Source: Calditrichia bacterium (GTDB lineage: Bacteria > Calditrichota > Calditrichia > RBG-13-44-9 > J075). From it: 64,000 nt of DNA. Positions within the stretch are counted from its first letter, which is position 1; every line of letters begins with the position of its first letter. The DNA lies in assembly GCA_028284445.1 (NCBI GenBank), contig JANQRS010000068.1, positions 205,300 through 269,299 on the forward strand. Direction: 5' to 3'. Made by a program: the position numbers and the translations under genes. Shown here in pieces: positions 1-64,000 of the stretch. Under the pieces are notes generated by a model. That model saw only the letters and a program-made list of their open reading frames with translations, had not been told where the DNA came from and did not search any database.

Positions 1-83
1 CAAAAGCAGCAAATCCCAATACCCGAACTCCAAGGCAGATGCCTTTGGAATTTGGATATTGGGATTTGGAATTTGTTCTTGTC

Positions 84-1277
84 TCAGATACTAAACACTT
101 CTTTGAACTTCTGAAAGAAGCCTTTATCCTTCTTCGGCGCAATGATGTTTTCCGAAGCTGCCAGCTCTTTCAATAGTTCTTTTTCCTGGGCATTGAGGCG
201 GGTCGGGACCCAGAGTTTCACCTGAACCATCTGGTCACCCTGGTTATAGCCGTTGATTTCCGGGATGCCTTTTCCTCGAAGACGAAATACTTTGCCAGGC
301 TGGGTGCCGGCCGGAACGGTAATTTTTACCTTTGTGTAGCGATCAAGGTCTTTTTCCGGTAATGACTTGCCCCCTTCTTCAAGCGTAAGGGTGGGAATCT
401 CAACTTCCGTACCGAGAGCAGCGTCCGGATAGCTGATATAGAGGTCGTAGACGACATCATTTCCATGCCGAACGAATATCGGATGATCCTTTTCCTCGAT
501 GGCGACAATCAGGTCTCCGCTTGGTCCGCCACGCGGCCCGATATCTCCCTTGCCTTGCAGGGTCAGGTAATTGCCGGTCATAACACCAGCTGGAATCTTC
601 ACTTCTACCAGCTCCTCATCGCGCAATCGGCCCTCACCGCGACATTCCGGGCAGGGGTCCTTCACCGTGCTACCGGTTCCCCGGCAGTCCGGGCAGGTCG
701 TTACGTTTACCATACGGCCAAATATGGATTGCGATATTTGCCGGACTTCGCCGTGCCCCTGACAGGTTTGGCAAGTCTGTGCTTCGCTACCGGCGCGCTG
801 GCCCTTGCCAGAGCAAGTTTCACAAGACACCAGTTTATTCAGTTTGATCTTTTTGTTAACGCCTTCAGCAATCTCTTCAAGGCTTAGTCGCAGAGAAACC
901 TGCAAATCGCGGCCTCGTTGAGCACGAGAACGGGTGCGGCCTCTGCCGCCGCCAAAAATATCGCCAAAGCCGAAGCCTTCCTCCATGAACATGCGGAGGG
1001 CATCACTGAGGTCAAAATGTTCGAAGTTGAAACCGCCGCCACCTGCACCACCGACACCTTCATGTCCGAAGCGGTCGTAACGCTGGCGCTTATTGTCGTC
1101 ACTCAAGACTTCATAGGCTTCAGCTGCTTCTTTAAATTTTTCTTCTGCCTCTTTGTCACCCGGATTTTTATCCGGATGATATTTCATCGCGAGCTTGCGG
1201 AATGCGCTCTTCAGTTCGTCGCCTGAAGCTTCCTTCGCGACGCCCAGGACTTCATAATAGTCCCGTTTTGCAGACAT
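84..1277 (-). CDS. dnaJ: Molecular chaperone DnaJ
   Basis: J domain with HPD motif (KYHPDKNP), a Gly/Phe-rich linker, four CxxCxGxG zinc-finger repeats ([32 protein letters not shown]) and a C-terminal substrate-binding region. Full length, 397 aa. Confidence 0.95.
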
Positions 1278-1493
1278 GCTAAATCCTTCCTGTATCCCGT
1301 CCCCCTACCAGAACGCGCGCGAAAGCGAGCCATTGCTGCTCAGGGAAATAAGCCTGATTGTTACAGGCAACTAAAGGGTGTATCATATTAGAGGTGCGAC
1401 AGGACTCCTGTTTACAGTTCAGCGTCCTGCGGAACATCTGTAATTATCGAATTAAAGCAACTAAAATTTAGGATGATATTTGTCGAAATACTA

Positions 1494-2534
1494 CTAATTA
1501 TTACCATGCTTGGCGGTAATGGACCGTGCGGTAAAATCTACCAGCGGTACCAGCTTGCGATAATCCATCCGGGTGGGGCCAATCACGCCCAAAATTCCGG
1601 CAATATTGCCGACCTGATAGCGGGCGGTAATGATACTGCACTCCTTCATACGCTCTTCAGTAATTTCCTCGCCAATTTGGATGCTGATGGACTCCTTCTC
1701 ACTCTCCTGTTCTTTGCTGAGCAGGTGAACGATCACGTCTCGCTCTTCCAGCAGTTCAACAATCGAAGACACCTTCTTAACGTCTCCAATATCTGTTTGC
1801 TGAACAAAGTGGTGTGTCCCCATAAAATAAATTTCAACGTTTTCGCCGAAATCGAATAACTGGTCTGCCTGACGGACGAATAGGTTCATCAAGCCGCTGT
1901 CATCATGCCGGACATCGTGAAATATCTCCCGGAACTTGCGACGAATATCGTTGATCTGGATGCCAAACAGCCGCTCGTTGAGTATGTCGGTGACCGACTG
2001 CAGTTTAGAGCGGGAAACGGCTGATTCCAGTTCCAGCGTAATGGTCTTGATCATTCCGGTTTGTATGGTGATGACAACCAGCAGCCTGTCCGAAGTGAGG
2101 CTGATCAGCTCCATGCGCTGGAAAATCCCCTCGTCAATTTGTGGCGTAACGATGATACCCAATTGCCGGGACAATTGCGAGAGGATGCGGCTGGCGTCTT
2201 TCAGGACATCATCCTGATCCAGCGTGCTCTGCTCAATCATTTCACGAATAGACCCTTTTTCATCGCTTGAAAGGCGTCCGAAGCGGATAATTTCGTCCAC
2301 GTACATACGATAGGCGCTGGTACGCGGTACGCGGCCTGCCGAAGTATGCGGTTGAAAGATGTAGCCCTTCTGTTCCAGCAACGACATGGTATTGCGGATA
2401 GAAGCCGGGCTCATGCCTAATTTACTCTTTTTGGAGATAAGCGAAGAACTGACCGGCGTGGCGGTGGTGATAAATCGCTGAACGATTTCACCAAGGATGA
2501 GTTTTTCTCGTGCTGTCAGCGTACTGGCAACCAT
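1494..2534 (-). CDS. hrcA: Heat-inducible transcription repressor HrcA
   Basis: 346-aa protein whose N-terminus (LTAREKLILGEIVQRFI...SSSLISKKSKLGMSPASIRNTMSLLEQKGYI) matches the HrcA winged-helix family over its whole length. Lies immediately upstream of dnaJ on the same strand. Confidence 0.9.
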   Translation of the reverse strand: MVASTLTAREKLILGEIVQRFITTATPVSSSLISKKSKLGMSPASIRNTMSLLEQKGYIFQPHTSAGRVPRTSAYRMYVDEIIRFGRLSSDEKGSIREMIEQSTLDQDDVLKDASRILSQLSRQLGIIVTPQIDEGIFQRMELISLTSDRLLVVITIQTGMIKTITLELESAVSRSKLQSVTDILNERLFGIQINDIRRKFREIFHDVRHDDSGLMNLFVRQADQLFDFGENVEIYFMGTHHFVQQTDIGDVKKVSSIVELLEERDVIVHLLSKEQESEKESISIQIGEEITEERMKECSIITARYQVGNIAGILGVIGPTRMDYRKLVPLVDFTARSITAKHGNN

Positions 2535-3209
2535 TGGAATCCTGAGCCTTTTCCTTACCAGTGACTATCGGTCGATACAATCTCTTATTCAGTATTTCTT
2601 GTTGATAGTACAACTTTATACTACTCCCTGAAATAATAGTAGTTCCTCATCACAGAATCAACAATTGTGAAAAATTAAAGAAAAAAATCTCTTATTGAAT
2701 GGACGTTGAAGACGCAGAAAGATGTAAATATATGTTCACTATTGAAGTTAGCGTCTTTTTCACCGGAAATCGGGTTGGATTTCTGATATTTTTTGCATGC
2801 CCATAACCTGTTGTTGGTACTTGCTTTACCGGAAAAATTGCTGGTTTTGGCTAAAAAATATCGCATTAAATACGGCGAAATCGGGCTTTGGCAATATCGT
2901 GATTTAAGTCATAGAATCGCATATTTTCTTTTGAAGACAAGTGCAAAAATTCATTTGTTTAAGATGTTTAAAAACAATGTCTTGTGAATCATTGCGTTTC
3001 GTCGGTTGAGGATAATTATATCCGAAAAACGTATTAAAATTTTTCCTTGATTTATTGCCGTCAAGCAGCTATTTTTTTCTGCGAGTTTAATACAACTGCA
3101 ACATGCAAGAACACAGCAAAACCCCAATATCTTCTGCCAATGATTGTGCACAAAACATCCAATACATTCATACCTGCTAATACATATTCATTATCACGGA
3201 GGAGAGTAC

Positions 3210-5525
3210 ATGCCATCAAAGTCTGATCAACTCGACATGTCCGCGAGTAACGGATCAACCAGCAATGGTGCCACCCTTGATCCAAAAGAGATCGAACAGA
3301 TCATCGTCACCCCGCCATCTGAAATTGTCAAAAGAGACGGACGAGTTGTTCCTTTTGATGTCGCCCGGATTGAGAAAGCATTAGTCAGTTGTTTTAAAAG
3401 CATCGACAAAAAACCGAATACGCCTGTTGAGGAGCTGGCGAAGCAGGTTGTCAATATTGTTGCTGCCAAATATGAAGCGCCTTCAGTAGAGCAGGTGCAG
3501 GATATCGTTGAAATGGTTCTGCAGGCTGCCGGCGAATACGAAGCCGCTAAGGAATACATCCTTTATCGCGCTGAACATGCGAAGCAGCGTCAGATTCGCC
3601 CAATTCCCGATAAGGTGCGCGAAGCCTTTTCCGCTTCCGATCAATACTTTCCTACCCAGCTTCAGAAATTTCAATTCTATGACAAGTACTCCCGCTTTAA
3701 TTATGAACTGGGCCGTCGCGAAACCTGGGTAGAGACTATTGATCGCGCCGTAGATTTTCTCCGTGAAGTATCCGAGTTCCGCTTGCCGGCGCAAATGTAT
3801 GAGCGGGTTCGCAATTCGATGTTGCGTATGGATGCCATGAGCTCGATGCGTCTGCTGGCGATGGCAGGACCAGCGGCACGTCGCAGCAATATCTGTATTT
3901 ATAATTGTAGCTACATGCCGGTTGACAGCATTCACGCCTTTGTAGAAGCGCTGATTATTTCGATGTGTGGTTGCGGTGTTGGGTATTCGGTAGAAAGCCG
4001 CTATGTCGAGAGTTTCCCCCGTGTGAAGCGTCAATTAAAGGCCCGTCCGATTGCCTATACCGTCGAAGATTCTGCAGATGGTTGGGCAGAAGCGCTGCGC
4101 TTTGGCTTGCAGACCTGGTTTGAGGGCGGGGATATCGTTTTTGATTATTCAGAAATTCGTCCTGCCGGTGCGCCGCTACGTATAAAAGGTGGACGGGCTT
4201 CAGGACCGCAGCCGCTTCGTAAGATGCTTGATTTTGTTCGTCAGCGCATTCTGGCGCGTCAGGGCAGCTTCCTGCGTCCGCTTGATGCCCACGACATTAT
4301 GTGCGCGGTTGGTAATGCCGCTGTTTCCGGTGGCGTGCGTCGCACAGCAATGATTTCTCTCTTTGATTTTGATGATAAGGACATGCGCCTCTGTAAGAGT
4401 GGCGATTTTGAACGCCATAATAGCCAGCGTTGGAATGCTAATAACTCGGCGGTTTGGCCGGAGCGTCAGTTGAGCCAGGCCGAAGTTGCCGGACTGGTGC
4501 TCGATATGGTTGAATCGGGTCGCGGTGAGCCGGGTATCTTTAACCGTCACGCTGCCGTTCAATCCCGTCCGGAACGCCGTTTGGCTGCCGAATTCGGCAC
4601 CAACCCCTGTGGTGAAATTATTCTTCGCCCGAATCAGTTCTGTAACCTGTCGATCGCAGTTGCGAGAGCAGATGATACCTACGAGACATTGAAGGATAAG
4701 GTTGAAGTTGCCACGATCATTGGTACTATTCAGTCCATGGCCACTCACTTCCCGGGGCTGCGTCCGCAATGGCGTGCGAACTGTGAAGAAGAGCGTTTGC
4801 TCGGCGTTGATATTACCGGTCAGTTGGACAGTCCGGTTGCGCAGGATGCAAAAGTGATGGAACAATTGCAGCAGGTTGCTGTTGAGACCAACCGTCAACT
4901 CGCTGAAACCTTGCGCATCAATCAGTCTGCCGCGGTTACCTGTGTGAAGCCTTCCGGTAACTCTTCGCAGCTCTTTAACTGCGCGCCTGGTATTCACGCC
5001 CGCTGGTCCGACTACTACGTTCGCAATGTTCGCGTTGGCACTCATACACCCATCTTCAAGGTATTGCGCGATACCGGCGTGCCAATGGATCCGGAAAACG
5101 GCCAAATGCCGGAAACTGCAGATACTTGGGTAATTCACTTCCCGGTGAAGTCTCCTGAGGGCTCCAAGACCCGTAAGGAACGCAGCGCAATTGAGCAGTG
5201 TGAATATTGGCTGCAGAACAAAGTGCACTGGACCGAGCATAATCCCAGCGTAACCATCACCTATCAGCCTGATGAAGTGATTGATCTGTTCCGCTGGATT
5301 TGGAAGAATCAGGACAAAATTGGTGGAATGGCCTTCTTGCCGGCTTTTGATGCGCAGTATGATCAGATGCCGTTTGAAGAAATTACCGGCGAAAAATTCC
5401 AGGAACTGGCGAAGGAATTCCCGGAAATTGATTTCTCGAAGCTTTATCGCTACGAGGCAGAGGATTACACAACCGCTGCCCAGGAACTGGCCTGCCTGGC
5501 GGGATCCTGCGATATCGATTTCTAG
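3210..5525 (+). CDS. nrdJ: Ribonucleotide reductase, class II (adenosylcobalamin-dependent) type with N-terminal ATP-cone
   Basis: ATP-cone motif (VKRDGRVVPFDVARIEKAL) is followed by an RNR catalytic domain with the class II-type active-site region TNPCGEIILRPNQFCNLS. ATG at 3210 has a GGAGGAG box about 7 nt upstream. The ORF-track start at 3144 most likely over-extends into the leader. Confidence 0.85.
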   Translation: MPSKSDQLDMSASNGSTSNGATLDPKEIEQIIVTPPSEIVKRDGRVVPFDVARIEKALVSCFKSIDKKPNTPVEELAKQVVNIVAAKYEAPSVEQVQDIVEMVLQAAGEYEAAKEYILYRAEHAKQRQIRPIPDKVREAFSASDQYFPTQLQKFQFYDKYSRFNYELGRRETWVETIDRAVDFLREVSEFRLPAQMYERVRNSMLRMDAMSSMRLLAMAGPAARRSNICIYNCSYMPVDSIHAFVEALIISMCGCGVGYSVESRYVESFPRVKRQLKARPIAYTVEDSADGWAEALRFGLQTWFEGGDIVFDYSEIRPAGAPLRIKGGRASGPQPLRKMLDFVRQRILARQGSFLRPLDAHDIMCAVGNAAVSGGVRRTAMISLFDFDDKDMRLCKSGDFERHNSQRWNANNSAVWPERQLSQAEVAGLVLDMVESGRGEPGIFNRHAAVQSRPERRLAAEFGTNPCGEIILRPNQFCNLSIAVARADDTYETLKDKVEVATIIGTIQSMATHFPGLRPQWRANCEEERLLGVDITGQLDSPVAQDAKVMEQLQQVAVETNRQLAETLRINQSAAVTCVKPSGNSSQLFNCAPGIHARWSDYYVRNVRVGTHTPIFKVLRDTGVPMDPENGQMPETADTWVIHFPVKSPEGSKTRKERSAIEQCEYWLQNKVHWTEHNPSVTITYQPDEVIDLFRWIWKNQDKIGGMAFLPAFDAQYDQMPFEEITGEKFQELAKEFPEIDFSKLYRYEAEDYTTAAQELACLAGSCDIDF

Positions 5526-5666
5526 TTAGCCGTTGAGATGAAATCTGTAAGCCCCGATGGCGATCGCCGTCGGGGCTTTTTTATTGGAAAATCAGAAACA
5601 ACAGGAGAAGTTCTGCGAATACCAGAGTGGATCAACCAACCTACTCAACTTTATCCCGGAGGTTAC

Positions 5667-6515
5667 ATGTCTAAATCTTTAAAAATGTTTCAGTTGTTTA
5701 CAGGGATTGTTTGTTTGCTGATTGTCTCACAAAATGTATTCGCGCAGACGCCGGATTTTAGCAAGCTGACCGGTTTGGGGGAGGTGCGCTACCACAAAGT
5801 TGAATCAGAGATTATGGAGCATACCTATTATCTTTTTGTGCGGCTTCCGGCGGACTATCAAGAAGACAAGAAATATCCAACCGTTTATTTGCTGGATGGC
5901 GGGGCTACCTGGCCAATACTGGCAGCCTACTACAATTATCTCCATTTTGGCGAGGAAGTACCAAGCTCTATTATTGTGGGGATTTCTTACGGCAGCAACA
6001 ACTGGCGTAAAGGCAATATGCGCGGTCGCGACTTTACGGCAAAGTCGGAGGAGCGTGATTATTGGGGAGGCGCGCCCAAATTTCAGGAGGTTTTTGCCGA
6101 GGAGTTCTTTCCATTGATTGAAAAGAACTACGCATCCGATGCTTCACGGCGAGTTATTTTCGGCCAGTCACTCGGAGGACAGTTTGTGCTGCATGCAGCG
6201 CAGAGTGCGCCGGACCTCTTCTTTGGATATATCGCCAGCAATCCGGCGCTTCATCGCAATTTAGAGCTGTTCTTGAAAATGACACCGGAAGGGAGTTCCG
6301 GATCCGATCAGCCGCGATTGTTTGTTGGTAGCGGCTCGGATGACGTGCCGCGTTTTCGTGAGCCGGCGGTAAAGTGGATCGAACACTGGTCTCAGAAAGA
6401 AGGCCTGCCCTGGGCATTGAAAACGGCTACCCTGGATGGGCATACCCATGGTTCAGCAGTGACTGCGTCGTTCCGGCAGGGGATGGCCTGGGTGTTTCCT
6501 GATACCAAAAAATGA
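5667..6515 (+). CDS. Secreted alpha/beta-hydrolase, putative esterase (esterase D / enterochelin esterase-like family)
   Basis: Signal peptide (MSKSLKMFQLFTGIVCLLIVSQNVFAQ). The nucleophile elbow GQSLGG is preceded by YPTVYLLDGG, typical of the putative-esterase family. GGAGG lies 5 nt upstream of the ATG at 5667. Confidence 0.7.
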   Translation: MSKSLKMFQLFTGIVCLLIVSQNVFAQTPDFSKLTGLGEVRYHKVESEIMEHTYYLFVRLPADYQEDKKYPTVYLLDGGATWPILAAYYNYLHFGEEVPSSIIVGISYGSNNWRKGNMRGRDFTAKSEERDYWGGAPKFQEVFAEEFFPLIEKNYASDASRRVIFGQSLGGQFVLHAAQSAPDLFFGYIASNPALHRNLELFLKMTPEGSSGSDQPRLFVGSGSDDVPRFREPAVKWIEHWSQKEGLPWALKTATLDGHTHGSAVTASFRQGMAWVFPDTKK

Positions 6516-6533
6516 CCGTAAGGACATGCTGCT

Positions 6534-7424
6534 ATGAGTGCTGGAAACATATTGCTGCTACTTCTTCTGGCGGCCATGTGGGGGCCGTCATTTCTCTTTA
6601 TAAAGGTTGCTGTTCAAGAAATACCGCCGCTGACGATGTCCGCATTTCGGACCATGCTGGGCGGCGGTGTCTTGTGGTTCTTTCTGAGAATGCGTCGCCA
6701 GCGCATGCCGGGGCGTGGGCCGATCTGGAAGCATTTTGCCATCTCCGGCCTTTTTGGTCAGGCTATTCCCTTCGCTATGTTTGCCTGGGGAGAGATCTAC
6801 ATCGATAGCGCTCTTGCATCTATTCTGAACGGCACAACGCCGCTGTTCACCATCATTATTGCGCATTATTTTACTGAAGACGACCGCCTGAGCCGTGTAA
6901 AGGTCTTTGGATCGGTTGTGGGCTTCCTGGGGCTGGCGGTCATTGTTACGCCGGAGTTGATGAAGGGGGTTTCCGTTAATTTACTCGGCTTGATCGCGGT
7001 AACTATTCCGTCTCTCTGCTACGGCATCTCGATTGTCTACAGCCGCCAGACCTTGCGCGGCCTTGGCCCATTGGTCGCTCCGGTGGGCCAGCTGGGGATG
7101 TCGGCCTTGATGCTGCTGCCCTTCGCACTGTTCTTTGACCAGCCTTATGCCATGCCCTTGCCGTCTACAGCCGCCTTTACGTCGCTTGTGGCACTGGCCC
7201 TGCTGGGAACCTGTCTGGCCTTTGTCGTCTACTTCTATTTGCTTGAGCGCAATCGCGCCTCTCACGTGTCTATGGTGACTTATTTGGTGCCGATCTTCGG
7301 CATCATCCTCGGCGTTGTGGTGCTTAAAGAGAGCCTGGATTCCTACGCTTACTTAGGATGCGCATTGATTCTTCTAGGGGTGATGATTGTGAATGGAGTG
7401 TTTAAGAGGAAGAGAAAAGATTAG
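6534..7424 (+). CDS. DMT-superfamily (EamA-like) permease
   Basis: About 10 predicted TM helices and two EamA-like halves. The N-terminus LLLLLLAAMWGPSFLFIKVAV is typical of drug/metabolite exporters. Confidence 0.85.
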   Translation: MSAGNILLLLLLAAMWGPSFLFIKVAVQEIPPLTMSAFRTMLGGGVLWFFLRMRRQRMPGRGPIWKHFAISGLFGQAIPFAMFAWGEIYIDSALASILNGTTPLFTIIIAHYFTEDDRLSRVKVFGSVVGFLGLAVIVTPELMKGVSVNLLGLIAVTIPSLCYGISIVYSRQTLRGLGPLVAPVGQLGMSALMLLPFALFFDQPYAMPLPSTAAFTSLVALALLGTCLAFVVYFYLLERNRASHVSMVTYLVPIFGIILGVVVLKESLDSYAYLGCALILLGVMIVNGVFKRKRKD

Positions 7425-8004
7425 CGGGAAAATCTATATTCTTCACATAATCCTGCAGAAGCGGGAAAAACTCCCGGAAGTCAGTTTCAAGCTCAGCATA
7501 GTGGTTTCGTAATGCCTCGCCCCCTTCAGCCAGCCGATTTGGTCGGGAAATACGCCGCGAGATGCCGCCAAGCGCCCGATCAATTCCTTCAAGGTCCCGA
7601 TAGTTAACCAGCCAGTTCTGCTCCGACATATATGGTAAGATCCGTCGCAGGCGCGGAGGCAGTTCCTCTTCGTTTGCATGCAATATGGCGTAAATGCGAG
7701 TTGTAAAGGCCTCTAGTTTTTCAGGGGCATAATCATCCCAAAGACGTGCAAGGAAGTGATCATAGAAGAGATCCACCATCACACCTTTGAGCAGATGGAA
7801 GCGGGAATCAATGCGGCCAATGCTTTTCAGAACTACCGGGTGAGGATCCGTAAAGGCGTCTATTCTGCGATGCAGCCAAATACCGCGCTGGATGTCAAGT
7901 GGATAATTTGCGCCTTCGCCATGACGAATGAAATCGGCAATCATATTGCCAAGAATCAACGGCTCATCATCCCCGGCTAGAAACATGTGCGCCAGAAAGT
8001 TCAT
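7402..8004 (-). CDS. acpH: Acyl carrier protein phosphodiesterase
   Basis: N-terminus MNFLAHMFLAGDDEPLILGNMIADFIRHGE...HRRIDAFTD is near-collinear with the E. coli AcpH N-terminus (MNFLAHLHLA...HRRID..TD). About 200 aa, as expected. Confidence 0.8.
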   Translation of the reverse strand: MNFLAHMFLAGDDEPLILGNMIADFIRHGEGANYPLDIQRGIWLHRRIDAFTDPHPVVLKSIGRIDSRFHLLKGVMVDLFYDHFLARLWDDYAPEKLEAFTTRIYAILHANEEELPPRLRRILPYMSEQNWLVNYRDLEGIDRALGGISRRISRPNRLAEGGEALRNHYAELETDFREFFPLLQDYVKNIDFPANLFSSS

Positions 8005-8055
8005 CGCGGAAGGTAAGGAATTTGTCTTGGCAATGCCAGTGAGTATATCACAGAT

Positions 8056-8094
8056 GGCATCCTTTAGAGGGATGCCATCCCTCTAAAGGATGCC
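8056..8094. promoter_or_regulatory. 17-bp perfect inverted repeat (GGCATCCTTTAGAGGGA-TGCCA-TCCCTCTAAAGGATGCC) in the acpH/membrane-protein divergent region
   Basis: Reverse-complement check is exact. It is embedded in three tandem roughly 18-bp units (GATGSCATCCYTYTAAAGG). Lies 52-90 bp upstream of the acpH start. Confidence 0.4.
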
Positions 8095-8369
8095 ATCCGG
8101 CAAAACATCGAGATGGTGTATCCAATAAAGACGCCGTGTCTATAGAAACAACATCTACCAGCCATTTCCTGTATAAAAATTGCACTAATTTCACATTTTT
8201 CAATCTTTTTGCAATATCTCTCCAATTGCATCTTTCTTCAGAAGAAACAAACGTTTGTGTGCGGTAATTATAAAACAGGCATGAAATCTGCTCAAGCAAA
8301 AATTGTGATATTCGTCAAAATTGTTTGTGGCGGAATTTGCACCAAACTTGTTTGAGAGGAGAGTGCCTT

Positions 8370-9608
8370 ATGCTTACTGATACCGGGGTGCTGGTCCAGA
8401 TGATTCTGGCGGTGCTCTTATTTCCAATGTATTTCCAGGAAGCCTTCCTGACATTTGCCTGGGGAGCCGGTGATCCCTTTTGGATCATGATGGGAAAACG
8501 AACCTTGTTGTTGTTGCCGGTCTCAGCAATTATTTTTGCCTGCTGGCTAAGCGTTGCCTCACTGGTGACGGTCATCGTGCGGCAAAATCGCAAACACTTC
8601 GTGACTGCTGTATTTCTGACCTGGCTGGATCTCGGCAAGGCGATCGTCGCTTTCTGGGGAGGTTTTTTCAAGTTCTTCTTCTATTTGATTGTTGCCTTGC
8701 TGGCCTTGATCAAAGTAGTTGCGCTCGGTCTGTGGTCCATTATCATCGATATTCTCTTTACACCATTTCGCTTGATGCGCAGTGGGTTGAGCAACGTGAC
8801 AAATTCCCAAGTGCCATGGATTGCGGTCTTCCTTACCCTTTTCTGGAGCATCATTGAAGCGGTGATCTTCACCTATGTGACCACCCCGTTGGTGATGGAT
8901 ACCTTTGCCAATATCACCGGTGAGGAATTGGGTGAATATTTCATTCGCGTCCCATTGTTTATTTTCATGCTCTTTGTGATTCTTGGCAGTTACGCGGTTT
9001 TGTCCAATTTTGTAGAAGTTGTCAAGTCGAAGAATATCCCGCAAATAATTGCCATTGCAGTGATAGAAATTGTCGTGATGCTGGTGGAAGTGGTTTTCCT
9101 GTATCGTGAATTTGTGGATTCGCTGGTGCCGTGGATTGCACAATATTCGACCGATTTCGAACCCGGTATCTGGACGATTCTGGCAATTGCAACTTTTGCC
9201 TGGTTTGGGATTCGAAGCCTGTCCTGGTTCTTGTTTGCAGCAGCCGGGACCCCGACAATTATGGCCATTATTCAAGGCAAAGGGAATGAAGTTACCGGAA
9301 AAACGCCGGCAAAAACCACGCAACCGGCCGTTGACTATGGTGGTGTGACATCCCGCTTTATGGCGCGGATTAAGGCGGATGCAGATTGGGTGCGCGACAA
9401 GAGCGAAGAATTACTCGGTGCCTTTGTGCTGCCGCCGCTTCAGGTGATTGCTGCCGCAATAAACTTCTGCACGCTGCTTGTGAACGGCTACCATATTTTC
9501 GAATTGCCTTTAAGCAATATTCGTTCTGTCACCAGTTCCGGAAAACTGGTCGAGCAGCTTGCAAAAGGCAATGACGGCATGCAGCGCCCGGTGAGTTCAA
9601 CGAAATGA
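8370..9608 (+). CDS. Polytopic inner-membrane protein, function unknown
   Basis: Long ORF with about 10 hydrophobic helices. ATG at 8370 is preceded by GAGAGGAGAG. It is followed 20 nt later by the vWA lipoprotein gene, so the two are probably an operon. Confidence 0.6.
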   Translation: MLTDTGVLVQMILAVLLFPMYFQEAFLTFAWGAGDPFWIMMGKRTLLLLPVSAIIFACWLSVASLVTVIVRQNRKHFVTAVFLTWLDLGKAIVAFWGGFFKFFFYLIVALLALIKVVALGLWSIIIDILFTPFRLMRSGLSNVTNSQVPWIAVFLTLFWSIIEAVIFTYVTTPLVMDTFANITGEELGEYFIRVPLFIFMLFVILGSYAVLSNFVEVVKSKNIPQIIAIAVIEIVVMLVEVVFLYREFVDSLVPWIAQYSTDFEPGIWTILAIATFAWFGIRSLSWFLFAAAGTPTIMAIIQGKGNEVTGKTPAKTTQPAVDYGGVTSRFMARIKADADWVRDKSEELLGAFVLPPLQVIAAAINFCTLLVNGYHIFELPLSNIRSVTSSGKLVEQLAKGNDGMQRPVSSTK

Positions 9609-9627
9609 GTTTAAAAAGGAATTCGAC

Positions 9628-10386
9628 ATGCAGATGATGAAGAAACTAACGCTGACAGCTGCTTTGCTGGTGATGATGACTGCCTGCGTGAACGAGAATC
9701 CCAAGCCACGCTTGTCGCTGTTTATCGGATTGGATATCAGTGGCTCTTTCATCAAAGGCGGACACTTTGATGATGCCCTGGATTTTATGGCTCATTACAT
9801 CTACGGGCATTTGAATGGTATTGGCGGGTTGGATGTCCCACGCACGCTGTTTGTAAGCTCAATAGGTGGCGCCAAGGCCAATGAACCGAAGACTTTTTAT
9901 CCGATACAGACGTTTCAGCACAAGTCGGTTGAAGAAATTCGCGAACAGCTGGCGGAGATTTTTCCGAAAGATAAGATCAATAAATACACCGATTATAATG
10001 CTTTCTTTGAGCAAGTGGCGATGACGGTCAAGAACAAGAACCTGGTCCTAAGACCCATTTCGATTGTGATGGTGAGCGATGGACGGCCTGATACCCGCAA
10101 CAAGGGTGAAACGGATTTCAGCACTATCTCCGTGAAGCCGCTGGAGAACTTGTCGCGCAATGTTACCCTGCGACTACTCTATACAAATGCGGTTATGGGA
10201 AAAAGCTGGCAGATGGACGTCAAGCGCAACAGGGTGAAGGTCTGGACGCAGGATGCCGAAGTGATGACTTCCTGGAAAGATCCAACTATCCTGGAACCGG
10301 AGAAAGCATTTGAAGAACGTGAGCGATTTGTTGCATGGCTGGAGGATAATGTAAACTTCGGCGTGCGTGCTCGACGTGTCGATTAA
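9628..10386 (+). CDS. vWA-domain lipoprotein
   Basis: Lipobox (LLVMMTAC), MIDAS motif DISGS and a downstream VMVSDGRPD segment, all characteristic of von Willebrand factor A folds. Confidence 0.65.
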   Translation: MQMMKKLTLTAALLVMMTACVNENPKPRLSLFIGLDISGSFIKGGHFDDALDFMAHYIYGHLNGIGGLDVPRTLFVSSIGGAKANEPKTFYPIQTFQHKSVEEIREQLAEIFPKDKINKYTDYNAFFEQVAMTVKNKNLVLRPISIVMVSDGRPDTRNKGETDFSTISVKPLENLSRNVTLRLLYTNAVMGKSWQMDVKRNRVKVWTQDAEVMTSWKDPTILEPEKAFEERERFVAWLEDNVNFGVRARRVD

Positions 10387-10513
10387 AATGACCCCAAACC
10401 CCTCACAAAAAAGACCCCGATTGATGTTTCACAACATCATATCGGGGTCTTCAATTAGTCCCTATTGGTATTCAGCGGATATCCTCCCTGATTTATCCTG
10501 GCTCAAATCATAC

Positions 10514-11752
10514 TTACTTGATCAATGCCATCTTGATAGTCTGCTGAACTTGATCTGACTTCATAATCGCAATGTAGACACCAGCAGGTACTACATTACC
10601 AGCGTCAGAAGTGGCATCCCAAACAACTTCATATACACCGGGCTGAACAGCATCGTTATACAACGTCTTAACTTTCTGACCCAATGTGTTGAAGATTTCT
10701 ACCGTAACCGGGGAAAGTTCTTCACGAGTATCGGGCACGTCGAAACGAAGCGTGGTGCTCGGGTTGAAGGGGTTCGGATAATTCTGATGCAATTGGAAAT
10801 CTTGCGGTACGTCTACACCGATGGTTGTCAAGTCGCTGCCGGAACCTTGCGGCTTAGCGCTGATCGGACCGTGCTCGGTGCGTTCACCATTGGCATTGAT
10901 GTCAACAAGCTTATACCAGTAGGTATTGCTGTTGGCAACGTTGCGATCGATAAATGCATATTCCGTTTGTGCATTGGTGTTGAATTGACCTTCCAGGTCT
11001 GCGTTGTTCTGATAAGAAGCGATTTCAGTGTATTCGCCGCCGCGCTCAGTTGCACGCTGAATAGCAAATCCGAGGTTGTTGGATTCACTGGCAGTGGTCC
11101 ACTTAATCGATACCTGGCCATCCTGGCCGGTAGCAGCAAACAGGTAAAGCTGAACTGACAGCCCGCCGTCTGATCCGAGAGTTCCGGGAGAACCGGAATC
11201 ATCACTGATACCAACGATTGCCGGCAAGCTGTAACCAGCTTCACGAACAGTCGTTTCTGCCCAAAGTGCGCCATTGTTGTTGTCAGCAGTCAAATTACCT
11301 GTGAAAACAACCGCACGGCCATTCGGGCTGGGGTGTGTACCATCGTAGTTAACAGTATCGATAGTTGTAAAACCACCGAGGCCGTCCGGAGCTGCCAGGT
11401 GAATTTCGTCGGTTGCGTTTGCCAGGATGAAACCGTCGCCATAGACATAATCAGCCGTGTAATCGCCATTCTCGGCGGTATTACCATTACGGCCAAAAAC
11501 GAAGTGGCTGAAGGGTTCTGCGATAGCCGAAGAGGTGACAAATACAGTGTCACCACCAGTACCGGCATCAGCAATACGCCAACCATTGAAATCGATTTGG
11601 TTCGGAGTATTGTTGAATACTTCAAACCATTCACCATCAGAATCCGATACATCCTGTGGATTCTTCATAATTTCGACGATAATGACATCACCCGGACTTT
11701 GGGCAAACGCCACTGTCATCATAACCAATAAGAACGTAACTATGAACCTCAT
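10514..11752 (-). CDS. Secreted lamin-tail-domain (LTD) protein with T9SS C-terminal sorting domain
   Basis: Signal peptide (MRFIVTFLLVMMTVAFAQ). LTD-like segment (IIVEIMKNP...GEWFEVFN...NGWRIAD). C-terminal roughly 80-aa Por/T9SS-type sorting domain (PNPFNPSTTLRFDVP...YIAIMKSDQ..TIKMALIK). ATG at 11752 is preceded by AAAGAGGAG. The ORF-track start at 11851 is probably too far upstream. Confidence 0.7.
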   Translation of the reverse strand: MRFIVTFLLVMMTVAFAQSPGDVIIVEIMKNPQDVSDSDGEWFEVFNNTPNQIDFNGWRIADAGTGGDTVFVTSSAIAEPFSHFVFGRNGNTAENGDYTADYVYGDGFILANATDEIHLAAPDGLGGFTTIDTVNYDGTHPSPNGRAVVFTGNLTADNNNGALWAETTVREAGYSLPAIVGISDDSGSPGTLGSDGGLSVQLYLFAATGQDGQVSIKWTTASESNNLGFAIQRATERGGEYTEIASYQNNADLEGQFNTNAQTEYAFIDRNVANSNTYWYKLVDINANGERTEHGPISAKPQGSGSDLTTIGVDVPQDFQLHQNYPNPFNPSTTLRFDVPDTREELSPVTVEIFNTLGQKVKTLYNDAVQPGVYEVVWDATSDAGNVVPAGVYIAIMKSDQVQQTIKMALIK

Positions 11753-12326
11753 AGTAAACTCCTCTTTTGATTTGTTTAACGGAAAACCAAATCTTGAGCC
11801 AGATTCAGTACTTGAGTTGATAATGGATTCAAAGATTGATAGGTCTTGCACTCATTGAGGTAGGCTTAAAATAACTTCTGCCTTAAATCGCCTTGTGATT
11901 TAGCGAACATATTGCAGAAGGCTCTCAAAAATTTCTTCAGGTTTTCTAGAGGACGGTCGACGGCTCCCTGATTTCACAGGAATTAGATATTTTCTTGGTA
12001 GATCACGTCTCCCTAAGAATTTGTTTATAATGTGTTTATGGCTTGGTTTGGGAAGGGCTGGACGAGCTGCTCAGCTATTGCTAAACCTCAGAATTGGGTG
12101 AAATTTGCGGGTGATATGATAGTGCTTTGCAGGCGGTCGATTGCGTGTACTAACGTACACGTGTTGATTTGTTGTTTCGTGATGAAAATTGAGTGAGTAG
12201 TTGGTCCTTATTTTTCCCTTCAATTGCAAGAGAATTGATATCTGTTTGTAATACATCTTTAATGTCATATACCGGTTAGGCCAAATTCGTGATTTGCAGC
12301 AAATTTGCGGTGAATTGAGGACCTAT

Positions 12327-13055
12327 CTATAATTTTAGTCGGCGAAAAAGGGTATCGGGCATTGTTTTGAAGAGCCAGGCAATAAGTCGCCAGCGTTTTG
12401 TGATATAAACCAGGCTCTTGCGCTGCTCAATAGCAGAAACAATTTGTTTGCATGCTCTTTCCGTCGTCGCCATCCAGAATAATTTGCCTCTGCCGGCGGT
12501 CATTTCGCTTTCAACAAAGCCGGGACGGACGTCTGTAACGGCAATATCCCAATTGCGGCCATGAGATTGTTGCCTGAGTCCTTGCATATAGGTGCTGATA
12601 AAGGCCTTTGATGCGCTGTAGGTGGCAACGCTACCAAATCCTGCTTGTGAAGCGACCGAAGATATACCGACGATTTGGCCCTGGCCTCTTTCCCGAAAGT
12701 AATGCATGGCCATATTGGCGATCGCCACGAAGCCGGTCACATTTATATCAATGAGGTAGCGTTCTTTTTCCCAATCGCCCCATTTTTCCGAAACACCGGC
12801 GTTTATTATAATGATATCAACGTCTTCCATTTCCTTTATCAGTTCATCCAGAATGTGCCGCGCCTCGTCAGCTTCTGCGACATCCATGGCCCTGGTAAAA
12901 CTTTTTGATGGAAGAGATTGTTGAATTTGTTTTAGCAGTTCAACCCGCCTTCCGGTAAGTCCCAATTCATATCCTTTGGCGGAAAGTTGTTTTGCCAGTT
13001 CCAGGCCAATACCGGAACTGGCGCCGATGATGATTGCTCGTTTGCTATTTTTCAT
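12327..13055 (-). CDS. Short-chain dehydrogenase/reductase (SDR) family oxidoreductase
   Basis: TGxxxGIG-type cofactor motif (IIIGASSGIGLELAK), the NAG segment (IIINAGV) and a catalytic YxxxK (YSASK). Confidence 0.85.
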   Translation of the reverse strand: MKNSKRAIIIGASSGIGLELAKQLSAKGYELGLTGRRVELLKQIQQSLPSKSFTRAMDVAEADEARHILDELIKEMEDVDIIIINAGVSEKWGDWEKERYLIDINVTGFVAIANMAMHYFRERGQGQIVGISSVASQAGFGSVATYSASKAFISTYMQGLRQQSHGRNWDIAVTDVRPGFVESEMTAGRGKLFWMATTERACKQIVSAIEQRKSLVYITKRWRLIAWLFKTMPDTLFRRLKL

Positions 13056-13131
13056 TTCTGAGTTTATCGTTGCCGGTCATTATCTGCAAGCCGTATTTTA
13101 GGTCCATCACCCTTAAAATTGGCGGAATCCT

Positions 13132-14247
13132 ATGAAGCCCTTTAAGATTGAGCGCTATTTTGCGAAATATGAATTCAGCGCCAAATATTTGCTGAGTTGT
13201 TCTGATTGCGAAAGCCTGACCTTGCCGGAGCTGTTAGCCTTGGCGTCTCCGCAAGACCGTGACAGATTCGAATCCCTTCACTTGGGATATACTGAGTCGC
13301 CGGGCTTGCCGGATCTAAGAGAGGCCATCGCCGGTCGCTACGAAACCGCCTCTGGCGATGACGTGCTGATCATGACGCCCGAGGAAGGTATCTATGTTAC
13401 TATGCGGGCCTTGCTGCAACCGGGGCAAGATGTTATCTGCGTATATCCAGCGTATCAGTCGCTGTATGAAGTTGCCGCGGATAAAGGCTGCCGTATTATA
13501 CAGTGGCCTATATATAAGGACGGCGGTCGTTGGCAGATTGATATAGATTTTCTCCGTGACCATGTTTCTGCAAATACCGGCATGATTATCATCAATTTCC
13601 CGCATAATCCAACTGGTTTTATGCCGGATCATAGCCAATTTCAAGCCATTATCGATATCGCACGGGAAAATAACCTCTACCTGTTTAGCGATGAGATGTA
13701 TCGCCTTCTGGAGCATAATCCTGACGGCAGATTACCGGCAATGGTAGACTCATACGAAAAAGGCATATCCTTGAGTGGTTTGTCGAAAGCCTACTCCTTG
13801 CCGGGGTTGCGAATTGGCTGGGTGGCTTTGAAAGATAGTGAGGCTCGTCGGTGTATTCTGGGATATAAGGACTATACAACCATCTGCAACAACGCCGCCG
13901 GCGAGATTCTGGCTTTGATAGCGATTAAGAATGCCGACAAACTGGTGCAAGATAACCGAAACTTGCTTGCGGAAAATTTGCGATTGGCTGAAGCGTTCTT
14001 CCAGCGCTATGCGAATATTTTTGAATGGCTGCCGCCGCTTGGCAGCCCCGTGACTTTTCCACGCTTGCTTCTGGAGACATCCGTTGATGATTGGTGCCGG
14101 CATATCGTTGAATCTCAGAGCATCATGGTATTACCTGGGTCCGTATACGATTTTCCGGGGCAGCATTTTCGGATTGGGCTGGGGAGAAGGAACTTTCCCG
14201 AGTCGCTTGCCCAATTAGATAGCTATTTGCAAGGTCCTGGGGGCTAG
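13132..14247 (+). CDS. PLP-dependent aminotransferase, class I/II fold
   Basis: N-terminal ERYFAKYEF motif and a PLP-lysine region (SLSGLSKAYSLPGLRIGW). 371 aa. Confidence 0.8.
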   Translation: MKPFKIERYFAKYEFSAKYLLSCSDCESLTLPELLALASPQDRDRFESLHLGYTESPGLPDLREAIAGRYETASGDDVLIMTPEEGIYVTMRALLQPGQDVICVYPAYQSLYEVAADKGCRIIQWPIYKDGGRWQIDIDFLRDHVSANTGMIIINFPHNPTGFMPDHSQFQAIIDIARENNLYLFSDEMYRLLEHNPDGRLPAMVDSYEKGISLSGLSKAYSLPGLRIGWVALKDSEARRCILGYKDYTTICNNAAGEILALIAIKNADKLVQDNRNLLAENLRLAEAFFQRYANIFEWLPPLGSPVTFPRLLLETSVDDWCRHIVESQSIMVLPGSVYDFPGQHFRIGLGRRNFPESLAQLDSYLQGPGG

Positions 14248-14402
14248 GTCGATGTGAAAACAAAATTTTGCGAATCTCTTCAAAAACCGTTTCATTCACG
14301 ATAAGACGGGTTTAGAAATCTAGAAGGGCTTCGAAAAGTAATTGGAAGGTGGCTTACGCACTTCTAAATCCCTTCAATATATTATTGAGCGGAAAAGATC
14401 AA

Positions 14403-14494
14403 CACGAATATTCGCGAATAAACACGAATCTGCAACAGCTGTGAATGAAATATAGAATCAGTTGCCCTTTCGCGTAAATTCGTGTTCATTCGTG
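14403..14494. promoter_or_regulatory. Heptamer direct-repeat array (CACGAAT-N3)x3 plus inverted (CACGAAT-N3)x2
   Basis: CACGAATATTCGCGAATAAACACGAATCTG at 14403-14432, and on the other strand CACGAATGAACACGAAT at 14478-14494. Both have 10-bp periodicity. The site lies 120-210 bp upstream of the 14612 gene. Confidence 0.35.
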
Positions 14495-14611
14495 GTAAAT
14501 ATTTTAACTGCAATAGCATGCTTTCCTATCGGGGGGGAATAATCACTCTTTCCAACCAAGTCTGCTTTTCAAGCGCTGCTGAAAAAAACAAAAACTCGAA
14601 CGGAGGCTCTT

Positions 14612-14965
14612 TTGGAACAACATGTAAAAATTGTCGGTGTTTTGAACATTGCTATGGGAATTCTTGCACTGCTGGTAATGGGGGTGGGGGGCCTGCTTGT
14701 TGCCGTTAGCGGAGCGGTTGCCGCTGGACCGGAAGCGAGAGCGCTTCCCGGGTTTATCGGCAGCGCTATGGGGATACTTGGTTTGCTTTTCTCTCTGCCC
14801 GCAATTATCGGTGGCTGGTTTTTGATGCAGCATAAGGAGTGGGCAAGAATACTGATCCTGGTTCTGAGCGCCTTGAATTTGTTGAGCGTTCCTTTAGGCA
14901 CCGCTCTCGGCATTTACGGCTTTTGGGTGTTGTTAAAGCCGGAGGCGTCCAGCTTATTCTCTTGA
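14612..14965 (+). CDS. Small membrane protein (3-4 TM), function unknown
   Basis: 117-aa hydrophobic ORF, Gly/Ala/Leu rich. It is preceded by the intergenic heptamer array at 14403-14494. Confidence 0.5.
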   Translation: MEQHVKIVGVLNIAMGILALLVMGVGGLLVAVSGAVAAGPEARALPGFIGSAMGILGLLFSLPAIIGGWFLMQHKEWARILILVLSALNLLSVPLGTALGIYGFWVLLKPEASSLFS

Positions 14966-14966
14966 T

Positions 14967-16037
14967 CTAGGCGGCTTTCTCGCTGCTCATAAGCACGCTG
15001 AGAAACTTTAGATCGTCGATATTCTCTAACACAATTTTGATAATCACCATCATGGGGATGGCCAGAAACATCCCTATGATTCCCCATAACCATCCCCAGA
15101 AAATTAGCGCAACCAACACCACAATGGGACTAAGGTTGATGCTGTCGCCTATGAGGCGCGGTTCAAGAATATTCCCCACGACAAATTGAATTCCGAAGAG
15201 AACAACGCCCAGCCACAAGACCGTTGCAAAGTCGTCGTACTGAATGGTAGCCACCGTAAGCGGCAAAAGCGTTGCGATAACCGAGCCGACATTTGGGACG
15301 AAGTTTAGAGCGAAGGTGAGAATTCCCCATACGAAGATGAATTCGACGTCGAAAAAGAACAGCACAATCATGACCAATGTGGCAGTCAGTAGGCTAATCA
15401 GGGTTTTGGTAATCAGGTATTTTTGAATTTGCTGATTCATATTGCCAAGAATATCGGAGATTTGTGCGGCAGTTTTCTGCTCAAATGCAATATCCAATTT
15501 GTTGATTAGCTGATTTCGCCCCATTAGCATGAATAAGAGGAAGAGCAGTACCAGGAAGGTGTTTGAAAAGAACTTGCTGACAGAGCCAAGGATGGCGGAA
15601 ATGACACCGGGAATTGAAAAGTCATCAAGTAGTTCGCTGAGTTGGGACCACTGGGATTCGCCGGAGAACACTTCTTCCGATATACCAAAAAGACCAAGGG
15701 TATTATCCGCCAATGCGTTGATGCGCGGCGTGTATTTCGGCAATTCCTGGGTGAAGCTGTTGATATTGGCCACCACAATGCTACCCATAAAGACTAAGAC
15801 CGTGGTCGTAATCGTAATTGCCAGTATAATGGATATCATGCTTGGAACATGCCGCTTCTCGAAGAAGCTGATGATTGGATCAAGGATAAAGCGTAGAAAG
15901 GCCGCAACTGCCAGAGGAATGAAAATGCCACGGGATATATTCAACAAATAGCCAAATGCAAATAAGGCCAGGCCGCCGAGGAGAATGTTGGACATCTCTC
16001 TCGACGACAGAAAATTGCGCTCATTTTCTTCAGGCAT
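14967..16037 (-). CDS. AI-2E family transporter (PerM/YhhT-like, UPF0118)
   Basis: About 8 TM helices; the length and internal conserved stretch match the AI-2E family. The ATG start at 16037 avoids overlap with the upstream lipoprotein gene. The ORF track extends to a TTG at 16070. Confidence 0.8.
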   Translation of the reverse strand: MPEENERNFLSSREMSNILLGGLALFAFGYLLNISRGIFIPLAVAAFLRFILDPIISFFEKRHVPSMISIILAITITTTVLVFMGSIVVANINSFTQELPKYTPRINALADNTLGLFGISEEVFSGESQWSQLSELLDDFSIPGVISAILGSVSKFFSNTFLVLLFLLFMLMGRNQLINKLDIAFEQKTAAQISDILGNMNQQIQKYLITKTLISLLTATLVMIVLFFFDVEFIFVWGILTFALNFVPNVGSVIATLLPLTVATIQYDDFATVLWLGVVLFGIQFVVGNILEPRLIGDSINLSPIVVLVALIFWGWLWGIIGMFLAIPMMVIIKIVLENIDDLKFLSVLMSSEKAA

Positions 16038-16053
16038 CGGGGTGTCTCGTCTT

Positions 16054-16533
16054 TTATTTGAGTTTTTCAAGCAAGGTTTCGCGCACCATTCTTATTGCAT
16101 CTTCCAGCTCTTCCAGGCCTTCTACACCATCAACAGCGCCGTCTTTGATGGCTTTCTCTGCAGATCTCAATTTCTTGTCGACTTCTTCCCAGGACGCTGT
16201 CGATTCATCTTCGATCGTTTTATAGAATGAGCTGAGTCCTTCGCGAAGATTTCCGACTTTTTTGCTCAATTCTTCACGCTTTTCGTCGGTCAATTCTTCT
16301 TTCAGGGCTTTCTTTAACTCATCAATCTCATCCATGTTGTTGATTACTGATTCAACCAGTTTTCCCTTTACTTCATCGAACACCTTATTGGTTTGCTCGT
16401 TGACTTCGTCCTTGACCTTATCCATCATATTGCCGACTTTTTCATCGAGCGATTCCTCACAACCGCTGATTGCAAAAAACAAACAGCAGGAGATGATAGC
16501 TGCAGCTGCCCGTTTAATGGCTGTCGATCTCAT
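16054..16533 (-). CDS. Lipoprotein with coiled-coil/helical Glu-Lys-rich body, function unknown
   Basis: ATG at 16533 is preceded by AGGAGG with 7-nt spacing. Lipobox FAISGC. Highly charged helical repeats (DEVKGKLVES..., EELSKKV...). The ORF-track start at 16656 is probably too long. Confidence 0.6.
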   Translation of the reverse strand: MRSTAIKRAAAAIISCCLFFAISGCEESLDEKVGNMMDKVKDEVNEQTNKVFDEVKGKLVESVINNMDEIDELKKALKEELTDEKREELSKKVGNLREGLSSFYKTIEDESTASWEEVDKKLRSAEKAIKDGAVDGVEGLEELEDAIRMVRETLLEKLK

Positions 16534-16709
16534 TGATTTTCCTCCTTTTACGGGTGGTATTAGGGAATTATAGCGAAGCAGGTGCTTTTTGGCAACTGAT
16601 TTGAAAAACGTCGCTTTCCTGTCGAAGCTTTCTAAAAGCATCGGGGAATAACACATAGGTGTGCTTTCCAGACACTTGATGGGCGTGCTGATAATAACGA
16701 AAGGAAGCT

Positions 16710-17159
16710 ATGGCGAACTTAATCTTCCTCGCCAATCTGGCCACAACCCTGATGATGACCGGCTTGATTTGGTTTATTCAAATTGTGCACTATCCGCTCT
16801 TCGCCAGGGTGGGAGAACCGGACTTTGCACTCTATGCCAGGGCGCATAGTCATATGACGACCTGGGTAGTTTTTCCACTGATGACCGTCGAACTGGTCAC
16901 GACAGTGATGTTGTTGATTCAGCGGCCGACTGTAATCAGCGCACAAATGGCCTGGATTGGATTGATTCTGGTCGTGATTATTTGGGGGGCGACGGGCCTT
17001 CTTTCGGTGCCACAACATAACATACTTGCCAATGGATTCGATGCCGGCGCTCAGCAAAAATTGGTGGCAACCAATTGGGTGCGGACAGTTGCCTGGAGCT
17101 TGCGCAGTGGTCTCGTCTTGTGGTGGACGGCCAAAATCATTGAATCATTGAAGCATTGA
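16710..17159 (+). CDS. Small 4-TM membrane protein (DUF1772-like)
   Basis: 149-aa hydrophobic ORF. Its stop codon lies inside a CATTGAAG octamer tandem repeat. Confidence 0.45.
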   Translation: MANLIFLANLATTLMMTGLIWFIQIVHYPLFARVGEPDFALYARAHSHMTTWVVFPLMTVELVTTVMLLIQRPTVISAQMAWIGLILVVIIWGATGLLSVPQHNILANGFDAGAQQKLVATNWVRTVAWSLRSGLVLWWTAKIIESLKH

Positions 17160-17172
17160 AGCATTGAAAAAA
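17138..17172 (+). repeat. Octamer tandem repeat (CATTGAAK)x4 overlapping the stop codon of the 16710 gene
   Basis: CATTGAATCATTGAAGCATTGAAGCATTGAAAAAAC. The last codons ...AAG CAT TGA of the gene are formed by repeat units. Confidence 0.6.
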
Positions 17173-17198
17173 CGGTCGGCCGTGGGCGGTTGGCCGTC

Positions 17199-17255
17199 AA
17201 CGGCGTAGACGTTACAGATTTCAGCCCCGGGTTTGTTTTCTACCCGGGGGAATTG
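17199..17255. repeat. Second structured repeat family, copy 1 (ACGGCGTAGMCGTTACAGATT..AGCCCCGGGTTTSTTTTCTACCCGGGG)
   Basis: About 90% identical over roughly 55 bp to the copy at 54079-54137. Hairpin CCCCGGGT...ACCCGGGG nested in GTAGA...TCTAC. Confidence 0.55.
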
Positions 17256-17304
17256 GTCGGTGGCAGGCGGTTGGCAGTCTGTGTCGATTGGCCAGAATTA
17301 TGCG

Positions 17305-17355
17305 CACAATCCCCCTGCGTTCCCCTTCGAAGGGGGATTCAGGGGGATGTGCTGA
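17305..17355. repeat. GC-rich nested-palindrome element, copy 1
   Basis: CACAATCCCCCTGCGTTCCCCTTCGAAGGGGGATTCAGGGGGATGTG. The inner perfect palindrome is CCCCTTCGAAGGGG. Lies between convergent genes. Confidence 0.6.
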
Positions 17356-17422
17356 AGAACGGCCCTGCGCGGCAGAGCCGCGCATGAGAAACCGGTCAAC
17401 GAGTCAACGATTAACTTAGCCC

Positions 17423-18553
17423 CTAAGCCTGCTTTTTCTTCTTCGTTTTGGCAGCCGGCTGTGCAGCCTTATTCATAATACGTTCCTGGATGCGAATGGA
17501 ATTGGCGTGGACCATCTGATAAAAGTCTTTTACAAATTGCTCATCGAGACCCAGGTTTGTGGCGCGACGAATGCGGTCTTCGAAGAGATGATCCCAGCGC
17601 TTTACCTGGTAAATTGTCATGTTCTTTTCTTGCTTATAATGACCGATTTGAGCAGAGATTTCATTCCGCTGCGCTAACAGCTGAATCAGACCATTGTCGA
17701 TGCCGTCGATCTCGGAGCGATATACTTCCAATAAGCTGGTTTCCGGTACGTCACCTGGCTGGCGAAAGGTCAGTGCTGCCAGGATGTCGTTGAGCATGTC
17801 CGGTGTGATTTGCTGCTTGGCATCGCTGAGAGCATTGTCCGGATCAGGATGGGTTTCGATCATGAGCCCATTCATTGCAAGATCGAGTGCTCGTTGAGCA
17901 ACCGTGCCGATAAGGTGGCGATTACCGCAAATGTGGCTGGGGTCGCAAACGATGGGCAGGTTAGGTACAACACGCTTTAATTCGATGGCAATATTCCATT
18001 TGGGGATGTTGCGAAAAGGCGTTTTTTCGAAGGTGCTGAAGCCGCGGTGGATCGCACCGATTCGCTTAATGCCGGCTTTGTTGAGCCGCTCCATCGCCCC
18101 TAGCCAGAGCTGTAGATCGGGATTTACCGGATTTTTTACCCAAACCGGGACGTCTACACCCTTCAGGGCATCAGCTACTTCCTGCACAGAAAAGGGACTT
18201 ACTGTTGAACGGGCACCTACCCATAGTTCATCGATGCCGTGCTTTAATGCTTCATACACGTGATTGGCGTTGGCGACTTCAACAATGGTCTTCAGGCCGG
18301 TCTCTTCTTTTACGGTTTTCATCCACGCCAAGGCTTCTGCCCCAATACCTTCAAAATTGCCGGGACGAGTACGCGGCTTCCAGATGCCGGCGCGAAACAG
18401 GCTGACGCGTTCATTCTCCTTCAACGCACGGGCCGTTTCAACGACCTGCTCTTCACTCTCCGCACTACAGGGCCCGGCCATGATGACCGGTGTTTCCAGA
18501 CGTGACATCCACGCCGGATTCGTCGACAAATCCAGCTCGAAACTCTTACTCAT
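17423..18553 (-). CDS. aroG: Bifunctional 3-deoxy-7-phosphoheptulonate (DAHP) synthase, KDO8PS-like type I-beta, with C-terminal chorismate mutase domain
   Basis: DAHPS/KDO8PS TIM-barrel motifs (VIMAGPCSAESEEQ, KPRTRPG, IVCDPSH) are followed by an AroQ-type chorismate mutase domain (LEVYRSEIDGIDNGLIQLLAQRNEISAQIG). Confidence 0.85.
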   Translation of the reverse strand: MSKSFELDLSTNPAWMSRLETPVIMAGPCSAESEEQVVETARALKENERVSLFRAGIWKPRTRPGNFEGIGAEALAWMKTVKEETGLKTIVEVANANHVYEALKHGIDELWVGARSTVSPFSVQEVADALKGVDVPVWVKNPVNPDLQLWLGAMERLNKAGIKRIGAIHRGFSTFEKTPFRNIPKWNIAIELKRVVPNLPIVCDPSHICGNRHLIGTVAQRALDLAMNGLMIETHPDPDNALSDAKQQITPDMLNDILAALTFRQPGDVPETSLLEVYRSEIDGIDNGLIQLLAQRNEISAQIGHYKQEKNMTIYQVKRWDHLFEDRIRRATNLGLDEQFVKDFYQMVHANSIRIQERIMNKAAQPAAKTKKKKQA

Positions 18554-18557
18554 GACA

Positions 18558-19742
18558 TTACCTCGCTATATGTTTGATTCGTTCAAATGCTTCGACAATG
18601 CTCTCTTCTGATGCGCAAACAGATACTCGCACGTAGCGACTTCCGTTGCTGCCAAACACCATTCCCGGTGTAAAAAATACATGTGCATTATAAAGGATAC
18701 CGTCAAGCCATTCCTCCACGTTGCTGACCGAATCGGGAACCCGCGCCCACACAAACATGCCGGCAGTGGAAGTACCGCATTGACATCCCAGGTGAGTCAA
18801 AATTTCTTCGATTTTTTTACGTCGCGCTGCATAGCGATCATTTTGTGCCACGTGCCACGACAGCGGCAGACCCAGGGCTTCGATGGCTGCATGTTGCAAG
18901 GGTAAAAACTGCCCGCTATCTATGTTTGACTTTACTTTGAGGATAGTTTGAAGATAATCTTCCCGGGCGGCAATCATGCCAATGCGCCAGCCCGCCATTT
19001 GATGGCCTTTGCTTAGTGAATTTAGCTCAAGGGCACAGTCAAGCGCTTCCTGGTTTGTGAACACGCTCAGCGGGGTGGCGGTTCCGATCAAACTGTAGGG
19101 ATTATCATGACAGAGCAGGAAGCCATGCTTTCGAGCCAGGTCGATCAGTTTGCGAAAATCCTCAGTGCTTGCTGTGGCCCCGGTGGGCATATGCGGATAG
19201 TTGATCCACATGATGCGCAGGCGTCCATTGTCAAGGCCGGCAATCTCTTTTGTATCCGGCAGCCAGCCATTATCAGCCGTTAGATTATAGTGAACGATCT
19301 CTGCGCCGGCGAGGTTGGCGGCGCTGGCGTAGGTTGGATAGCCGGGATTGGGAATTAACACTCTATCACCGGGATTGAGGAAGGCCATGGAGACGTGAAA
19401 GATACCTTCTTTGGAGCCTAACAGCGGCAAGATTTCCCGGTCTGCATCCAGTGCTACCTGGTAGGTGCGCTGATACCACTCTGCAAACGCCCGTCGCAGC
19501 TCGGGGCGTCCCTGGTAGGACTGGTAGCCGTGATGGTTTGGCTGCGACGCGGATTCCTGTAAAGAAGCAATGACTTCATCTGCCGGCGGCAAATCGGGGT
19601 TACCGATGCCGAGGTTGATGATATCCTTTCCTTCCGCCTGAAGACGGCGCACTTCCCGCAGCTTCCGCGAAAAGTAGTATTCTTTTACCGTGCTAAGCCG
19701 ATTGGCTGCTGGTATAATCATAGGGCTTTTCCCCTTTTTCAT
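18558..19742 (-). CDS. PLP-dependent aminotransferase, class I (probable aromatic/aspartate or prephenate aminotransferase)
   Basis: GNPD, NPGYPTY and SKGHQMAGWRIG (PLP lysine) motifs. It sits between the DAHPS/CM gene and pheA. The start may instead be the ATG at 19721. It overlaps the 3' end of pheA by 29-50 nt. Confidence 0.8.
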   Translation of the reverse strand: MKKGKSPMIIPAANRLSTVKEYYFSRKLREVRRLQAEGKDIINLGIGNPDLPPADEVIASLQESASQPNHHGYQSYQGRPELRRAFAEWYQRTYQVALDADREILPLLGSKEGIFHVSMAFLNPGDRVLIPNPGYPTYASAANLAGAEIVHYNLTADNGWLPDTKEIAGLDNGRLRIMWINYPHMPTGATASTEDFRKLIDLARKHGFLLCHDNPYSLIGTATPLSVFTNQEALDCALELNSLSKGHQMAGWRIGMIAAREDYLQTILKVKSNIDSGQFLPLQHAAIEALGLPLSWHVAQNDRYAARRKKIEEILTHLGCQCGTSTAGMFVWARVPDSVSNVEEWLDGILYNAHVFFTPGMVFGSNGSRYVRVSVCASEESIVEAFERIKHIAR

Positions 19743-20550
19743 AAATGCCCAGGATTTTCGAGGTCGGACAGGTCTGTCCGATTCGCGTCATCACAAGGTC
19801 GAAATTACCGCGCGATTGAAATTCCAGATCAACATGAAAACCGTATTCGTAGGGGCTGCCCGGTATCGGGATAGATTGTATTTGCGATAAGTTGATGCTA
19901 TAGTCTCTAAATAGGCTGAGTGCATCGGCCAGGGCGCCAACCTCGTGGCGGACGCTGAAATTGACCGAGGCTTTATTGGCCTTGTCTGTGACAAGTGCCT
20001 GGCGGTCGAGAATTAGGAATCGCGTATAGTTTTCCTTGAGATTTTCGATGCCGTATTTCAAAATCTCCAGGCCATATTCTTCCGCTGCCTGTCTGCTGGC
20101 GATGGCGGCGGTTGCCGTCATTTGCCGATCGCGAACGTCGCGTGCACTTTCAGCGGTATCAAAAGTCTCGATGCCGCGCATGTACGGATGATCCTCCAGA
20201 AAGTCGCTGCACTGGTGCAGGGCCATGGGATGAGAGCGAACGGAGCGAATGTTTTCCAATCTTTGACCGGGAAGCGCCATCAGGTTTTGTTCGATGTGTA
20301 GATAAGTTTCGCCAACGATGTGCAGTGGATATTCACGCAGGAGGGACTTGTTGGGGAGGATACTGCCGACCAGGCTATTCTCAATTGCCATAATGGCGAC
20401 ATCAGCCTTCTCTTCGATCAGCGCTTTGCAAAGCTGTGTAAAGGTTTGGCAGTTACATGTTTCGACTGCCCTGCCTCCGAAAAAACGGCGCGCCGCCATA
20501 TCATGAAAAGAGGCTTCAATGCCCTGGATTGCAACAACAAGTGGTTTCAT
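19693..20550 (-). CDS. pheA: Prephenate dehydratase
   Basis: PDT domain (VAIQGIEASFHDMAA...IENSLVGS) with a conserved TRF segment (ENYTRFLIL) and a C-terminal ACT regulatory domain. Confidence 0.85.
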   Translation of the reverse strand: MKPLVVAIQGIEASFHDMAARRFFGGRAVETCNCQTFTQLCKALIEEKADVAIMAIENSLVGSILPNKSLLREYPLHIVGETYLHIEQNLMALPGQRLENIRSVRSHPMALHQCSDFLEDHPYMRGIETFDTAESARDVRDRQMTATAAIASRQAAEEYGLEILKYGIENLKENYTRFLILDRQALVTDKANKASVNFSVRHEVGALADALSLFRDYSINLSQIQSIPIPGSPYEYGFHVDLEFQSRGNFDLVMTRIGQTCPTSKILGIYEKGEKPYDYTSSQSA

Positions 20551-20611
20551 TACTTCTCGACTTTCCCCGTGGTACGGATTTGTGAACGATCCCTGCTTGC
20601 TTTTAGCGCAA

Positions 20612-20645
20612 AAAAAAAGCCCCGGGGTTTCCGGAGCCTTTCAGA
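20612..20645 (-). terminator. Terminator-like hairpin + U9 inside the pheA 5' leader (candidate attenuator)
   Basis: On the minus strand, GCUCCGG-AAAC-CCGGGGC is followed by TTTTTTTTT, 60-95 nt upstream of the pheA start codon. Confidence 0.35.
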
Positions 20646-20915
20646 GATCTATGTATTTCGCTTTTTGCTAAAGCACACCCTGTTTAAGACTCCGTAGAGC
20701 ATTAAAAAAGTAGATAAAAAAGTAAAAATAGCAGGGTGCAAAATGTGTCATGAGTTGTATATCCTTGTTAATCGCCAGAATAATACACAAGATTTTGGGC
20801 AATGTCAACGAATACCTGTGGGAATTTTGGGAAAATAATGGGGGAGTAGGGAAAAGTTGGAGTAGCGTGAGTCGGAAAGTTTTCGAGTTTGATTGAAAAC
20901 CAGAGAAAATGCCTT

Positions 20916-20965
20916 TTTACCCACCCCATGTCCCCTGCCGGGAGGGGATTTAGGGGTGGGTAAAG
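20916..20965 (-). terminator. Intrinsic terminator downstream of the carrier-protein gene
   Basis: Nested perfect inverted repeat TTTACCCACCCC...TCCCCTGCCGGGAGGGGA...GGGGTGGGTAAA about 40 nt past the stop of the ACP gene, followed on the transcribed strand by a T-rich run. Confidence 0.5.
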
Positions 20966-21003
20966 GGCTGAATGATCACTTCTGCGATCTCAGAATTGCT
21001 CTC

Positions 21004-21249
21004 TTACGCAGTTTTCTTCGAAACTAATTCGGAAATCGCTTCGATGCTGGAAAAGTTTTCCGGAATCAATTCGTTGTCGGAAACCTGAATGTTCAGATTG
21101 TCTTCAAGAAAACCAATCAACTTCATGATACCAAGTGAATCGATGATACCGGTTTCGATCAACGGATCGCTATCTGCCAATTCAGTAAAGTTCTTATCTT
21201 TTACCAGATCGGAAAGGATGAACTCTTTAATTTGATCTTTGCTGCTCAT
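21004..21249 (-). CDS. Acyl/peptidyl carrier protein
   Basis: 81 aa, acidic, with the phosphopantetheine attachment motif GIIDSLGIM. A hairpin terminator lies 40 nt downstream. Confidence 0.8.
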   Translation of the reverse strand: MSSKDQIKEFILSDLVKDKNFTELADSDPLIETGIIDSLGIMKLIGFLEDNLNIQVSDNELIPENFSSIEAISELVSKKTA

Positions 21250-21402
21250 TTTGACGTCTCCTTTTCAGGAAGTGAAACTTAAATCTATTGTGTGAATTGC
21301 TATTTCCTTTTTTGGCAACCAGCAATATAAAGTCGTTTGCAGATGAATCATATTTAATTTTTCGGCGGAAATTGTGATAAAATTAACCTGCGCCGGACTT
21401 AT

Positions 21403-22566
21403 TTAGTTTACAGGGAGGCCTGCAAACTTCGCAATGATATTGCGCAAAGTCTCGCTGGTGCCCGCCCAAATGGTGCTGGTGATGCTGTCTCTAAGATCTT
21501 GCTGGTAGGGCCAGTCAAGGAGAATACCACGCACACCAAAAATTTGTACGGCGTCCATCTGAGATTGTATATAGTTTTCCGAAACGAAAAGCTTCGTCAT
21601 GGCAGCTTCCTGCTGGAAGGGCTGGATCGATTGTCCGTCTTCCAGACGTGCAGCCATATCGTAGATGACCTGACGGGCAACGCGGTGTCGCATAACCATG
21701 TTCGCGATCTTGGTGCTGATGGCCTGATAAGAGCCGATCGGCTTGTCGTATGTTTGACGTTCCTTGCCGCGTTCTATGCACACATCTACATTCCGCGCCA
21801 TGGGGCCAAGTGCACAAGCGATGGCAACCGCTCTTTCCCAGCCGGTTGATTCGGTGAGCACTTGCAAACCGGCGCCAACGCGGCCGATGATGTGATCACG
21901 CGGCACATAGACGTTGTCGAAAATCATCTCGCCCATGCGCACTGTACGATAGCCGGTTTTTTCAAACTCACGTCCATGAGATGCGCCTTCCCAGTCCATG
22001 TCTACCATAAAAGCAGTCAAGCCGAAAGGCGAGCGCTTCTCCGAGGTTTTCGCGAAAACCAGGGCCAGATTGGAATAAGGAGAGTTGGTCAGGAAGCATT
22101 TTTTACCGTTAATCCGGTAACCGTCCCCGTCCTGAGCGGCAACCGTATCCATGCTAAATGCGTCGCTGCCGGAAACTTCTTCAGTGAAGGCGTAAGCGCA
22201 CATCGACTTGCCGGCAATCATGTCCGGGAGGAATTTTTCCTTCAGAAAATCTGAAGCAAGAAGATTAAGTGTCATTTGAATGCCGGTATGCTGATTCAAT
22301 AATGCGAAGAAGAATCCGGTATCGTGACAACCATAGCCGAGCCCTTCATAAGCTGCAACCAGTTCTGCAACGCTGCCACCGATTCCACCATATTTCTCCG
22401 GTAAACAACGGCCAAGAACACCATGTTCGCCGACAAGGCGCCAACGTTCCGGTGAAAAATCACCTGTTCTATCCCGTTCTGCCGGATCACCTTCCAGCTT
22501 CTCTTTTGCAAACTCGATATGTTGATTGCGAATCTCTTCCAGATGAGGTACTTGCCAGGGTTGCAT
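21403..22566 (-). CDS. Acyl-CoA dehydrogenase family protein (paralogue 1)
   Basis: ACAD fold throughout, including the C-terminal helical domain with the IFGVRG..L motif. The ATG start at 22566 is preferred because the GTG at 22620 lies inside a palindromic repeat element. Confidence 0.85.
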   Translation of the reverse strand: MQPWQVPHLEEIRNQHIEFAKEKLEGDPAERDRTGDFSPERWRLVGEHGVLGRCLPEKYGGIGGSVAELVAAYEGLGYGCHDTGFFFALLNQHTGIQMTLNLLASDFLKEKFLPDMIAGKSMCAYAFTEEVSGSDAFSMDTVAAQDGDGYRINGKKCFLTNSPYSNLALVFAKTSEKRSPFGLTAFMVDMDWEGASHGREFEKTGYRTVRMGEMIFDNVYVPRDHIIGRVGAGLQVLTESTGWERAVAIACALGPMARNVDVCIERGKERQTYDKPIGSYQAISTKIANMVMRHRVARQVIYDMAARLEDGQSIQPFQQEAAMTKLFVSENYIQSQMDAVQIFGVRGILLDWPYQQDLRDSITSTIWAGTSETLRNIIAKFAGLPVN

Positions 22567-22617
22567 GCTTACTACTCCGTACTTCGTTGTTAGTTGTTTG
22601 ATGTTAGTTTCCCGTGC

Positions 22618-22664
22618 CACATCCCCCTGTGTCCCCCTTCGAAGGGGGATTCAGGGGGATGTGG
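22618..22664. repeat. GC-rich nested-palindrome element, copy 2
   Basis: CACATCCCCCTGTGTCCCCCTTCGAAGGGGGATTCAGGGGGATGTG. The outer arms CACATCCCCCTG and CAGGGGGATGTG are exact reverse complements. Confidence 0.6.
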
Positions 22665-22752
22665 TCTGGATAATCTTGCCACTCCCGGATAAAAAACAAA
22701 CCCGGGGCTATCATAACTCAACCGCTCCGCGGTTTCTTGGGGTGAAAAGAAA

Positions 22753-22789
22753 ATGTTTCAATGTTTCGATGCTTCAATATTTCAATGTC
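22753..22789 (-). repeat. Octamer tandem repeat (CATTGAAR-like)x4 immediately 3' of the long ACAD gene
   Basis: Minus-strand sense reads GACATTGAAATATTGAAGCATCGAAACATTGAAACAT. The gene ends ...CGA CAT TGA, with the stop inside the first unit. Confidence 0.6.
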
Positions 22790-24503
22790 TTGTTATCACT
22801 TCTGCCTGTTCGATGTCCGAATAGACTTCGTTGCGGATGGCCGCTGCTCGGCCGTGGCCGCCAGATAAGGCTGCCGAGATGTAGCGACGGGCTATCAGCT
22901 TTTTGCGATCAAGCGTTTCTGCTTCATCCAAAACCAGGTAGCCGGTATAGAGCGAGGCATACATGTCGACAAGCTCCTTCGAGGCTACTTCTCGCAAGGC
23001 CGCATCTTCATGCTCCGCAACATAGCTCAAGCTTTCCTGAAAGATTTTGCGTAAATCGCGAAGCTGTGCTGCCAGGGGCTGTAAGTCATCGCGGTATTGC
23101 TTCTTTTCATGCTCGTCGAAGAATTTGCCGAGAGCGTCGGCAAAAACGCCTTTGGAAGATCCGATGATTTGGACCTGGGACGTACCTTCATAGATCGTCG
23201 TGATGCGCACGTCGCGAATGAGGCGTTCAACAGCCATTTCTCTCATATATCCCATGCCGCCATGCACTTGCTGGGCGTCGTAGCAAATCTTGTAGGCCGC
23301 TTCCGTGACAACATATTTCACCATTGGCGAGAGCAGATCTACGATATTTGCTGCTTCATCAAAGCGTTCTTTTTCTTCGGCGAAGGGTTCACCAGCTGCG
23401 CGAAGGCGAGCCACCTGGTCTTCCAGGCGATTGCGCAAATCCAGCCACTGCGCACCGGCGTAGAGCAGGCTGCGATGAGCCTCGATGGATACCCGCATAT
23501 CGATTAACAGATTTGCCACCGACGGCATTGTGTTGATGACTTTACCAAACTGTTTACGCTGAGCGGCATAATCCACTGCTTCGGCGTAGGCTGCTTCTGC
23601 AATACCGAGGCCCTGAGAAGCGACACTAAATCGTGCATGATTCAACACGTAGAGCACGTGAAGCAGTCCCTGACGGCGACGGCCAACGAGTTTCGCTGGT
23701 GCGTCATCGAAATACAATTCGCAGGTAGGGGAGCCGTGCAAGCCCATCTTTTCTTCAATTCGAGTTACGCGGACTTTATCGCCGCCGTGGCAGGCGAAGA
23801 GGCTGAGTCCAAAAATATTGGTTGTGTTAGGCTCGGAACGAGCAAGAACCAGGAGGACATCGCCACAGCCATTGGAGATAAAATGCTTCACGCCTTTCAA
23901 AAACCAGTTGCCTTCATCATCCTGGTAGGCTTGCAGCTTTACAGCCTGCAAGTCCGATCCGGCGCTTGGCTCAGACAAGACCATTGCACCTGTGTGTTCG
24001 CCACTGGTGTATTTAGGCAGATATTCGCTGGCGACTTCCTCGCTGCCGAAGCGAGCAATTGCTTCGCCAACGTCCTGATAACCAAACATGGTCATTAAGG
24101 ATGCATCGGCGCGGGAAATCATTTCGATCATCATCATGTAGATGGTCGCCGGAAATTCGATGCCACCGTATTTGCGGGGCAGAATAACGCCCATCAGACC
24201 GGCTTCTGCCAACTGATCCAGTGCTTCACGGGTGCCTTTTGCGTATGTGACCTTGCCGTCCTTAAAATGGGCGCCTTCGGCGTCTACTTCCATTGCCAGG
24301 GGGGCGATTACGTCGCCGGCCAGTTCACCAACCAGTTCCAGGGCAGCTTCATACAGTTCTTGTGCTTCCTGGTAATTCTGCGGTGCTTCAGGAAAATGCT
24401 CCGCTTCTTTATAGTCATGCTCTAAAATACGGACAGCCTCTTCCAGATCCAGGCGGCTGAATTGGTATTTCAGATCAGAATTATCGCTGAAAAAATTTGC
24501 CAT
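22782..24503 (-). CDS. Acyl-CoA dehydrogenase family protein with about 150-aa C-terminal extension (paralogue 2)
   Basis: 573 aa. ACAD N-terminal, middle and C-terminal domains (GGMGYMRE, IYEGTSQVQ) plus an extra C-terminal helical domain. The stop codon lies within an octamer tandem repeat. Confidence 0.85.
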   Translation of the reverse strand: MANFFSDNSDLKYQFSRLDLEEAVRILEHDYKEAEHFPEAPQNYQEAQELYEAALELVGELAGDVIAPLAMEVDAEGAHFKDGKVTYAKGTREALDQLAEAGLMGVILPRKYGGIEFPATIYMMMIEMISRADASLMTMFGYQDVGEAIARFGSEEVASEYLPKYTSGEHTGAMVLSEPSAGSDLQAVKLQAYQDDEGNWFLKGVKHFISNGCGDVLLVLARSEPNTTNIFGLSLFACHGGDKVRVTRIEEKMGLHGSPTCELYFDDAPAKLVGRRRQGLLHVLYVLNHARFSVASQGLGIAEAAYAEAVDYAAQRKQFGKVINTMPSVANLLIDMRVSIEAHRSLLYAGAQWLDLRNRLEDQVARLRAAGEPFAEEKERFDEAANIVDLLSPMVKYVVTEAAYKICYDAQQVHGGMGYMREMAVERLIRDVRITTIYEGTSQVQIIGSSKGVFADALGKFFDEHEKKQYRDDLQPLAAQLRDLRKIFQESLSYVAEHEDAALREVASKELVDMYASLYTGYLVLDEAETLDRKKLIARRYISAALSGGHGRAAAIRNEVYSDIEQAEVITRH

Positions 24504-24710
24504 AATGTCTTCTATGCTTTCTTGTTGACGATAACGCCGGCATACCTCTTTTTTCTCTCAAAAGGAGTATCCGGCGGTGATTGAATGTCCCTCTTCAATG
24601 CAATATCGACGACTTCCGGGAAAGAAGAGAGTTGAAAAAGTTGTTTGGAACGAAGTGTCAGGATAGAAAACCGGCGGTTTGCAGTCGCAAAGCCGCCGGT
24701 AAAACATCTA

Positions 24711-25946
24711 CTACCAGTAAGTTTGATCCGGTTTTGTCAGATCATTGCCAAATGCTGCCTTGCCAAGATAAAGTAAGCATTCGTCGCTGGTTGCCGGCAT
24801 CAAACCACCACAGCGGGCATCGCGATAGAAACGTTCCAGCGGAAGACGCTTGTGAATGGTTGTGCCACCGCAAAGGCGGATGGCTGCAGCGGTCAGCCAG
24901 GGACCCAGTTCACTCACCATGTATTTCGCGTGGTGAATGGCATTGTTGGCTTCCTGTGAACCGACTTTTTCGGAAACAATCTTTGCTGCCCGATAGGTTG
25001 CAACGCGGGCGGCTTCCAGCCGGGTATAAATTTCACCAACGCGATGCTGAATGCGGGTGTCTTCTGCCAGCGGGATGTCAGTACCAGGCTTCTTCTTATT
25101 GCGCAGGTATTCGACCATGAATTCGAATGCTGCTGTGCTCACACCAAGATACACGCCATTGTATCCACCAACCAGCCAGTGTGGCTCGCGGGCGATTTTG
25201 TAAAGGGCCATACCTTCGCTACCAAGGAAGAGCGCTTCTGTCGGCACAAAACAATCCTTGAAATACACGGGATTGGTTGATGTGGCGCGCATGCCCAATA
25301 CGTCCCAGGTTTCTTCGATGCGGGCATTCGGATTCTCTTTTTCTACAACCAGGAAGGAAATAGCAGGAATGTCGCCTGCGCTTTCTTCGGAGCGGGCGGC
25401 AACGACATAATAGTCGGCATAGCCGGCCATCGAGACCCAGTTCTTGACGCCGTTGATGACAAAGCCATCGTCTACGCGGCGATACATGGTTTTCAACTTG
25501 CTAAAGTGTGCACCGATTCCCGGTTCTGAGGAAGCTGAAGCAAACAATTTTTTCTCGTTCACGGATTGATCATAAACCCACTCAACGAATTTTTTCATGG
25601 TGCGGCCACGAGACCCGCCAATGCCTTCAATGTCGAGTTCAGCAAGACTACCAACGGCAATGTTGTGCATGTTGAAGGTCAATCCGGTGGATGAATCTCC
25701 AATGGCGATTTGTTCGAGGGCGCGTGTATAGGTCAGGAAATCAGCACCCATCCCACCATATTCTTTGGGAATCATGATTCCCAGCAGGCCTGCATCCTTG
25801 AGATCCTGAAAGTTCTCAACAGGGAACGACCCCTCACGGTCGTATTTTGCGGCACGCTCTTTAAACTTCTGGCCCAATTCACGGCATAATGCAATGATGT
25901 CCTCTTTTTCCTGGACTGTGGGGCCGACTGCAACTTCGTTCTGCAT
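24711..25946 (-). CDS. Acyl-CoA dehydrogenase family protein (paralogue 3)
   Basis: 411 aa with the ACAD fold (YGGMGADFLTY...; the C-terminal CGG region). Confidence 0.85.
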   Translation of the reverse strand: MQNEVAVGPTVQEKEDIIALCRELGQKFKERAAKYDREGSFPVENFQDLKDAGLLGIMIPKEYGGMGADFLTYTRALEQIAIGDSSTGLTFNMHNIAVGSLAELDIEGIGGSRGRTMKKFVEWVYDQSVNEKKLFASASSEPGIGAHFSKLKTMYRRVDDGFVINGVKNWVSMAGYADYYVVAARSEESAGDIPAISFLVVEKENPNARIEETWDVLGMRATSTNPVYFKDCFVPTEALFLGSEGMALYKIAREPHWLVGGYNGVYLGVSTAAFEFMVEYLRNKKKPGTDIPLAEDTRIQHRVGEIYTRLEAARVATYRAAKIVSEKVGSQEANNAIHHAKYMVSELGPWLTAAAIRLCGGTTIHKRLPLERFYRDARCGGLMPATSDECLLYLGKAAFGNDLTKPDQTYW

Positions 25947-26083
25947 GCGTATTCCTTTCTGCTACAGCGATTGATCTATATATATGAGATTATACTTAAT
26001 GTTGAGACTCCCTTATTGATGTTTGCAACAAAAATAGGTACCGGAATTGTGGTACTATTTGCTTCCTGCTGCTATGGCGCCGA

Positions 26084-26812
26084 CTACCTCATAGAGAAAA
26101 GATATCGGTAGTCGAACTTGTGGATGGAGCTCCATTGACTGTTCTTGATAAACACGCCACTATCCGCGACCATAATCGAGCGAAAAAATTTGTGGCGAAT
26201 ATAGTTTCGTTCATCCTGCCAGCCCTGGACCTTGTAGATCCAGCGTGCCGGGCGGTTGGACGCCCGAACATAGGCATAGGCCTTATTGTATCCTTTTTCT
26301 TTCAAGCGTTCGCGCATCAGAAAAAGTGCTTCAAACGAATTTGCGTTGCCTCGGTATTCCGGAATAAGGAAATTGTCGAACATATACAGCTCGTCACTAC
26401 GGAGCCCAATCTCATAAAAGCGCAATGCCGGATGGTTTTTCTCGACGGGAATTTGCGAATTAACCCACCACATAAAACCAACCATTTCGCCCTCATGGCG
26501 TACTGCAAAACCTTTGAAATCGTTATCCAGGTAGTTCTCGAATTTACGAATCAGCCTACCCGGCATATTTTTGTTTTCACAAAATTCTCGCAGTTGCGGC
26601 AAATAGGCGTCGTCGATATCTTCAACTGCCAGACCATTTTTCGGCTTGAATTTTGTTTCTTTGTGCAAATCCCATGAAATAATCACATCATCGATTTTTT
26701 CATAGAAAAGTGCAATTGCCCGTTCCTGCAAGGCCGTTATAACCAACTTGACGGTTTTCCCTAAGCCCAGCTCCCGGTAAAGCATAAGAACTTTGTTAAT
26801 ATTTTCCCGCAT
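26084..26812 (-). CDS. Hypothetical protein, GNAT-like acyltransferase fold (possible acyl-carrier-dependent N-acyltransferase)
   Basis: 242 aa. A central segment (EMVGFMWWV...YMFDNFLIPEYRGNANSFEALF) resembles the GNAT acyl-CoA/ACP-binding core. The assignment is tentative. Confidence 0.45.
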   Translation of the reverse strand: MRENINKVLMLYRELGLGKTVKLVITALQERAIALFYEKIDDVIISWDLHKETKFKPKNGLAVEDIDDAYLPQLREFCENKNMPGRLIRKFENYLDNDFKGFAVRHEGEMVGFMWWVNSQIPVEKNHPALRFYEIGLRSDELYMFDNFLIPEYRGNANSFEALFLMRERLKEKGYNKAYAYVRASNRPARWIYKVQGWQDERNYIRHKFFRSIMVADSGVFIKNSQWSSIHKFDYRYLFSMR

Positions 26813-26873
26813 TGACTTCCTCGTATGTAGCTGTCAATTGGAATTGAGCCCGGACCGTTGATGAGAGCAAACA

Positions 26874-28466
26874 TCATGTCTGTTCACCTTTTGCCAGAGT
26901 AGTTTTGTCAATCTTACCAGTTGACGTCTTTGGTAGCTCTTCTCTAAACTCCACTAACTCTGGCACCATATATTTCTGCAGCTTCTCGGAACAAAAAATC
27001 CTCAGGTCTGCTGCTGTCATTTCAACACCTTCGCGCAGTGCGATAAAGGCTTTGATACGATTGCCGATCAGATCATCCGGAATTGGGATGACTGCGGCTT
27101 CTTTGATGCCGTCGTGACTGTAAATTGCAGCTTCAATGTCTCCAATTTCAATCCGATATCCGCGACTTTTGATCATGTGATCCTTGCGGCCAACATAGAT
27201 GTAATCGCCGCTTTCATCGAGGATAACCAGATCTCCGGTGCGATAAATTCTCTCACTAAAATGAGACTGTGTGTGATTATTCACAAACCCTTTTTTTGTT
27301 TTCTCTTCATCGCCCCAATATCCCTGGGCAACCATTGTTCCTCTTGCAACCAGTTCGCCTTCTACACCCACTTCTGTAATTACATTGTCTTCCTTGTCAA
27401 GCGCAAATACTTCCATGTTCTCGCAACACTTGCCGATCGGGATTGGCTTGGTGCGTTCCGGATCGAGCTTTGGCGTTTTATAATAGGTAATGACGTTGGT
27501 TTCTGTGGGACCATAAAGGTTGTAATATTCCGCATTGGGAATAAAGTCCATCAGCTGGCGCAGGAATTTGACCGGGAAAACTTCGCCGGCAAAAATCAGG
27601 TAGCGCATGTCGCTGAAGTCTTGCTCTTCCAGCTTGCCGTGCAGCACCATCATCGAGAGGATGGAGGGCACCGAATACCAAACCGAGATTTTATTTTTGG
27701 CAATCCAGCCGGCAAGGCGAATCGGGAACATGCTCATGGTTTCCGGAACCAGGCAGAGCGTGGCGCCTACCTTACATGACACATAGATGTCGAGGATTGA
27801 TAGATCAAAATGCAAGGGGGCATGGCTCGAGAAGCGATCTTCGCTGGACACATCCAGCGTGGCTTCAACCCAGTTCACAAAGGTCAGGCTGTTCAAATGG
27901 GAAATCATCACGCCTTTGGGAGTACCGGTAGACCCGGAGGTGTAGAGAATGTATGCCAGGTCGGTGTTGATGCCCTTGTTTTCAGGAAGCTGATCATCCA
28001 TGCGCGAGGTTATTTCCTCCCACTGGATCAACTTAATCGGCAGTTCTTCAGCAAATTCACGGCTGTTATCGGTTAAGATGGCAACTTCCAGCGATTTTGC
28101 CTCTTCAAGCAGTCCCTTGAGCGAGGCCGCTTTGGTCGTCGAGGTAAGCAGACAGCGAATGTTGCAGTTGTCGATGATATAGGCAATTCGCTGATTCGGC
28201 GCGTTGGGATCCAGCGGAACATATGTTGCGCCGGCTTTAAGAATACTGTAGATGTTGATGATGGATGGAATCGACTTGTGGACGTAGATGCCAACCCGAT
28301 CGCCGCGCTGAACACCGTTCTCTTTCAAGGCGTTCGCCAGCTTATTGGTTAGTTTGTCCAGTTCACCATAAGTGATGGAATCATCACCAAAGACAACAGC
28401 ATCTTTTTCAGGATATTTTTTGGCAGTATTTGTCAGCAAGTGCTGCAGTTGATAAATCATTTTCAA
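26874..28466 (-). CDS. Stand-alone amino-acid adenylation enzyme (NRPS A-domain / DltA-like ANL superfamily)
   Basis: A-domain cores are present: A3 YTSGSTGTPKGV, A4 FDLS (alpha-amino-binding Asp), A5 NLYGPTE, A7 YRTGD, A8 GRKDHMIKSRGYRIEIGDIE and A10 K (KIDKT). There is no condensation or thiolation domain. Confidence 0.85.
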   Translation of the reverse strand: MKMIYQLQHLLTNTAKKYPEKDAVVFGDDSITYGELDKLTNKLANALKENGVQRGDRVGIYVHKSIPSIINIYSILKAGATYVPLDPNAPNQRIAYIIDNCNIRCLLTSTTKAASLKGLLEEAKSLEVAILTDNSREFAEELPIKLIQWEEITSRMDDQLPENKGINTDLAYILYTSGSTGTPKGVMISHLNSLTFVNWVEATLDVSSEDRFSSHAPLHFDLSILDIYVSCKVGATLCLVPETMSMFPIRLAGWIAKNKISVWYSVPSILSMMVLHGKLEEQDFSDMRYLIFAGEVFPVKFLRQLMDFIPNAEYYNLYGPTETNVITYYKTPKLDPERTKPIPIGKCCENMEVFALDKEDNVITEVGVEGELVARGTMVAQGYWGDEEKTKKGFVNNHTQSHFSERIYRTGDLVILDESGDYIYVGRKDHMIKSRGYRIEIGDIEAAIYSHDGIKEAAVIPIPDDLIGNRIKAFIALREGVEMTAADLRIFCSEKLQKYMVPELVEFREELPKTSTGKIDKTTLAKGEQT

Positions 28467-29250
28467 AATCCTCTGATTATTTATTCCCTGTCTCTACGAA
28501 CACAATCGACATCACCCTATCGGTTATGTCCTCTGGCAGCCGCTGCCTTTGTCCGCCTGCTCTTATCAAATATCCGATGCCTAGTCATCGTGTGAATCGT
28601 CTCCTCGCTGATAGGCTTATAAGTTAGCACTTAAGCCCCTGCTTTGGGTGTACTGACGATCACAATCAACAAACAAAACTATCGTCCTGATTGGCTGAAT
28701 TATTTAACCGATCTGGATAAATTTGATGAACATTTGTCTCCAGCATGTATTCGAAGCCCGGAAATACCCGATGAAGCGGGAATCCTCCTTGCGGTGCGGT
28801 AAGCGGCTGAATATTAAAAGTCTATATGCTTGAGCGAGATATTGAGCCGGTAATAAATTGAAATACCCCAGTACCCCGTTGACACAAATCAAAAAATGGG
28901 TCGGCGGTATTTTCTTTTTCATGCCTGTGCAAATATTCAGGGAACTATACCAATACAGAGCGAGTAAGATTGTGGAATTTCCTTATTATTTTTCAAAAAC
29001 TATAGATTTCGCGGAAATCAGTTTCACGAGGCGACAATGATGGGATTGTCTGGCCTGGCTGTGGCGCCTGACGCTTGCGTATTGGCGAATTTTTCATAGG
29101 CGATTCGTTAGTTTAGTCACAGCAAGAAACTGCGGAGTTGGCAAATATAAAAAGCGCCTTTTCTATGCCGCACTTGCAATTTGCCGGTGTTTGATATTAA
29201 ACTCCGTTTTCTACTGGTGTCATCGGATGGGGATACGTCTCTTGAACTTC

Positions 29251-32200
29251 ATGGGGAAGCTTCACACATGTGCCGTTGTGCTATGCGTTGTTGTCGCGCT
29301 GCCGATGTTTGGCAGTGGTGGGGATGATTTTCGAAATGACAACGAAGATCGGCGCACTCGCAAAATCGATAAAGCCAAACGCATCTACGGGAAAGCAAAT
29401 GATATGTGGGATGCGGCTCACTATGATAGTGCCCGCATATACTTCCTGGACGCCGCAGTGCGCTTCCATAAGCTTGGCCTGACCAAAGAACAATTCGAAA
29501 GCAGATATTACCTCGGGCGCATGATGCTTGGGCGTATGTGGCATGATCTGAGTCTGGCCGATTCAACCCGGGATTACATACTGGATGCGATTGACATTGC
29601 CAAATCCATCAGTCCGCCTGATAAGAAGCTTCTTGAGAAGGCGGAGATGAGCCTTTACCACTATTATGTTGATACCCGTCAAATCCCCAAAGCGGTGTCC
29701 TATCTACTGTCCTTCCGGCCAGACGAAGATCCCAAACGACGTTCCGGATTTGCTTATTATCGCCTGGCAAGCAAGTTCGCTGACGAAAGCGCTGAGTTAG
29801 ATAGCTCCAATCACTACTTTTTTAAATCGCTTTCTGAATTTCGCAGATTTCAGGAAGTGGACGTGACATGCAAACGAAAAGTACCGCAGGCTTTAAAACG
29901 TCTGGGAGCAAACTACCGGCAAATGATGTACTACGACGAGGCGGAATATTTTCTGCAAGAGGGCATTCGTTTCTGTCACGAAAACTTGAAAGGTGATCCC
30001 AAATATCACCACCGTGCCGGAGAGATTTATGTGGTGTTGGCCAACCTATATGACCACTTGGGAGATGAGTACCGGGCGATTGAATATCACCAAAAGGCCT
30101 TAACTATTTGGGATGAGGTCGGGGGCAACCTGGGTGAGCAATATACCGGACTATGTCATGCCAATCTTAGCGCTGTCTACACTCAACTCCAGGAAACGGA
30201 ACTTGCCTATAAGCATTTGCGGAAAGCACGAGATATATTCCAACAACTGGAAACTAACTACAACTATGTAAGGACATACCGAACTGAAGCTCACCTCCTG
30301 GAGGCAGCCGGCCAATACCGCGAAGCTGTCCGCCGTATGCAAGAGCTCCTGCCACTTTTTACAAGGCGTCTCGGCGCAGAACACCCTGAAACAATGTTCG
30401 CACAGTTGGGAACTGCCCGCCTTTTTCACAAAGATCGCAATAATTCCAGGGCCCTGGAAATGCTGATCGAAATGGAGCGTACGGCGAAGTCTAATAGGAG
30501 TAAATTTCGTCTTCTGTTGCCGTCGTTATATGAGACATTTGGTGATGTGTATTCTGCTGAAGGTGATTTGGAACTGGCACTGGATTATTACCAACGGGCC
30601 ATTATTGCCCGGGTGCCCGGTTTTGATTATCGCAACTACCGCATGAATCCTGACGGACGTCTGGCGTACAATAAGCGTCGGTTGCTGCGGCCGCTGGTTG
30701 GCAAGGCGCGGGTCTTGCGAGTGCGTTATCACGAGAGCAGTCGCGACATTGCCGATCTAACGTTGTCCCTGGAAACGCTTCGGTTAGCCATGAACCTCTT
30801 TGGTGAAATTCGACGTGATTATCATGTACAGTCGAAGTATGCCTTCTCCCAGGAGTCTTTTGATTTGGTGCCGGAAGCGATCGAAACAGCAACAGAGCTA
30901 TACCGGCAAACCGATGACAAGCAATATCTGAGATTGGCCTTCGCCTTTTCCGAACAATTGAAGTCTGTTACCTTACGAGAAACGCTTTCAGATGCGGCTG
31001 CCAAGAATTTTGGTGGCATTCATCGCTACAAACTTCAGCAAGAGAAAGAGCTAAAGGCAGATCTGGCCTATTGTGAATTGCGTATTTCCGAGATGAAATT
31101 TGCCAGTGATCCGGCAAGCGTTATAAAACTTCGTCAACTACAGGATCAATATTTCGATCTGCGGCGGCGATACGACGAAATGATTGCTTCTTTCGAAACG
31201 GATTATCCGCGCTATTATCAACTCAAATATCAGAATCGGACGACAAGTATTGATGAAATCCAATCGCTGCTGGATGAGGAAACCGCGCTTGTCAACTATT
31301 TGGTTGGTGCTTCAAAAATCTACATTTTTGTGATCAGCAAGAATGATTTTGTGGTTCGCACGCAACGTATCGAATCTGACTTCAAAAACGTCGTCAACCA
31401 ATTCTATGTGCAGTTAAAAAAGCTGACCGAGTCCCATGCGATGCTCAAGTCCGGTAAACAGCTGCACAATATCTTGATTAATCCGATTCGTGATGCCATT
31501 GAGGACAAAGCGAAGCTGGTGATTATCCCGGATGCCGGCTTGACATATGTACCCTGTGAGGCTTTGGTTGAGACCTCTTTTCAGAGCAAGCAACGTCGAA
31601 TTCTCTTCGAAAAAGTGCCATTCCTTATTCATAAGCATGAAATTCGATATCACTATTCCGCCAATCTGTTTGTGGATGCAGCAAAGAAGCGCCAAATCCC
31701 AACCATTCAGCGTGAAAATATGCTGGCATTGGCGCCGGTATTTTCAAAGGAAGAAGGAAATGGCGTATTAGCCAGTCTCGATGAACATTTGGCCCGTATG
31801 CTAAATCTTGATGAGCTGATCGGGACGATTGACAGTGAACGAAGCAGTTTTGTCGAGCTGCCGCATTCCAAGACGGAAGTTCAACGAATTGTCAATGCCT
31901 GGAATAAGGATGATCGTCGGGCAACCGGCTATTTGGGAAGTGACGCTACCGAGACCAACTTTAAGAACGATGTGCAGAGCTATAAGTATATTCATATTGC
32001 CAGTCATAGCTTTATGCATCAGGATAATCCGCGACTGAGCGGCATTGCTTTTTCGCAATTGACACGACAGCCGACACCCGATGATGGTATTTTGTATACC
32101 AGCGAGATTTACAATCTGTCGATGAATGCCGATCTGGTGACTTTAAGCAGCTGTGAAAGCGGCGTTGGCAAGCTGATAAAGGGAGAAGGAATGATGGCGA

Positions 32201-32421
32201 TGACCCGTGGTTTCCTGACCGCAGGCGCCAAGAATGTCGTTGTTTCTCTCTGGCGGGTGCGTGACCGGCATACCACAGATTTAATGATTCGCTTTTATGA
32301 TGAGATCCTGAAAAACAAGTCTTATGGTGAGGCTTTGCGTAATGCCAAACTTGCCTTGCTCAGGAACCCGGTAACGGCGCACCCCAATTCCTGGAGCACC
32401 TTCGTGCTGGTCGGGCAATAG
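29251..32421 (+). CDS. TPR-repeat protein with C-terminal CHAT (caspase-like) peptidase domain
   Basis: N-terminal hydrophobic segment, about 600 aa of TPR-like helical repeats, and a C-terminal CHAT domain with the His/Cys dyad context (HIASHSF; LSSCESGVG). The start is uncertain: TTG at 29191, or ATG at 29227 or 29251. Confidence 0.8.
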   Translation: MGKLHTCAVVLCVVVALPMFGSGGDDFRNDNEDRRTRKIDKAKRIYGKANDMWDAAHYDSARIYFLDAAVRFHKLGLTKEQFESRYYLGRMMLGRMWHDLSLADSTRDYILDAIDIAKSISPPDKKLLEKAEMSLYHYYVDTRQIPKAVSYLLSFRPDEDPKRRSGFAYYRLASKFADESAELDSSNHYFFKSLSEFRRFQEVDVTCKRKVPQALKRLGANYRQMMYYDEAEYFLQEGIRFCHENLKGDPKYHHRAGEIYVVLANLYDHLGDEYRAIEYHQKALTIWDEVGGNLGEQYTGLCHANLSAVYTQLQETELAYKHLRKARDIFQQLETNYNYVRTYRTEAHLLEAAGQYREAVRRMQELLPLFTRRLGAEHPETMFAQLGTARLFHKDRNNSRALEMLIEMERTAKSNRSKFRLLLPSLYETFGDVYSAEGDLELALDYYQRAIIARVPGFDYRNYRMNPDGRLAYNKRRLLRPLVGKARVLRVRYHESSRDIADLTLSLETLRLAMNLFGEIRRDYHVQSKYAFSQESFDLVPEAIETATELYRQTDDKQYLRLAFAFSEQLKSVTLRETLSDAAAKNFGGIHRYKLQQEKELKADLAYCELRISEMKFASDPASVIKLRQLQDQYFDLRRRYDEMIASFETDYPRYYQLKYQNRTTSIDEIQSLLDEETALVNYLVGASKIYIFVISKNDFVVRTQRIESDFKNVVNQFYVQLKKLTESHAMLKSGKQLHNILINPIRDAIEDKAKLVIIPDAGLTYVPCEALVETSFQSKQRRILFEKVPFLIHKHEIRYHYSANLFVDAAKKRQIPTIQRENMLALAPVFSKEEGNGVLASLDEHLARMLNLDELIGTIDSERSSFVELPHSKTEVQRIVNAWNKDDRRATGYLGSDATETNFKNDVQSYKYIHIASHSFMHQDNPRLSGIAFSQLTRQPTPDDGILYTSEIYNLSMNADLVTLSSCESGVGKLIKGEGMMAMTRGFLTAGAKNVVVSLWRVRDRHTTDLMIRFYDEILKNKSYGEALRNAKLALLRNPVTAHPNSWSTFVLVGQ

Positions 32422-32439
32422 TTACCCGCCCAAGTCACT

Positions 32440-33603
32440 TCATCCAACTACCAGCCGGGGAATTTCCGGATTTAATCGCGCGACAATTTCATAATTGATC
32501 GTTCCGCAGAGCGCCGCCAACTGGTCCGCCGTAATCTCTTCTTTGCCCTGCCGACCGATTAATACCGCTTCATCGTCTAGCTGCGCTTCCGGAATATCGG
32601 AAAGATCAATCATCATCAAATTCATGCAAATGCGTCCGCGGACCGGTGCACGCTTGCCGCGAACCAATATATATCCCTGGTTCGACAAGCCTCGATCGTA
32701 TCCATCAGAATAGCCAATTGGCAAAATGCCCAGACGGGTCTCCCGGGTTGTTTTGTAGGTGCGGCCATAGCCAACCGAGCTGTCGGCCGGAACAGTTTTA
32801 ATTTGATTGAGACGCGTCTTCCAGGTAAGAACCGGCCTTAAAGCGTCCTTTACAGATCTGGCTGTTTGCTCCTGAAATGAAACCATGGTTTCCCGTGATG
32901 GCCAGAGGCCATATTGACCAATGCCAAGCCGGACCATTTCAAAGTGGGTTTCCGGGAATAGAATCGCTGCAGCAGTGCAGGCAGCATGACGACGAATAAT
33001 CGGGAATCCGGCGGTTTTGATGGTGTCAACCAGTTTGTCGAAGCTCGCGCGCTGGTGTGCAGAGTAATCGTAGTTTGTGGTGTCTTCGATGTCTGCAAAA
33101 TGGGTGTAGACGGCTTCCAGCAGAACCTGTCGCGTTGCTTTTAATTCTGTAAGGAACCCTGCGAGATCAGCTTCCGCAATGCCTTGCCGGTGCGTACCTG
33201 TTTCCAGCTTGAGGTGAATTCGGGCCAATTTGTCCTGCGGTAGGTCGAGCCGGTGCAGAGCTCGCAAGGTTTCGTGATTATAGACGACAAAACGGTAGTT
33301 CTCTTCGACAGCTTCTCTCAATCGACGCAAGGGAATTGGACCCATAATCAGCACATTTTGCCGGAAGCCGGCGCGACGTAAACGCTGCGCTTCGTCGATG
33401 GAATGGACGCAGAAGGAATCGGCGCCATGCTTGGCGGCCAGTCTGGCAATAGATTGCCAGCCGTGCCCGTAGGCATTGGCCTTTACGACAGCTGATAGCT
33501 CTGTGCCTTTGCCGATAAGCTTCCGAAAAAATCCCAGGTTCTGGGCATAGGCCGATTCCGAGATTTCTATCCAGGTGTTATTGAGGAAAAGTGATTCGAC
33601 CAT
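32440..33603 (-). CDS. alr: Alanine racemase
   Basis: PLP-lysine motif VVKANAYGHG. The length and C-terminal beta-domain are typical. Confidence 0.9.
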   Translation of the reverse strand: MVESLFLNNTWIEISESAYAQNLGFFRKLIGKGTELSAVVKANAYGHGWQSIARLAAKHGADSFCVHSIDEAQRLRRAGFRQNVLIMGPIPLRRLREAVEENYRFVVYNHETLRALHRLDLPQDKLARIHLKLETGTHRQGIAEADLAGFLTELKATRQVLLEAVYTHFADIEDTTNYDYSAHQRASFDKLVDTIKTAGFPIIRRHAACTAAAILFPETHFEMVRLGIGQYGLWPSRETMVSFQEQTARSVKDALRPVLTWKTRLNQIKTVPADSSVGYGRTYKTTRETRLGILPIGYSDGYDRGLSNQGYILVRGKRAPVRGRICMNLMMIDLSDIPEAQLDDEAVLIGRQGKEEITADQLAALCGTINYEIVARLNPEIPRLVVG

Positions 33604-33627
33604 GGTTTGACTTTCAATGCTCGCCTG

Positions 33628-35511
33628 TCAATCATAAAACAGCCAGTTGACTCCGACGCGAAAAACCCGGAAATCAGAGACCGTTGTTTCAATATAGCGG
33701 TATTTTGTGGAGAGAATATTTTCCCAAATCACAAACAGGACTGCATCATTAAAATAGGCCTGAATGCGGGCATCGAGGATGTTAAATGTTGAGGTTGAGG
33801 TACCGCTTTCGACGGTCAATATTTCATCAGCTTCAGTTAGTCGGTAGAGATTAAGCCGGCGGTCAAAAAAGATAGAACCAAGGCCGTCGATGGACTGTAG
33901 GGAGGTAATACCTTCGATGCGCAGGGCATTATTGAACGCATTAAATCCTACTTTGGCGGTAGCAACATTCTTGAATTGCGGGCCGAAGACGGTCTCAAAA
34001 TCGCGATTGTAGCTGAACTCGTTGTGAAGTTGAATGTATTTGAACAAGAGGGCGGCATTGGTGCTAACACCGCTATTCTCGTAGTTGACCGTTTTCCAGC
34101 TGCCGGAGATGGTTTCATCAATATAAGCCGGGACGTTGTTGTTTTGATATGAGAAGGCTTCTAATCCTGCCTGGAAATATTGGGAAAGTTGGAATTGCAG
34201 GCCGGCGCTAACGCCTGTTTCTTCGATCAGGTCTTCTCCCTGGAAAGCCGGTTGCGTTGGATCATCAATGCTGCGCCAAAGCAGGGGAGTTGGCCGTGAA
34301 TCGCTGAAGGCTGTCAGGTTAAGCTTGCTTCCGCCCGGTAAATGAAATGCCGCGCCAATTTTGCCATAGGGGCGTGATGCCAGTTCGCTATGCCGGTAAA
34401 TGCCGCCGCTAACTTCCAGGTTAAGCGAGGACCATCCGGTGGTTAGGTACGCACCGAGGCGCGTGTCGCTTTCACTGGCTTCCCGCCAAAAGATTTCACC
34501 CTCATTACGGATGTCACGGAAGAAACCTTTCACCCCAAAAGTCCCGCTCCCAAATGTACGCTGATAATTCCAGCGCAGGCGGCTCAGGTGATAGCGGATA
34601 TTCCGGGCCGTGATGTTGTTTTCCCAGTAGCGATCTTCAAAAGTTGTGTATTCAGGCGTAATGGTGATAACATCATTTTCGCTCAGCTTGCCGAGCAGTC
34701 CCACCCAGAATAGATGACCAACCTGCTTGAATTTGCCGGTCCGAAGGTTAGAAAAGGTATCCCCTGCACCCATGTTGAATCGTTGCCGCAACTGCCAGTA
34801 GAATACATCTGCCGACCATTTTTCTCCTCTTTCAAAGTGCCCTTGCGCGTAATAGTTGTTGACGGTAAATCTGCCGGTGAGATTGCCCTCTGCGCCACGG
34901 CCACTGAAATTGGAGCCGGATAGCTGATAATAGCTGCCCGGGGAAAAGCGTTGATTGAGGTTGACATCAAGCATGTTGATATCAAACCCATAGTCCTGAG
35001 TGAAAACAACCCGTGATTGTGGACGCCGGCCCTTTGGTGGAGTAATGCGGGTCAGTGCCAGTTGCGGACTGCCGGTCTGCTGTATCCGCTTTTCGTACTG
35101 ATACCGGCCAATCAGTTGTTCATTCCAGAAGCCCATTACCGGATTGTCAAATTCATAGCCTTCAAATTGATACTGAAAAAAGCCGGCGGGCATTCCGCGA
35201 TAGGCAGTTGTATAGGCGCGACCGCGCTGCGTCAACGACAATGGAATAACGTCGGCACGGGCCAGCATGCGCTGCTCTTCGTTTAGCTGACCATGAATGG
35301 GGATTTTCGTCAATTTTTCGGCGCCATCTTCGATAACTGCGGCTGTATCGGTCGCAACAGAATCTGCTAAACCAAGAATGGCCAATGAATCTGCTGATTG
35401 ATTTTGTAAACCGATGCTCAGGGAGTCGCCCTGCTGTTCCTGAGCAAAAAGCGGAAGAACAACATGCGAGAGCAGGATGAGTGTGAAGAGACGAATGCCA
35501 AACTGTGTCAT
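33628..35511 (-). CDS. Outer-membrane beta-barrel protein, function unknown
   Basis: Signal peptide at the ATG (MTQFGIRLFTLILLSHVVLPLFAQ). Aromatic-rich amphipathic beta-strand pattern and an aromatic C-terminus (NWLFYD). The ORF-track start at 35649 is probably too long. Confidence 0.6.
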   Translation of the reverse strand: MTQFGIRLFTLILLSHVVLPLFAQEQQGDSLSIGLQNQSADSLAILGLADSVATDTAAVIEDGAEKLTKIPIHGQLNEEQRMLARADVIPLSLTQRGRAYTTAYRGMPAGFFQYQFEGYEFDNPVMGFWNEQLIGRYQYEKRIQQTGSPQLALTRITPPKGRRPQSRVVFTQDYGFDINMLDVNLNQRFSPGSYYQLSGSNFSGRGAEGNLTGRFTVNNYYAQGHFERGEKWSADVFYWQLRQRFNMGAGDTFSNLRTGKFKQVGHLFWVGLLGKLSENDVITITPEYTTFEDRYWENNITARNIRYHLSRLRWNYQRTFGSGTFGVKGFFRDIRNEGEIFWREASESDTRLGAYLTTGWSSLNLEVSGGIYRHSELASRPYGKIGAAFHLPGGSKLNLTAFSDSRPTPLLWRSIDDPTQPAFQGEDLIEETGVSAGLQFQLSQYFQAGLEAFSYQNNNVPAYIDETISGSWKTVNYENSGVSTNAALLFKYIQLHNEFSYNRDFETVFGPQFKNVATAKVGFNAFNNALRIEGITSLQSIDGLGSIFFDRRLNLYRLTEADEILTVESGTSTSTFNILDARIQAYFNDAVLFVIWENILSTKYRYIETTVSDFRVFRVGVNWLFYD

Positions 35512-35635
35512 GAACAAGGCTACCTGTATATCCGTATTGGCTTTTAAACGCATCAATATAGGTTGTTGATCCACTGAAAAAAATAGGATTTGCAGAACTC
35601 TTGATTTTAACTTGACTAACACCCATCTTGCCTCC

Positions 35636-38095
35636 ATGAAACACTTCACCGCGTTGATTTGGACAGGTTGCGTCCTGTTTGCATCATATATATGCGCTCA
35701 ACCACAATTTGAGCGCGAAGTTAATCCTTTCTTCGTTGGTATTGATCCTGGCAGCGCATTAGATCAACCCTTTCTTGGTGGCCTGAACATGCCTGCGCCG
35801 CAATTTGTTGATATCGACAATGATGGCGATCTCGATCTTTTCGTTCATGAAGAATTAGATAGGGTTGTTTTTTTGCGTAATGAAGGAACCGCGAACACAC
35901 CCACATTTGTCTTGGAAGAAGATCAATTCCTTGATATTCGCGGGGCGAGCTGGTCGCGTTTTGTCGATGTGGATGGTGACGGTGATCTGGATCTATGTAT
36001 CGATTTCAGCGGTCGCGTAAACCTTTATCAAAATACCGGAAGCGCTGAAAGCGGATCATGGGAGCTACTTCTTGGAAGTTTGCAAACGCCGAATGGCGAT
36101 TTTGTTCAAACCGACGGCATTAGCACACCGGACTTTACTGATATTGATGGTGACGGCGATCCCGATTTGATGGTAGGCAAACAGAATGGGCGCATTACCT
36201 GGTATGAATATGTCAGTCTTAACAGCGATCAAAAACCGGTTTTTCTGCTAAAAACCGACTTTTTCTCGGAAATTGAGATCATTTTGGATGGCAAGCGGGA
36301 GAAAACGAGCCGTCATGGTGCCAATGCCTTGCACTTCTTCGATCTCAATCAAGACGGTGATCTTGATTTGTTCTGGGGTGATTTCTTTCTCGGCGGCATT
36401 GCATATCTTGAAAATGTTGGGAATGCCTCGACGCCAAACTTCGATAATTCAATGCTGGTAGAGAATTTCCCGGTAGAAGATCCGGTTGTGAGTGGCGGTT
36501 ACAATGTGCCCTGGCTGGCAGACATCAACGACGATGCGCTGCCGGATCTATTTGTGGGGATATATGGCGGTAATGTCTCCTTCCTTGAAAGTATTGAAGA
36601 TAACTTCATGTTTTATCTGAATAGCGGTACGCCGGGACAGCCGCAATTTAATCAGCAAACCCGCCGCTATCTCGATGGCCTTGATTTTGGACAGCACAGC
36701 ACGCCGCTCCTGCATGATGTTGACGATGACGGTGATCTTGATCTGTTCGTGGCAGCCCAGGAAGATTTATCCGCGCCCGATGCCGGTAACAGCCGCATTC
36801 ATTTTTATCGTAATACCGGTAGCATTACGGAACCGTCGTTGTCGCTTGAGGACGATCATCTACTGGGACGTGATGTACAATTTGAGAACAACCTGACACC
36901 GGCGCTCGCCGACCTTGATGGGGATAATGATCCCGATATGATCCTCGGTAGTTGGAATGGGGCAATGCTCTATTATCGAAACATCGGTACTTTGGCCAAT
37001 CCGCAATTTGTTGAAGCGGATGCTGGTTTTCTTGACGTGGTTATTGGTAGTCACATTGCTCCCGTGCTTCACGACGTCGATAATGACGGTGATGTGGATC
37101 TTTTTTGCGGGACGATCGGCGGCAATGTGCATTTTTATGAAAACACCGGCTCAGGAAGCGCACCACTGTTCCAGTTGGTGACCCAATCTTTTGCCAACAT
37201 TCTAGTTGGGTCTTACAGTAAACCGGCATTTGTTGATATTAATGGCGACGGCGATAAGGATCTTCTGGTCGGCAGCCTGCTGCAGGGCACCCAGCTTTAT
37301 CGGAATATCGGCGGCCCGTTGGAATTTGTGCACGATCCGGCTTTTGAATTGCCAATGTTTCGGCGCATGGCGCCCGCTGCAGGGGATCTTGACGGTGACG
37401 GTGATCCTGACCTCTTAACTGGGCTAAGCGCTGGCGGACTGGCTTATTTTCGGAATGTGAGCGAACAGGGCAGTCGCGGCTTTGATATCGAGCCGCTGGC
37501 TTTCGATTACGGCGTTGTCGAGGTTGGCCGCGAAGTGCTTTTTTCTTTTCAGATCATTAATCCGAATACTCAAATACTGACATTTGATGATATTTCGATC
37601 AGTGGCACAGATGCTGGCCGTTTTTCCGTTGCCGATAATGCGATCAATGATTTACAGCTAGGCCCTGGGGAAAAAGGGGATTTAGAGATCGCTTTCAGAC
37701 CGCAGGAAGACCTGGCTTATTCGGCAGAATTAGTTCTCGAGGTTGGTCAAGACCGATTGGCGATTCCCATAGCCGGTAAAGGCACGGTGCTGCGAGAGTC
37801 GGTAGCGGTGTTGCCCAATTTCCCCAATCCGCTTGCTGCCTCAACAACCCTGGTTTACAGCCTGAAAATTAGCGATGCCGAGCGTAATGATGCTCATGAA
37901 GTGTTTATTTTTAATACGTTGGGTCAGAAGATACGCTACTGGCGCATTTCGAATAGTAGTGCTGGTGCACGAAACACCTTAAGTTGGGATGCGCGTAACG
38001 AGGCCGGTATCCCGGTGGCCAGCGGCATCTATTTTTGCGTCCTTAAAACCAGCCGCGGGGAAATTGCGTCGCGAAAACTGGTAGTGCTGCGATAG
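35636..38095 (+). CDS. FG-GAP/VCBS-repeat beta-propeller protein with T9SS C-terminal sorting domain
   Basis: Signal peptide; more than ten DxDxDGDxDL Ca-binding FG-GAP-like repeats; C-terminal roughly 80-aa T9SS sorting domain (PNFPNPLAASTTLVYSL...GIYFCVLKTSRGEIASRKLVVLR). Confidence 0.75.
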   Translation: MKHFTALIWTGCVLFASYICAQPQFEREVNPFFVGIDPGSALDQPFLGGLNMPAPQFVDIDNDGDLDLFVHEELDRVVFLRNEGTANTPTFVLEEDQFLDIRGASWSRFVDVDGDGDLDLCIDFSGRVNLYQNTGSAESGSWELLLGSLQTPNGDFVQTDGISTPDFTDIDGDGDPDLMVGKQNGRITWYEYVSLNSDQKPVFLLKTDFFSEIEIILDGKREKTSRHGANALHFFDLNQDGDLDLFWGDFFLGGIAYLENVGNASTPNFDNSMLVENFPVEDPVVSGGYNVPWLADINDDALPDLFVGIYGGNVSFLESIEDNFMFYLNSGTPGQPQFNQQTRRYLDGLDFGQHSTPLLHDVDDDGDLDLFVAAQEDLSAPDAGNSRIHFYRNTGSITEPSLSLEDDHLLGRDVQFENNLTPALADLDGDNDPDMILGSWNGAMLYYRNIGTLANPQFVEADAGFLDVVIGSHIAPVLHDVDNDGDVDLFCGTIGGNVHFYENTGSGSAPLFQLVTQSFANILVGSYSKPAFVDINGDGDKDLLVGSLLQGTQLYRNIGGPLEFVHDPAFELPMFRRMAPAAGDLDGDGDPDLLTGLSAGGLAYFRNVSEQGSRGFDIEPLAFDYGVVEVGREVLFSFQIINPNTQILTFDDISISGTDAGRFSVADNAINDLQLGPGEKGDLEIAFRPQEDLAYSAELVLEVGQDRLAIPIAGKGTVLRESVAVLPNFPNPLAASTTLVYSLKISDAERNDAHEVFIFNTLGQKIRYWRISNSSAGARNTLSWDARNEAGIPVASGIYFCVLKTSRGEIASRKLVVLR

Positions 38096-38136
38096 CTTCC
38101 CCAATCGCAATGGTGTTTACAAGCCGGCGTCGGTCA

Positions 38137-39315
38137 CTATTGATTTTGCCAATCTCCTTCGCTATCCGTCTTAATTAGCAGAACATCACCATTAGTGCCG
38201 TCGAAGCTTTGCTGGTGACCGGTGATGATATATCCCCCGTCACTTGCTTCCCGGACCGTGTAGCCGAATTCAAGCATGTTGTTTCGTCCAAACGTTCTGT
38301 CCCAAAGCATATCCCCGGCGCTATCCGCCTTGATCAGGTAAATGTCCCGGTTTTTGTCTGTAAATCCGACCGCGATATAGCCGCCGTCCGATGTTTGATA
38401 CCCCTTGATGCCTCGTTCTTCTGCGCTTCCGCCGTGCACTTTGGTCCATTGTTCATTCCCTTCGGCGTCTGTTTTGATCAGGTACAGGTCTCTTGCGCCA
38501 TTTGTTGCAAAACTTTCACCATAACCGCTTAGCAAATAACCACCGTCGTCGGTTAATGCTATAGAATGTGCGACATCGTAACCATCTCCGCCGAAGGTCT
38601 TGAACCACTCCAGCTTTCCCCCGGCGTCTGTTTTCAGCAGATAGCCATCCCGATCTTGCGGACCGATACTGGTGAAGCTATAGCTGATACCAGTGGCGAC
38701 ATAGCCACCATCTGCAGTTTGCTGAACTGAAAAAATGCGATCGATTTTCTCACCGCCGTAGAAGTTTTCCCATTCCTTATTGCCGGCGGAATCTAACTTG
38801 ATAAGATAGGCGTCGATGTCACCATGACCGTCACTATCGCTTTGGGCGGCAATAATAAATCCGCCGTCGGCAGCTTGTCGAATGTCCCAACCGAACTCGT
38901 CTCCTTCTCCTCCAAAAGTCTTTGTCCACAGGGTTGTGCCTTCGCTGTCCGTTCGAATTAGATAGACATCGTTACCGCCATTCCCGAAACTATCGCTATA
39001 GCCTGCAATGATAAACCCGCCATCGCCGGTTTGTCTAACCGCCCAGCCATAGTCCTCTCCTTCTCCTCCAAAAGTCTTTGTCCACAGGGTGTCTCCTGAT
39101 AGATTGGTTCGTACCAATAATGCATCCTCACGCGTCGCGGGACTCTGAGTCGTATAGCCGGCTACAACAAAACCGCTGCCGATGACTTCTTCAACCGTTA
39201 CGCCGCGGTCAAATGAAGAGACGTCTATCTGCACAAAAAAGGTCTTTGGCCCCGGCCCGCAACTGTGGAATACGAGCGACAGACTCATAATAAGAACCAA
39301 CATTCTGATTGTCAT
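38137..39315 (-). CDS. Repetitive beta-propeller-like lipoprotein
   Basis: Lipobox (LVFHSC). Seven or more repeats of about 45 aa with the recurring pattern TFGG-x-DGGYI-x-G-x-S-x-DxYLIKTDxxGxxxW. Confidence 0.65.
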   Translation of the reverse strand: MTIRMLVLIMSLSLVFHSCGPGPKTFFVQIDVSSFDRGVTVEEVIGSGFVVAGYTTQSPATREDALLVRTNLSGDTLWTKTFGGEGEDYGWAVRQTGDGGFIIAGYSDSFGNGGNDVYLIRTDSEGTTLWTKTFGGEGDEFGWDIRQAADGGFIIAAQSDSDGHGDIDAYLIKLDSAGNKEWENFYGGEKIDRIFSVQQTADGGYVATGISYSFTSIGPQDRDGYLLKTDAGGKLEWFKTFGGDGYDVAHSIALTDDGGYLLSGYGESFATNGARDLYLIKTDAEGNEQWTKVHGGSAEERGIKGYQTSDGGYIAVGFTDKNRDIYLIKADSAGDMLWDRTFGRNNMLEFGYTVREASDGGYIITGHQQSFDGTNGDVLLIKTDSEGDWQNQ

Positions 39316-39464
39316 AAGGAACTCCGCATGGCTCGTTTAAACACATTGAGTTTGAATAAGTATTTCCAAATACATAACTAAGTGACAAATAGCGGGAAAA
39401 GATAGCCATTGTGCCCAAAACAATCGTCCCGATTCCGGAATTGATACTATTTAGCAGCAATTTT

Positions 39465-40583
39465 TTACTGCGAGTGTGATTTCCTGAATTGTAAGGGCGT
39501 CATGCCAGTATGTTTTTTGAAAGATGCATTGAATACGGACTTACTATTAAATCCTGACGCATACAGGATTTCAAGAACGGTCCGCTTCGGATTTTCTTCT
39601 TTGATCAGCAAGCATTTGGCTTCTTCAATTCGATAGGCGTTGACATAGTCGTAGAAGTTCTTCTCAAAGGAAGCGTTAATCACGTAGGATAAATAGCGTG
39701 GGCGGATGGATAATTTTTCGGCAAGTTCGTTAAGCGTTAGCGTCGGGTTCAGATAGATTTTTTCGTCCTCCATGATCGCGACCAGTTCATGTAGATACTC
39801 TAACCGAGTTGCCTCAGGGAGAAACGGTTTACTGCGTTGTCGGGTTTTATCGATGCCGGCAAATAGCTCCGGTTGTTTTAGCCCTTTATACACAATCATG
39901 TTTGCAAAGATGAGCAATGAAACAATTGACATATTGTCCATGTAAACAGATCGATGCCCTAAAATTTGAAATGCAAACTCGATCCCTGCTGTGCCCCAAA
40001 GAATAATGAATGCAAACACAATTAGCTGTAGCCAGGTGAGCTTTTGATGCCCGATGGATGAATAGCCCTGCTTCAGTTCGTCCTTATAAACGGACAGCAG
40101 GTAGATTGTCGCGATGCTGTAAGCAAGGAAATGCACATATATCGCTGCCACAATAGTCACGTACTCAGTTTCCGTCAGCACGCCAGTCATCATAAGTTCA
40201 ATTTTTTCTTCGGATGAATAAAAATGGAAGTGGGTTGACATAAAAACCAGGTGGATTAGAAAGGGAACGACATGAAGCAGATGACGCTTTGTCAGCGTAA
40301 AGTTCTTATAAGCCAATGACTGTGCATACAGCAACAATGCCGGACCGAGCAAAAAGTCGAATGATTCGCCGAAGTAGAAAAAGTGAGGAGATATGGCGAT
40401 GAATGTATCCTTGAATTGGAAGGCCGTATAGTTCAAAAAGCACAGCGCTTTAGAAAACAGAAAAAAGGAAAACAGCCTGTTGCTCAGGATGTTGCCCTTT
40501 TTCAGGCTCAGCAAAAAGAAAGAGAAAAACAGAAACTGAAAGATGGTGATAAAAGCGAAAACATCGTAAAAGGTAAGCTCCAT
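39465..40583 (-). CDS. Membrane-anchored AraC-family transcriptional regulator
   Basis: N-terminal roughly 230 aa with 6-7 TM helices. C-terminal AraC-type double HTH (LNELAEKLSIRPRYLSYVI...ILYASGFNSKSVFNASFKKHTGMTPLQFR). Confidence 0.8.
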   Translation of the reverse strand: MELTFYDVFAFITIFQFLFFSFFLLSLKKGNILSNRLFSFFLFSKALCFLNYTAFQFKDTFIAISPHFFYFGESFDFLLGPALLLYAQSLAYKNFTLTKRHLLHVVPFLIHLVFMSTHFHFYSSEEKIELMMTGVLTETEYVTIVAAIYVHFLAYSIATIYLLSVYKDELKQGYSSIGHQKLTWLQLIVFAFIILWGTAGIEFAFQILGHRSVYMDNMSIVSLLIFANMIVYKGLKQPELFAGIDKTRQRSKPFLPEATRLEYLHELVAIMEDEKIYLNPTLTLNELAEKLSIRPRYLSYVINASFEKNFYDYVNAYRIEEAKCLLIKEENPKRTVLEILYASGFNSKSVFNASFKKHTGMTPLQFRKSHSQ

Positions 40584-40836
40584 TTGCGTCTCATTCCCGG
40601 GGACATTGCTGCCTTATACTGCTCTTTTGCAGGATTACGATACAAGAAAATGATTTGTTGCAGGTCAGTTCGGGGTGTTCCCAATTGACTGAATGAACTC
40701 GGTGGCCAAATCCGTTGCCAAAGGGTGGACTTGCGCCAGGCAAAATCGACTTATATATTTATGACAATGCTGCAGTGTCGTTTGGCGTGCAACTGAATGC
40801 CATTGCAAGCCACGGGGCAAAACGGGAAAAGATTAA

Positions 40837-40863
40837 CGCGAATATTCACGAATATTCACGAAT
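40837..40863. promoter_or_regulatory. Triple 10-bp direct repeat CGCGAATATT-CACGAATATT-CACGAATTGG in the AraC/ydeI divergent region
   Basis: Perfect 10-bp periodicity. Located between the membrane-bound AraC-family gene on the minus strand and the YdeI-like gene on the plus strand. Confidence 0.35.
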
Positions 40864-40948
40864 TGGCAAAAGACCGGAATAAGCTTTGAAGCGGTCTTCA
40901 GTAGAGCGCGACAACCTGTTCCAATGGGAGAAGACGGAGGAAGATACA

Positions 40949-41581
40949 ATGCCCTTGAAACCCGAAACTGTTGATCAATATCTCGAAAATGGCTGCGGCC
41001 GCTGCGAGTTTGGCGGTACTCCGCAGTGTAAGGTCCGGCCCTGGGTTGAGGTGTTAAGCTCTCTCAGAAGCATTATTAATGAATCGGCCCTGACTGAAGA
41101 AATTAAATGGGGTGCGCCCTGCTATACTTATGCTGGCAAAAATATCCTGACTCTCAGTGCGTTAAAGGAAAGCGTGGTGGTGTCGTTCTTTCGCGGGGCG
41201 GAATTGCAGGACCTGGAAAACATTCTGGAGAAGCCCGGCAAGAACTCCCGCTTTGCTCGTTATATTCGATTTACAGATGCTGAACGAATTTCCACTCTGA
41301 ATTCCGCGATCCTGGCATATATAAGAGAAGCCATTGAGCTTGAGAAGTCCGGCAAGAAGGCCGAAGCCAGCAAAGATGTATCGCTGGAATATCCGGAAGA
41401 ACTGATTCAAATCTTCGAAGCCAAACCGGATTTCGAAGAAGCCTTTTCCGCCCTCACTCCCGGCCGCCAGCGCGGCTATCTGATATATTTCTCCTCAGCA
41501 AAACAATCAAAAACCAAAGTTGCCCGCATCAAAAAATTCATGCCGAAGATTTTTGAGGGCAAGGGCTGGAATGAGCGGTAG
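40949..41581 (+). CDS. YdeI/OmpD-associated family protein (DUF1801 + YdeI C-terminal motif)
   Basis: C-terminal TPGRQRGYLIYFSSAKQSKTKVARIKK matches the YdeI family signature. The ORF-track start at 40886 is alternative. Confidence 0.6.
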   Translation: MPLKPETVDQYLENGCGRCEFGGTPQCKVRPWVEVLSSLRSIINESALTEEIKWGAPCYTYAGKNILTLSALKESVVVSFFRGAELQDLENILEKPGKNSRFARYIRFTDAERISTLNSAILAYIREAIELEKSGKKAEASKDVSLEYPEELIQIFEAKPDFEEAFSALTPGRQRGYLIYFSSAKQSKTKVARIKKFMPKIFEGKGWNER

Positions 41582-41587
41582 GACAGT

Positions 41588-42208
41588 TTAATCTGCAGCT
41601 TTATACTCAACCAGTCGGGTAATGGGCATGGCCGGCAGATTGCTATCATTAAACTCTAAGTCGACCCTAACGATGCCGATACCGTTTTTCCAATAGTAAT
41701 GGTTGGTCAAGTCCATAAATATAGGATCATTCCGTTTAACTTTAATGAGTACACAATCTGTATAACTCCCGGAAGGGACCGAAACAGTTTCGTCTGTTGA
41801 CGTCACAGAGTAACTGATGCCATGATGTGTTCGGTGATCTCCCTCGATGAGTGGAAAAAATAGTAGAGGATATCCGTTTGAGTCGTCGACGGTGGAGTAC
41901 TGAATGAGATGACTGTCCGACAGATGCCAATACTCATCCCTGACCCAGGTTTGGCCTAAAGCTACTTCGGTTACAGTTTCCAACTTTATAACTTCCAGGC
42001 CATTGTTCAGAAAATCAGGACCTATAATCTCGGTCGTCATATTTACCAGCTTTTCCCTACTCCCAGTTGAAGAATTATATTCCCAGCGGGTGCCTTCTTT
42101 AGTAGAAAACTGTATAACATCCATTCTGGAACTAGCAGTTGGATCCTCGCAGGAAAACAGACTCAAAATCAGGATCTGTAAAGCAATCAAATAAACAAAC
42201 TTTTTCAT
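41588..42208 (-). CDS. Lipoprotein, function unknown
   Basis: Signal peptide and lipobox (ILILSLFSC); 206 aa. Confidence 0.55.
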   Translation of the reverse strand: MKKFVYLIALQILILSLFSCEDPTASSRMDVIQFSTKEGTRWEYNSSTGSREKLVNMTTEIIGPDFLNNGLEVIKLETVTEVALGQTWVRDEYWHLSDSHLIQYSTVDDSNGYPLLFFPLIEGDHRTHHGISYSVTSTDETVSVPSGSYTDCVLIKVKRNDPIFMDLTNHYYWKNGIGIVRVDLEFNDSNLPAMPITRLVEYKAAD

Positions 42209-42841
42209 TTCTCAAAGACCTCCCGTTTTATCGTACGATTGCAGCAACTACGTATGTCTATATCCAGCCACATGGCAGGACCGTTTACGCGTTCTAGTGC
42301 AAAAAATGATAGTTGGTTTCGATAAGCGGGGTGAAATAATTCTCACTCTCCAATCACTTATAAAAATTTAGAAAGAAAAGTCAATAGATGCAAGAATACA
42401 AGGCTATTGTCCGAGAAATTCCCTGTAAGAACAACACATGTTGTGTATTTGGGGCGCTGATTCTTGGCGGAAAGCGATGGGGGAGTTTGGGCTGCTTCAC
42501 ACCTTACCGGCAGGATAAAACCTATAGTTTTGTATGCAAATTTAATATTATGTGTTGGATTTGCATACACGCTAATTCCTGTCTCGAAACCTTTCCTGTG
42601 ACAGACAAGGTTAGAGCCATATCTCTTATGGATCTTATGCATGAAGTGGCTTAGGCTGAGTGAGAAGGACTGAAGATTTACCTGCAAACAAAGCTAATGC
42701 AATAGTGCACACTTTGGGATAAGTGTGCTTAACTGCGAGAAAGAAAACTGCCCATGCTTTAGTACAAAGTTGGGCAGTTTTCCTCTTTTTCGAATATACC
42801 CGCTGATCGAGAATGCGCTGACGATACTCCGAAAGATAGGT

Positions 42842-43132
42842 CTATGCCTCGTGGGGGTGAATAGTTGGACAGAAAACGCCGCTTTTATTTGTTTCAATAC
42901 ATCCGTCTTTTTTGAGAACTCGATCCTTTGATGAAGGATATTTCTCCAATAGCTCATGTGGCCTGATCGGTCTTTGCGCAAAGTCACCGCCGCAATTGGG
43001 ACATATGCCATTTAGAATTGTTTCAGTACACTTTCTGCAAAAAGTACATTCAAATGTGCAAATCATAGCCTCCTCTGATGCGGGCGGCAAGTCTTTATCA
43101 CAGCATTCGCAATTTGGTTTGAGTAGTAACAT
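42842..43132 (-). CDS. DUF1272-family zinc-ribbon protein
   Basis: PNCECCDKDLP...ICTFECTFC..C...CPNCGG...RP is the DUF1272 cysteine signature. Confidence 0.6.
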   Translation of the reverse strand: MLLLKPNCECCDKDLPPASEEAMICTFECTFCRKCTETILNGICPNCGGDFAQRPIRPHELLEKYPSSKDRVLKKDGCIETNKSGVFCPTIHPHEA

Positions 43133-43150
43133 AATGTTCCTTTCTGGCTT

Positions 43151-44155
43151 CTAACGGAATCTTTTTCGATAGCTGGATGGATCAATGGATAAATATCTGT
43201 GGAAAGCACGGCGCATTCCCTCCGGGTTGCTGAATCCACAGGCATGGGCGATTTCCTTTATCGACATCGTGGTTTGTTCAAGCTTGGTGCGCGCTGCCCC
43301 CACACGGCAACGATCCACGAACTTTCCTGGAGATGTTCCGACTTCTCGTTGAAATATTCGTGCGAAATTTCGTTCACTCATGGCAGCATATTTTGCCAAT
43401 CCCGATACGGATAAATCAGCATTGAGATGGTCGAGAATATACCGTTGTATATCACGTATGGCTGTAGAGCTACTTTCTGCCATCAAATGTTGGCTAAATT
43501 GGGCCTGTCCACCGGGACGTCGCAGAAATAGAACCAAGCGCTGTGCAACCAACAATGCGATTTCTTGGCCCCAATCTTCCTCAACCAGAGCAAGAGCGAG
43601 ATCCATGCCAGCTGCAACTCCAGCAGATGTGTAGATTGGTCCATCACGAACATAAATACAGTCTGGTACTACAGCGACATTAGGAAATTCGTGGGCTAGC
43701 TGCGCAGAATCACTCCAATGCGTTGTTGCTCTACGTCCGTCAAGTAGTCCAGCTTTTGCCAATAGCAGGGCTCCGTTGCAAACCGATGCGATGCGACGTA
43801 CCTCTGTCGCCATGCTGGTGAGCCAGAAAACCAATTGATGATTATGGCGGATATCTTCTATACCATCTCCCCCGGCAACCAGTAAAGTATCAATGTTGAA
43901 ATCAATTTCCCGAATATCCTGAGTTGCCACAATCTGGATCCCTGACATTGTATTTACCGGACCCACCTGGCTTGCGAAAATCTCAAAAGAATATGCTGAA
44001 CCTTGTGTAACTTGGTTTCGTTGGAGCCAACGATCCGCACACGCAAATACCTCTAACGGACCTGTAATATCTAAAGACTGGGCATTCTCAAAAGCAAGTA
44101 AACCAATCCGTCGATTGATATTTTTGGAACCGATTCTTGTATAAAGTTGAGTCAT
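43151..44155 (-). CDS. GlxA-family transcriptional regulator (DJ-1/PfpI domain + AraC HTH)
   Basis: DJ-1/PfpI-type N-domain with a Cys elbow (ASVCNGALLLAKAG) and a C-terminal AraC HTH. Confidence 0.8.
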   Translation of the reverse strand: MTQLYTRIGSKNINRRIGLLAFENAQSLDITGPLEVFACADRWLQRNQVTQGSAYSFEIFASQVGPVNTMSGIQIVATQDIREIDFNIDTLLVAGGDGIEDIRHNHQLVFWLTSMATEVRRIASVCNGALLLAKAGLLDGRRATTHWSDSAQLAHEFPNVAVVPDCIYVRDGPIYTSAGVAAGMDLALALVEEDWGQEIALLVAQRLVLFLRRPGGQAQFSQHLMAESSSTAIRDIQRYILDHLNADLSVSGLAKYAAMSERNFARIFQREVGTSPGKFVDRCRVGAARTKLEQTTMSIKEIAHACGFSNPEGMRRAFHRYLSIDPSSYRKRFR

Positions 44156-44476
44156 AAGTAGATATTAGAATAGTTAATGTTTTGCTTGCAGTGATCTATA
44201 ATGACCATTGCAAAAACTAGAAGGCCTGTCTAATAGTTGCTGAGCACTAATTTATGATCATTAGATTGTGGCAACAATGACATTTAACCCTCATTTTCTG
44301 CCAAATATCAGTCATTTAAAGGGTACTGAGGCATCCGTCTGTTCCCGCATCAATACATTTACCTTCCGAACATTTCGCTATTCCCTAACGTAGATGTATT
44401 TGTCATAAATATGACAAAATGTTAATATAAGAAAGCAATCTTCATAAGAATTGGCAACGAGGGGGCGAGAATCGTT

Positions 44477-46951
44477 TTGCCAGTCTACCAACACATGTTT
44501 CGTAATTCCCGGAATTTAGCGCTGCGTTTTTTGCTGGCTTTTGGCTTCTTTATCGGGCAATCAGGTGCAGCCCAGGACTCTACTGCATTGATCGTCACTC
44601 ATGCGCCAACTCCTGCGCCGGGACATTTTTCTGAAACATCCGATACCTACAAATGGTTTTATGATACCGAAGTAACGAACAGTCTTGATTTTCCGCTTAA
44701 GGTTGTGCGCTTCGGCGTTGCTTTTAAGCAACTCGGTGTATGGTCATTACCAGAAGATCGTGGCGAAGTTTTCGGCAATGCTGAATTTGTTCAGTGGTAT
44801 GGCAGTGGCGATTCATTGCCGGACGGATGGTTGCCGGCGGGTAAGGCCGCAAAGGTCAAAAAGAACTGGAATACCTGGTCGTCTGCTGTTCCCGCACCAA
44901 CGAAATGGGTATATACAGCCGTCGATTCACTTGGCAATGAATATCACGGCTACGGCATCGTTGACTTACAAAGTGTCCCCGTTCCGGTTTTGCATGGGAC
45001 CATGACTTACCCCACCACCTTCCTTTACAAGCAAGGTGACAATCCGGCCTGGGCCGAGAGCGATTTTGACGATAATGATTGGTTCAACATGCCTCTGCCG
45101 GGACGCTACCCTGAATCTTCCTCAGCAGGCATTCGCTGGTTGAGAATTCACCTGGAGGTGGATTCTTCGTTGCATGATATACCGCTGGGCCTTACCGTCA
45201 ATTGTCACGGGGCAACGGAAATATATATAGATGGCATGAAGGTTTTTCAACGTGGTGATATTGGACCGTCGATACAGGGAGAATTGCCGGTGTCGAGGAT
45301 TGAATATCCCAAGCCAACCGTCGTTACCTTTCGTAAACCGGAGAATGCTTCCGGGCAAAGTTATTCGCATGTGCTGGCCATTCGCCATTCCACTTATTTC
45401 CTCGAGGGCGCAGAGTGGTCGGGCAAAACGCCGGATATTAATTTCATTTTTGGTGATTATCAGGTGATGAGTGATGGCTATGTGGAATTGATCCGTAAAA
45501 TCTCCTTTCATCAAATGCTCCTGATGGGGATTTTCCTGGCTTTTGCTTTAATCCATTTGCTCCTCTATGTTTATTATCCAGCGATAAAGGCGAACCTCTA
45601 CTTTTCTCTGATAAGTTTGGTTGCCAGTCTCTTTGTCTTCACTTTTTTTCAGGACCGCTTCTTTGCCGAAAATGCTTTCCAGGAACTTTGGTTGGTGCGA
45701 GTGGGAAATTCCATCGTTGGCGTCCTCCTGCTGGCAATGCTGCGCTTTGTTTATGAGATTACCGGCCAAAAAGTCCCGCGATATTTTCTCTTACTGGTTG
45801 GCGCTGTTGCCATTTTCCTCATTTACAATTGGATGCGACCCTTTCAGGCATCAACGCCCGGACTGATGATTGTGTCCTTGTGTTTGATAGAAATAGTACG
45901 GACCATCATTCGTTTTCGCCGCAAAAAGGCAGAGGGCATACTCGAGGGTGCGTGGATTATTCTGCTTGGCATGGGAGCTGTTTTGCTCGGCGCAACTTAT
46001 CAAATCCTGGTTTTTGATCTGGATCTATTCCCGGCATTTTGGACAATCGCAGATTTCCCGGTGCTGTTTTACTCAGCACTACTGCTTATGCTTTCAATGT
46101 CTGTGGTTTTATCAAAGAACTATGCACGAACAAATACATCTCTTGAGGCAAAGCTCATCGAGGTAAAAGCGCTTTCCGAAAAAAATCTCAGGCAAGAACG
46201 AGAGCGTATGCAGTTGGAAGCTGAAAATCTTCGCAAAACGCGGGAGTTGGAAGAAGCCCGGCAACTCCAGTTGTCGATGTTACCGGAAAGCCCGCCGGTT
46301 TTGCCCGACCTGGAAATTGCCGCCTACATGGCGCCGGCAACGGAAGTGGGGGGAGATTATTATGATTTTAAACTGCATGATGATGGTTCATTAACAATTG
46401 CCATTGGCGATGCCACCGGTCATGGCATGAACGCCGGTACTATGGTTGCCGCTACGAAAGCGCTTTTTAGCTCTTTGGTTGATGAAACAGACCCTGCAAA
46501 TGTATTGAAAAAAAGCACCAGGGCCATCAAGAAGATGGGGTTGAAGAAGATGTTCATGGCCTTGACAGTGGCGAAGGTGAAAGATAAGCAGATGCGGATC
46601 GCCGCGGCCGGTATGCCTTATGCCCTGGTTTATCGGGCAGCTTCCTGCCAAGTCGAAGAAATCGAGCTGAAAGGTATGCCCCTTGGTAGCTTCGTTGACT
46701 TTCCTTATAAAGCAAAAGAATGTAAACTGGATGCCGGTGATATTGTCTTGTTTATGAGTGACGGTCTGGAGGAGATGTTTAATCACGAGGGGGAAATTTT
46801 TGGAGATGACCGCATAAAGCACTGCTTCAAGGAAGCCGTTTTGCATCCAGCCAGTAAGATCATCGATATTTTGAAGGTAGCCGGCAAGGATTGGGCGAAC
46901 GGTCGCGCACAGGAAGATGATGTCACCTTGGTGGTGATAAAGTTGAAGTAG
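44477..46951 (+). CDS. 7TM-DISM receptor with cytoplasmic PP2C/SpoIIE-type serine phosphatase domain
   Basis: Signal peptide; a roughly 300-aa extracellular beta-rich domain; 7 TM helices; a coiled coil; and a PP2C domain with Asp-rich metal motifs (VGGDYYDF, GDATGHG, FMSDG). Confidence 0.8.
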   Translation: MPVYQHMFRNSRNLALRFLLAFGFFIGQSGAAQDSTALIVTHAPTPAPGHFSETSDTYKWFYDTEVTNSLDFPLKVVRFGVAFKQLGVWSLPEDRGEVFGNAEFVQWYGSGDSLPDGWLPAGKAAKVKKNWNTWSSAVPAPTKWVYTAVDSLGNEYHGYGIVDLQSVPVPVLHGTMTYPTTFLYKQGDNPAWAESDFDDNDWFNMPLPGRYPESSSAGIRWLRIHLEVDSSLHDIPLGLTVNCHGATEIYIDGMKVFQRGDIGPSIQGELPVSRIEYPKPTVVTFRKPENASGQSYSHVLAIRHSTYFLEGAEWSGKTPDINFIFGDYQVMSDGYVELIRKISFHQMLLMGIFLAFALIHLLLYVYYPAIKANLYFSLISLVASLFVFTFFQDRFFAENAFQELWLVRVGNSIVGVLLLAMLRFVYEITGQKVPRYFLLLVGAVAIFLIYNWMRPFQASTPGLMIVSLCLIEIVRTIIRFRRKKAEGILEGAWIILLGMGAVLLGATYQILVFDLDLFPAFWTIADFPVLFYSALLLMLSMSVVLSKNYARTNTSLEAKLIEVKALSEKNLRQERERMQLEAENLRKTRELEEARQLQLSMLPESPPVLPDLEIAAYMAPATEVGGDYYDFKLHDDGSLTIAIGDATGHGMNAGTMVAATKALFSSLVDETDPANVLKKSTRAIKKMGLKKMFMALTVAKVKDKQMRIAAAGMPYALVYRAASCQVEEIELKGMPLGSFVDFPYKAKECKLDAGDIVLFMSDGLEEMFNHEGEIFGDDRIKHCFKEAVLHPASKIIDILKVAGKDWANGRAQEDDVTLVVIKLK

Positions 46952-46963
46952 CTGGTTTTCGGC

Positions 46964-49900
46964 TCACACCCAGGCCCGCAAATTACTACAATCATTCTCG
47001 GCATCCTGTACACCGCAGACCCTGCAGCGATTGAGGTCATAATAGAGATCGGTATCTACGGCCTCGCGGCGCTTGATGACCAAAACGATCGGAAAGCTGC
47101 TACGGTCCTCTTTGTTAAATGATGGTTGGTCTGCGAGATCATCATGGCGCTTTCTTTTTTCATCCATCCAGTAAAATTGATAGAGCGGTTCGCTTGTTTC
47201 CCGGTTCATAAATTGACATAAGGCCCGGCTGTACTCATACCATTCTCGAAAGGCGTCGAGGTTCCCAATCGGTAGAATGCGAATCAGCCGTATTTCGTGG
47301 CGCGGTACGTCACTTTGGTGCTTCATCGGGCGCTTCTTTTGGAAAAAGCCAAAAAGCCGATTGAGCGTGAAGTAGCTGTTTTGACAGGATGCGTCCTGGA
47401 AATAATCAACATTGAGAACCCAATCATCACTTTCGTCGCCTGAGGGCGAACAATAGGTTGGCTGACCGCGAAACACCAGCTGGTTTAGCACCTGAGAGAT
47501 TTGGCCGGGATGCGTCGCATTGCTGCCGCAACAAAAAATGCGGGCATATGGCGAAGACGGCGTTGGCAACTCTTCGGTCTTCGCCTGGGTCATGCTGCTA
47601 CAACACTGGTAGTTCTGGCTATGCCAAAGCCGCGAATCGCCGGTGCGATTGATTTGCGGATTTAGGCGCAGGTTATTGGCGCCGGCAACAAAATCCTGAT
47701 ATGCTGAAATCCGGCAGTGGGTCATGCCGGGACAGGCATATTTGCCACTTACACCGTTTTCATCCGGATCCATCATTACCTGTTGGAATTCTGTAATGGT
47801 GCTATCCTCACCACATTTGCGGCGAGTGAGCCGATCCAGTACTTCCGGTACCCCGGGCGGTTGCGGCTTCTCGTGCGTATCAAGCCTGCGCTGCAATGCT
47901 TCCAGCTCGCTGCGTCCATACATCTCGGCGATATCAAGTTCTTTTTCGCGATGTTTACGGCCATCGTTTACGTAGGTGCGCACAATGCGGCTGGTTTCTT
48001 CAGCGACGGCCTCAAAAATCGGTGAATCTTTTCGAACCGGGACCAGAGAAGCGTAACCACTCAGGGCGAATCCGTTGCCTGCCGGGTCGAGGGTGATATT
48101 TCGCAGGTGCCGAAACGAAGGCACGCGAATATCTTTGGCGCTTGCCTGCCAGAGCTGCTCCAGGAGATCCATGGTTGGCGGCACAAAGTCGATGCCGGAT
48201 AGCCGCGCCATGTAATTTGCCAATGCGCCCGGACGATTTGGAAAGCAACTGCTGATTTCCACAAATTGCTTTTCATGATGGGGCAATTTTTGTGGATTGA
48301 TGCCACTGTTCTCGGCACGCGATAGTGTGCGCCTGGCCCCGGCAATAATTTCTTCTGCATCCGACAAAGAGTCGGTGATTGTTTCACCAACCAGCTCACT
48401 AGTATAGTGATCGTAGCGGGCATGTGCCGGATAGCTGGTATCTAATGCCACCAGTTCATTGTGCATCTTGCAAAGGGCATCATAGTAGCGGGAGGCATCA
48501 CCGAGGATCAGACGCTCACGTTCATCGCCCAATGAAGTTGACAAGAGAATCAGCGGCAGGCGAAATTTCGAGGGTTGGCGCGTTTTTAAGCGTTCCAGTG
48601 CCCGTACGCAGCGAGCAAGCAGCAGCGAAGAATGTTCAATTTCATCATGATCGATGACCAGAATTTGCGGCTGATGCTCGCGAATACAAGCCTCGATACT
48701 GATGCTGTCCGCCTGGTTGACGACCCGCGTTGGAGAATTGATGGTGTCAATTTCCGGCACGTCGTCCGCCTCATCGGGGAATCGTCCGCCGGTCACGAAT
48801 GTCTGCGGCCAGGCAAGATCAAAAGTGTCTTTATTGTCTTTATCTTTTAGCACTGGATAGCCGATTCGTTCATCCGGAGCAACTGCTAAAAAGGCAATGT
48901 TTTCCTGAACCAGCGCCGATTTTTTCTCGAAACTACCCGGTAGCGAATTCCAGATATGTTCTACCATATAGTGGTTGGCCTTGTTGTTCCCCACAATCAG
49001 GATCCTCGGCCATTGATTTTTCGGCATCTTTTCCAGGGAGCGGACTTTCAGAATGGCGGTCCAAAGTTTATGGCCAAGGGTTTTTCCCTGGTTATGTTTC
49101 GGATAAACCAGCACGATGCGCCGATGGCGGGCGCGATAAGTAAGGTAAGAAATCTGATCGCTGCGGCTCACGCTCATGATGGTACTGATATTAGTGCGAT
49201 CCGCCTGTTCAAATACTGCCTGCACACTTTCTTCATCCGGCACCATACTGATGATCAATCGCGAACGCTCCAGGTTCACACGCGAGGGCATCGAGGCTTC
49301 GTTTGCCTCTCCAATCACCATTGGCACCAGGATGCGCGATTCCGGGTGTATGATATTGCCGCGCGGATCGCGGCTTTTGTAAATGCGCCGATGGGTGCTG
49401 GCCACGCCATATTCCCCAAGCGTCTGGTTTTCCCCAGCGTAGATCAGCTCGTCGCGGCGACGCTCAACAATCACCGCGTGGCTAGAGAGCATTTCAATGC
49501 GAATATCGGGAGTCACTACTTCCAGAAAATAGTCCCCGTTTTTCCCGCTGAGCATCTGATTGACTTCCCTTTCCACCACGCGCTGCCCGAGGCTGCCAAA
49601 TCCCAGGAAAACGATGTGCCCTTGCACCATCATCAATTGGGTGGAGAGTCGTTTGTTGAAGTAATCTGCGAAAGTAACATCCGGATTGATCGCGGAAATT
49701 ACCAGATTGCTGAACCAGGCGAAGAAGACCCCAATGGCCAGGATGATCTGATCCGCTTCTGTAAGGGTATCCAGCATCTGATATTGATCGACGGATACAA
49801 ATACAATAGGGGTAAAGAGGAAGATAAAGGTCAGCACCAGGCCCCCAGGCACCAGCACCGGTTTGTTCAGGAGGAGGGCGAGGGCAAAGTGCCGGAGATA

Positions 49901-50686
49901 TTTGTAGGCATTCTGAATGATGCCGCGAACATCTCTTTCATGAAAGGTAACCGGAATCAGAATGGTGCTCATTAATCGATTGCCAAGACATCCCCAAAGG
50001 AAGAACACCAGTGCCGTAAGGGTTGCGCAGCACCACCAGGCCATCTTTTTCATCTCGAAAACAACATCGGTTTCCTGACCCGTCGGCAAGATAAAAATCG
50101 TTTCCGGCCGCCAGAGGAATTGATTCTGCCCGAGAATGCTCAGGAACCACAGTTCGATAAAAATGATGCCCAGCAGGATAATGAAGAGGGTTAGTGAATC
50201 AAACCAAAGCCAGCGATTGGGACGATTGCGGGATTGCGGTGCTTCCGCTGCGCGAATATCACGGAAGGCGCTGCGGTATAGCTTGAAAATTGACAAAATG
50301 AGGTAGCCCAGGCAGAATGCGGCTGCTAAAAAGCAGTAGATATAAAAATAGGTGGTAGCGGATTCTGTTTTGGAAAGGAAGTCGACAATCAGGTAGTGCG
50401 GAAAGAGTGCGACGATTAGCAGAATCAGCAGGGTGTTACGTGAATAGATCAGGGCATTTTCCAGCCCGGCCGGCCAATTTTTGATTGCCATCCAGGCCGG
50501 TATCCACAGTAGTGCCAGGAAGCCCATACAGAAGAGCAGGTGAGCAACGCCGGTCAGCACGTAGTGCCGCACCTGGATATCATCGAAAAGAACCACAGCG
50601 CAGACAGTGGATACGAGGGTGGTCGTCAGGCTTGGCAATAAGATCAGGTAGAGAAAGAAGCGGCGGATATCGCCTTTTTCCCGCAA
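46964..50686 (-). CDS. Very large (1240 aa) polytopic membrane protein with cytoplasmic Rossmann/RCK-like and Cys-rich regions, function unknown
   Basis: Uninterrupted 3.7-kb ORF. About 350 aa of TM helices at the N-terminus, then a GxGxxG segment (HIVFLGFGSLGQRVV), a long cytoplasmic region and a Cys-rich C-terminal region. I recognise no family for it. Confidence 0.6.
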   Translation of the reverse strand: MREKGDIRRFFLYLILLPSLTTTLVSTVCAVVLFDDIQVRHYVLTGVAHLLFCMGFLALLWIPAWMAIKNWPAGLENALIYSRNTLLILLIVALFPHYLIVDFLSKTESATTYFYIYCFLAAAFCLGYLILSIFKLYRSAFRDIRAAEAPQSRNRPNRWLWFDSLTLFIILLGIIFIELWFLSILGQNQFLWRPETIFILPTGQETDVVFEMKKMAWWCCATLTALVFFLWGCLGNRLMSTILIPVTFHERDVRGIIQNAYKYLRHFALALLLNKPVLVPGGLVLTFIFLFTPIVFVSVDQYQMLDTLTEADQIILAIGVFFAWFSNLVISAINPDVTFADYFNKRLSTQLMMVQGHIVFLGFGSLGQRVVEREVNQMLSGKNGDYFLEVVTPDIRIEMLSSHAVIVERRRDELIYAGENQTLGEYGVASTHRRIYKSRDPRGNIIHPESRILVPMVIGEANEASMPSRVNLERSRLIISMVPDEESVQAVFEQADRTNISTIMSVSRSDQISYLTYRARHRRIVLVYPKHNQGKTLGHKLWTAILKVRSLEKMPKNQWPRILIVGNNKANHYMVEHIWNSLPGSFEKKSALVQENIAFLAVAPDERIGYPVLKDKDNKDTFDLAWPQTFVTGGRFPDEADDVPEIDTINSPTRVVNQADSISIEACIREHQPQILVIDHDEIEHSSLLLARCVRALERLKTRQPSKFRLPLILLSTSLGDERERLILGDASRYYDALCKMHNELVALDTSYPAHARYDHYTSELVGETITDSLSDAEEIIAGARRTLSRAENSGINPQKLPHHEKQFVEISSCFPNRPGALANYMARLSGIDFVPPTMDLLEQLWQASAKDIRVPSFRHLRNITLDPAGNGFALSGYASLVPVRKDSPIFEAVAEETSRIVRTYVNDGRKHREKELDIAEMYGRSELEALQRRLDTHEKPQPPGVPEVLDRLTRRKCGEDSTITEFQQVMMDPDENGVSGKYACPGMTHCRISAYQDFVAGANNLRLNPQINRTGDSRLWHSQNYQCCSSMTQAKTEELPTPSSPYARIFCCGSNATHPGQISQVLNQLVFRGQPTYCSPSGDESDDWVLNVDYFQDASCQNSYFTLNRLFGFFQKKRPMKHQSDVPRHEIRLIRILPIGNLDAFREWYEYSRALCQFMNRETSEPLYQFYWMDEKRKRHDDLADQPSFNKEDRSSFPIVLVIKRREAVDTDLYYDLNRCRVCGVQDAENDCSNLRAWV

Positions 50687-50836
50687 TGGATATTGAAAAT
50701 CAGCGCTGATGCTTCACTCCTTCCTGGTGGTCTTGGGTATTAATATATCAAATGCTGTTGATTTTCGCACATGCCTTCGCTGATCGGTGTGTGTCTTTAT
50801 CTTTCCGCTCGTAGAGCACAATTCTGAATTTTTTCA

Positions 50837-50990
50837 AAACCTTTCGACACGGATTTCCACGGATGAACACCGATTCCGACAGATGATAGATAAGAAAAAA
50901 AGCTCTAAATGCTTGACAGGATCAACATGATTGACATGATAAGGATTCCCAAGCTTAACTACATCCTGTTGATCATGTAAATCCTGTCAA
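50837..50990. repeat. Composite repeat copy A: 4x heptamer array (CACGGAT/CACCGAT/GACAGAT, 10-bp period) + 25-bp palindrome
   Basis: Heptamer array ACACGGATTTCCACGGATGAACACCGATTCCGACAGATGATAG at about 50845-50890. Palindrome arms GACAGGATCAACATGATTG and ATCCTGTTGATCATGTAAATCCTGTC. About 78% identical to copy B. Confidence 0.6.
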
Positions 50991-51387
50991 AGTTCTCTTT
51001 AGAGAGGGCATGTTTTGCCGTAACCTTGTTAACGCGGTTGTCAGAAAGTGGTGTAAACAAAGTTGCCAATTGTCGAATTTGTCGAATCGATTTCTCTTCC
51101 TGCATACCATTCTTCCCAATTTTGCTTTTTGTGTTTTAAGTTATTTGTAAACAGTGGTTTGTGATCTTGTTGATTTGCGTTTTTTTGCGGCGTTTGTTGC
51201 TTTTGCGGCATTTGGCACCGGCGCAGGTATTCAAATTGCAGTAAGAACTGGCAACGAGGCATGATAGTGCTGAGGGAAAATATGAGGCATGTAATTTGAG
51301 GACGAATGTCTCGTGAAATTGTCAACACGATGGAGTGAGAACAACTAAATAGACCGTTTTCACTGATATTTGAGAAGGAGGATTCTC

Positions 51388-52515
51388 ATGATACGGCAGC
51401 TAAACTGGATGTTAAGCGGATTTCTGATGATGGCCTTTGTAATAGGCATGACGACAAATGGATTGTCCCAATCAGATCGTCCGGCGACGAAGCGCTCACG
51501 CGTTGAGTCCAAAGAAGATAAAAAGAAAACCACTCGCGGCCGATCCGTCATCGGCGCCAAGAAGCGCAGCAATGATGATGACAAGAAGGTCGTGCGACGA
51601 AATAGCGGCAACCGCAATAGCGAAGCCCGCCAGCGAAACGATCGCAGTCGAAATCGCGATACAAGACAGCGAAACGAGCGCCGCCGCAATAATGATGGCG
51701 TTCGCAATGATAAGCCGCAGCAGCGAAATGATCGCCACACCCGCTATGACCGCAATCAGGATCGGCGTGACAATCGCGATGCGCGTAATAATAGAAACAA
51801 CCGTGGACGTGACAACCGCAATGGTCGCATAGATCGTAATCGTCATCGCGATCACAATCGTGGCAAAAACCATGATCGCAGCCGTCGCTTCGAAAACCGT
51901 CATCATGATCGGGACCGCGGATATCATCACTACGATTGGCGCAAGGATTATCGTCGCTATCGCTGGAACCATCCGTACTGGAAGAAGCATCATCGTCCGC
52001 GGAAGAAGTATTACTATCGCTATGGTTGGTCGCCGTTTTTTAGCCTGACCTTGCGTCCCAGTATCCGCTTCAGCACCTATACAAGGCCGTTGATCAGAAG
52101 CAACAGTCATATCGTTTACACCAAAGAATATGATAGCTATGATTACGTGCCGGGTGATCCGATTGGATACGCAGTACACATAAGCTTTAACGGCCGGGTC
52201 CGTGTATACGATCGATACTACGATCAATCACCGGAGCTGGTAGATGAATACTATATCTCACACCGCAAGTTGCGTCGTCTTGAACGCATCCTGGATCGCG
52301 GTCGCTACTACGACTACGAACATTGCCTGCTGGACGAATATGGCGATGATGATCATCCGGGATACGCAACAATAGGTTACCGTACCTCTCGATATCGTCC
52401 GATGCGCACGGTATCACTCAACTTGTCCGCACCCCGGCGTCACCAACCGGAGTATTTTGTGGACTTCAATGAAGAAATCGAGGAAATGTTATACGACCGT
52501 GGTTTCTTTCAGTAA
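51388..52515 (+). CDS. Membrane-anchored, extremely Arg/Asn/Asp-rich low-complexity protein
   Basis: GAGAAGGAGG lies 7 nt upstream of the ATG. N-terminal hydrophobic anchor (LSGFLMMAFVIGMTT). About 200 aa of RNDR/RNER/DRNR low-complexity sequence. The C-terminal roughly 140 aa are non-repetitive and Tyr/Arg/Asp-rich. A stem-loop lies just downstream. Both the opposite strand and a second frame are also open, as expected for repetitive DNA. Confidence 0.5.
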   Translation: MIRQLNWMLSGFLMMAFVIGMTTNGLSQSDRPATKRSRVESKEDKKKTTRGRSVIGAKKRSNDDDKKVVRRNSGNRNSEARQRNDRSRNRDTRQRNERRRNNDGVRNDKPQQRNDRHTRYDRNQDRRDNRDARNNRNNRGRDNRNGRIDRNRHRDHNRGKNHDRSRRFENRHHDRDRGYHHYDWRKDYRRYRWNHPYWKKHHRPRKKYYYRYGWSPFFSLTLRPSIRFSTYTRPLIRSNSHIVYTKEYDSYDYVPGDPIGYAVHISFNGRVRVYDRYYDQSPELVDEYYISHRKLRRLERILDRGRYYDYEHCLLDEYGDDDHPGYATIGYRTSRYRPMRTVSLNLSAPRRHQPEYFVDFNEEIEEMLYDRGFFQ

Positions 52516-52523
52516 CACCGCAG

Positions 52524-52560
52524 CCCTTCGGCCGGACCACCGACCCCGGCCGGAGGGCAT
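52524..52560 (+). terminator. Stem-loop terminator after the Arg/Asn/Asp-rich protein gene
   Basis: CCCTTCGGCCGG-ACCACCGACC-CCGGCCGGAGGG is a 12-bp GC stem with one mismatch, located 9 nt after the stop codon. Confidence 0.45.
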
Positions 52561-52778
52561 TTAAAAACAATTTCCCGGCTACGGGATGATATAGATAGAG
52601 CTCGACTGACCGTCGCTCGACAACAACAAGGAACGGCACTCACTGCCTGTAGATAGCATTCAGAATTGGAATTTTTGGCAGCATCAGTTCATCCAAACTG
52701 TGAATGACATCCGGGCGGTGAGTGCCAGGTTGGTTTCTACAAACACAATCACACCGACAAAACATTAGTGAGGGCATC

Positions 52779-52940
52779 ATGAAAAAACCATTGGGATTTA
52801 TCCTGTTTAGTTATTTTCTGTTTTGGCTGGTTGGCATTGTTGTTTTGGGAATCAGCAAGCCGGAGAAGGGTATGGAAATGACCCCTGCTTCCAAGGCCAG
52901 CAGCAGTGTTTCGAAGTGGATAAAGTCGATTAAAAATTAA
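52779..52940 (+). CDS. Small single-pass membrane peptide (53 aa), function unknown
   Basis: GAGG lies upstream of the ATG at 52779. Hydrophobic core FILFSYFLFWLVGIVVLGI. It ends immediately before repeat copy B. Confidence 0.35.
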   Translation: MKKPLGFILFSYFLFWLVGIVVLGISKPEKGMEMTPASKASSSVSKWIKSIKN

Positions 52941-52945
52941 GGATT

Positions 52946-53100
52946 AAAACCCTTCGACACAGATGCACACGGATTTTCACAGATTTACACAGATGATAGG
53001 CAAGAAGGAAGAAAAAGAATTTCGACAGGATCAACAGGATTGTCATGATAAAGACCTCCGATCAGAATTTTATCCTGTTGATCCTGTAAATCCTGTCAAT
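52946..53100. repeat. Composite repeat copy B, same orientation as A
   Basis: Heptamer array ACACAGATGCACACGGATTTTCACAGATTTACACAGATGATAG at about 52957-52997. Palindrome arms GACAGGATCAACAGGATTG and ATCCTGTTGATCCTGTAAATCCTGTC. Confidence 0.6.
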
Positions 53101-53214
53101 TCTTTTTTCTGGGTTTATTCGTGAAAATCAGTGTTGATGGGTTTTATTTTTGTAGTGTCTTTTTGTACGAATTGACCTAATTTCTTTCCAGTATTCATAT
53201 CAAAGAAACGATGG

Positions 53215-53487
53215 TTGGACACTATGAAGACCTACACCCCTATTGATTGTAACTACTACGACCGTCTTGAGGCTTTGGCAACAATGGCCAGGGTTGCCCG
53301 CATTGAATATCGAACCGACAGCGACGATACCGAAACGGTTGATGACATTATTGTTAACGTTTTCTCACGGAATGGCGCAGAATATATCTCCCTGAAAAGC
53401 GGCCTGGAAATTCGACTGGATTACCTCATTGCCGTTGATGGCCACATCAATCCGGCGGATCCATCCTGTCAGGTGCCAAAGCGATGA
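53215..53487 (+). CDS. rof: Rof-like protein (Rho-binding antiterminator family)
   Basis: TYTPIDCNYYDRLEALA...EYI...EIRLDYLI is collinear with E. coli Rof (TYQPINCDDYDNLELAC...EYL...ELRLDKI). Overlaps the next gene by 4 nt. Confidence 0.55.
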   Translation: MDTMKTYTPIDCNYYDRLEALATMARVARIEYRTDSDDTETVDDIIVNVFSRNGAEYISLKSGLEIRLDYLIAVDGHINPADPSCQVPKR

Positions 53488-54041
53488 TTCGATCATTGCG
53501 ACGCCGTGTTATACGCAAGATGCTGGGAACTTATAAACGGCGCATACAAGAAAATGTGCAACTGGATGTCGCCCACTGCCTAATGGCTGCGGCTAATATT
53601 GTTGACAAAAATCAATATGGTTTTTTGACGACCTACGGCAAAGAACCATGGCCCAACACTCGCCTTGTTCAACCAATTATTGACGAACAATTCACCTTTT
53701 GGATCGGCACCAATCCCGACCTTCGCAAGGTTGCTGAAGTCAAAGAAAATCCCCATGTCACCTTTGCTTTCCAGGACAATAAGCGCCAGGCAAATTTGAT
53801 CCTGCAAGGAAAGGCGACGATCGTTGACGATCTTGAGCTGCGCCGTAAATACTGGAAGGGAGAATGGCAGCTGTTTTTCCCCGGTGGCTCGCAATCAGAT
53901 GAATACATCCTGATTCGGATCGATGTAGAAAAAATGGAGCTGATGAGCTTCGAAGACAATGTTGTGCCGGAACCCTTTGGCCTTAAGCCGGTGAAGCTCA
54001 TAAAGCAAAATGGTGAATGGCAAACGACGAATGTCGAATGA
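53484..54041 (+). CDS. Pyridoxamine 5'-phosphate oxidase-like FMN-binding protein (general stress protein 26 type)
   Basis: Split-barrel PNPOx-like pattern (FLTTYGKEPWPNTRLVQP...FWIGTNPDLRKV...NPHVTFAF). Its 3' end is duplicated 115 bp downstream. Confidence 0.7.
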   Translation: MIRSLRRRVIRKMLGTYKRRIQENVQLDVAHCLMAAANIVDKNQYGFLTTYGKEPWPNTRLVQPIIDEQFTFWIGTNPDLRKVAEVKENPHVTFAFQDNKRQANLILQGKATIVDDLELRRKYWKGEWQLFFPGGSQSDEYILIRIDVEKMELMSFEDNVVPEPFGLKPVKLIKQNGEWQTTNVE

Positions 54042-54078
54042 AGATTGCAGAGTGAAGAATGACTTTTTCATCTCACCT

Positions 54079-54137
54079 ATTGAATACGGCGTAGCCGTTA
54101 CAGATTCTAGCCCCGGGTTTCTTTTCTACCCGGGGAG
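54079..54137. repeat. Second structured repeat family, copy 2, flanked by a 35-bp direct duplication
   Basis: The same element. The sequence GCAAACGACGAATGTCGAATGAARAWTGCAGAG occurs on both sides, at about 54018-54052 and about 54133-54167. Confidence 0.55.
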
Positions 54138-54160
54138 GAATTGCAAACGACGAATGTCGA

Positions 54161-54913
54161 ATGAAAAATGCAGAGGAATATCCATTGTCAATCCTGGTCG
54201 TAGGCGCTAGTGGAGCCACAGGGCGTTTACTCGTAAAGCGATTGGTTGATCGCGGAAAGAGCGTCAAGATTATTGTCCGTTCTGCGGATGCCTTACCTGA
54301 ACTTCTGCGCAGCAACAAGAATATTTCCATTATTCAGGCCAGCCTGTTAAGTTTAAGCGATACGGAATTGCAAAATCATGTCAGCGGATGTGAAGCCGTG
54401 GCTTCATGCCTGGGCCACAATCTCACATTTAAGGGTGTTTTTGGTGCGCCGCGAATGCTTGTCACCGAAGCAACGCGGCGGCTTTGCCTCGCTATCAAGT
54501 CGCACTCACCAATGCAGCCGGTGAAGTTTGTTTTGATGAATACAACCGGTAATAGAAATCGCGATCTGGCGGAAAAGGTTTCATTTGCGCAGCGGCTGGT
54601 TGTGGGGCTCATTCGTATATTGCTGCCACCACACCGTGATAATGAGAACGCGGCAGATTACCTGCGAGTAGAAATTGGTCAAAACGATAATGCTATCGAG
54701 TGGGCTGTCGTCCGACCGGATGGTTTGATTGACGAGGAATTGGTAACAGACTACGATATCCATCCATCGCCTATTCGGAGCGCAATTTTTGATGCCGGAA
54801 AAACAAGCCGCATCAACGTTGGTGATTTCATGGCTGAACTCATAACAAATAGAGATACCTGGAATACATGGAAAGGCCGGATGCCGGTGATTTATAATAG
54901 GGTTCAACCTTAG
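54161..54913 (+). CDS. NAD(P)H-binding NmrA/atypical-SDR family oxidoreductase
   Basis: N-terminal Rossmann motif ILVVGASGATGRLLVKRL; 250 aa. Confidence 0.8.
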   Translation: MKNAEEYPLSILVVGASGATGRLLVKRLVDRGKSVKIIVRSADALPELLRSNKNISIIQASLLSLSDTELQNHVSGCEAVASCLGHNLTFKGVFGAPRMLVTEATRRLCLAIKSHSPMQPVKFVLMNTTGNRNRDLAEKVSFAQRLVVGLIRILLPPHRDNENAADYLRVEIGQNDNAIEWAVVRPDGLIDEELVTDYDIHPSPIRSAIFDAGKTSRINVGDFMAELITNRDTWNTWKGRMPVIYNRVQP

Positions 54914-54919
54914 GACGTC

Positions 54920-55696
54920 GTGACAGATCAAAATTCCAATACTGGCAAACAATCCGGGGCAACCCAGATGCAATTCCTGCTGCTTGCTATTCTGTTTGGG
55001 GCAACAATTGCTGCTCAACTGATTAGCCTTGCCTTCGGTCGAGCCGATGCTGAGCAAAGCTTTGCTTCGATGATTTTGCCAAGTGTTATTTTCCTGAGCG
55101 TGGTTACTTTACCGTCGATTTGGGTTGGTATTCGCCTGGGCCGTCCAATCGGTCTTGGAACGCCTTTGATTGAAGCTTTATTGTCGAAGCAGCCGGGTGC
55201 TTACCGACAATTGGTCAAGGATGCTGTATTGGCTGGTATACTTGGTTTGTTGGTGGGCGGATTGATTCTGCTAATCAGGGTATTCAGCGAACCGTATCTT
55301 CCAGCTGAACTTCCTGCTTTCGGACATCGCGGCGTAATTGGTGGCCTGGCAGTCTCATTGGGAGCGGCCGTGGCAGAAGAAGTCTGGTTTCGGCTGGGTT
55401 TGATGACATTGCTGGTATGGTCAGTGGCACGTATGGCCGGACAGCTGGAACCACGGCCAATTGTTGTCTGGTCAATCATTTTTGTTGCCGCAGTGGGGTT
55501 TGGCATGGCCCACTTGCCGCAGCTGATGTCTTATGGCGCTGCCTCACCCTTTGCTATCGGAGGAACAATTTTCGGGAACAGCCTCGTTGGCATGCTTTAC
55601 GGCTGGTGCTATTGGCGAAGGGGGCTTATCGCTGCGATAGTGGCACACTTTTCCGTGGATGTGGTGCTTCACGTGCTGCCGGCACTTGCCGGATGA
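54920..55696 (+). CDS. CPBP-family intramembrane glutamic endopeptidase (CAAX protease / Abi domain)
   Basis: Motif 1 EExxxR (VAEEVWFRLG), motif 2 FxxxH (FGMAHL) and motif 3 H (AIVAHFSVD) on a polytopic scaffold. Confidence 0.8.
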   Translation: MTDQNSNTGKQSGATQMQFLLLAILFGATIAAQLISLAFGRADAEQSFASMILPSVIFLSVVTLPSIWVGIRLGRPIGLGTPLIEALLSKQPGAYRQLVKDAVLAGILGLLVGGLILLIRVFSEPYLPAELPAFGHRGVIGGLAVSLGAAVAEEVWFRLGLMTLLVWSVARMAGQLEPRPIVVWSIIFVAAVGFGMAHLPQLMSYGAASPFAIGGTIFGNSLVGMLYGWCYWRRGLIAAIVAHFSVDVVLHVLPALAG

Positions 55697-55851
55697 ATAT
55701 TGCCCGTGTTAAATCCAGGTGCTGAATAGTGTAGTCATAACTTCTATTTCTTACCCGCAATGAAATAGAAAATTTGAAATGAAGTATCAATTTTGATCGT
55801 GGGAAGCAAAAATAAAGTTGCGATCTGTAGTTGTATATGCTATCATTGTCT

Positions 55852-56286
55852 ATGGTGATTACTGTAGATACAAATGTGATTTTTTCAGCCCTTTATAGCA
55901 AGAAAGGCGCCTCACATGCGATTCTCCGACTAATTTTGGAAGAAAAGTTGAAATTAGCAGTCTCTGTACCTGTCTACTTTGAATACTATGATGTATTGAG
56001 CAGGAAAGAGCTGATGTCGAAGCTTCCCTTTACGGCATCCGAATTAGAGGATGTGCTGGATTTATTGGCATTGCTTGCACAAAAGAATTCCATCTATTTT
56101 CTGCTCAGACCCAATCTGCCTGATGAAAAAGATAATATTTTTGTAGAGTGTGCTTTTGCTAGCAATAGCAAATATTTGATCACCTCAAATATAAAGGATT
56201 TTAAGATGTCGGAACTCAAAGGAATGGCGTTCAGCGTAGTTACGCCAGGAGAATTTATTCGAAATTGGCGGGGTAAAAATGAATAG
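55852..56286 (+). CDS. PIN-domain toxin of type II toxin-antitoxin pair
   Basis: VITVDTNVIFSAL N-terminal acidic motif and a C-terminal LITSNIKDF region typical of PIN_3-type nucleases. The ORF-track start at 55831 is alternative. Confidence 0.65.
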   Translation: MVITVDTNVIFSALYSKKGASHAILRLILEEKLKLAVSVPVYFEYYDVLSRKELMSKLPFTASELEDVLDLLALLAQKNSIYFLLRPNLPDEKDNIFVECAFASNSKYLITSNIKDFKMSELKGMAFSVVTPGEFIRNWRGKNE

Positions 56287-56539
56287 AACGCAAGTAGTCA
56301 CATTAAGAATGCCCAAAGAACTAAAGAAGCGATTAGAGCAAGAGGCTCAGCATCAGGGAGTATCATTAAATCAATTGACAAACTATTTGCTCAATATTCA
56401 GTTGACGCAATTAGAGATGCTGTCCAGCCTTGAGAAAAGACTTGCAAGCAAGAATCTCAAAGACCTAAAAGAAAAGGTGCATTTACTACTGGATCGCGTC
56501 CCTGATCGGGATGTCCCGGAATGGGATCGAGTTGACTAA
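56279..56539 (+). CDS. Ribbon-helix-helix-like antitoxin partner
   Basis: 86 aa. N-terminal beta-strand/helix pattern (VVTLRMPKELKKRLEQEAQHQGVSLNQL). Overlaps the PIN gene by 8 nt. Confidence 0.5.
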   Translation: MNRTQVVTLRMPKELKKRLEQEAQHQGVSLNQLTNYLLNIQLTQLEMLSSLEKRLASKNLKDLKEKVHLLLDRVPDRDVPEWDRVD

Positions 56540-56659
56540 CAGCTTTGCCCGAGAACTTCCAGTAAAAGGAAAGCCTCTCTGGACAACGCCGCCGATTAGA
56601 ATAGCTTAAAGGAGTGGTTTATGCTCTCGCGAGACATGCCAATCCCAAGGAGGATACCA

Positions 56660-58222
56660 ATGAATGCTCGCAAATTCGGATTTGCTCATTGTTTCGGAAT
56701 GCCCTTTTGGTATATGGCAATGGTCATTGCTTTGCTGTCGCTTCCGGGATGTTCTTCTCAAAAAGAAGCAGAGCTGATCAAACATCCCAATGTGCTTTTC
56801 ATTTCTATCGATGACCTGAATGATTGGGTAGAGCCACTGGCCGGAAATAGTCAGGCCCTTACACCCTCGCTGGATCGTTTCTCCAAAATGAGTGTCAATT
56901 TTACCCGAAATTACGCACCCAGTCCCGGTTGCAATCCCTCTCGCTCTGCCATGTTGACCGGCCTGCATACCTATAGCTCCGGCATGTATTCCAATTACCA
57001 GGACTGGCGGAACGTCCCGAAACTACAGGAAGTGCAAACGATTGGTCAGCACTTCCGTAATAACGGCTATTACACTGCCGGGGCCGGTAAGATCTTTCAT
57101 TACAGCCAGGTTGATACCCTTGGCTGGGATGACTATTATCCCAGCATCAAGAACCCCATGCCGCAGGAGCATTTTCCTGAAAAGCGACCCGCCAATATGC
57201 CGCCGTTCAAATACATGTATAATATGTTTGACTGGGGGCCACTAACTATTTCAGATGAAGAAACTGCTGACTTTGAGTCGGTCAATTACATCTCCCGGCA
57301 GCTCGAAAAAGCACATGACAAACCCTTCTTTCTGGCAGCAGGTATCTACCGCCCGCACCTGCCGTGGCATGCACCTCAGAAATACTTCGATAAATTTCCA
57401 TTGGAATCCATAAAAAAGCCTAAGCTGTTAGAAAATGACATTTCGGACCTCGGCCCGGTCGCTAAAGAGATTATCACGCGCGGCGGCAATTACCACAAAC
57501 ATGTTGTGGAAGCCGGACAATGGAAAAAAGCGATCCAGGGCTATTTGGCCTCCATTGCCTATGCCGATGCGATGGTCGGCAGATTATTGCAAGCGCTGGA
57601 AGCGAGTCCGCATGCCGACAATACCATTGTTGTGATTTGGTCAGACCACGGTTGGCAGCTTGGCGAAAAAGAACATTGGCGGAAATTTGCGCTTTGGGAA
57701 AATGTGCTCCGCACTGTTATGATGATCAAGGTGCCCGAGGGGCTGGAAAAAATGCCGCAAGGCTCAGCAAACGGCATCCCCACCAGTAATCTGACGTCGT
57801 TGCTGGATATCTACCCAACGCTGGTAGATCTCTGTAACCTCCCGGGAAGAAGCGATTTCGATGGCGTCAGTTTGCGCTCAATGCTGACGAATCCCCAGGA
57901 AAATGTCGCCAGACCGATTATCAGCACTTATGACTATGGCAGCTTCTCCATCCGTTATGAAAACTGGCACTACATCAAATATATCGACGATTCAGAGGAA
58001 CTATATAACCTGGAAGATGATCCTGAAGAATGGCATAATCTGGCTATGAATGAAGGCTTGGCAGATATAAAAAATCAGCTGGCTGGATTCATTCCGGAAA
58101 ATCCAATCGATCTACCCGAGGTCTCTTTAATTGAACTGATGGAGCATCACGTGCCGCCGTTCCGATCAAAGGAGTATTTTTTCAGCCAGGAAAGACAGGA
58201 TTGGATGAAGCGGTTTGAGTGA
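56660..58222 (+). CDS. Sulfatase (formylglycine-dependent arylsulfatase family)
   Basis: AAGGAGG lies upstream of the ATG at 56660. Lipoprotein-type signal (LSLPGC). Sulfatase signature SPGCNPSRSAMLTG (C-x-P-x-R). C-terminal GHW motifs (WSDHGWQ). Confidence 0.85.
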   Translation: MNARKFGFAHCFGMPFWYMAMVIALLSLPGCSSQKEAELIKHPNVLFISIDDLNDWVEPLAGNSQALTPSLDRFSKMSVNFTRNYAPSPGCNPSRSAMLTGLHTYSSGMYSNYQDWRNVPKLQEVQTIGQHFRNNGYYTAGAGKIFHYSQVDTLGWDDYYPSIKNPMPQEHFPEKRPANMPPFKYMYNMFDWGPLTISDEETADFESVNYISRQLEKAHDKPFFLAAGIYRPHLPWHAPQKYFDKFPLESIKKPKLLENDISDLGPVAKEIITRGGNYHKHVVEAGQWKKAIQGYLASIAYADAMVGRLLQALEASPHADNTIVVIWSDHGWQLGEKEHWRKFALWENVLRTVMMIKVPEGLEKMPQGSANGIPTSNLTSLLDIYPTLVDLCNLPGRSDFDGVSLRSMLTNPQENVARPIISTYDYGSFSIRYENWHYIKYIDDSEELYNLEDDPEEWHNLAMNEGLADIKNQLAGFIPENPIDLPEVSLIELMEHHVPPFRSKEYFFSQERQDWMKRFE

Positions 58223-58310
58223 CAAATGTCTAATGACAAGTGACGAATGGAAAACGAAGCAGTGAAGAAATGCCAAAATTGCCTTGCTCAATAGAAATAG
58301 GAATAAGGAC

Positions 58311-58829
58311 ATGAGTCACAAGCAATACTTTTTATTAGTTAGCTTTTTTCTATGCTTCTCGATAGCTGCCTACGCCCAAGACTCGACACTGATAGATTTT
58401 AGCCTTAAGGACCAATTCGATCAGGAATATAGCCATGAAAGCTGGCCGGGCCGGGTTCTCATTTTTATCGGCAGCGATAAAGATGGGAGTGAATTCAATG
58501 GGGTCTGGGGAAAAGCAATAACCGACTCTTTGATTGGTCATCCAAATTTCGGCAATATCCAGATGGTCGGACTATCGGATCTGAGAGGTGTTCCGTTTTT
58601 TATAAAAGGATATGTCAGAGGGAGGTTTCCAAAGGACAAGAATCAATGGGTGTTAATGGACTGGAAGGGCGTGTTCCCGAAGGCATATCAATTCAAGGAA
58701 GGAATGAGCAATATTCTCATCTTTGATTCACAAAGAAAACTAGCCTATCAAACAGCCGTAAGAACCATGGACAATTTAGAATTGATGCAAATAGTGAAGG
58801 CGACTAAGAACACCATAAAGAATGAATAA
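58311..58829 (+). CDS. Secreted thioredoxin-fold-like protein lacking catalytic cysteines, function unknown
   Basis: Signal peptide, then DFSLKDQFDQEYSHESWPGRVLIF reminiscent of AhpC/TlpA-type folds but without a CxxC. Confidence 0.45.
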   Translation: MSHKQYFLLVSFFLCFSIAAYAQDSTLIDFSLKDQFDQEYSHESWPGRVLIFIGSDKDGSEFNGVWGKAITDSLIGHPNFGNIQMVGLSDLRGVPFFIKGYVRGRFPKDKNQWVLMDWKGVFPKAYQFKEGMSNILIFDSQRKLAYQTAVRTMDNLELMQIVKATKNTIKNE

Positions 58830-58843
58830 AAGAGGGAATCCAA

Positions 58844-59092
58844 GTGGTGAAAGAATATTTTCTATTTAGAAAGTTTATTACGCCGATTGCCTTACAGTTC
58901 TTATTCTGGGGCGGTATTGGCGGAGTGCTATACGGCACTTGGTGGCTCTATGTTCATAACAATTGGGCATGGATTATGGCACTCGTATTTGGCACGTTGA
59001 TGACAAGACTCATTTTCGAAAATTTTATTCTTCGATACCAAACGTATTTGTTGTTAAAAGAAGTAAGGGATAATCTAATCAAAGAAAAGTAG
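58844..59092 (+). CDS. Small membrane protein (DUF4282-like)
   Basis: FRKFITPIALQFLFWGG N-terminal motif and two TM helices. Confidence 0.5.
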   Translation: MVKEYFLFRKFITPIALQFLFWGGIGGVLYGTWWLYVHNNWAWIMALVFGTLMTRLIFENFILRYQTYLLLKEVRDNLIKEK

Positions 59093-59192
59093 CAGTAGGA
59101 TCAAGCTGATAAATATAACCAGAAACGGCTGATTATTAACTGATCCATTGAGCAAATGTTATTTGCTCAATTTCAAGAAAGGACAAAAACAC

Positions 59193-59924
59193 ATGAAATG
59201 CTGGTTCTATTGCTTTTTGCTGATTCTTCTCAGCTCACTCTCCCTGCCTGCCCAGTCCAATGAAGGAACGACAGAGAAAGTGCGACTGCTCATTGTCATG
59301 GGCGGCGGCACCTACGAAAGCTCTGTTTTTCGTTTCTTCGATACCCTCGACGGGGTTAGCTACACGCTTGTTATGTCCGACACTGTTGCATTCAAAGAAG
59401 ACTTTCGCGATCAATACGATGCTGTGCTCATGTATAACCTCAGTTCCTCGCTCGCAGAACCAGCTCGTTCCAACTTGGTGCGTTTCATCGAGAGCGGCAA
59501 AGGGCTCGTGGTATGGCACCATGCACTGGCCAACTATGGCGATTGGCCATGGTGGTATCAGGAAGTTGTTGGAGGACGCTATCTTCTAAGAGGAGAAGGC
59601 GAACTTCCTGCTTCGACCTATCGCCAGGACGAATCCATGATAGCCAGACCCGAGAAAGCACATCCGGTAGTGTCGAGCCTGGGTGGCCATCCGATGCATT
59701 TATACGATGAGACATATAAAGGACTGTGGATCTCTCCGGATGTTGAAGTGCTGCTTAGTACCGGGCTTTCGACTAGTGATGGTCCTCTGGTTTGGGTAGG
59801 GCCTTATCAGTCAGCCCGCGTGGTTGTTGTTCAACCGGGTCATGGCAGCAGCGCGTATTTTAACCTGGGATTTCGGTATATCCTCAGGGATGCCGTTCGT
59901 TGGGTTGCTGGGAGTCTGGAGTGA
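59193..59924 (+). CDS. ThuA-like (class I glutamine amidotransferase-like) secreted protein
   Basis: AAAGGA lies upstream of the ATG at 59193. Signal peptide. ThuA-type core (LLIVMGGGTYES...VVWHHALANYGDWPWWYQEVVGGRY). Confidence 0.7.
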   Translation: MKCWFYCFLLILLSSLSLPAQSNEGTTEKVRLLIVMGGGTYESSVFRFFDTLDGVSYTLVMSDTVAFKEDFRDQYDAVLMYNLSSSLAEPARSNLVRFIESGKGLVVWHHALANYGDWPWWYQEVVGGRYLLRGEGELPASTYRQDESMIARPEKAHPVVSSLGGHPMHLYDETYKGLWISPDVEVLLSTGLSTSDGPLVWVGPYQSARVVVVQPGHGSSAYFNLGFRYILRDAVRWVAGSLE

Positions 59925-60104
59925 GTTGCAGCGCGCCAGCTGCCCAAAACTTCAGTAGATGGCTCCGCCGATCGTCTAGACATTTGTTACATTTCAATAC
60001 TCCAGTGCCCGAACCCCTTCCCCAAGTTCGTCAGGGACAATTTTGTATTGCTTTATCATTCCAAAAAAATTGTTATGACTAAACCGGCATGATACGGCAA
60101 ATTG

Positions 60105-60152
60105 CTTCAACGCTTCAACGCTTCAACGCTTCAACGCTTCAACGCTTCAACG
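60105..60152 (-). repeat. Octamer tandem repeat (CGTTGAAG)x6 spanning the stop codon of the oxidoreductase-ferredoxin fusion gene
   Basis: Six perfect CTTCAACG units on the plus strand. The gene ends ...GCG TTG AAG CGT TGA, using two units, with four more units in the 3' UTR. Confidence 0.65.
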
Positions 60153-62436
60153 CCGCATTCACATCCGCGCTTAACTTCACATTCCCCACCTGCGGTGCAT
60201 CAAACGACAAGACGTCCATCGGGCAAACTGTCACGCAAATTCCGCAGCCTATACAGGATGAGGTCTCGTTGTCGAGAACGTCCTGCTTCAAGGCGTAGGC
60301 CATCACGTCGATACCGACCTGACAGTTTCGAGAGCATTCGTTGCAGGCAATACATTTGTCGTTTGCGTGAATCGCAAAGCGGCTGATGTTGAATTTTGTG
60401 TAGAGCTTGGACATATACTGCATCATTTTCGCGAGTGGACACCAATAGCGGCACCAGATTTTGCCACCCATAAATGGGTAGAGGGTAACCGGCAAAATCC
60501 CCACCAACCACACATCGCTGATCACCGCATACCACTGTAATGAGAGGTCTGCCACATCACCAAAGAGACCGTATATGTCCTTTATCAGCATCAGCACGGT
60601 AATGACGGTGGCGGCAATCAAGATAATTGCGCCCATGTCTTCCCATTTGATGGCATTCTTTCCTTTCGGGGCAAAGTGCCGCCAGCGATCGCCAAAGGTT
60701 TCGGCGAGCCCGCCGCAACCACAGATCCAGGAACAATAGCGTTTACCGTTGAACAATACAAAAATGGGAATAACCACGAAGGTGAGCAGCACGCCCCAAA
60801 TCACCCAAATTTGATGGGGATTATAGAAGAATGTGTAGAAGAATAGTGGCCAGGCATAAATTATCCCGTAGCTGCGCCAGGCTTGATCTGCAAAGACGGA
60901 ATCATTTGCCAATTCGCCAATCCACTGGTATTTCACTGCCCACTGAAAGAGAAATTCCGGGATGATAAAGAAGAATAGCCATTGGAAGGCCAGCAGGCTG
61001 ATATAGCGCCATACCTGGAAGCGGTCTTTGCGTTCCAGTCCCCAGCGCTTTAGGGCCTGGATACCAAAAATAGTCATCAGGGCGGTATAAATGACGGTAT
61101 ACCAGAAACTCCAGGGGCGATCAGCAAAGGAGAGTGCATCATAGCCCCAATTATTGAAAGGCCAGAATTCCCTGCCGACACCGGTTTTGGCGCCGTATAT
61201 CGTATACCAAATAAGGAATGATAGCGATAACCAGGCCCATTTATCTCCTGACCGGCCAAACATAATCAGACTACCAATGGAGATAATTGCCGCCATGGCC
61301 CCGGTCCAGCTGGCGATGCTGTGAAAGACATCCGGCACAATGCCGGTTTGACCACCGGCGAACCAAAGTCCAAAAAGTGCTGCTACGGCGAAGCCAATTG
61401 AACGAACAAAATTGCCTTCCCATTCATTTTCCAGCTTAATGCCGATGGATTTAAGGAAGCGGATCGGCAACTCAGCGCCAACCAGTATAAAAGCATGATC
61501 CGCACCGACTTCCATTTCTTCTTCATGACCGCCTTTGTCAATTGTCAGCGTTGCCTTTTTGCCGGTAAAGGCCTTCACGTTTGAGTTGAAAACCACTTTC
61601 ACTTTGCCGGCAGCAATGGCCTCATTCAGCAGGCGTTCATTATCCTTAAACACGCGTTTGAATTCGCCGCTGCGATAAGACAACACCACCCGGTTTTGTT
61701 CGCTCAGTGTAATCGCTGCTTCTACAGCACTATTGCCGCCGCCAACCACCAGAATGTCTTCATTTTTATACTTCCGCGGACTGTAGAGGCGATGGTAAAC
61801 ATGTTCCAGGTCTTCGCCGGGCACTTTTAATTTGCGTGGATTGCCGCGCTGCCCGGTGGCCAGCACAATGCGATGCGACTTGTAGCTGCCTTTTGGCGTC
61901 GTTACGTGAAAAACATCGTCTTTCTTCTCGATGGCGGTTACCGGTTCTTCCTTACGGACATCGAGACCATTTTCATCTACCATCTGATTCCAGCGCGCAA
62001 CCAGATCTTCCTTCTGTGCGCCATCCAGCCAGAGCTTGCCCTTTGGTGGCACCGTATCCGGCTCCGCATACACCCATTTCCCTTCCGGGAAATTTTCGAT
62101 GGTATTGGCGATTTTTTCCTTTTCCAGGACAACTGCGGACATGCCTTTGTCTTTTGCAGCCAGCGCAGCATTCAGGCCTGATGCCCCGGCGCCAACAATG
62201 ACCAGATCCAGCACTTCCGGATTATTGGCGCTCAGCTTTGGCAGCGAGGCGATATGTTCAATGGTTTCGAAACCTTGCTCCATCGCCAGCTTGATCACCG
62301 GCGCGCCGGCAAGATCACCAACAATGAAAATGCCGGGAATATTGCTTTCCAGATTTTTGCTAAGTAGTGGTCTACGGCTGGGACCGTTTGATAAGGCAAA
62401 AATATCTTCCAGCCATTGTTGAATACGACCAAACAT
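60139..62436 (-). CDS. Fusion protein: FAD/NAD(P)-dependent pyridine-nucleotide-disulfide oxidoreductase domain + polytopic membrane domain with NapH/MauN-type and 2x[4Fe-4S] ferredoxin motifs
   Basis: Dinucleotide motifs (DLVIVGAGASGLNAA; ILVVGGGNSAVE). About 8 TM helices containing CSWICGCGG. C-terminal CIACNECSRNC and CIGCGICVTVCP ferredoxin motifs. The stop codon lies inside the CTTCAACG tandem repeat. Confidence 0.75.
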   Translation of the reverse strand: MFGRIQQWLEDIFALSNGPSRRPLLSKNLESNIPGIFIVGDLAGAPVIKLAMEQGFETIEHIASLPKLSANNPEVLDLVIVGAGASGLNAALAAKDKGMSAVVLEKEKIANTIENFPEGKWVYAEPDTVPPKGKLWLDGAQKEDLVARWNQMVDENGLDVRKEEPVTAIEKKDDVFHVTTPKGSYKSHRIVLATGQRGNPRKLKVPGEDLEHVYHRLYSPRKYKNEDILVVGGGNSAVEAAITLSEQNRVVLSYRSGEFKRVFKDNERLLNEAIAAGKVKVVFNSNVKAFTGKKATLTIDKGGHEEEMEVGADHAFILVGAELPIRFLKSIGIKLENEWEGNFVRSIGFAVAALFGLWFAGGQTGIVPDVFHSIASWTGAMAAIISIGSLIMFGRSGDKWAWLSLSFLIWYTIYGAKTGVGREFWPFNNWGYDALSFADRPWSFWYTVIYTALMTIFGIQALKRWGLERKDRFQVWRYISLLAFQWLFFFIIPEFLFQWAVKYQWIGELANDSVFADQAWRSYGIIYAWPLFFYTFFYNPHQIWVIWGVLLTFVVIPIFVLFNGKRYCSWICGCGGLAETFGDRWRHFAPKGKNAIKWEDMGAIILIAATVITVLMLIKDIYGLFGDVADLSLQWYAVISDVWLVGILPVTLYPFMGGKIWCRYWCPLAKMMQYMSKLYTKFNISRFAIHANDKCIACNECSRNCQVGIDVMAYALKQDVLDNETSSCIGCGICVTVCPMDVLSFDAPQVGNVKLSADVNAALKR

Positions 62437-62477
62437 AAATACTCCTTTTTACTCACTGTTACTCACTGCGTTCGTGT

Positions 62478-62550
62478 CAGGCGCTACGCGCTGTCAGGGC
62501 CTCCGGCCCGTCAGTTCGCTGCGCTCACGTCAGGCTCGCAAGCTCGCCGT
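62478..62550. repeat. Four tandem roughly 18-bp GTCAGG-initiated units, each with a mini-palindrome
   Basis: GTCAGGCGCTACGCGCT / GTCAGGGCCTCCGGCCC / GTCAGTTCGCTGCGCTCAC / GTCAGGCTCGCAAGCTCGCC, in the 5' region of the 60139-62436 gene. Confidence 0.4.
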
Positions 62551-62552
62551 TT

Positions 62553-62599
62553 ACATCCCCCTTTTTCCCCCTTCGCAGGGGGAAAAAGGGGGATGTGGC
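62553..62599. repeat. GC-rich nested-palindrome element, variant copy 3
   Basis: ACATCCCCCTTTTTCCCCCTTCGCAGGGGGAAAAAGGGGGATGTGG, a near-perfect stem of about 20 bp. Four GTCAGG-initiated tandem units of about 18 bp lie just upstream (62478-62550). Confidence 0.55.
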
Positions 62600-62613
62600 G
62601 CTGGCTACGCCAG

Positions 62614-64000
62614 CTAGTACCCCGCTGCCTGTCCGTCTTTGCGCGACTCTGAGGCGCCGTAGTACACTTTTTGCTTCGCATCATACATGATGCCCTGGTA
62701 GCCACCAAAGCTGCCGACATTGACACCCATACGATGGCCCATTTTGGCAAGGTCGCGGACGACTTCATAATCGATGCCGCGTTCCAGGTAAACGCGACCG
62801 CCATTGGTCATTTTTTCGCCGGTGGGTTGGGATGAGTCCTGGTGCAGCATGCGCGGTGCATCTCCGGCTTCCTGCAAATTCATGCCGAAATCGATCATGT
62901 TGACAATGATCTGCACATGTCCCTGTGGTTGGGTGGCCCCGCCCATCACGCCAAAGCTGAGAAAGGGCTCGCCATCCTTTGTTACAAATGCCGGAATGAT
63001 GGTATGAAACGGCCGCTTATGCGGTTCATACACGTTGAAGTGGCCATCTTCCAGACTGAACAATTCACCGCGATCCTGTAATATAAATCCAAGTCCGTCC
63101 GGCGTCATCCCGGAGCCCATACCGCGATAATTGCTCTGAATCAGCGAGATCATGTTGCCGTCTTTATCCGCCACTGTCAGATAGATGGTGTCGCCGTCGT
63201 TAAGCCCGGCATCGTAGCGTCGTGCAGCGCGCTCCATGTTTATCAATTTGCGCCTTTCCGCTGCATAGGATTTGGAAATCAGTTCTTCTACCGGGATTTT
63301 GTTGAAATCCATATCTGCGTAGAATTTGGCGCGATCTTCAAAGACTAATTTCTTTGCTTCCAAGAAAACGTGAATGTATTCCTTGCTGCCGAATCCCATC
63401 GATTTTAGGTCGTAGGCTTCGAGGATGTTGAGCATTTGTAGTGCGGCAATGCCTTGTCCATTTGGCGGCAATTCCCAAACATCATAGCCGCGATAATTGG
63501 TGGAAACCGGCTCCACCCAGTCGGAAGTATGATCTTCCATGTCCTTCATCGATAAAAAGCCGCCATTGCGTTGCATATACTCAACAATTGCTTTGGCGAT
63601 GTCACCCTTGTAGAAAGCGTCGCGGCCTTCTTCTGCCAGTTTTTCATAGGTTTTGGCGAGATAAGGATTTTTGAATACTTCACCTTTGCGCGGTGCGCGG
63701 CCGTCGATGGTAAAAACTTCTTCGAAGCCAGGAAACTGTTTGAGGCGCGGCACGCTGCGGCCCCAGTAATAGGCAATCAATTCGGATAGGGGGAAGCCTT
63801 TTTGGGCATAGTGAATGGCCGGGGCCAGGTTATCGCTCATCTTCAGTTTGCCGAACTTCTCGTGCAGTTCAAACCAGCCATCGACACAACCGGGCACTGA
63901 AACAGGTAATGGGCCATGGCTGGGAATTTTTTCCATGCCTTTTTCCCGAAAATGATCAATCGTCAGAGAGTAGGGGGAACGTCCGCTGGCATTTAAGCCA
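62614..64000 (-). CDS. ggt: Gamma-glutamyltranspeptidase, 5'-truncated by window edge
   Basis: GGT large/small subunit motifs, including the autoprocessing threonine region (DGDTIYLTVADKDGNMIS, TQPQGHVQ, GGATQ). The reading frame stays open upstream of the listed Met through position 64000, so the N-terminus lies outside the window. Confidence 0.85.
   Translation of the reverse strand, partial: GLNASGRSPYSLTIDHFREKGMEKIPSHGPLPVSVPGCVDGWFELHEKFGKLKMSDNLAPAIHYAQKGFPLSELIAYYWGRSVPRLKQFPGFEEVFTIDGRAPRKGEVFKNPYLAKTYEKLAEEGRDAFYKGDIAKAIVEYMQRNGGFLSMKDMEDHTSDWVEPVSTNYRGYDVWELPPNGQGIAALQMLNILEAYDLKSMGFGSKEYIHVFLEAKKLVFEDRAKFYADMDFNKIPVEELISKSYAAERRKLINMERAARRYDAGLNDGDTIYLTVADKDGNMISLIQSNYRGMGSGMTPDGLGFILQDRGELFSLEDGHFNVYEPHKRPFHTIIPAFVTKDGEPFLSFGVMGGATQPQGHVQIIVNMIDFGMNLQEAGDAPRMLHQDSSQPTGEKMTNGGRVYLERGIDYEVVRDLAKMGHRMGVNVGSFGGYQGIMYDAKQKVYYGASESRKDGQAAGY

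Follow-up and report, generated by a model that had tools for sequence, protein, structure and literature searches.

The closest described counterparts of the repeats analysed here are the TAACTGA heptamers, which occur as direct repeats in marine Beggiatoaceae, Cyanobacteria and some Bacteroidetes, carry a stop codon in every frame and may extend into the last 18 nt, at most, of a coding sequence (MacGregor 2015, PMC4679880). Contigs break in these repeats, and close strains differ in their copy number by whole units (PMC4679880). According to the summary given in the same paper, Mrazek et al. (2007) found long simple-sequence repeats (LSSR) with units of 5-11 bp in prokaryotes to be longer than chance, mainly non-coding and phylogenetically patchy, and attributed them to polymerase slippage, with units that are not multiples of 3 excluded from coding sequence (PMC4679880). 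In that summary LSSR are a descriptive class in which heptamers dominate, whereas the unit studied here is an octamer. Fingerprinting with STRR, a further class of heptamer repeats, is mentioned in PMC5088731.

The window, that is the whole stretch of 64,000 nucleotides that was analysed, contains three tandem arrays of the 8-bp unit YRTTGAAR, in the forms CATTGAAG/CGTTGAAG, with 4, 4 and 6 units. Each contains the TGA with which a bona fide gene ends and lies in sense orientation relative to that gene. A preliminary description had placed these arrays, with the last codons and stops of the upstream genes in them, at essentially the positions found here:

17138..17169, plus strand: octamer array 1, CATTGAAT-CATTGAAG-CATTGAAG-CATTGAAA, 4 units (TRF period 8, 3.9 copies, 95% matches)
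16710..17159, plus strand: gene for a conserved membrane protein (145-149 aa, no Pfam family), with its TGA (17157-17159) in unit 3 of array 1
22756..22787, minus strand: octamer array 2, degenerate, CATTGAAA-TATTGAAG-CATCGAAA-CATTGAAA (TRF 4.6 copies, 79% matches)
22782..24503, minus strand: acyl-CoA dehydrogenase family gene (573 aa), with its TGA (22784-22782) in unit 1 of array 2
60105..60152, minus strand: octamer array 3, six perfect CGTTGAAG units (TRF 6.2 copies, 100% matches, score 100; repeat family D2)
60139..62436, minus strand: gene for an FAD-dependent oxidoreductase / 4Fe-4S membrane protein (765 aa), with its TGA (60141-60139) in unit 2 of array 3

Array 1 codes for the last six residues and the stop of its gene, giving the C-terminus ...I-E-S-L-K-H-stop. 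In array 2, where a partial unit CATTT follows unit 4 and reaches 22751, unit 1 is the source of the H codon and the TGA; the gene had been described as ending in R-H-stop, which is right for the amino acids, but the codons are AGA CAT TGA and not CGA CAT TGA. Units 1-2 of array 3 code for L-K-R and the stop of a protein ending in ...A-L-K-R-stop. The stops are offset from the array starts by 19, 3 and 11 nt at loci 1, 2 and 3, respectively, which are three different phases, and the array is thus not built from or for the stop. The arrays cannot be due to chance: with one mismatch allowed, a two-unit pattern has 11 matches in the window versus 0.12 +/- 0.38 in shuffles, and a scan of the window for 7/8-nt periodicity returned 4 segments versus 0.13 expected. 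If arrays were placed randomly, in either orientation, in about 10 kb of non-coding sequence, the probability that all three lie on a stop codon would be about 7e-5, a rough estimate from the gene map.

All three ORFs that end in arrays are real genes with many homologues each. The locus-1 protein has 1154 homologues, which end 5-8 residues past an LVLWW motif, and the gene is therefore of native length plus about 3 residues. The homologues of the locus-2 protein are 571-575 aa long and end within +/-3 residues, so that the acyl-CoA dehydrogenase gene is not truncated. At locus 3, homology stops at about residue 747 (CPMDVLSF), and the homologues likewise have variable tails of 10-20 residues. 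Judged against their homologues, the three proteins are full length, and none is truncated. This bears on the possibility that the arrays are assembly or sequencing artefacts, as might be suspected because short-read contigs break in or near arrays and several loci have arrays at contig ends. Such an origin has almost no chance of being correct: the ORFs reach normal length only with the array-borne stops, and arrays are also present in an independent Logan assembly of the sample, whose contigs are identical to the window or broken in the repeat, at the orthologous site in a long-read contig of a relative (L167, see below), and in complete genomes, such as Sorangium.

The octamer contains TGA, and 8 mod 3 = 2, so any three units stop all three frames; its reverse complement has no stop codons. 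The tails that an array can encode are H/R-stop, LK(H/R)-stop or (I/V)E(A/S/T)LK(H/R)-stop, at most 7 codons. Like TAACTGA, the octamer has a length that is not a multiple of 3 and places stops in every forward frame, the reverse complement being open in either case, and both are unstructured, mixed with other 7-mer arrays and dispersed over unrelated intergenic sites and distant phyla. They differ in unit length, heptamer versus octamer, and in sequence. In the Beggiatoaceae genome, most TAACTGA repeats closely precede a start codon and are in forward orientation, whereas all three window arrays lie on stops; where the octamer precedes start codons in other phyla, it does so as its reverse complement. 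The taxa differ as well, since the window comes from an FCB-group lineage and the octamer occurs elsewhere in Verrucomicrobiota, Chloroflexia and Acidobacteriota.

The STRR heptamers of heterocystous cyanobacteria, reportedly described by Mazel et al. in 1990, are likewise a single short unit that forms tandem arrays at a great many intergenic sites of one genome; they are 7 bp long, have other sequences and are known only from cyanobacteria, and we know of no report that they overlap stop codons. REP/BIME-type extragenic palindromes are multicopy and lie just after stop codons. The octamer arrays resemble them in copy number and in their position at gene 3' ends, but are direct rather than inverted repeats, unstructured, and overlap the ORF. 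The octamer arrays probably belong with the long simple-sequence repeats that have been described in cyanobacteria, Beggiatoaceae and Burkholderia. To our knowledge, and as far as its published summary goes, the LSSR survey describes neither a sense-specific association with stop codons nor the recurrence of one octamer.

Arrays of the YRTTGAAR unit were found at more than 116 loci of other phyla, where they reach 13-16 units, and single MAGs carry the same unit at at least 10 loci. We scored an array as "at stop" if the stop lay inside it or at most 15 nt before its start; in most cases with a stop 1-15 nt before the array, the stop falls within a degenerate leading unit. By this definition 25 of the 129 arrays are at the stop of a long ORF and in sense orientation, compared with one in antisense (Fisher p = 1e-6), and the proposed bias towards gene 3' ends therefore holds in other genomes. 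Elsewhere, 16 arrays contain the stop of an ORF with 150 codons or more, and 6, 4 and 6 of them fall into the three phases. Nine of ten tested array-terminated ORFs from other phyla are complete genes with Pfam domains extending to the C-terminus, among them aroA, dapA, a UXS-like epimerase and a histidine kinase. The remaining arrays, about 80%, are intergenic, reversed before start codons, or in frame inside genes. No shared flanks among array loci and no excess of singleton units as seeds were detected. Genomes with this unit are also rich in other 7-8-bp arrays, about 1 per 6 kb of fetched sequence, and on viral contigs the target unit was counted 12 times versus 27 and 6 for control octamers. 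The octamer is not uniquely frequent.

A syntenic relative, L167, whose locus-1 protein is 84% identical, keeps an array at the gene end in its long-read contig. This array has 5 units versus 4 in the window; four of them are TATTGAAG/A, with the units after the first starting with T and not C, and a 1-nt indel at the junction has moved the stop from unit 3 to unit 2. The rest of the locus-1 spacer cannot be aligned, and the downstream modules differ. The change in copy number, the altered units past the first and the junction indel bear out the suggestion of a hypermutable microsatellite, and the comparison shows, for one orthologue pair, frame buffering and what appears to be slippage turnover. 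Two metagenome scans yielded no population data on copy number. The preliminary description had also assumed that the C-terminus is insulated from slippage past the first unit, which is only partly true, as the tails read AKIIESLKH-stop in the window and AITLKY-stop in L167. At locus 3, orthologues at 83% and 81% identity have no array, and one at 79% identity ends in a different array, the stop-bearing heptamer (AAGATTA)5.3. Relatives of the locus-2 gene also have no array.

Simple-sequence contingency loci of host-adapted pathogens lie in the 5' coding region or promoter and switch genes on and off. They resemble the octamer arrays in being prone to slippage, in having a unit that is not a multiple of 3, and in adjoining or overlapping coding sequence. 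One might speculate that the window arrays act in the same way, with copy number toggling a gene or altering its product, and the perfect six-unit array 3, its unit length and the different tails of the locus-1 orthologues would be in line with this. However, the octamer arrays lie past the functional protein and cannot shift its frame: gain or loss of units takes place downstream of the stop-bearing units or is equivalent to them, so that variation is limited to a tail of no more than 7 residues. The genes have housekeeping or metabolic roles and do not code for surface or restriction functions, and none of the window arrays is in a promoter or 5' coding region. Phase variation is largely refuted by this geometry, and we consider it highly improbable.

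The window holds further short-period stretches and, near two of the octamer arrays, additional modules:

58220..58249, plus strand: weak heptamer array TGACAAA-TGTCTAA-TGACAAG-TGACGAA (TRF period 7, 4.3 copies, 69% matches, score 32; near noise level)
54015..54066, plus strand: weak, degenerate 7-nt periodic stretch (GAATGNN), family D4, below TRF reporting at score 30
44..75, minus strand: heptamer array CAAATTC/CAAATCC, 4.6 units, score 43, without stop codons
17200..17249, plus strand: D7 module (ACGGCGTAGACGTTACAGATTTCAGCCCCGGGTTTGTTTTCTACCCGGGG), a GC hairpin that follows array 1 after 30 nt
17309-17351, 22621-22663 and 62555-62597: three copies of a GC-rich palindrome

The first three bases of the array at 58220..58249 are the TGA stop of a sulfatase gene (56621-58222); this might be the same phenomenon with another unit, but it is weak and close to noise. 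The GAATGNN stretch holds the TGA (54039-54041) of a PNPOx-like gene (53484-54041), and a 92% identical copy of it lies at 54138-54175, on the far side of a D7 hairpin element. The array at 44..75 begins 8 nt past the TGA of dnaJ (84-1277). Further D7 copies are found at 54086-54135 (plus strand) and, in part, at 22709-22684 (minus strand), and each copy follows, at a distance of 19-46 nt, a short-period stretch with a stop codon in it. D7 has no T-tract and no Rfam match; it is an associated neighbour and not part of the octamer repeat.

The GC-rich palindrome, which is of the REP/BIME kind, lies about 90-140 nt from the arrays at loci 1 and 2, in agreement with the earlier observation that two of the three loci have it nearby. 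One could imagine that array, D7 hairpin and palindrome are parts or remnants of a small composite mobile element, similar to REP/BIME or MITE, with gene 3' ends as its insertion sites. At both locus 1 and locus 2, D7 lies 30-46 nt and the palindrome 90-140 nt downstream, the D7 copy at 54086-54135 sits between the stop-holding heptamer stretch and its repeat, and the 29-nt module 22746-22718, which follows array 2, is present again behind the arrays of L167. Of 12 arrays in a Roseiflexaceae MAG, at least 7 lead directly into a CCGGGTRCCCTYTGGG hairpin, often succeeded by further arrays or units. Nevertheless, locus 3 has neither a hairpin nor a palindrome nearby downstream, the palindrome at 62555-62597 occurs without an array, the spacers between modules vary in length and sequence, and array phase is arbitrary relative to the ORF. 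The footprint of such an element, as first suggested, is not supported: the array loci show no shared flanks, terminal inverted repeats, target-site duplications or conserved array-side junction. As L167 has the array with different downstream modules, array and modules move independently. We regard a composite element as improbable.

A role as a functional 3'-UTR element is rather unlikely, although it has more in its favour. The arrays could offer a single-stranded platform in 8-nt register, with (CAUUGAAG)n as the putative bound sequence, to an RNA-binding protein or RNase (S1, Csp, RNase E/G-like), or could act as a fail-safe termination buffer, stopping ribosomes that have read through or shifted frame as soon as they leave the ORF. 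This would agree with the strong, strand-specific association with stop codons across phyla, with the retention of the locus-1 array in L167 while the remaining spacer turned over and with the junction indel that the array buffered there. Prediction gives the arrays essentially no RNA structure, and none that is significant (z-scores -1.5 to +0.5), which is what a platform for protein binding should look like, and protein binding was proposed by MacGregor for the analogous TAACTGA repeats. In Verrucomicrobiota, reverse-complement arrays occupy the expected Shine-Dalgarno position of conserved genes and are conserved before orthologous start codons at 76-79% protein identity. On the other hand, the array is absent from the same genes in relatives or replaced by an unrelated unit, most arrays of the unit elsewhere are not at stops, array-bearing genes have no common function, no Rfam family matches the arrays, and no terminator was found at them. 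Three units would be enough for a triple-frame stop, yet arrays become several times longer, and the first units are conserved because they are now coding sequence.

With moderate confidence, we propose that each of the three loci carries a copy of one dispersed 8-bp microsatellite, (YRTTGAAR)n, which belongs to the known class of LSSR, STRR and TAACTGA-like repeats, is tolerated at ORF ends and requires no dedicated function. Replication slippage or unequal exchange would make, resize and homogenise the arrays, as the orthologue comparison supports, and a tolerance filter would set their position. As three units stop every frame, a sense array may overlap the extreme end of an ORF in any phase, at a cost of at most 7 array-encoded codons, and the native stop would become redundant and be lost or overwritten. 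An array elsewhere in a gene, or antisense at its end, would truncate or unpredictably extend the protein and presumably be purged by selection. Once an array holds the stop, its first units would be fixed as coding sequence and junction frameshifts absorbed, as in the one orthologue pair, and the RNA of the array may form an unstructured, stop-dense 3' trailer.

Some observations sit uneasily with a microsatellite. Pure local slippage should yield a different unit at each locus, and here one unit is present at three unrelated genes within 64 kb, without shared flanks or seed excess. A dispersal or selection step is missing from the slippage model. At locus 1, the array persisted while everything downstream was replaced; together with the conservation in Verrucomicrobiota, this persistence would also fit selection for function. 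All three window arrays lie on a stop, compared with 10-20% in a rough expectation from random origin plus filter and a cross-genome figure of 19%, which indicates more 3'-end bias in this lineage than the passive model predicts.

Taken together, both the class of dispersed repeats and the logic of their tolerance at ORF ends are known already from TAACTGA (PMC4679880). The stop that the octamer supplies to the three genes is a by-product of the repeat, which involves no special property and no new mechanism.

Three arrays of an 8-nt unit with the consensus YRTTGAAR are present as had been described, each holding the last codons and the stop codon of the gene that enters it, as seen in the sequence and in the ORFs.

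Octamer arrays at the ends of three unrelated genes in the window
17138-17169, plus strand: array 1, units CATTGAAT CATTGAAG CATTGAAG CATTGAAA
22787-22756, minus strand: array 2, units CATTGAAA TATTGAAG CATCGAAA CATTGAAA, followed by a partial unit
60152-60105, minus strand: array 3, six copies of CGTTGAAG, all perfect

TRF reported a period of 8 at all three loci, with 3.9, 4.6 and 6.2 copies at loci 1, 2 and 3, respectively. With up to one mismatch allowed, a pattern of two units matched 11 times in the window compared with 0.12 matches expected from dinucleotide-preserving shuffles, and an independent scan for periodicities of 7 or 8 nt returned four segments versus 0.13 expected. Each array has the same orientation as a long ORF and contains the TGA of that ORF, which lies in unit 3 at locus 1 (tail IESLKH-stop), in unit 1 at locus 2 (tail RH-stop) and in unit 2 at locus 3 (tail ALKR-stop). 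None of the three arrays reaches further into its gene than the last 1-7 codons, and they encode 6, 1 and 3 residues before the stop, respectively. The R-H-stop ending previously given for locus 2 is correct at the residue level, but the codons are AGA CAT TGA, with AGA rather than CGA.

The three ORFs that end in an array are genuine genes. Locus 1 codes for a conserved membrane protein of 149 aa with more than 1,000 homologues, locus 2 for an acyl-CoA dehydrogenase (ACAD) of 573 aa and locus 3 for an FAD/4Fe-4S membrane oxidoreductase of 765 aa. The host is an uncultured bacterium with a G+C content of about 48%, and the best protein matches of the window are only 65-84% identical and derive, where named, from Cytophagales, Calditrichota and KSB1. 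Truncation of the genes by the arrays can be rejected, as the C-termini agree with those of homologues at all three loci. ACAD homologues measure 571-575 aa, and their C-terminus lies within three residues of that of the window protein, the locus 1 protein extends 10 residues past an LVLWW motif compared to 5-8 residues in its homologues, and the homology of the oxidoreductase stops at CPMDVLSF, followed by a variable tail of 10-20 residues in all relatives. The matching lengths and ends indicate that the arrays start where each gene naturally ends.

The frame properties of the unit can be read straight from the sequence. The octamer holds a TGA and 8 mod 3 equals 2, so that the TGA occupies frames 0, 2 and 1 in successive units and every reading frame entering a sense array is terminated within 22 nt. 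No frame of the reverse complement, (CTTCAAYG)n, contains a stop. A stop codon built from the repeat is therefore an automatic consequence of the unit. That the repeat supplies the stop, as proposed in the preliminary description, is observed at the three loci, but it does not point to a special property of the arrays. Measured from the beginning of the array, the stops lie at 19, 3 and 11 nt at loci 1, 2 and 3 and thus use three different phases, so that the arrays were not built around a pre-existing stop. With the three phases used about equally in the window and in other genomes, we rejected the stop codon as the seed of the arrays.

A scan for (CRTTGAAR)3 in one genome per species yielded at least 116 loci. 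Among the matches listed, these are concentrated in Verrucomicrobiota/Chthoniobacterales, Roseiflexaceae/Chloroflexia, Saprospiraceae (Bacteroidota), Acidobacteriota and Fibrobacterota, and two metagenome-assembled genomes (MAGs) carry at least eight octamer loci each. We determined the position of stop codons for 129 arrays outside the window, among the matches listed, using ORFs of at least 150 codons. The stop was inside the array in 16 sense cases (phases 6/4/6) and in no antisense case, and the array began 1-15 nt past the stop in nine sense cases and one antisense case, the stop then lying mostly within a degenerate leading unit. The difference between sense and antisense arrays at stops is significant for these 129 arrays (Fisher p = 1e-6), and in at most four additional antisense arrays, an ORF continues through the array and terminates within 30 codons. 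The bias towards gene 3' ends is therefore real (25 sense versus 1 antisense outside the window, among the matches listed), and the pattern in the window is one instance of a general, orientation-specific rule. Pfam domains reach the C-terminus in 9 of the 10 array-terminated ORFs tested, for example in an EPSP synthase (2-415 of 417), a DHDPS (5-288 of 289) and an amine oxidase (2-441 of 443). Sense arrays are never found inside ORFs in the other genomes, which is forced by their own stops, and in-frame antisense arrays consist of three units (24 nt) or of four units plus one flanking base (33 nt). Only about one fifth (19%) of the arrays across genomes, among the matches listed, are located on stops.

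Other 7-8-bp arrays are abundant around the listed loci: in 836 kb, we counted approximately 75 arrays of heptamers and 70 of other octamers. The units of neighbouring arrays are often related (CGTTAAAG, CGTGAAAG, CGTTGGAG, GCGCAGAG), and such arrays enclose short GC hairpins in a nested fashion or precede an inverted array. In the Roseiflexaceae MAG JANLSE (loci L023, L040, L064, L069, L085, L108 and L112; L numbers denote loci retrieved from other genomes), the hairpin CCGGGTRCCCTYTGGG directly follows CATTGAAG arrays, sometimes in two copies, and is usually followed by more CATTGAAG or by other arrays or array units. At L108, GCGCAGAG arrays enclose this arrangement, giving the order B-A-hairpin-hairpin-A-B. 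Such nesting suggests that arrays already in place received further insertions, or expanded internally, one after another. At L006, L031, L077 and L096, the reverse complement of a forward array (CTTCAACG/CTTTAACG units) lies 15-35 nt past that array, and the pair would form a long perfect hairpin directly past a stop or before a start. In viral contigs, the octamer was found at 12 loci compared with 27 for a reversed-unit control and six for a shuffled control. Control octamers are thus about as frequent, the idea that the octamer itself is special is unsupported, and its occurrence across phyla alone is no evidence for it.

The preliminary description had also considered a microsatellite, and the comparison with relatives bears this out. 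A syntenic locus 1 orthologue, L167, is found on a long-read ENA contig (ERZ25074695), with the same four upstream genes and a protein that is 84% identical. It also ends in an array, with five units compared to four in the window, that is, a whole-unit difference, and the four units after the first start with T (TATTGAAG/A). Owing to a 1-nt indel at the junction, the stop lies in unit 2 rather than in unit 3 and the tail reads AITLKY-stop in place of AKIIESLKH-stop, and the remaining spacer cannot be aligned with the window. These changes are probably the signature of slippage and concerted homogenisation, and the pair shows how the array absorbs a frameshift at its junction. Past the octamer array, L167 carries, at 3281-3414, (AGCAGT)5.8 and (AAAACGA)6.6, both perfect, and then a 29-nt module (TTCACCCTAAGAAACCGCAGCGCGGTTGA), which is also found downstream of array 2 in the window (22746-22718). 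Locus 3 orthologues with 83% and 81% identity use ordinary TAG/TAA stops and lack the array. An orthologue with 79% identity ends in (AAGATTA)5.3, the source of its TAA (L170 7839-7875/L171 2640-2676), indicating that different stop-bearing units can occupy one gene end. For the ACAD gene of locus 2, no arrays were detected within 21 kb in the closest relatives (68% and 65% identity). The orthologue comparison for loci 1-3 therefore shows that arrays come and go over the time that separates genera. Relatives were encountered in the ENA samples ERZ25074695, ERZ25072490 and ERZ23486818 and in GCA_964471235. The exact window proteins were found in one Logan sample, the contigs of which are identical to the window or broken at the repeat, and metagenome scans anchored on the locus 3 flank and on D7, a GC hairpin module, gave no matches. 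At L170 5155-5189, a TCAGTRA array begins 5 nt past the tandem TGA-TAA stops of another gene.

Taken together, a passive account of the placement of the arrays has the best support. Slippage, as inferred with support from the orthologue comparison, would create and resize arrays of short units, and purifying selection would clear them wherever a gene is damaged. A forward array of this octamer is the sole configuration that can overlap the end of an ORF in any phase at negligible cost, so that arrays would accumulate there, and the native stop would then decay or be overwritten. By our own rough target-size estimate, assuming a dispensable C-terminus of about 30 nt in one orientation versus a spacer of 100-150 nt in two orientations, 10-15% of arrays are expected on stops, compared to the 19% found across the genomes listed. 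The window itself, with three out of three arrays on stops, lies above this prediction, which keeps a function or a mode of dispersal in consideration. In the same direction points the recurrence of one octamer at unrelated genes of a single genome without shared flanks or target duplications; single units that could have served as seeds are also not notably in excess (ten singletons versus 5.9 expected).

Two further array settings would favour a functional or dispersal model. Arrays of (CTTCAAYG)n are located 3-27 nt before start codons without a Shine-Dalgarno sequence in Verrucomicrobiota, at genes including ruvA, mdh and proC, and the set (L010/L037, L017/L077, L021, L034, L069, L078, L107 and L007) also includes one Roseiflexaceae and one Fibrobacterota locus. 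Verrucomicrobiota orthologues with 76-79% protein identity retain this placement, with 13 versus 3 units. Within 60 nt before a start, 25 reverse-complement and 13 forward arrays were counted among the matches listed (p = 0.05); ORF-based gene calls give shadow ORFs in high-GC loci, and these counts as well as those of arrays in opposite-strand ORFs are therefore approximate. Secondly, (CTTCAACG)3-4 is found in frame in one loop of a multi-pass membrane protein family in three phyla (L015, L038, L045, L073 and L100; Aquilonibacter, Verrucomicrobiota and three Sulfotelmatobacter), where it encodes LQRFNASTLQR, a peptide with an N-x-S/T sequon, after a conserved LLLLDYWPL motif. The proteins are only 37-48% identical, and the exact DNA repeats in paralogues as diverged as these suggest that insertion or expansion has recurred at a single site. 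Nevertheless, we regard the functional and dispersal models, even combined, as rather unlikely. A specific version, in which YRTTGAAR arrays mark ORF boundaries across phyla as a cis-acting RNA module, appears improbable to us. It predicts that (CRUUGAAR)n directly past a stop acts as a stop-dense, unstructured trailer and that its complement, (CUUCAAYG)n, directly before starts without a Shine-Dalgarno sequence acts as a leader, which would be read by a putative S1-/Csp-like single-strand RNA-binding factor with an 8-nt register or by pairing of leader and trailer arrays. The recurrence of a single unit, its retention at orthologous sites and the in-frame 24-nt copies in one membrane-protein family would all be explained if the arrays were selected for this function and not merely tolerated.

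Two of the three array loci, 1 and 2, lie near a GC-rich palindrome, as noted in the preliminary description, and several further repeats are present in the window.

Neighbouring modules and weak short-period repeats in the window
17309-17351, 22621-22663 and 62555-62597: palindrome, 43 nt, GC-rich, perfect, ATCCCCCTG..TCCCCTTCGAAGGGGGA..CAGGGGGATGTG
17200-17249, 54086-54135 and 22709-22684 (partial): D7, 50 nt, ACGGCGTAG.CGTTACAGATT..AGCCCCGGGTTT.TTTTCTACCCGGGG
58220-58249: TGACAAA heptamer array, weak, first bases are the TGA of a sulfatase gene
54015-54066: GAATGNN stretch, weak, contains the TGA of a PNPOx-like gene (54039-54041)
44-75: CAAATTC heptamer array, weak, begins 8 nt past the dnaJ stop
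22586-22609: AACAACT heptamer array, weak, just upstream of an ATG at 22564

The palindrome looks like a REP-type element, with three copies of 81-100% identity, every one of them intergenic. Searching the whole window against Rfam 15 gave no match at gathering thresholds, and the sole match in E-value mode was a spurious miRNA-like one on the palindrome, far below threshold. D7 has a GC stem of 7-8 bp and a loop of 11 nt without a T-tract, and a short-period stretch with a stop codon is found 19-46 nt upstream of each copy. A 38-nt direct repeat (92% identity) borders D7 on either side at 54015-54175, and similar GGTCGG...GCGGTTGGC stretches do so at 17170-17290. D7 and the palindrome are found downstream of the array at both loci 1 and 2 and neither is present at locus 3; the spacers between D7, palindrome and array differ between loci, the palindrome at 62555-62597 stands alone, and the array of L167 is accompanied by other modules. 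These points argue for arrays and modules as independent occupants of 3' spacers. A single mobile unit (MITE/REP-like) made of array and modules is not supported, the arrays lacking shared flanks or inverted ends, and neither is the earlier suggestion of a mobile-element footprint. The four weak heptamer arrays or stretches at gene boundaries are all near the noise level of TRF. A 76-nt element with an internal inverted repeat (GACAGGATCAACAGGAT ... ATCCTGTTGATCCTGT) is present in two copies 2.1 kb apart in long spacers (50915-50990 and 53024-53099), each preceded by a set of 10-20-nt ACACAGATTT-type tandem repeats (50847-50886 and 52957-52994). Within an 827-aa ORF (35612-38095), a 47-nt coding repeat (..GATATCGACAATGATGGCGATCTCGATCT..) occurs seven times at 35798-37269, which we take to be a DxDxDG calcium-binding/FG-GAP-like protein repeat.

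The arrays belong, as a new member, to the known class of dispersed short tandem repeats (LSSR, STRR, TAACTGA-like). Like LSSRs or microsatellites, they consist of head-to-tail units in the range of 1-11 bp beyond chance, change by whole units between related genomes (4 versus 5; 13 versus 3) and, with a unit length that is not a multiple of three, are kept out of the coding body. YRTTGAAR is an analogue rather than a member of the TAACTGA-type repeats, the unit of which is TAACTGA (MacGregor, 2015). The two share stops in three forward frames, an open reverse complement and many unrelated loci in distant phyla, with three octamer loci in the 64 kb of the window. Forward TAACTGA-type repeats are found immediately upstream of starts, whereas all three window arrays are at stops. 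MacGregor's study makes the same argument of tolerance at ORF ends for the TAACTGA repeats (PMC4679880). Cyanobacterial STRR1-3 are heptamers of heterocystous cyanobacteria, whereas the repeat described here is an octamer in a host that belongs, by its best protein matches, to the FCB group. A contingency locus for phase variation was rejected, as the stop lies in units 1-3 and any change is limited to a tail of at most 7 residues. No terminator-like site is present at any of the three loci, which argues against an intrinsic terminator, and a structured RNA was dismissed, since the arrays alone fold no better than shuffles (z -1.5 to +0.5) and have no Rfam match. Chi-, DUS/USS- and parS-like motifs were discarded based on the mixed orientation of the arrays despite a uniform GC skew, their tandem rather than single occurrence and a mismatch to the consensus sequences of those motifs. 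Exact double-unit strings are absent from the searchable literature, and single-unit matches there are unrelated primer-like sequences.

For genome annotation, our results mean that some genes take their last 1-7 codons and their stop from a repeat and that these parts are unstable in evolution, that short-read assemblies break at such arrays and that slightly different C-termini will be called in close strains without a biological switch. The arrays provide a clean example of how the coding properties of a microsatellite, with stops in the forward and none in the reverse direction, decide where it survives, and an array can capture the stop codon of a gene and thereafter buffer junction frameshifts. 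How one octamer came to be present at many gene boundaries, unrelated to one another, in several phyla is a residual puzzle worth pursuing; if a binding factor or a dispersal mechanism is behind its spread, this would bear on the 35-year-old question of the role of cyanobacterial STRR-type repeats.

Follow-up and report, generated by a model that had tools for sequence, protein, structure and literature searches.

The window analysed here is a stretch of 64,000 nucleotides from a Calditrichia bacterium. Its largest ORF, on the minus strand, was described in an initial annotation as an uninterrupted 1240-aa frame of no characterised family, and both statements hold. This copy is the founding member of an unnamed family. 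The following features can be distinguished:

46964..50686, minus strand: whole ORF, from TTG to the TGA stop, 1240 aa
50687..50770, minus strand: N-terminal tail, a probable ancestral remnant, from comparison with homologue P0002
49685..50686, minus strand: membrane domain (aa 1-334), eight TM helices, from hydropathy and AF2 models
49685..49756, minus strand: TM8 (aa 311-334), consensus D/N...W-x-x-P
49619..49684, minus strand: acidic linker helix (aa 335-356, 22 aa), PDxTFxxYF...Q
49031..49618, minus strand: RCK1/KTN N-lobe (aa 357-552), from Foldseek, profiles and the alignment
49586-49603, minus strand: GFGSLG of RCK1 (aa 362-367), invariant in 41/41 sequences
49505-49513, minus strand: TPD of RCK1 after beta-2 (aa 392-394)
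within RCK1, about aa 395-455: family-specific beta-hairpin insertion
48302..49030, minus strand: predicted RCK2 (aa 553-795), Rossmann-like alpha/beta, from the AF2 model and Foldseek
48974-48994, minus strand: VGNNKAN, degenerate glycine motif of RCK2
46967..48289, minus strand: C-terminal module (aa 800-1240, 440 aa), a separate gene in other lineages
50915-50990 and 53024-53099: two copies of a repeated element

The frame is not an artefact of assembly. A Logan assembly of SRR20820731, which may share its reads with the MAG, is 100% identical across the ORF, 700 nt upstream and 2.6 kb downstream, and about 40 homologues are colinear with the protein over its full length. The stop codon lies, as noted initially, exactly 12 nt from that of a convergent SpoIIE/PP2C gene (44477..46951). 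This neighbour had been called a 7TM-DISM PP2C receptor: its seven hydrophobic helices and SpoIIE domain are present, but Pfam gives no 7TMR-DISM match at E ≤ 1. The repeated element, placed earlier 150 bp upstream, in fact lies 229-304 nt upstream of the TTG. Among 13 loci compared, no neighbour is common across lineages. The gene is autonomous, with no conserved operon partner, and both the PP2C neighbour and the upstream repeat, whose relevance had been implied, are incidental to the 1240-aa gene.

The TTG of the listed ORF is unlikely to be the ancestral start, because it encodes the Leu of an (E/Q)YPLR motif kept across the family and is directly preceded by coding sequence for DFQYP. The tail comprises, in order, a GTG (50768-50770), 17 codons, an in-frame TGA (50714-50716) nine codons upstream of the TTG, and SISADFQYP leading into the TTG. 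An ATC at 50708-50710 is found 6 nt past a Shine-Dalgarno-like run, GGAAGGAG. At the equivalent place the closest homologue, P0002, has ...KEPTINTEFQYPLREKGD and the window has ...KE, the stop and then SISADFQYPLREKGD. The interrupted region corresponds only to a poorly conserved cytoplasmic tail.

The full-length homologues share 26-82% identity, come nearly all from Calditrichota and KSB1 MAGs and are all unnamed. This core family is present in only 15 of about 185,000 species genomes; the superfamily around it forms about 150 clusters at 50% identity among 1.8 billion representatives. The core alignment contains 41 sequences with 34 fully invariant residues, all intact in the window copy. 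Pfam, NCBIfam and PADLOC gave nothing above threshold, PDB sequence searches nothing for the whole protein, and a search for known transporter families no clear match. The window protein does not match DUF7937 (PF25592), for which only homologue P0014 scores (27.7 bits against a threshold of 31); we found no mention of DUF7937 in the literature. No known output domain (kinase, cyclase, HTH or phosphatase) occurs in any member. Across 153 superfamily representatives, conservation is limited to TM8 (with or without TM7), the linker and RCK1-RCK2, and the helices upstream vary in number from about 3 to 12. This pattern fits a small pore-forming unit that would oligomerise.

Approximately eight TM helices are indicated by hydropathy and the AF2 models, not the ten or so counted initially, and the positive-inside rule places both termini of the membrane domain in the cytoplasm. 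Y263, D312 and W324 are invariant in this domain (41/41 core sequences); H49 (34/41), H97 (26/41), E178 (36/41) and the residues of PVTFHERD (25-31/41) are nearly so. One conserved group (H49, H97, E178 and D312) occupies the outer half of the membrane; another (E76 and PVTFHERD, aa 245-252, at 49931-49954) lies at the cytoplasmic face. TM7 and TM8 are separated by only about 12 residues, and the periplasmic TM5-TM6 loop is highly variable, reaching about 150 aa in some homologues. TM8 with the linker is the sole membrane segment conserved throughout the superfamily: matches in the distant tier start at profile positions of about 113-117 (about aa 314-318). TM8 is the candidate pore-lining or gating helix.

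The K+ selectivity filter T-x-G-(Y/F)-G-(D/E) or a P-loop is found in 0/168 superfamily proteins, and neither Ion_trans nor Ion_trans_2 of Pfam matches the window protein or the homologues tested. When an RCK-deleted model was submitted to Foldseek, the membrane domain had no structural relative in the PDB (best E=0.55) and no transporter fold matched better than E=2.4. We also considered the TMEM175-type non-P-loop K+ channel and rejected it: the profile match to 5vre is not significant (E=0.48) and this type is absent from the top Foldseek matches.

The linker joins TM8 directly to beta-1 of RCK1 and is itself well conserved in the core family (D336 in 39/41, T338 in 40/41 and F343 in 41/41). 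It resembles the TM2-RCK linkers of GsuK and MthK described in PMC3510474. The dinucleotide motif noted initially, HIVFLGFGSLGQRVV, is confirmed at aa 357-371. G362, G364, G367, R369 and P393 of the nucleotide site are invariant and D394 is kept in 39/41 sequences, so that GxGxxG and an acid ending beta-2 are both present as in a Rossmann beta-alpha-beta unit, the order of strands and helices being taken from the AF2 model.

The suggestion that this region is RCK-like was borne out. With the full model, Foldseek recovers GsuK (E=9e-6), the CASTOR and TrkA rings, KefC, KtrA and BK/Slo, with a probability of 1.0 for the best (GsuK, CASTOR, TrkA and KtrA); as a single domain, the TrkA-N domain of YbaL matches with a TM-score of 0.71. 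The superfamily RCK1 profile reaches 1id1, 3l4b, 2g1u and 3fwz in the PDB (E=7.6e-4 to 5e-3), matches that are weak yet specific; nothing outside RCK/KTN falls below E=0.01, and no others below E=0.9. For Pfam TrkA_N (PF02254) the window protein scores 11.6 bits (E=0.36), below the gathering threshold of 23.8 bits, and core homologues 12-14 bits. A superfamily relative, P0061, which matches the family profile at E=1.5e-48, clears the threshold with 28.5 bits, and another, P0058, scores 23.5. Because only the distant P0061 passes, the window protein belongs to TrkA_N only by transitive homology. The RCK1 assignment is solid.

The soluble sequence that follows had been seen in the initial annotation, but a predicted second RCK domain within it had been missed. 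Foldseek aligns 500-690 columns with tandem-RCK chains, spanning both RCK domains of the targets. TM-scores to the tandem-RCK rings are only 0.3-0.5 (normalised to the target) with an rmsd of 10-13 Å, and four of the five full-length AF2 models have a pLDDT of only 52-57. We found no sequence similarity of RCK2 to RCK1 or TrkA_N, so its assignment as a degenerate second RCK domain rests on predicted structure. No TrkA_C lobe is detectable in the window protein.

The C-terminal part had been described as about 250 Cys-rich residues. It is indeed Cys-rich (4.6% of the last 260 aa, including CCSS, FCCG and CRVCGV...C), but the nine invariant Cys extend over 420 aa: C814, C985, C991, C1028, C1053, C1101, C1221, C1224 and C1233 are kept in all 41 sequences, down to 26% identity. 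The module contains two strand-xxPG-helix units (aa 805-905 and 1045-1165) that match each other by hhalign (E=1e-4, probability 57%). Pfam, PDB and Foldseek searches with it gave no match. An ACT/ferredoxin-like domain was considered and rejected: none of 18 module sequences matches an ACT family at E ≤ 10, and no ACT structure is among the Foldseek matches, the sole resemblance being the strand-(D/N)xPG-helix motif, present twice. The Cys are spaced as C-x5-C, C-x2-C-x8-C and isolated residues, with no canonical Fe-S or Zn motif and no Fer4 or zinc-ribbon Pfam match in the window protein or module sequences. Their number is sufficient for such a domain at three to four or more conserved Cys per centre, and they most likely hold metal centres, either Zn or Fe-S.

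In other lineages, including a Candidatus Kuenenia MAG, the module is encoded separately. In 4/4 split loci its gene follows a TM-RCK1-RCK2 gene at a distance of 7-12 nt, and the product of the latter matches aa ~260-756 of the window protein (hhalign probability 99.0-99.3%). C985 and C1221 are still invariant in the free-standing modules and C1053 is nearly so. Judged by this distribution, the C-terminal 440 aa are an autonomous module, and because the free-standing gene adjoins the TM-RCK1-RCK2 gene in every split locus, the module probably works together with the RCK part.

The best structural match is GsuK, the multi-ligand-gated K+ channel of Geobacter sulfurreducens (4gx0/4gx1/4gx5; probability 1.0 over 500-690 columns). 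In both proteins a short linker leads from the last TM helix to RCK domains, two per chain in GsuK and a predicted two here, with a GxGxxG nucleotide site on one of them. GsuK binds several ligands (ADP/NAD+, Ca2+ and Zn2+; PMC3510474). It differs in having a 2-TM P-loop pore with a TVGFG filter rather than eight TM helices with no filter, in carrying the nucleotide motif on RCK2 rather than RCK1, and in lacking the 440-aa nine-Cys module and the beta-hairpin insertion in RCK1. The two sequences are only about 10% identical.

The sole solved proteins reached by profile are the TrkA/KtrA rings and the RCK domain of E. coli Kch (4j9v, 3l4b, 5but and 1id1; E=7.6e-4 to 5e-3), which share with the window protein the KTN N-lobe pattern G-x-G-x-x-G ... 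(I/V)xGD/E-A ... L. A single TrkA chain, too, contains tandem RCK domains. However, TrkA and KtrA are soluble subunits docking on a separate TrkH or KtrB, whereas the predicted RCK pair of the window protein is continuous with a membrane domain of its own. A tandem-RCK gating ring fused to a multi-helix membrane domain, the architecture predicted here, is found in CASTOR/POLLUX/DMI1 and BK/Slo (Foldseek: CASTOR 6o7a, E=9e-5; BK and Slo2.2, 9jo4, 5u76 and 6v38, E ~3e-3 to 5e-3). These eukaryotic proteins retain a P-loop pore domain, not detectable here, and have no Cys module. CASTOR illustrates that gating by RCK rings extends to pores without K+ selectivity (PMC6697748).

Somewhat better than an even bet, in our view, is that the product is an inner-membrane protein from an unnamed superfamily and serves as an ion channel or transporter with a non-canonical pore, gated by nucleotide and possibly by metal or redox state. 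The class proposed initially, an atypical channel, transporter or sensor, remains the best one. Our model is patterned on the characterised RCK proteins MthK, GsuK, BK/Slo, Kch, CASTOR, TrkA/KtrA and KefC. The RCK pairs of several subunits would form a ring beneath the membrane, and the intact GxGxxG...D site of RCK1 would be occupied by an adenine nucleotide or dinucleotide. The linker would pass the resulting movement of the ring on to TM8 and thereby open or close an ion pathway other than a P-loop K+ pore. D312 at the outer end of TM8, with E178, H49 and H97 in the outer half of the membrane, are candidate ion-coordinating residues, a set that would suit a cation, possibly a divalent or a transition metal. 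The C-terminal module would be a detachable second sensor docking on the RCK part, its Cys-held metal centres providing a metal or redox input. The protein is thus probably a ligand-gated ion pathway of an undescribed type. Against this reading stand the lack of a P-loop or filter throughout the superfamily, the sub-threshold TrkA_N score of the window protein, the dependence of RCK2 on predicted structure, the low pLDDT of most full-length models, the modest TM-scores to the rings and the non-canonical Cys spacing. The lack of any PDB relative of the membrane domain leaves the pore hypothetical, and channel and transporter are not separable since RCK/KTN domains also regulate carriers such as KefC.

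A KefC-like secondary transporter, in which eight TM helices would work by alternating access in a monomer or dimer with the RCK pair as a KTN-type switch, is unlikely. KefC, a CPA2 K+/H+ exchanger, likewise has a KTN domain fused to a polytopic membrane part, and its gating responds to redox state or electrophiles (glutathione adducts). Its structures 9emb and 8by2 are among the Foldseek matches (E ~1e-3), the membrane-embedded E178, H49, H97 and D312 resemble a substrate- or proton-binding site, and all eight helices are kept within the core family. The TM-scores to KefC are, however, just 0.08-0.17, and KefC has a 13-TM Na_H_Exchanger fold, to which Pfam gives no match here (nor does any Pfam transporter family match), and a single KTN domain. 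In addition, the TM domain has no detectable internal or inverted repeat (hhalign probability ≤2%), its upstream helices are unconserved across the superfamily, and tandem RCK domains have so far been characteristic of ring-gated channels and TrkA.

We regard as quite unlikely a membrane NAD(P)-linked redox or electron-transfer protein, with NAD(P)H as substrate of the Rossmann domain, Fe-S held by the nine Cys, and haem or metal ligated by the membrane His. The intact dinucleotide motif, the invariant Cys, H49 and H97 inside TM helices and the anaerobic host lineages would all agree with it, as would lower-ranked Foldseek matches to malic enzyme and a phosphoglycerate-dehydrogenase-type protein. 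But the top structural matches and all those at sequence level are RCK/KTN regulatory domains and not dehydrogenases; no substrate-binding, catalytic or flavin domain and no ferredoxin-type CxxCxxCxxxCP motif was found, and there is one conserved His per helix instead of the paired His of di-haem cytochromes b. The JGI label of homologue P0012, 'succinate dehydrogenase/fumarate reductase cytochrome b subunit', is unsupported by Pfam at E ≤ 1.

The variable TM5-TM6 loop and the detachable C-terminal module might instead suggest a membrane-anchored sensor or scaffold, which would perceive a membrane or periplasmic cue and signal through protein contacts of its RCK and C-terminal modules without any transport. 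This is improbable given the lack of an output domain, the absence of a conserved partner gene across lineages other than its own split halves, and a peak of conservation at the TM8-linker-RCK1 junction, typical of mechanical gating. Finally, an assembly-made fusion or decaying gene, which the TGA within sequence homologous to the coding N-terminus of P0002 and the split versions elsewhere might suggest, can be practically discounted in view of the two identical assemblies, the unbroken 3.7-kb frame, the fused colinear homologues, the intact invariant core residues and the restriction of the TGA to the poorly conserved tail.

A more specific form of the ligand-gated pathway, which we offer as speculative and rather doubtful, is an unrecognised channel class. 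Its pore would be an oligomerised non-P-loop TM7-TM8 hairpin with a ring of Asp312 at the outer mouth. A tandem-RCK ring would gate it, integrating adenine nucleotide with the state of a nine-Cys Fe-S/Zn sensor, and would make ion flux depend on the redox or metal state of the anaerobic hosts (Calditrichota, KSB1 and anammox Planctomycetes, Kuenenia among them).

Among the ligand sensors of prokaryotic ion transport, RCK/KTN domains are the most widespread, and to our knowledge their control has so far been described for P-loop K+ channels and for Trk/Ktr and Kef systems. Here a predicted tandem-RCK pair is joined to a membrane domain and a Cys-rich module, both with no detectable relatives among solved structures. 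Even if the membrane domain does not conduct ions, the family is a clean curation target: it offers two new domains of the Pfam type, and the start site given in the NCBI gene model would be corrected. The split-gene versions are natural constructs for probing what the C-terminal sensor does. If the membrane domain does conduct ions, the family would represent a new pore architecture under a familiar gating machine, and a tractable case for the coupling of RCK rings to membrane domains other than those of K+ channels.

The uninterrupted ORF reported by the initial annotation at 46964..50686 on the reverse strand is present; it begins with TTG, ends after 1240 codons at a TGA stop and is the largest ORF of the window. 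The dinucleotide motif HIVFLGFGSLGQRVV was found at aa 357-371 (numbered throughout from the listed TTG), the C-terminus is Cys-rich (4.6% Cys in the last 260 residues) and exactly 12 nt lie between the stop codons of this gene and of the convergent SpoIIE/PP2C gene (44477..46951). As a check for assembly frameshifts, the locus was compared with a second assembly (Logan, SRR20820731, locus L007), which may stem from the reads that also gave the MAG; the ORF itself, 2.6 kb of sequence downstream and 700 nt upstream are identical. Stronger evidence comes from about 40 proteins, 1189-1490 aa long, whose full length is colinear with the window protein at 26-50% identity. The closest homologue, the partial protein P0002, is 81-82% identical. 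The ORF is thus a genuine gene, as opposed to an artificial fusion, and an artefact is extremely improbable.

The start codon is less straightforward. The listed TTG is the Leu codon of (E/Q)YPLRxxxD, an N-terminal motif conserved in the family; codons for DFQYP lie immediately 5' of it, and (E/Q)YPLR itself extends across the listed start. An in-frame TGA (50714-50716), present in both assemblies, lies nine codons ahead of the TTG within the following feature:

50687-50770, reverse strand: apparent ancestral N-terminal tail (GTG at 50768-50770, 17 codons, TGA, then SISADFQYP into the TTG)

A start at this GTG gives a tail equal in length to that of the closest homologue, and P0002 ...KEPTINTEFQYPLREKGD aligns opposite ...KE*SISADFQYPLREKGD of the window. 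Judged from the in-frame TGA and the comparison with P0002, a poorly conserved cytoplasmic tail of the protein is interrupted in this genome. The probable restart site is the TTG or an ATC (50708-50710) located 6 nt downstream of a GGAAGGAG run; the upstream TGA could represent a nonsense mutation followed by a restart, or it could reflect recoding or a non-canonical start. The public NCBI model of the gene (P0001, 1175 aa) begins at Met66 (window 50491). Since this would remove TM1-TM2, a pair of helices that every full-length homologue conserves, the N-terminus of the deposited annotation is probably truncated.

The domain layout was obtained by combining the alignments with an AF2 model built from P0001 plus 25 homologues. 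The best full-length model reached pLDDT 75.8 and pTM 0.75; the pLDDT of the other four was only 52-57. The predicted layout is:

aa 1-334: membrane domain of eight TM helices, N-in and C-in by the positive-inside rule
aa 335-356: acidic linker helix, PDxTFxxYF
aa 357-552: RCK1 Rossmann domain, with GFGSLG, TPD after beta-2 and a beta-hairpin insertion
aa 553-795: second alpha/beta domain (RCK2), with the degenerate glycine motif VGNNKAN
aa 800-1240: C-terminal module, beta-rich

About ten TM helices had been proposed; hydropathy and two AF2 models reduce this to eight. Y263, D312, W324 and, in the linker helix, F343 are invariant in 41/41 sequences of the core family (the full-length homologues), and E178 (36/41), H49 (34/41) and H97 (26/41, with Tyr in 8) are nearly so. 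By topology H49, H97, E178 and D312 are in the outer half of the membrane, while PVTFHERD (aa 245-252), E76 and the PDxTF linker are at the cytoplasmic face, beside RCK1. In the wider superfamily, which adds distant TM-RCK proteins and C-terminal-module proteins, the number of upstream helices ranges from about 3 to 12 and conservation is limited to the last helix, TM8 (D/N...W-x-x-P), the acidic linker and the RCK pair. The connection from TM8 through the linker to RCK1 is short and direct. A reading as a K+ channel was rejected: the T-x-G-(Y/F)-G-(D/E) filter occurs in 0/168 superfamily proteins. The family also has two hypervariable insertion sites (homologue alignment A1, columns ~300-440 and 615-695). 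The periplasmic TM5-TM6 loop varies from ~25 to ~150 aa, and in RCK1 the loop joining helix A to beta-2 has insertions as long as ~80 aa in the homologues P0018, P0021 and P0022. Both sites are minimal in the window copy.

The RCK-like nature of the Rossmann module, suggested at the outset, is borne out by three independent lines that converge on RCK/KTN. With the full model, the top PDB match in Foldseek is GsuK (E=9e-6, probability 1.0, 500-690 aligned columns); next in rank are the LjCASTOR gating ring, the TrkA ring, KefC, KtrA and BK/Slo; as a single domain, YbaL TrkA-N is matched with a TM-score of 0.71. A profile of RCK1 built on 11 diverse superfamily members retrieves only RCK/KTN domains from the PDB at E<0.01 (E. 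coli Kch RCK 1id1, 7.6e-4; TM1088A TrkA 3l4b/2g1u, ~1e-3; YbaL 3fwz, 5e-3). Finally, the distant relative P0061 (E=1.5e-48 to the family profile) is above the Pfam TrkA_N threshold; the window protein itself scores 11.6 bits, below the threshold of 23.8 bits. The nucleotide motif is intact: G362, G364, G367, R369 and P393 are invariant and D394 is present in 39/41 core sequences. GxGxxG...D is the classic dinucleotide/adenine-nucleotide site of KTN domains (PMC3510474). The residues aa 553-795 are assigned as a putative second RCK from their predicted fold and because the Foldseek alignments extend over both RCKs of the target structures; residual sequence similarity between RCK2 and RCK1 is absent.

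The initial annotation recognised no characterised family, and library searches agree. Pfam, NCBIfam and PADLOC gave nothing above threshold for the window protein. Searches of these libraries with the homologues, with the distant tiers and with the C-terminal module on its own yielded, apart from the TrkA_N pass of P0061, just sub-threshold TrkA_N and noise. Neither the single protein nor the full-family profile gave a sequence match in the PDB; a profile hit to TMEM175 (5vre, E=0.48) was dismissed as chance. The homologue P0012 carries the JGI name 'succinate dehydrogenase/fumarate reductase cytochrome b subunit'; it contains no such Pfam domain at E<=1, so the label was probably transferred automatically and in error. 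When 5.8 billion proteins were searched through an index, 26 clusters came back, all at E<1e-227 and nothing weaker, and a profile query of the index gave the same 26. All are annotated 'hypothetical', with Calditrichaceae, Calditrichia and candidate division KSB1 as the named organisms. In a scan of one genome per GTDB species, the core family occurs in 15 of ~185,000 species, nearly all Calditrichota or KSB1 MAGs with 0 cultured isolates. An exhaustive HMMER search of 1.84 billion representatives with a profile of aa 202-1240 identified 153 proteins in three tiers:

Tier 1: core family; full-length matches, E<1e-176
Tier 2: distant proteins of 1000-1600 aa matching profile positions ~60-640 only, that is, TM7/TM8, the linker and both Rossmann domains
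Tier 3: proteins matching the C-terminal 250-440 residues only, including free-standing proteins of 350-420 aa

The tier 3 proteins of 350-420 aa are colinear with window aa ~805-1240. In all four split loci analysed (Candidatus Kuenenia sp. L008 and metagenomic L009, L025 and L026, about three independent lineages), a gene for a polytopic GxGxxG protein ends 7-12 nt upstream of the module gene. Its product aligns to window aa ~260-756, that is, TM7-8, the linker, RCK1 and RCK2 (hhalign probability 99.0-99.3%, E 7e-21 to 3.5e-18). The module is thus detachable and genetically coupled to the RCK part. As read from the gene arrangement, this Rosetta-stone relationship places the boundary between the domains near aa 795-805 and implies that the module would act in a complex with the TM-RCK part. 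Nine Cys are invariant in the core family down to 26% identity (C814, C985, C991, C1028, C1053, C1101, C1221, C1224 and C1233). C985 and C1221 are invariant, and C1053 near-invariant, in both fused and free-standing versions, which also keep G1061, G1113, P1139, W1149, Y1152 and W1239. Two strand-(N/x)xPG-helix units in the module are mutually similar (hhalign E=1e-4, probability 57%); their membership of the ACT family is unsupported by Pfam and Foldseek and the likeness remains a motif resemblance to the ACT ligand loop. In two closely related loci a gene for a near-identical 183-aa Cys-rich soluble protein (...CCENCNLRGREKPCAAKDLW...; L009:2151-2702 and L025:1679-2230) directly precedes the split TM-RCK gene. 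This protein may belong to the split system as a third component; its comparison with the window protein is not significant (hhalign probability 2.4%).

The neighbourhood of the gene includes the following:

44477-46951, forward strand: gene for a protein whose N-terminal region is large and extracytoplasmic, with seven hydrophobic helices, a coiled coil and a SpoIIE/PP2C phosphatase domain
50915-50990 and 53024-53099, same strand: two copies of a ~76-nt intergenic element

The neighbour had been called a 7TM-DISM PP2C receptor. The seven helices and SpoIIE stand (Pfam SpoIIE only, E=7.5e-34, with weak NCBIfam matches to SiaA/RssB-like phosphatases); a 7TMR-DISM domain is not detected in Pfam at E<=1. 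The repeated element also exists, at 229-304 nt from the TTG instead of the 150 nt proposed. In each copy two 28-nt arms, which the copies share at 93-96% identity, flank a variable ~20-nt spacer; the arms are 9-mer arrays, (C/T)(A/G)ACA(G/T)GAT, forming an imperfect palindrome (TGACAGGATCAACATGATTGACATGAT ... ATCCTGTTGATCATGTAAATCCTGTCA). Scanned against Rfam, the intergenic region upstream of the gene gave nothing near threshold. The element could be an operator/iteron array or a small mobile repeat. Divergent from the window gene is a 381-aa ORF (51370-52515, forward strand) whose signal/TM-like N-terminus leads into a low-complexity region extremely rich in Arg/Asp/Asn/His (RNDRxRNR repeats). 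This ORF has no Pfam or NCBIfam match and is overlapped by a 243-aa ORF on the other strand.

All-vs-all BLASTP of flanking ORFs revealed no common neighbour across lineages in 13 loci, and synteny is confined to near-identical lineages. The family gene is autonomous, so both the PP2C gene and the upstream repeat are judged incidental to it. Besides a generic SpoIIE-family match, the only cross-lineage neighbour is a B12-binding radical-SAM gene, downstream in two lineages (L004:12335-14173, adjoining; L020:8181-9692, ~4 kb off). It was set aside as incidental, and its recurrence is probably coincidental.

What emerges is a genuine conserved membrane protein with RCK homology and without the K+ filter. 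Among the roles initially offered (atypical channel, transporter or sensor), an RCK-gated ion pathway is the one we favour, with modest confidence. The proposed mechanism is inferred from MthK, GsuK, BK, CASTOR, TrkA/KtrA and KefC. By analogy, RCK pairs would assemble into a ring that would be altered when RCK1 binds a nucleotide and by the state of the Cys module, and the linker would pass the change to TM8 and so gate an ion path. A channel-like pore formed by oligomerisation around TM8 is favoured because TM8 is the only membrane element conserved superfamily-wide and tandem RCKs typically form four-fold rings. The outer-leaflet His/His/Glu/Asp set would suit a cation, possibly, as speculation, a transition metal.

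A carrier mechanism is unlikely. The libraries were searched for a clear hit to a known transporter family and none was detected (Ion_trans, Na_H_Exchanger and others), nor did hhalign on TM sub-alignments detect an inverted repeat (probability <=2%); such repeats of transporters are often invisible in sequence. That the protein is a membrane redox enzyme is quite unlikely, and a sensor that transports nothing is very unlikely.

At the sensitivity available, the membrane domain and the C-terminal module are new or very remote folds, and literature on DUF7937 and on RCK proteins lacking a K+ pore yielded no description of the family. That the protein represents a new channel class is possible, if doubtful. 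An RCK-regulated membrane protein is a known kind of system; this membrane domain, this C-terminal module and their combination are undescribed in the libraries and literature searched.

Follow-up and report, generated by a model that had tools for sequence, protein, structure and literature searches.

TonB- and TolA-type envelope proteins share a simple build, in which an anchor is followed by a long charged linker and a small alpha/beta C-terminal domain. Protamines and mussel-foot adhesive proteins are well-known proteins to which the composition of an Arg/Asn/Tyr/Trp/His-rich polycation can be likened. Cyanophycin is an Arg-Asp polymer, and sigma-54 classically controls nitrogen genes. Mago nashi (MAGOH, PF02792) has the topology beta4-alpha-beta2-alpha. 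It is a eukaryotic, nuclear/cytoplasmic protein that forms a heterodimer with Y14 in the core of the exon junction complex. Cell-exterior functions are over-represented in sigma-54 regulons (PMC3162934). The Q-rule, a Gln at position +1 after signal-peptide cleavage, is reported from Bacteroidetes and, at 77%, from Ignavibacterium album (PMC5837995).

The gene described here lies in a 64,000-nt stretch of Calditrichia DNA, henceforth the window; its features are given as window positions on the + strand. By analogy, its product resembles TonB/TolA/SPOR-type envelope proteins in overall architecture, with a linker and a C-terminal domain that are both predicted to be extracytoplasmic, and with a linker whose length and repeats change while its composition is kept. 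It differs from them because its N-terminus looks cleaved rather than being a conserved anchor and its linker is Arg/Asn/Asp-rich, not Pro- or Ala/Lys/Glu-rich. There was also no sequence match to TonB_C, TolA or SPOR, and exbBD and tolQR are absent from the vicinity of the gene at every locus examined.

Reading frame and low-complexity region

The coding sequence (51388..52515) runs from an ATG at 51388 to a TAA at 52513-52515 and encodes 375 aa plus stop. The strong GGAGG box reported in the sequence-only reading could be read directly as a Shine-Dalgarno sequence, AAGGAGG, at 51375..51381, 6 nt 5' of the ATG. It is conserved in a syntenic orthologue on contig L004, and GGAG is found upstream of the start in the remaining homologous loci as well. 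All nine full-length relatives (eight matches at E 1e-60 to 1e-250, plus P0009) are from Calditrichia/Calditrichota metagenomes. A locus search with alignment A2 recovered four loci, all in Calditrichota-type MAGs, one of which is binned as Omnitrophota. A word-indexed search for homologues that started from the mixed alignment A3 gave only three proteins and no further gain.

As noted earlier, the opposite strand and another frame are open too: a 243-aa antisense ORF (51496-52227) and a 124-aa off-frame ORF (51458-51832) extend across the region. Together with the degenerate repeated words in the DNA, they could suggest a non-coding repeat, or translation of another frame or strand. We give this possibility practically no credence, and the sequence comparisons already refute it. 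The nine homologues conserve only the annotated frame as protein. Relative to the L004 orthologue, which is 66% identical, dN/dS is 0.08 overall and 0.068 over residues 196-375, pN is 0.25 and pS 0.79 in the low-complexity part, and every length difference is an in-frame indel. L004 has kept neither the antisense nor the off-frame ORF intact; both are interrupted differently there. The underlying DNA had been called repetitive, which holds for degenerate 21-36 nt words (64-81% identity), but Tandem Repeats Finder detected no array in the coding region. Because of the protein conservation, the dN/dS of 0.07-0.08, the in-frame indels and the failure of the alternative ORFs to persist, the annotated frame is taken as the coding frame. 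Judged by these comparisons, the ORF is a genuine gene under purifying selection and belongs to a small family restricted to Calditrichia.

Residues 29-194 (51472..51969) form a disordered, polycationic low-complexity region, in which the sequence is unconserved and the charge and composition are conserved. In the window protein it comprises ~165 residues with 28-30% R, 14-18% N, 13-15% D, 7% K, 5% H and 8% hydrophobic residues, and has a net charge of +32. An Arg/Asn/Asp domain had thus been correctly recognized, but it is shorter than the ~200 residues first estimated, and the percentages are slightly lower than the 35/20/15% given. Across the ten long-form proteins the region is 129-218 residues long, contains few hydrophobic residues and carries a net charge of +21 to +43. 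Asn ranges from 5% to 18% and Asp from 5% to 15% across the homologues, and Lys replaces Arg in several of them. The region changes through in-frame indels and through tandem repeats that differ from lineage to lineage. In these alignments, only its cationic, hydrophilic character is conserved. Because its net charge is +32, the region is a polycation rather than a balanced polyampholyte. The earlier term polyampholyte described a charged region that is indeed present and overstated its balance, as it is the net positive charge that is conserved while N and D vary.

Probable export signal and C-terminal domain

Near the N-terminus lies a hydrophobic stretch of ~17 residues (residues 5-21). It had been read as a membrane anchor, and the hydrophobic residues are there, but the pattern is that of a signal peptidase I site with an invariant Gln28. 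Hydropathy and the alignment predict a cleavable type I signal peptide at residues 1-27 (51388..51468), with MIRQ, LNWMLSGFLMMAFVIGM and TTNGLS|Q as its n-, h- and c-regions and cleavage at GLS|Q before Gln28. Only M1, Q28 and R31 are invariant at the N-terminus across the alignment, and the rest is unconserved. All nine homologues have A, S or G at position -1; at position -3, eight have G, A or S and one has Leu. Our own heuristic picked out eight further non-lipoprotein signal peptides in the window, and seven of this small sample end in A|Q. We infer export because the invariant Gln28 follows small residues at -3 and -1 and because A|Q is the habit of the window's signal peptides. Rather than anchoring the protein, the N-terminal stretch most likely serves as a cleavable Sec/SPase I signal peptide.

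This pattern is like that of Q-rule substrates (PMC5837995, PMC10653852), which have small -3 and -1 residues and a +1 Gln; the Gln is invariant in the family of the window protein, and the seven signal peptides ending in A|Q share the pattern. The Q-rule itself comes from an analysis of Bacteroidetes that also noted isolated high values in other FCB lineages; Calditrichota were outside it. The invariant +1 Gln and the other signal peptides of the window suggest that the rule extends to this phylum.

An aromatic/basic segment (residues 195-240, HPYWKKHHRPRKKYYYRYGWSPFFSLTLRPSIRFSTYTRPLI; 51970..52107) follows the low-complexity region. It is highly conserved and specific to the long-form Calditrichia proteins, and in alignments A1 and A2 invariant columns are packed more densely here than anywhere else. 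The first AlphaFold2 model begins ~5 residues upstream of this segment and has pLDDT <50 for its residues 1-33. The remaining 135 residues (241-375; 52108..52512) are confidently modelled by AlphaFold2 as an alpha/beta domain with beta4-alpha-beta2-alpha topology (pLDDT 85.7, pTM 0.83). From the alignments, both the ~45-residue segment and the domain are strongly conserved. The sequence-only reading had described a non-repetitive C-terminal domain rich in Tyr, Arg, Asp and His, and the peptide that it quoted is present. It had named a lack of C-terminal conservation among orthologues as evidence that would count against it; instead, identity in the C-terminal half is 58-86% across the family, alongside the low dN/dS given above. 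Its authoring model recognized no family, and our searches of Pfam, NCBIfam and PDB sequences with the whole protein and with the domain profile likewise returned no match. The C-terminal domain alone occurs in ~14 small secreted proteins or lipoproteins, which carry signal peptides or lipoboxes; one is named 'Lipoprotein' in Caldithrix abyssi.

We compared the model of the domain to the PDB using Foldseek. The only meaningful matches were Mago nashi chains (3ex7_E, 1p27_A, 2j0q_C and 1oo0_A), with E ~1e-3, probability 1.00, TM 0.45-0.50 and sequence identity of 9-11%. The order of secondary-structure elements in the modelled domain appears to be that of Mago; the window domain is bacterial and predicted to be extracytoplasmic. 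Aligning domain alignment A3 to Mago alignment A6 with hhalign placed beta3-beta4-alpha1 in a structurally equivalent register (probability 9.7%, P 0.003), and none of the 19 domain members matched PF02792 at E up to 1. Remote homology to Mago was rejected because the hhalign result is not significant. The fold match of the model is modest and gives no functional transfer.

Two further domains were considered. For DUF6438 (PF20033), an uncharacterised bacterial domain, the small members P0017 and P0029 score 15-16 bits (16.2 for the better of the two, 15.2 for the other) against a gathering threshold of 30; their matches are colinear and cover model positions 17-111 of 116. The window protein and 17 other domain members give no match to it, and any relation would be at the superfamily level. 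The domain family could merit a Pfam entry of its own or be merged with DUF6438. In its hairpin the domain carries the motif PGDxIGYxVxIxFxG, which corresponds to PGDxVxYxIxVxNxG of DUF11 repeats (PF01345); this similarity produced multi-stretch matches to proteins of 1,200-3,300 aa. Membership in DUF11 was rejected: the similarity is confined to a ~35-residue motif, the remainder of the domain including both helices is without counterpart, and the window protein has no Pfam match to DUF11.

Sigma-54-type promoter and proposed function

Upstream of the gene we identified a sigma-54-type -24/-12 promoter (GGTATTCAAATTGCA; 51226..51240) with GG-N10-GC spacing and a TTGC(A/T) -12 box. The predicted transcription start is ~51251, giving a 5' UTR of ~137 nt. 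This is the single match to GGYAYN5TTGCW in the window. The motif GGYAYC-N4-WTTGCW is found 72-162 nt upstream of the start codon in nine out of nine distinct loci (window, L004, L001, L002, L003, L005, L006, L009 and L014). The nine include the locus of the remote long-form relative P0037. The small stand-alone homologues lack the motif in their upstream regions. A looser form, GGYWY-N5-TTGC, has 16 other occurrences in 322 kb of strand, or ~1 per 20 kb. The motif is kept at orthologous positions despite diverged flanks. A conserved sequence of sigma-54 type thus precedes every long-form gene examined, a promoter reported here for the first time.

Further upstream, a block at 51018..51076 is 78% identical over 59 nt to L004 5111-5169, while its surroundings are unalignable. 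It is the only block of the distal intergenic region conserved with L004 and lies ~150-210 nt upstream of the -24 element; we regard it as a candidate upstream activator (enhancer) site. No RpoN or Sigma54_activat domain was detected among the 29 window ORFs scanned, which counts against the explanation favoured below. An Rfam search of 50000-54000 gave nothing above noise. We found no informative literature on sigma-54 in Calditrichota, and the conserved -24/-12 promoter gives an initial lead on a sigma-54 regulon in Calditrichia.

The overall explanation that we favour, with somewhat more confidence than doubt, is a Sec-exported protein expressed on its own from a sigma-54-dependent promoter. 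Transcription would require RpoN and an enhancer-binding activator, so that the protein would be made only on a specific signal. Signal peptidase I would remove the hydrophobic stretch before Gln28, as the sequence pattern suggests, and, as happens in Q-rule organisms, Gln28 would probably cyclise to pyroglutamate. Cleavage would leave a mature protein of ~348 residues, with a net charge of ~+37, unattached in the periplasm, at the cell surface or outside the cell. There the polycation may bind anionic polymers of the envelope or matrix electrostatically (LPS, extracellular DNA, acidic polysaccharide or polyphosphate), and the Mago-like domain and the GWSPFF segment could make a specific contact with a protein or surface and so tether or cross-link these polymers. 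The function is probably that of a signal-induced envelope or matrix polyanion binder, with the polyanion binding itself deduced from charge alone. The earlier proposals, a scaffold role or the binding of nucleic acid or polyphosphate, are plausible; either would take place outside the cytoplasm if it occurs.

Other topologies are compatible with parts of the evidence. In essence, the sequence-only reading proposed an uncleaved signal anchor, which would leave the protein tethered to the inner membrane and spanning the periplasm in a TonB/TolA/SPOR-like build. The hydrophobic stretch, at ~17 residues, is borderline for a membrane helix, and TonB and TolA have a comparable succession of anchor, long charged linker and small alpha/beta C-terminal domain. 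We nevertheless regard an anchor as unlikely: functional anchors such as that of TonB are conserved, whereas this N-terminus is variable except for Q28 and R31, and its c-region fits the -3/-1 rule with a +1 Gln, like the other signal peptides of the organism. The lack of TonB_C or TolA Pfam matches and of nearby exbBD or tolQR genes also argues against it, and the small homologues are ordinary secreted proteins or lipoproteins. Sec export of a segment with ~35% Arg+Lys is energetically unfavourable, which counts against the export model. A positive-inside orientation would instead place the basic region and the C-terminal domain in the cytoplasm, as a membrane-tethered binder of nucleic acid or polyphosphate. 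The extreme positive charge straight after the hydrophobic segment is consistent with this orientation, Arg/Asn/Asp-rich tails are typical of cytoplasmic RNA-binding proteins, and the top fold match is a subunit of an RNA-processing complex. This orientation is very unlikely in our judgement, as the domain is extracytoplasmic in the small homologues, where it lies behind lipoboxes and classical signal peptides, and the conserved SPase I/Q-rule site argues for export. Moreover, Mago binds a protein (Y14), not RNA, according to the titles of PDB 1p27 and 1hl6.

The composition of the low-complexity region also allows a different role, that of a ribosomally made nitrogen reserve, cyanophycin-like in composition and under nitrogen control of the sigma-54/NtrC type. 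The region is rich in R (28%), N (14%) and H (5%) in the window protein and a sigma-54-type promoter is present, but the protein is predicted to be exported, and in the homologues Asn falls to 5% and Lys stands for Arg in several. Storage needs neither a strongly conserved folded domain nor the GWSPFF segment, and NtrC systems switch genes on when nitrogen is scarce, not when a store of it could be built up; a reserve is thus highly improbable. Within the favoured reading of an exported polyanion binder, a bolder version is conceivable, though we think it rather improbable. The protein would be a sigma-54-switched secreted 'molecular glue', likened in composition to protamines and mussel-foot adhesive proteins, that builds a matrix or holdfast by condensing or coacervating with extracellular DNA, polyphosphate or acidic polysaccharide. 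The Mago fold would then have in this domain its first extracytoplasmic relative from a prokaryote, which with DUF6438 would define a wider unrecognised superfamily. These findings overturn no existing knowledge, and the function is deduced. They give a 'hypothetical protein', from a phylum that is little studied and mostly uncultured, a definite outline: a predicted exported polycation with a confidently modelled, unannotated domain family and a recognisable regulatory input.

3' hairpin, flanking repeats and gene neighbourhood

At 52523..52558, 3' of the gene, lies a hairpin (-29.5 kcal/mol, z -3.9) whose stem is 13 bp long and whose 10-nt loop reads ACCACCGACC. Its counterpart at L004 6592-6627 has an identical loop and three double compensatory pair changes. 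The gene had been credited with its own terminator hairpin; the hairpin is indeed there, but no real U tract follows it. Its role is probably to terminate transcription or to stabilise the mRNA.

Direct repeats of ~155 nt flank the gene on both sides (50836-50990 and 52946-53099), as the description of a repeat-flanked cassette had implied. A mobile cassette was rejected because L004 has the gene in the same neighbourhood without either repeat copy. By this comparison the repeats are lineage-specific insertions. The neighbourhoods of the more distant homologues and of the small homologues are unrelated across lineages, and among the lineages compared we found no ligand, partner or conserved neighbouring gene that points to a function, which counts against the favoured explanation. 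Since the neighbourhoods are unrelated and the 3' hairpin covaries, the gene appears to be monocistronic. One small lipoprotein homologue adjoins a possible beta-barrel gene, an observation too thin to use.

Coding frame and distribution of the family

The gene lies at 51388-52515 on the forward strand (ATG at 51388, TAA at 52513-52515), behind an AAGGAGG box at 51375-51381, exactly where the sequence-only reading had placed it, and encodes 375 residues. A hydrophobic stretch (residues 5-21) is followed by an extremely hydrophilic region (residues 29-194; 28% Arg, 7% Lys, 14% Asn, 13% Asp, 8% hydrophobic, net charge +32) and by a repeat-free part, residues 195-375, in which Tyr (14%) and Arg are abundant. 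The low-complexity domain is therefore real, with a length nearer 165 than the 200 residues first claimed and a composition for which the earlier values were slightly high. The underlying DNA does repeat, though only as degenerate words of 21-36 nt; no array was reported by Tandem Repeats Finder.

We searched 5.8 billion proteins and retrieved, besides the protein itself, seven relatives of full length, at E 1e-60 to 1e-158 and 40-66% identity. One of them is named as from a Calditrichia metagenome-assembled genome (MAG). A further relative, P0009, came from a profile search run exhaustively against 1.84 billion representatives. Scanning one genome for each of 185,579 species gave only four loci, all in Calditrichia/Calditrichota MAGs apart from a 4.9-kb contig assigned to an Omnitrophota bin. 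The family and its domain lack annotation and are confined to one little-studied class. The orthologue on the syntenic contig L004 is 66% identical and shares the gene neighbourhood; the distant homologues have unrelated neighbourhoods, so the gene is a stand-alone unit. The family alignment has 61 invariant columns in the C-terminal 186 residues, where identity is 58-86%, and the sequence N-terminal to them matches by composition only. The family is solid, well delimited and uncharacterised; its conserved sigma-54-type promoter was unexpected, and its modelled fold is Mago-like.

Two other readings are that the region is a non-coding repeat and that another frame is translated. Further frames are indeed open, as had been noted: one ORF of 243 aa runs antisense, and another, of 124 aa, lies off frame. 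Both are broken up differently in L004. The two readings are refuted by this fragmentation, by conservation at the protein level, by a dN/dS of 0.068 against the L004 orthologue for residues 196-375, and by the low-complexity part, where pN is 0.25, pS is 0.79 and all 21 gapped codons are in frame. Because of the relatives, the substitution pattern, the in-frame gaps and the fragmented alternatives, the comparison identifies the annotated frame as the coding frame.

Predicted export and the charged region

Only Met1, Gln28 and Arg31 are invariant in the N-terminal part of the long-form proteins, those with the full architecture. The tripeptides preceding Gln28 are GLS, GFA, ALA, LMA, SFA, GEA and ALG, so that the -1 residue is always small, the -3 residue is small in all but one and +1 is Gln. 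We picked signal-peptide-like N-termini among the ORFs of the window by a simple hydropathy heuristic. Seven of the eight non-lipoprotein candidates end in Ala before Gln (FAQT, FAQS, FAQE, CAQP, AAQD, YAQD and PAQS; examples at 5667, 35612, 44477, 58284 and 59148 on the forward strand and at 11752 and 35553 on the reverse), and five others carry lipoboxes. Short homologues consisting of the C-terminal domain alone likewise begin with signal peptides ending in Ala, Cys or Ser before Gln or with lipoboxes; one, from a Caldithrix abyssi MAG, is named 'Lipoprotein'.

Small -3/-1 residues with Gln at +1, as in the family and in the window, are the pattern of the Q-rule known from signal peptidase I substrates of Bacteroidetes, in which the exposed Gln becomes pyroglutamate (PMC5837995; PMC10653852). 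High Q-rule values also occur in Ignavibacterium album and are not a property of the FCB group as a whole; Calditrichota are unmentioned in that paper (PMC5837995). The pattern suggests that the Calditrichia organism follows the rule, with a predicted N-terminal pyroglutamate on its exported proteins.

On the strength of the Gln28 pattern, the window ORFs and the small homologues, we read residues 1-27 as a probable cleaved signal peptide, which would make the mature protein extracytoplasmic rather than membrane-anchored as initially proposed. Export of so basic a segment costs energy, so an uncleaved signal anchor is kept as a rival reading, one that we consider unlikely. With a probable signal peptide, a charged disordered region and a small putative binding domain, the architecture is of a familiar kind.

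The low-complexity region spans 129-218 residues across 10 long-form proteins, with 24-41% Arg plus Lys, 8-16% hydrophobic residues, 5-18% Asn, 3-15% Asp and a net charge of +21 to +43. 'Polycation' therefore describes it better than the 'polyampholyte' of the sequence-only reading. Its character is conserved and its sequence is not: internal tandem repeats differ between lineages (NDRGNNNRQGN(R/H)G five times in P0009, units of the (E/D)ARSQKREVKR type in the homologue P0007), so the region evolves by slippage and duplication, constrained to a hydrophilic polycation.

The C-terminal domain

Conservation among the long-form proteins peaks in a 45-residue aromatic/basic segment, HPYWKKHHRPRKKYY-RYGWSPFF-L-L-P--RF--YTRPLI, which is absent from the small homologues. 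AlphaFold2 with eight sequences gave a pLDDT of 68, with values <50 for 33 residues covering most of this segment. A 19-sequence alignment that included the small homologues gave a 151-residue domain model (pLDDT 85.7, pTM 0.83) with strands at model residues 16-23, 34-42, 46-53, 59-65, 102-107 and 116-121, a short one at 88-90, and helices at 68-79 and 131-146.

Foldseek found no match to this model in the PDB at E ≤ 0.001. The seven best matches were all Mago nashi/MAGOH chains (E 1e-3 to 8e-3), with TM 0.44-0.50 for six and 0.37 for the seventh; all other PDB matches were at about 0.2. The predicted fold is thus Mago-like; sequence identity to the seven chains is 9-13%. We built a Mago alignment from a MAGOH query identical (100%) to PDB entry 2hyi_A, and hhalign placed beta3-beta4-alpha1 in structurally equivalent register with a probability of 9.7% (P 0.003), a score at which homology to Mago is not demonstrated. 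Two small family members gave colinear sub-threshold matches to DUF6438 (15-16 bits, where the cut-off is 30), which may reflect a superfamily link. Membership of DUF11 was rejected: the profile matches to giant DUF11-repeat proteins cover only a 35-residue PGDxIxYxVxIxFxG hairpin motif. The wider domain family is invariant at two Gly and one Leu and has no conserved residues typical of a catalytic site, and for this reason the domain is read as a probable binding or structural module.

Promoter, 3' end and flanking sequence

We aligned the upstream regions of five loci and found one conserved island, GG(T/C)A(T/C)C-N4-(A/T)TTGC(A/T), with GG-N10-GC spacing. The island shows the -24/-12 layout of sigma-54 promoters, for which the consensus is TGGCAC-N5-TTGCW. 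In the window, the motif GGTATTCAAATTGCA lies at 51226-51240 on the forward strand, 162 nt 5' of the ATG, and is the single match to GGYAYN5TTGCW in 64 kb. We surveyed all long-form loci whose upstream sequence was long enough: the motif stands 72-162 nt before the start codon in L004, L001, L002, L003, L005, L006 and L009 (GGCACCCCAATTGCA) and also 5' of P0037, a remote long-form protein 17% identical in the domain. It was not found upstream of three small stand-alone homologues. A looser GGYWY-N5-TTGC occurs 16 other times in 322 kb of strand (about one per 20 kb), and by this count its presence within a 100-nt zone at 9/9 loci is far beyond chance. The upstream intergenic regions are long (335-700 nt) and a block at 51018-51076, 150-210 nt upstream of the -24 element, is conserved; both fit an enhancer-dependent promoter. 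The 29 window ORFs that were scanned include neither RpoN nor an enhancer-binding protein. We infer sigma-54 dependence from the sequence.

An extra TGGCA(C/T)-like motif 10-35 nt upstream of -24 in the window (about 51213), L004, L001, L002, L003 and L006, with the variant TGGCC in L014, the locus of P0037, is out of -24/-12 register with any TTGC and could serve as a binding site or be the vestige of a second promoter. L014 also has a second sigma-54-type motif, GGTATTTCAATTGC, at 4064 (+), about 360 nt upstream of the 1005-aa peptidase-MA/Tricorn-like gene that comes after P0037, which hints at a shared regulon.

Under the mechanism we propose, a signal would induce production through sigma-54 and an activator, and the protein would be exported by Sec and cut by signal peptidase I. 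The disordered polycation would then bind anionic envelope or matrix polymers, and a specific contact would be made through the GWSPFF segment together with the Mago-like domain. Of these elements, the data establish coding, selection, the architecture, promoter conservation and the fold model; cleavage, location, dependence on RpoN and binding of polyanions are inferred. This predicted function fits, without being proved by, the enrichment of sigma-54 regulons for cell-exterior functions (PMC3162934).

A hairpin follows the gene at 52523-52558 (+; -29.5 kcal/mol, z -3.9). In L004 its loop is identical and its stem differs by three double compensatory changes, so the hairpin is functional; it lacks a U tract, and we call it a putative terminator or stabiliser without commitment to either. 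The gene had also been described as a repeat-flanked cassette. The two repeats, at 50836-50990 and 52946-53099, are about 155 nt long and share 74-83% identity, according to the alignment used. Both copies contain a CACNGAT tract with 10-nt periodicity, a spacer rich in A and a hairpin of about 80 nt (-31 and -34 kcal/mol, z about -5.5). They have no further copies in the window and are missing from syntenic L004 and all other loci, so they do not mark cassette boundaries; they are lineage-specific small intergenic repeats, and the element resembles small dispersed repeats of the MITE or REP type.

In locus L012 of a Caldithrix abyssi MAG (6001-7301), a 233-aa gene that weakly matches Autotransporter (beta-barrel) models comes 45 nt after the gene for P0012, a small homologue that is a lipoprotein; the two could form a lipoprotein/outer-membrane-protein pair. 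Divergent from the gene studied here and syntenic in L004 is a 1240-aa ORF (46964-50686, -), by eye apparently multi-membrane-spanning in its hydrophobic N-terminal part, with no Pfam or NCBIfam match at all. Downstream, a conserved non-coding block (about 52560-52756) separates the 3' hairpin from a 53-aa ORF with one hydrophobic helix (52779-52940, +; MKKPLGFILFSYFLFWLVGIVVLGI...), whose N-terminal 25 residues are kept in L004 (6886-7035). A 90-aa ORF at 53215-53487 (+) has a weak match, at E 8e-5 and far short of the cut-off, to NF008636, the Rho-binding antiterminator Rof; its 88-aa counterpart in L004 lies directly upstream of a PNPOx-like gene.
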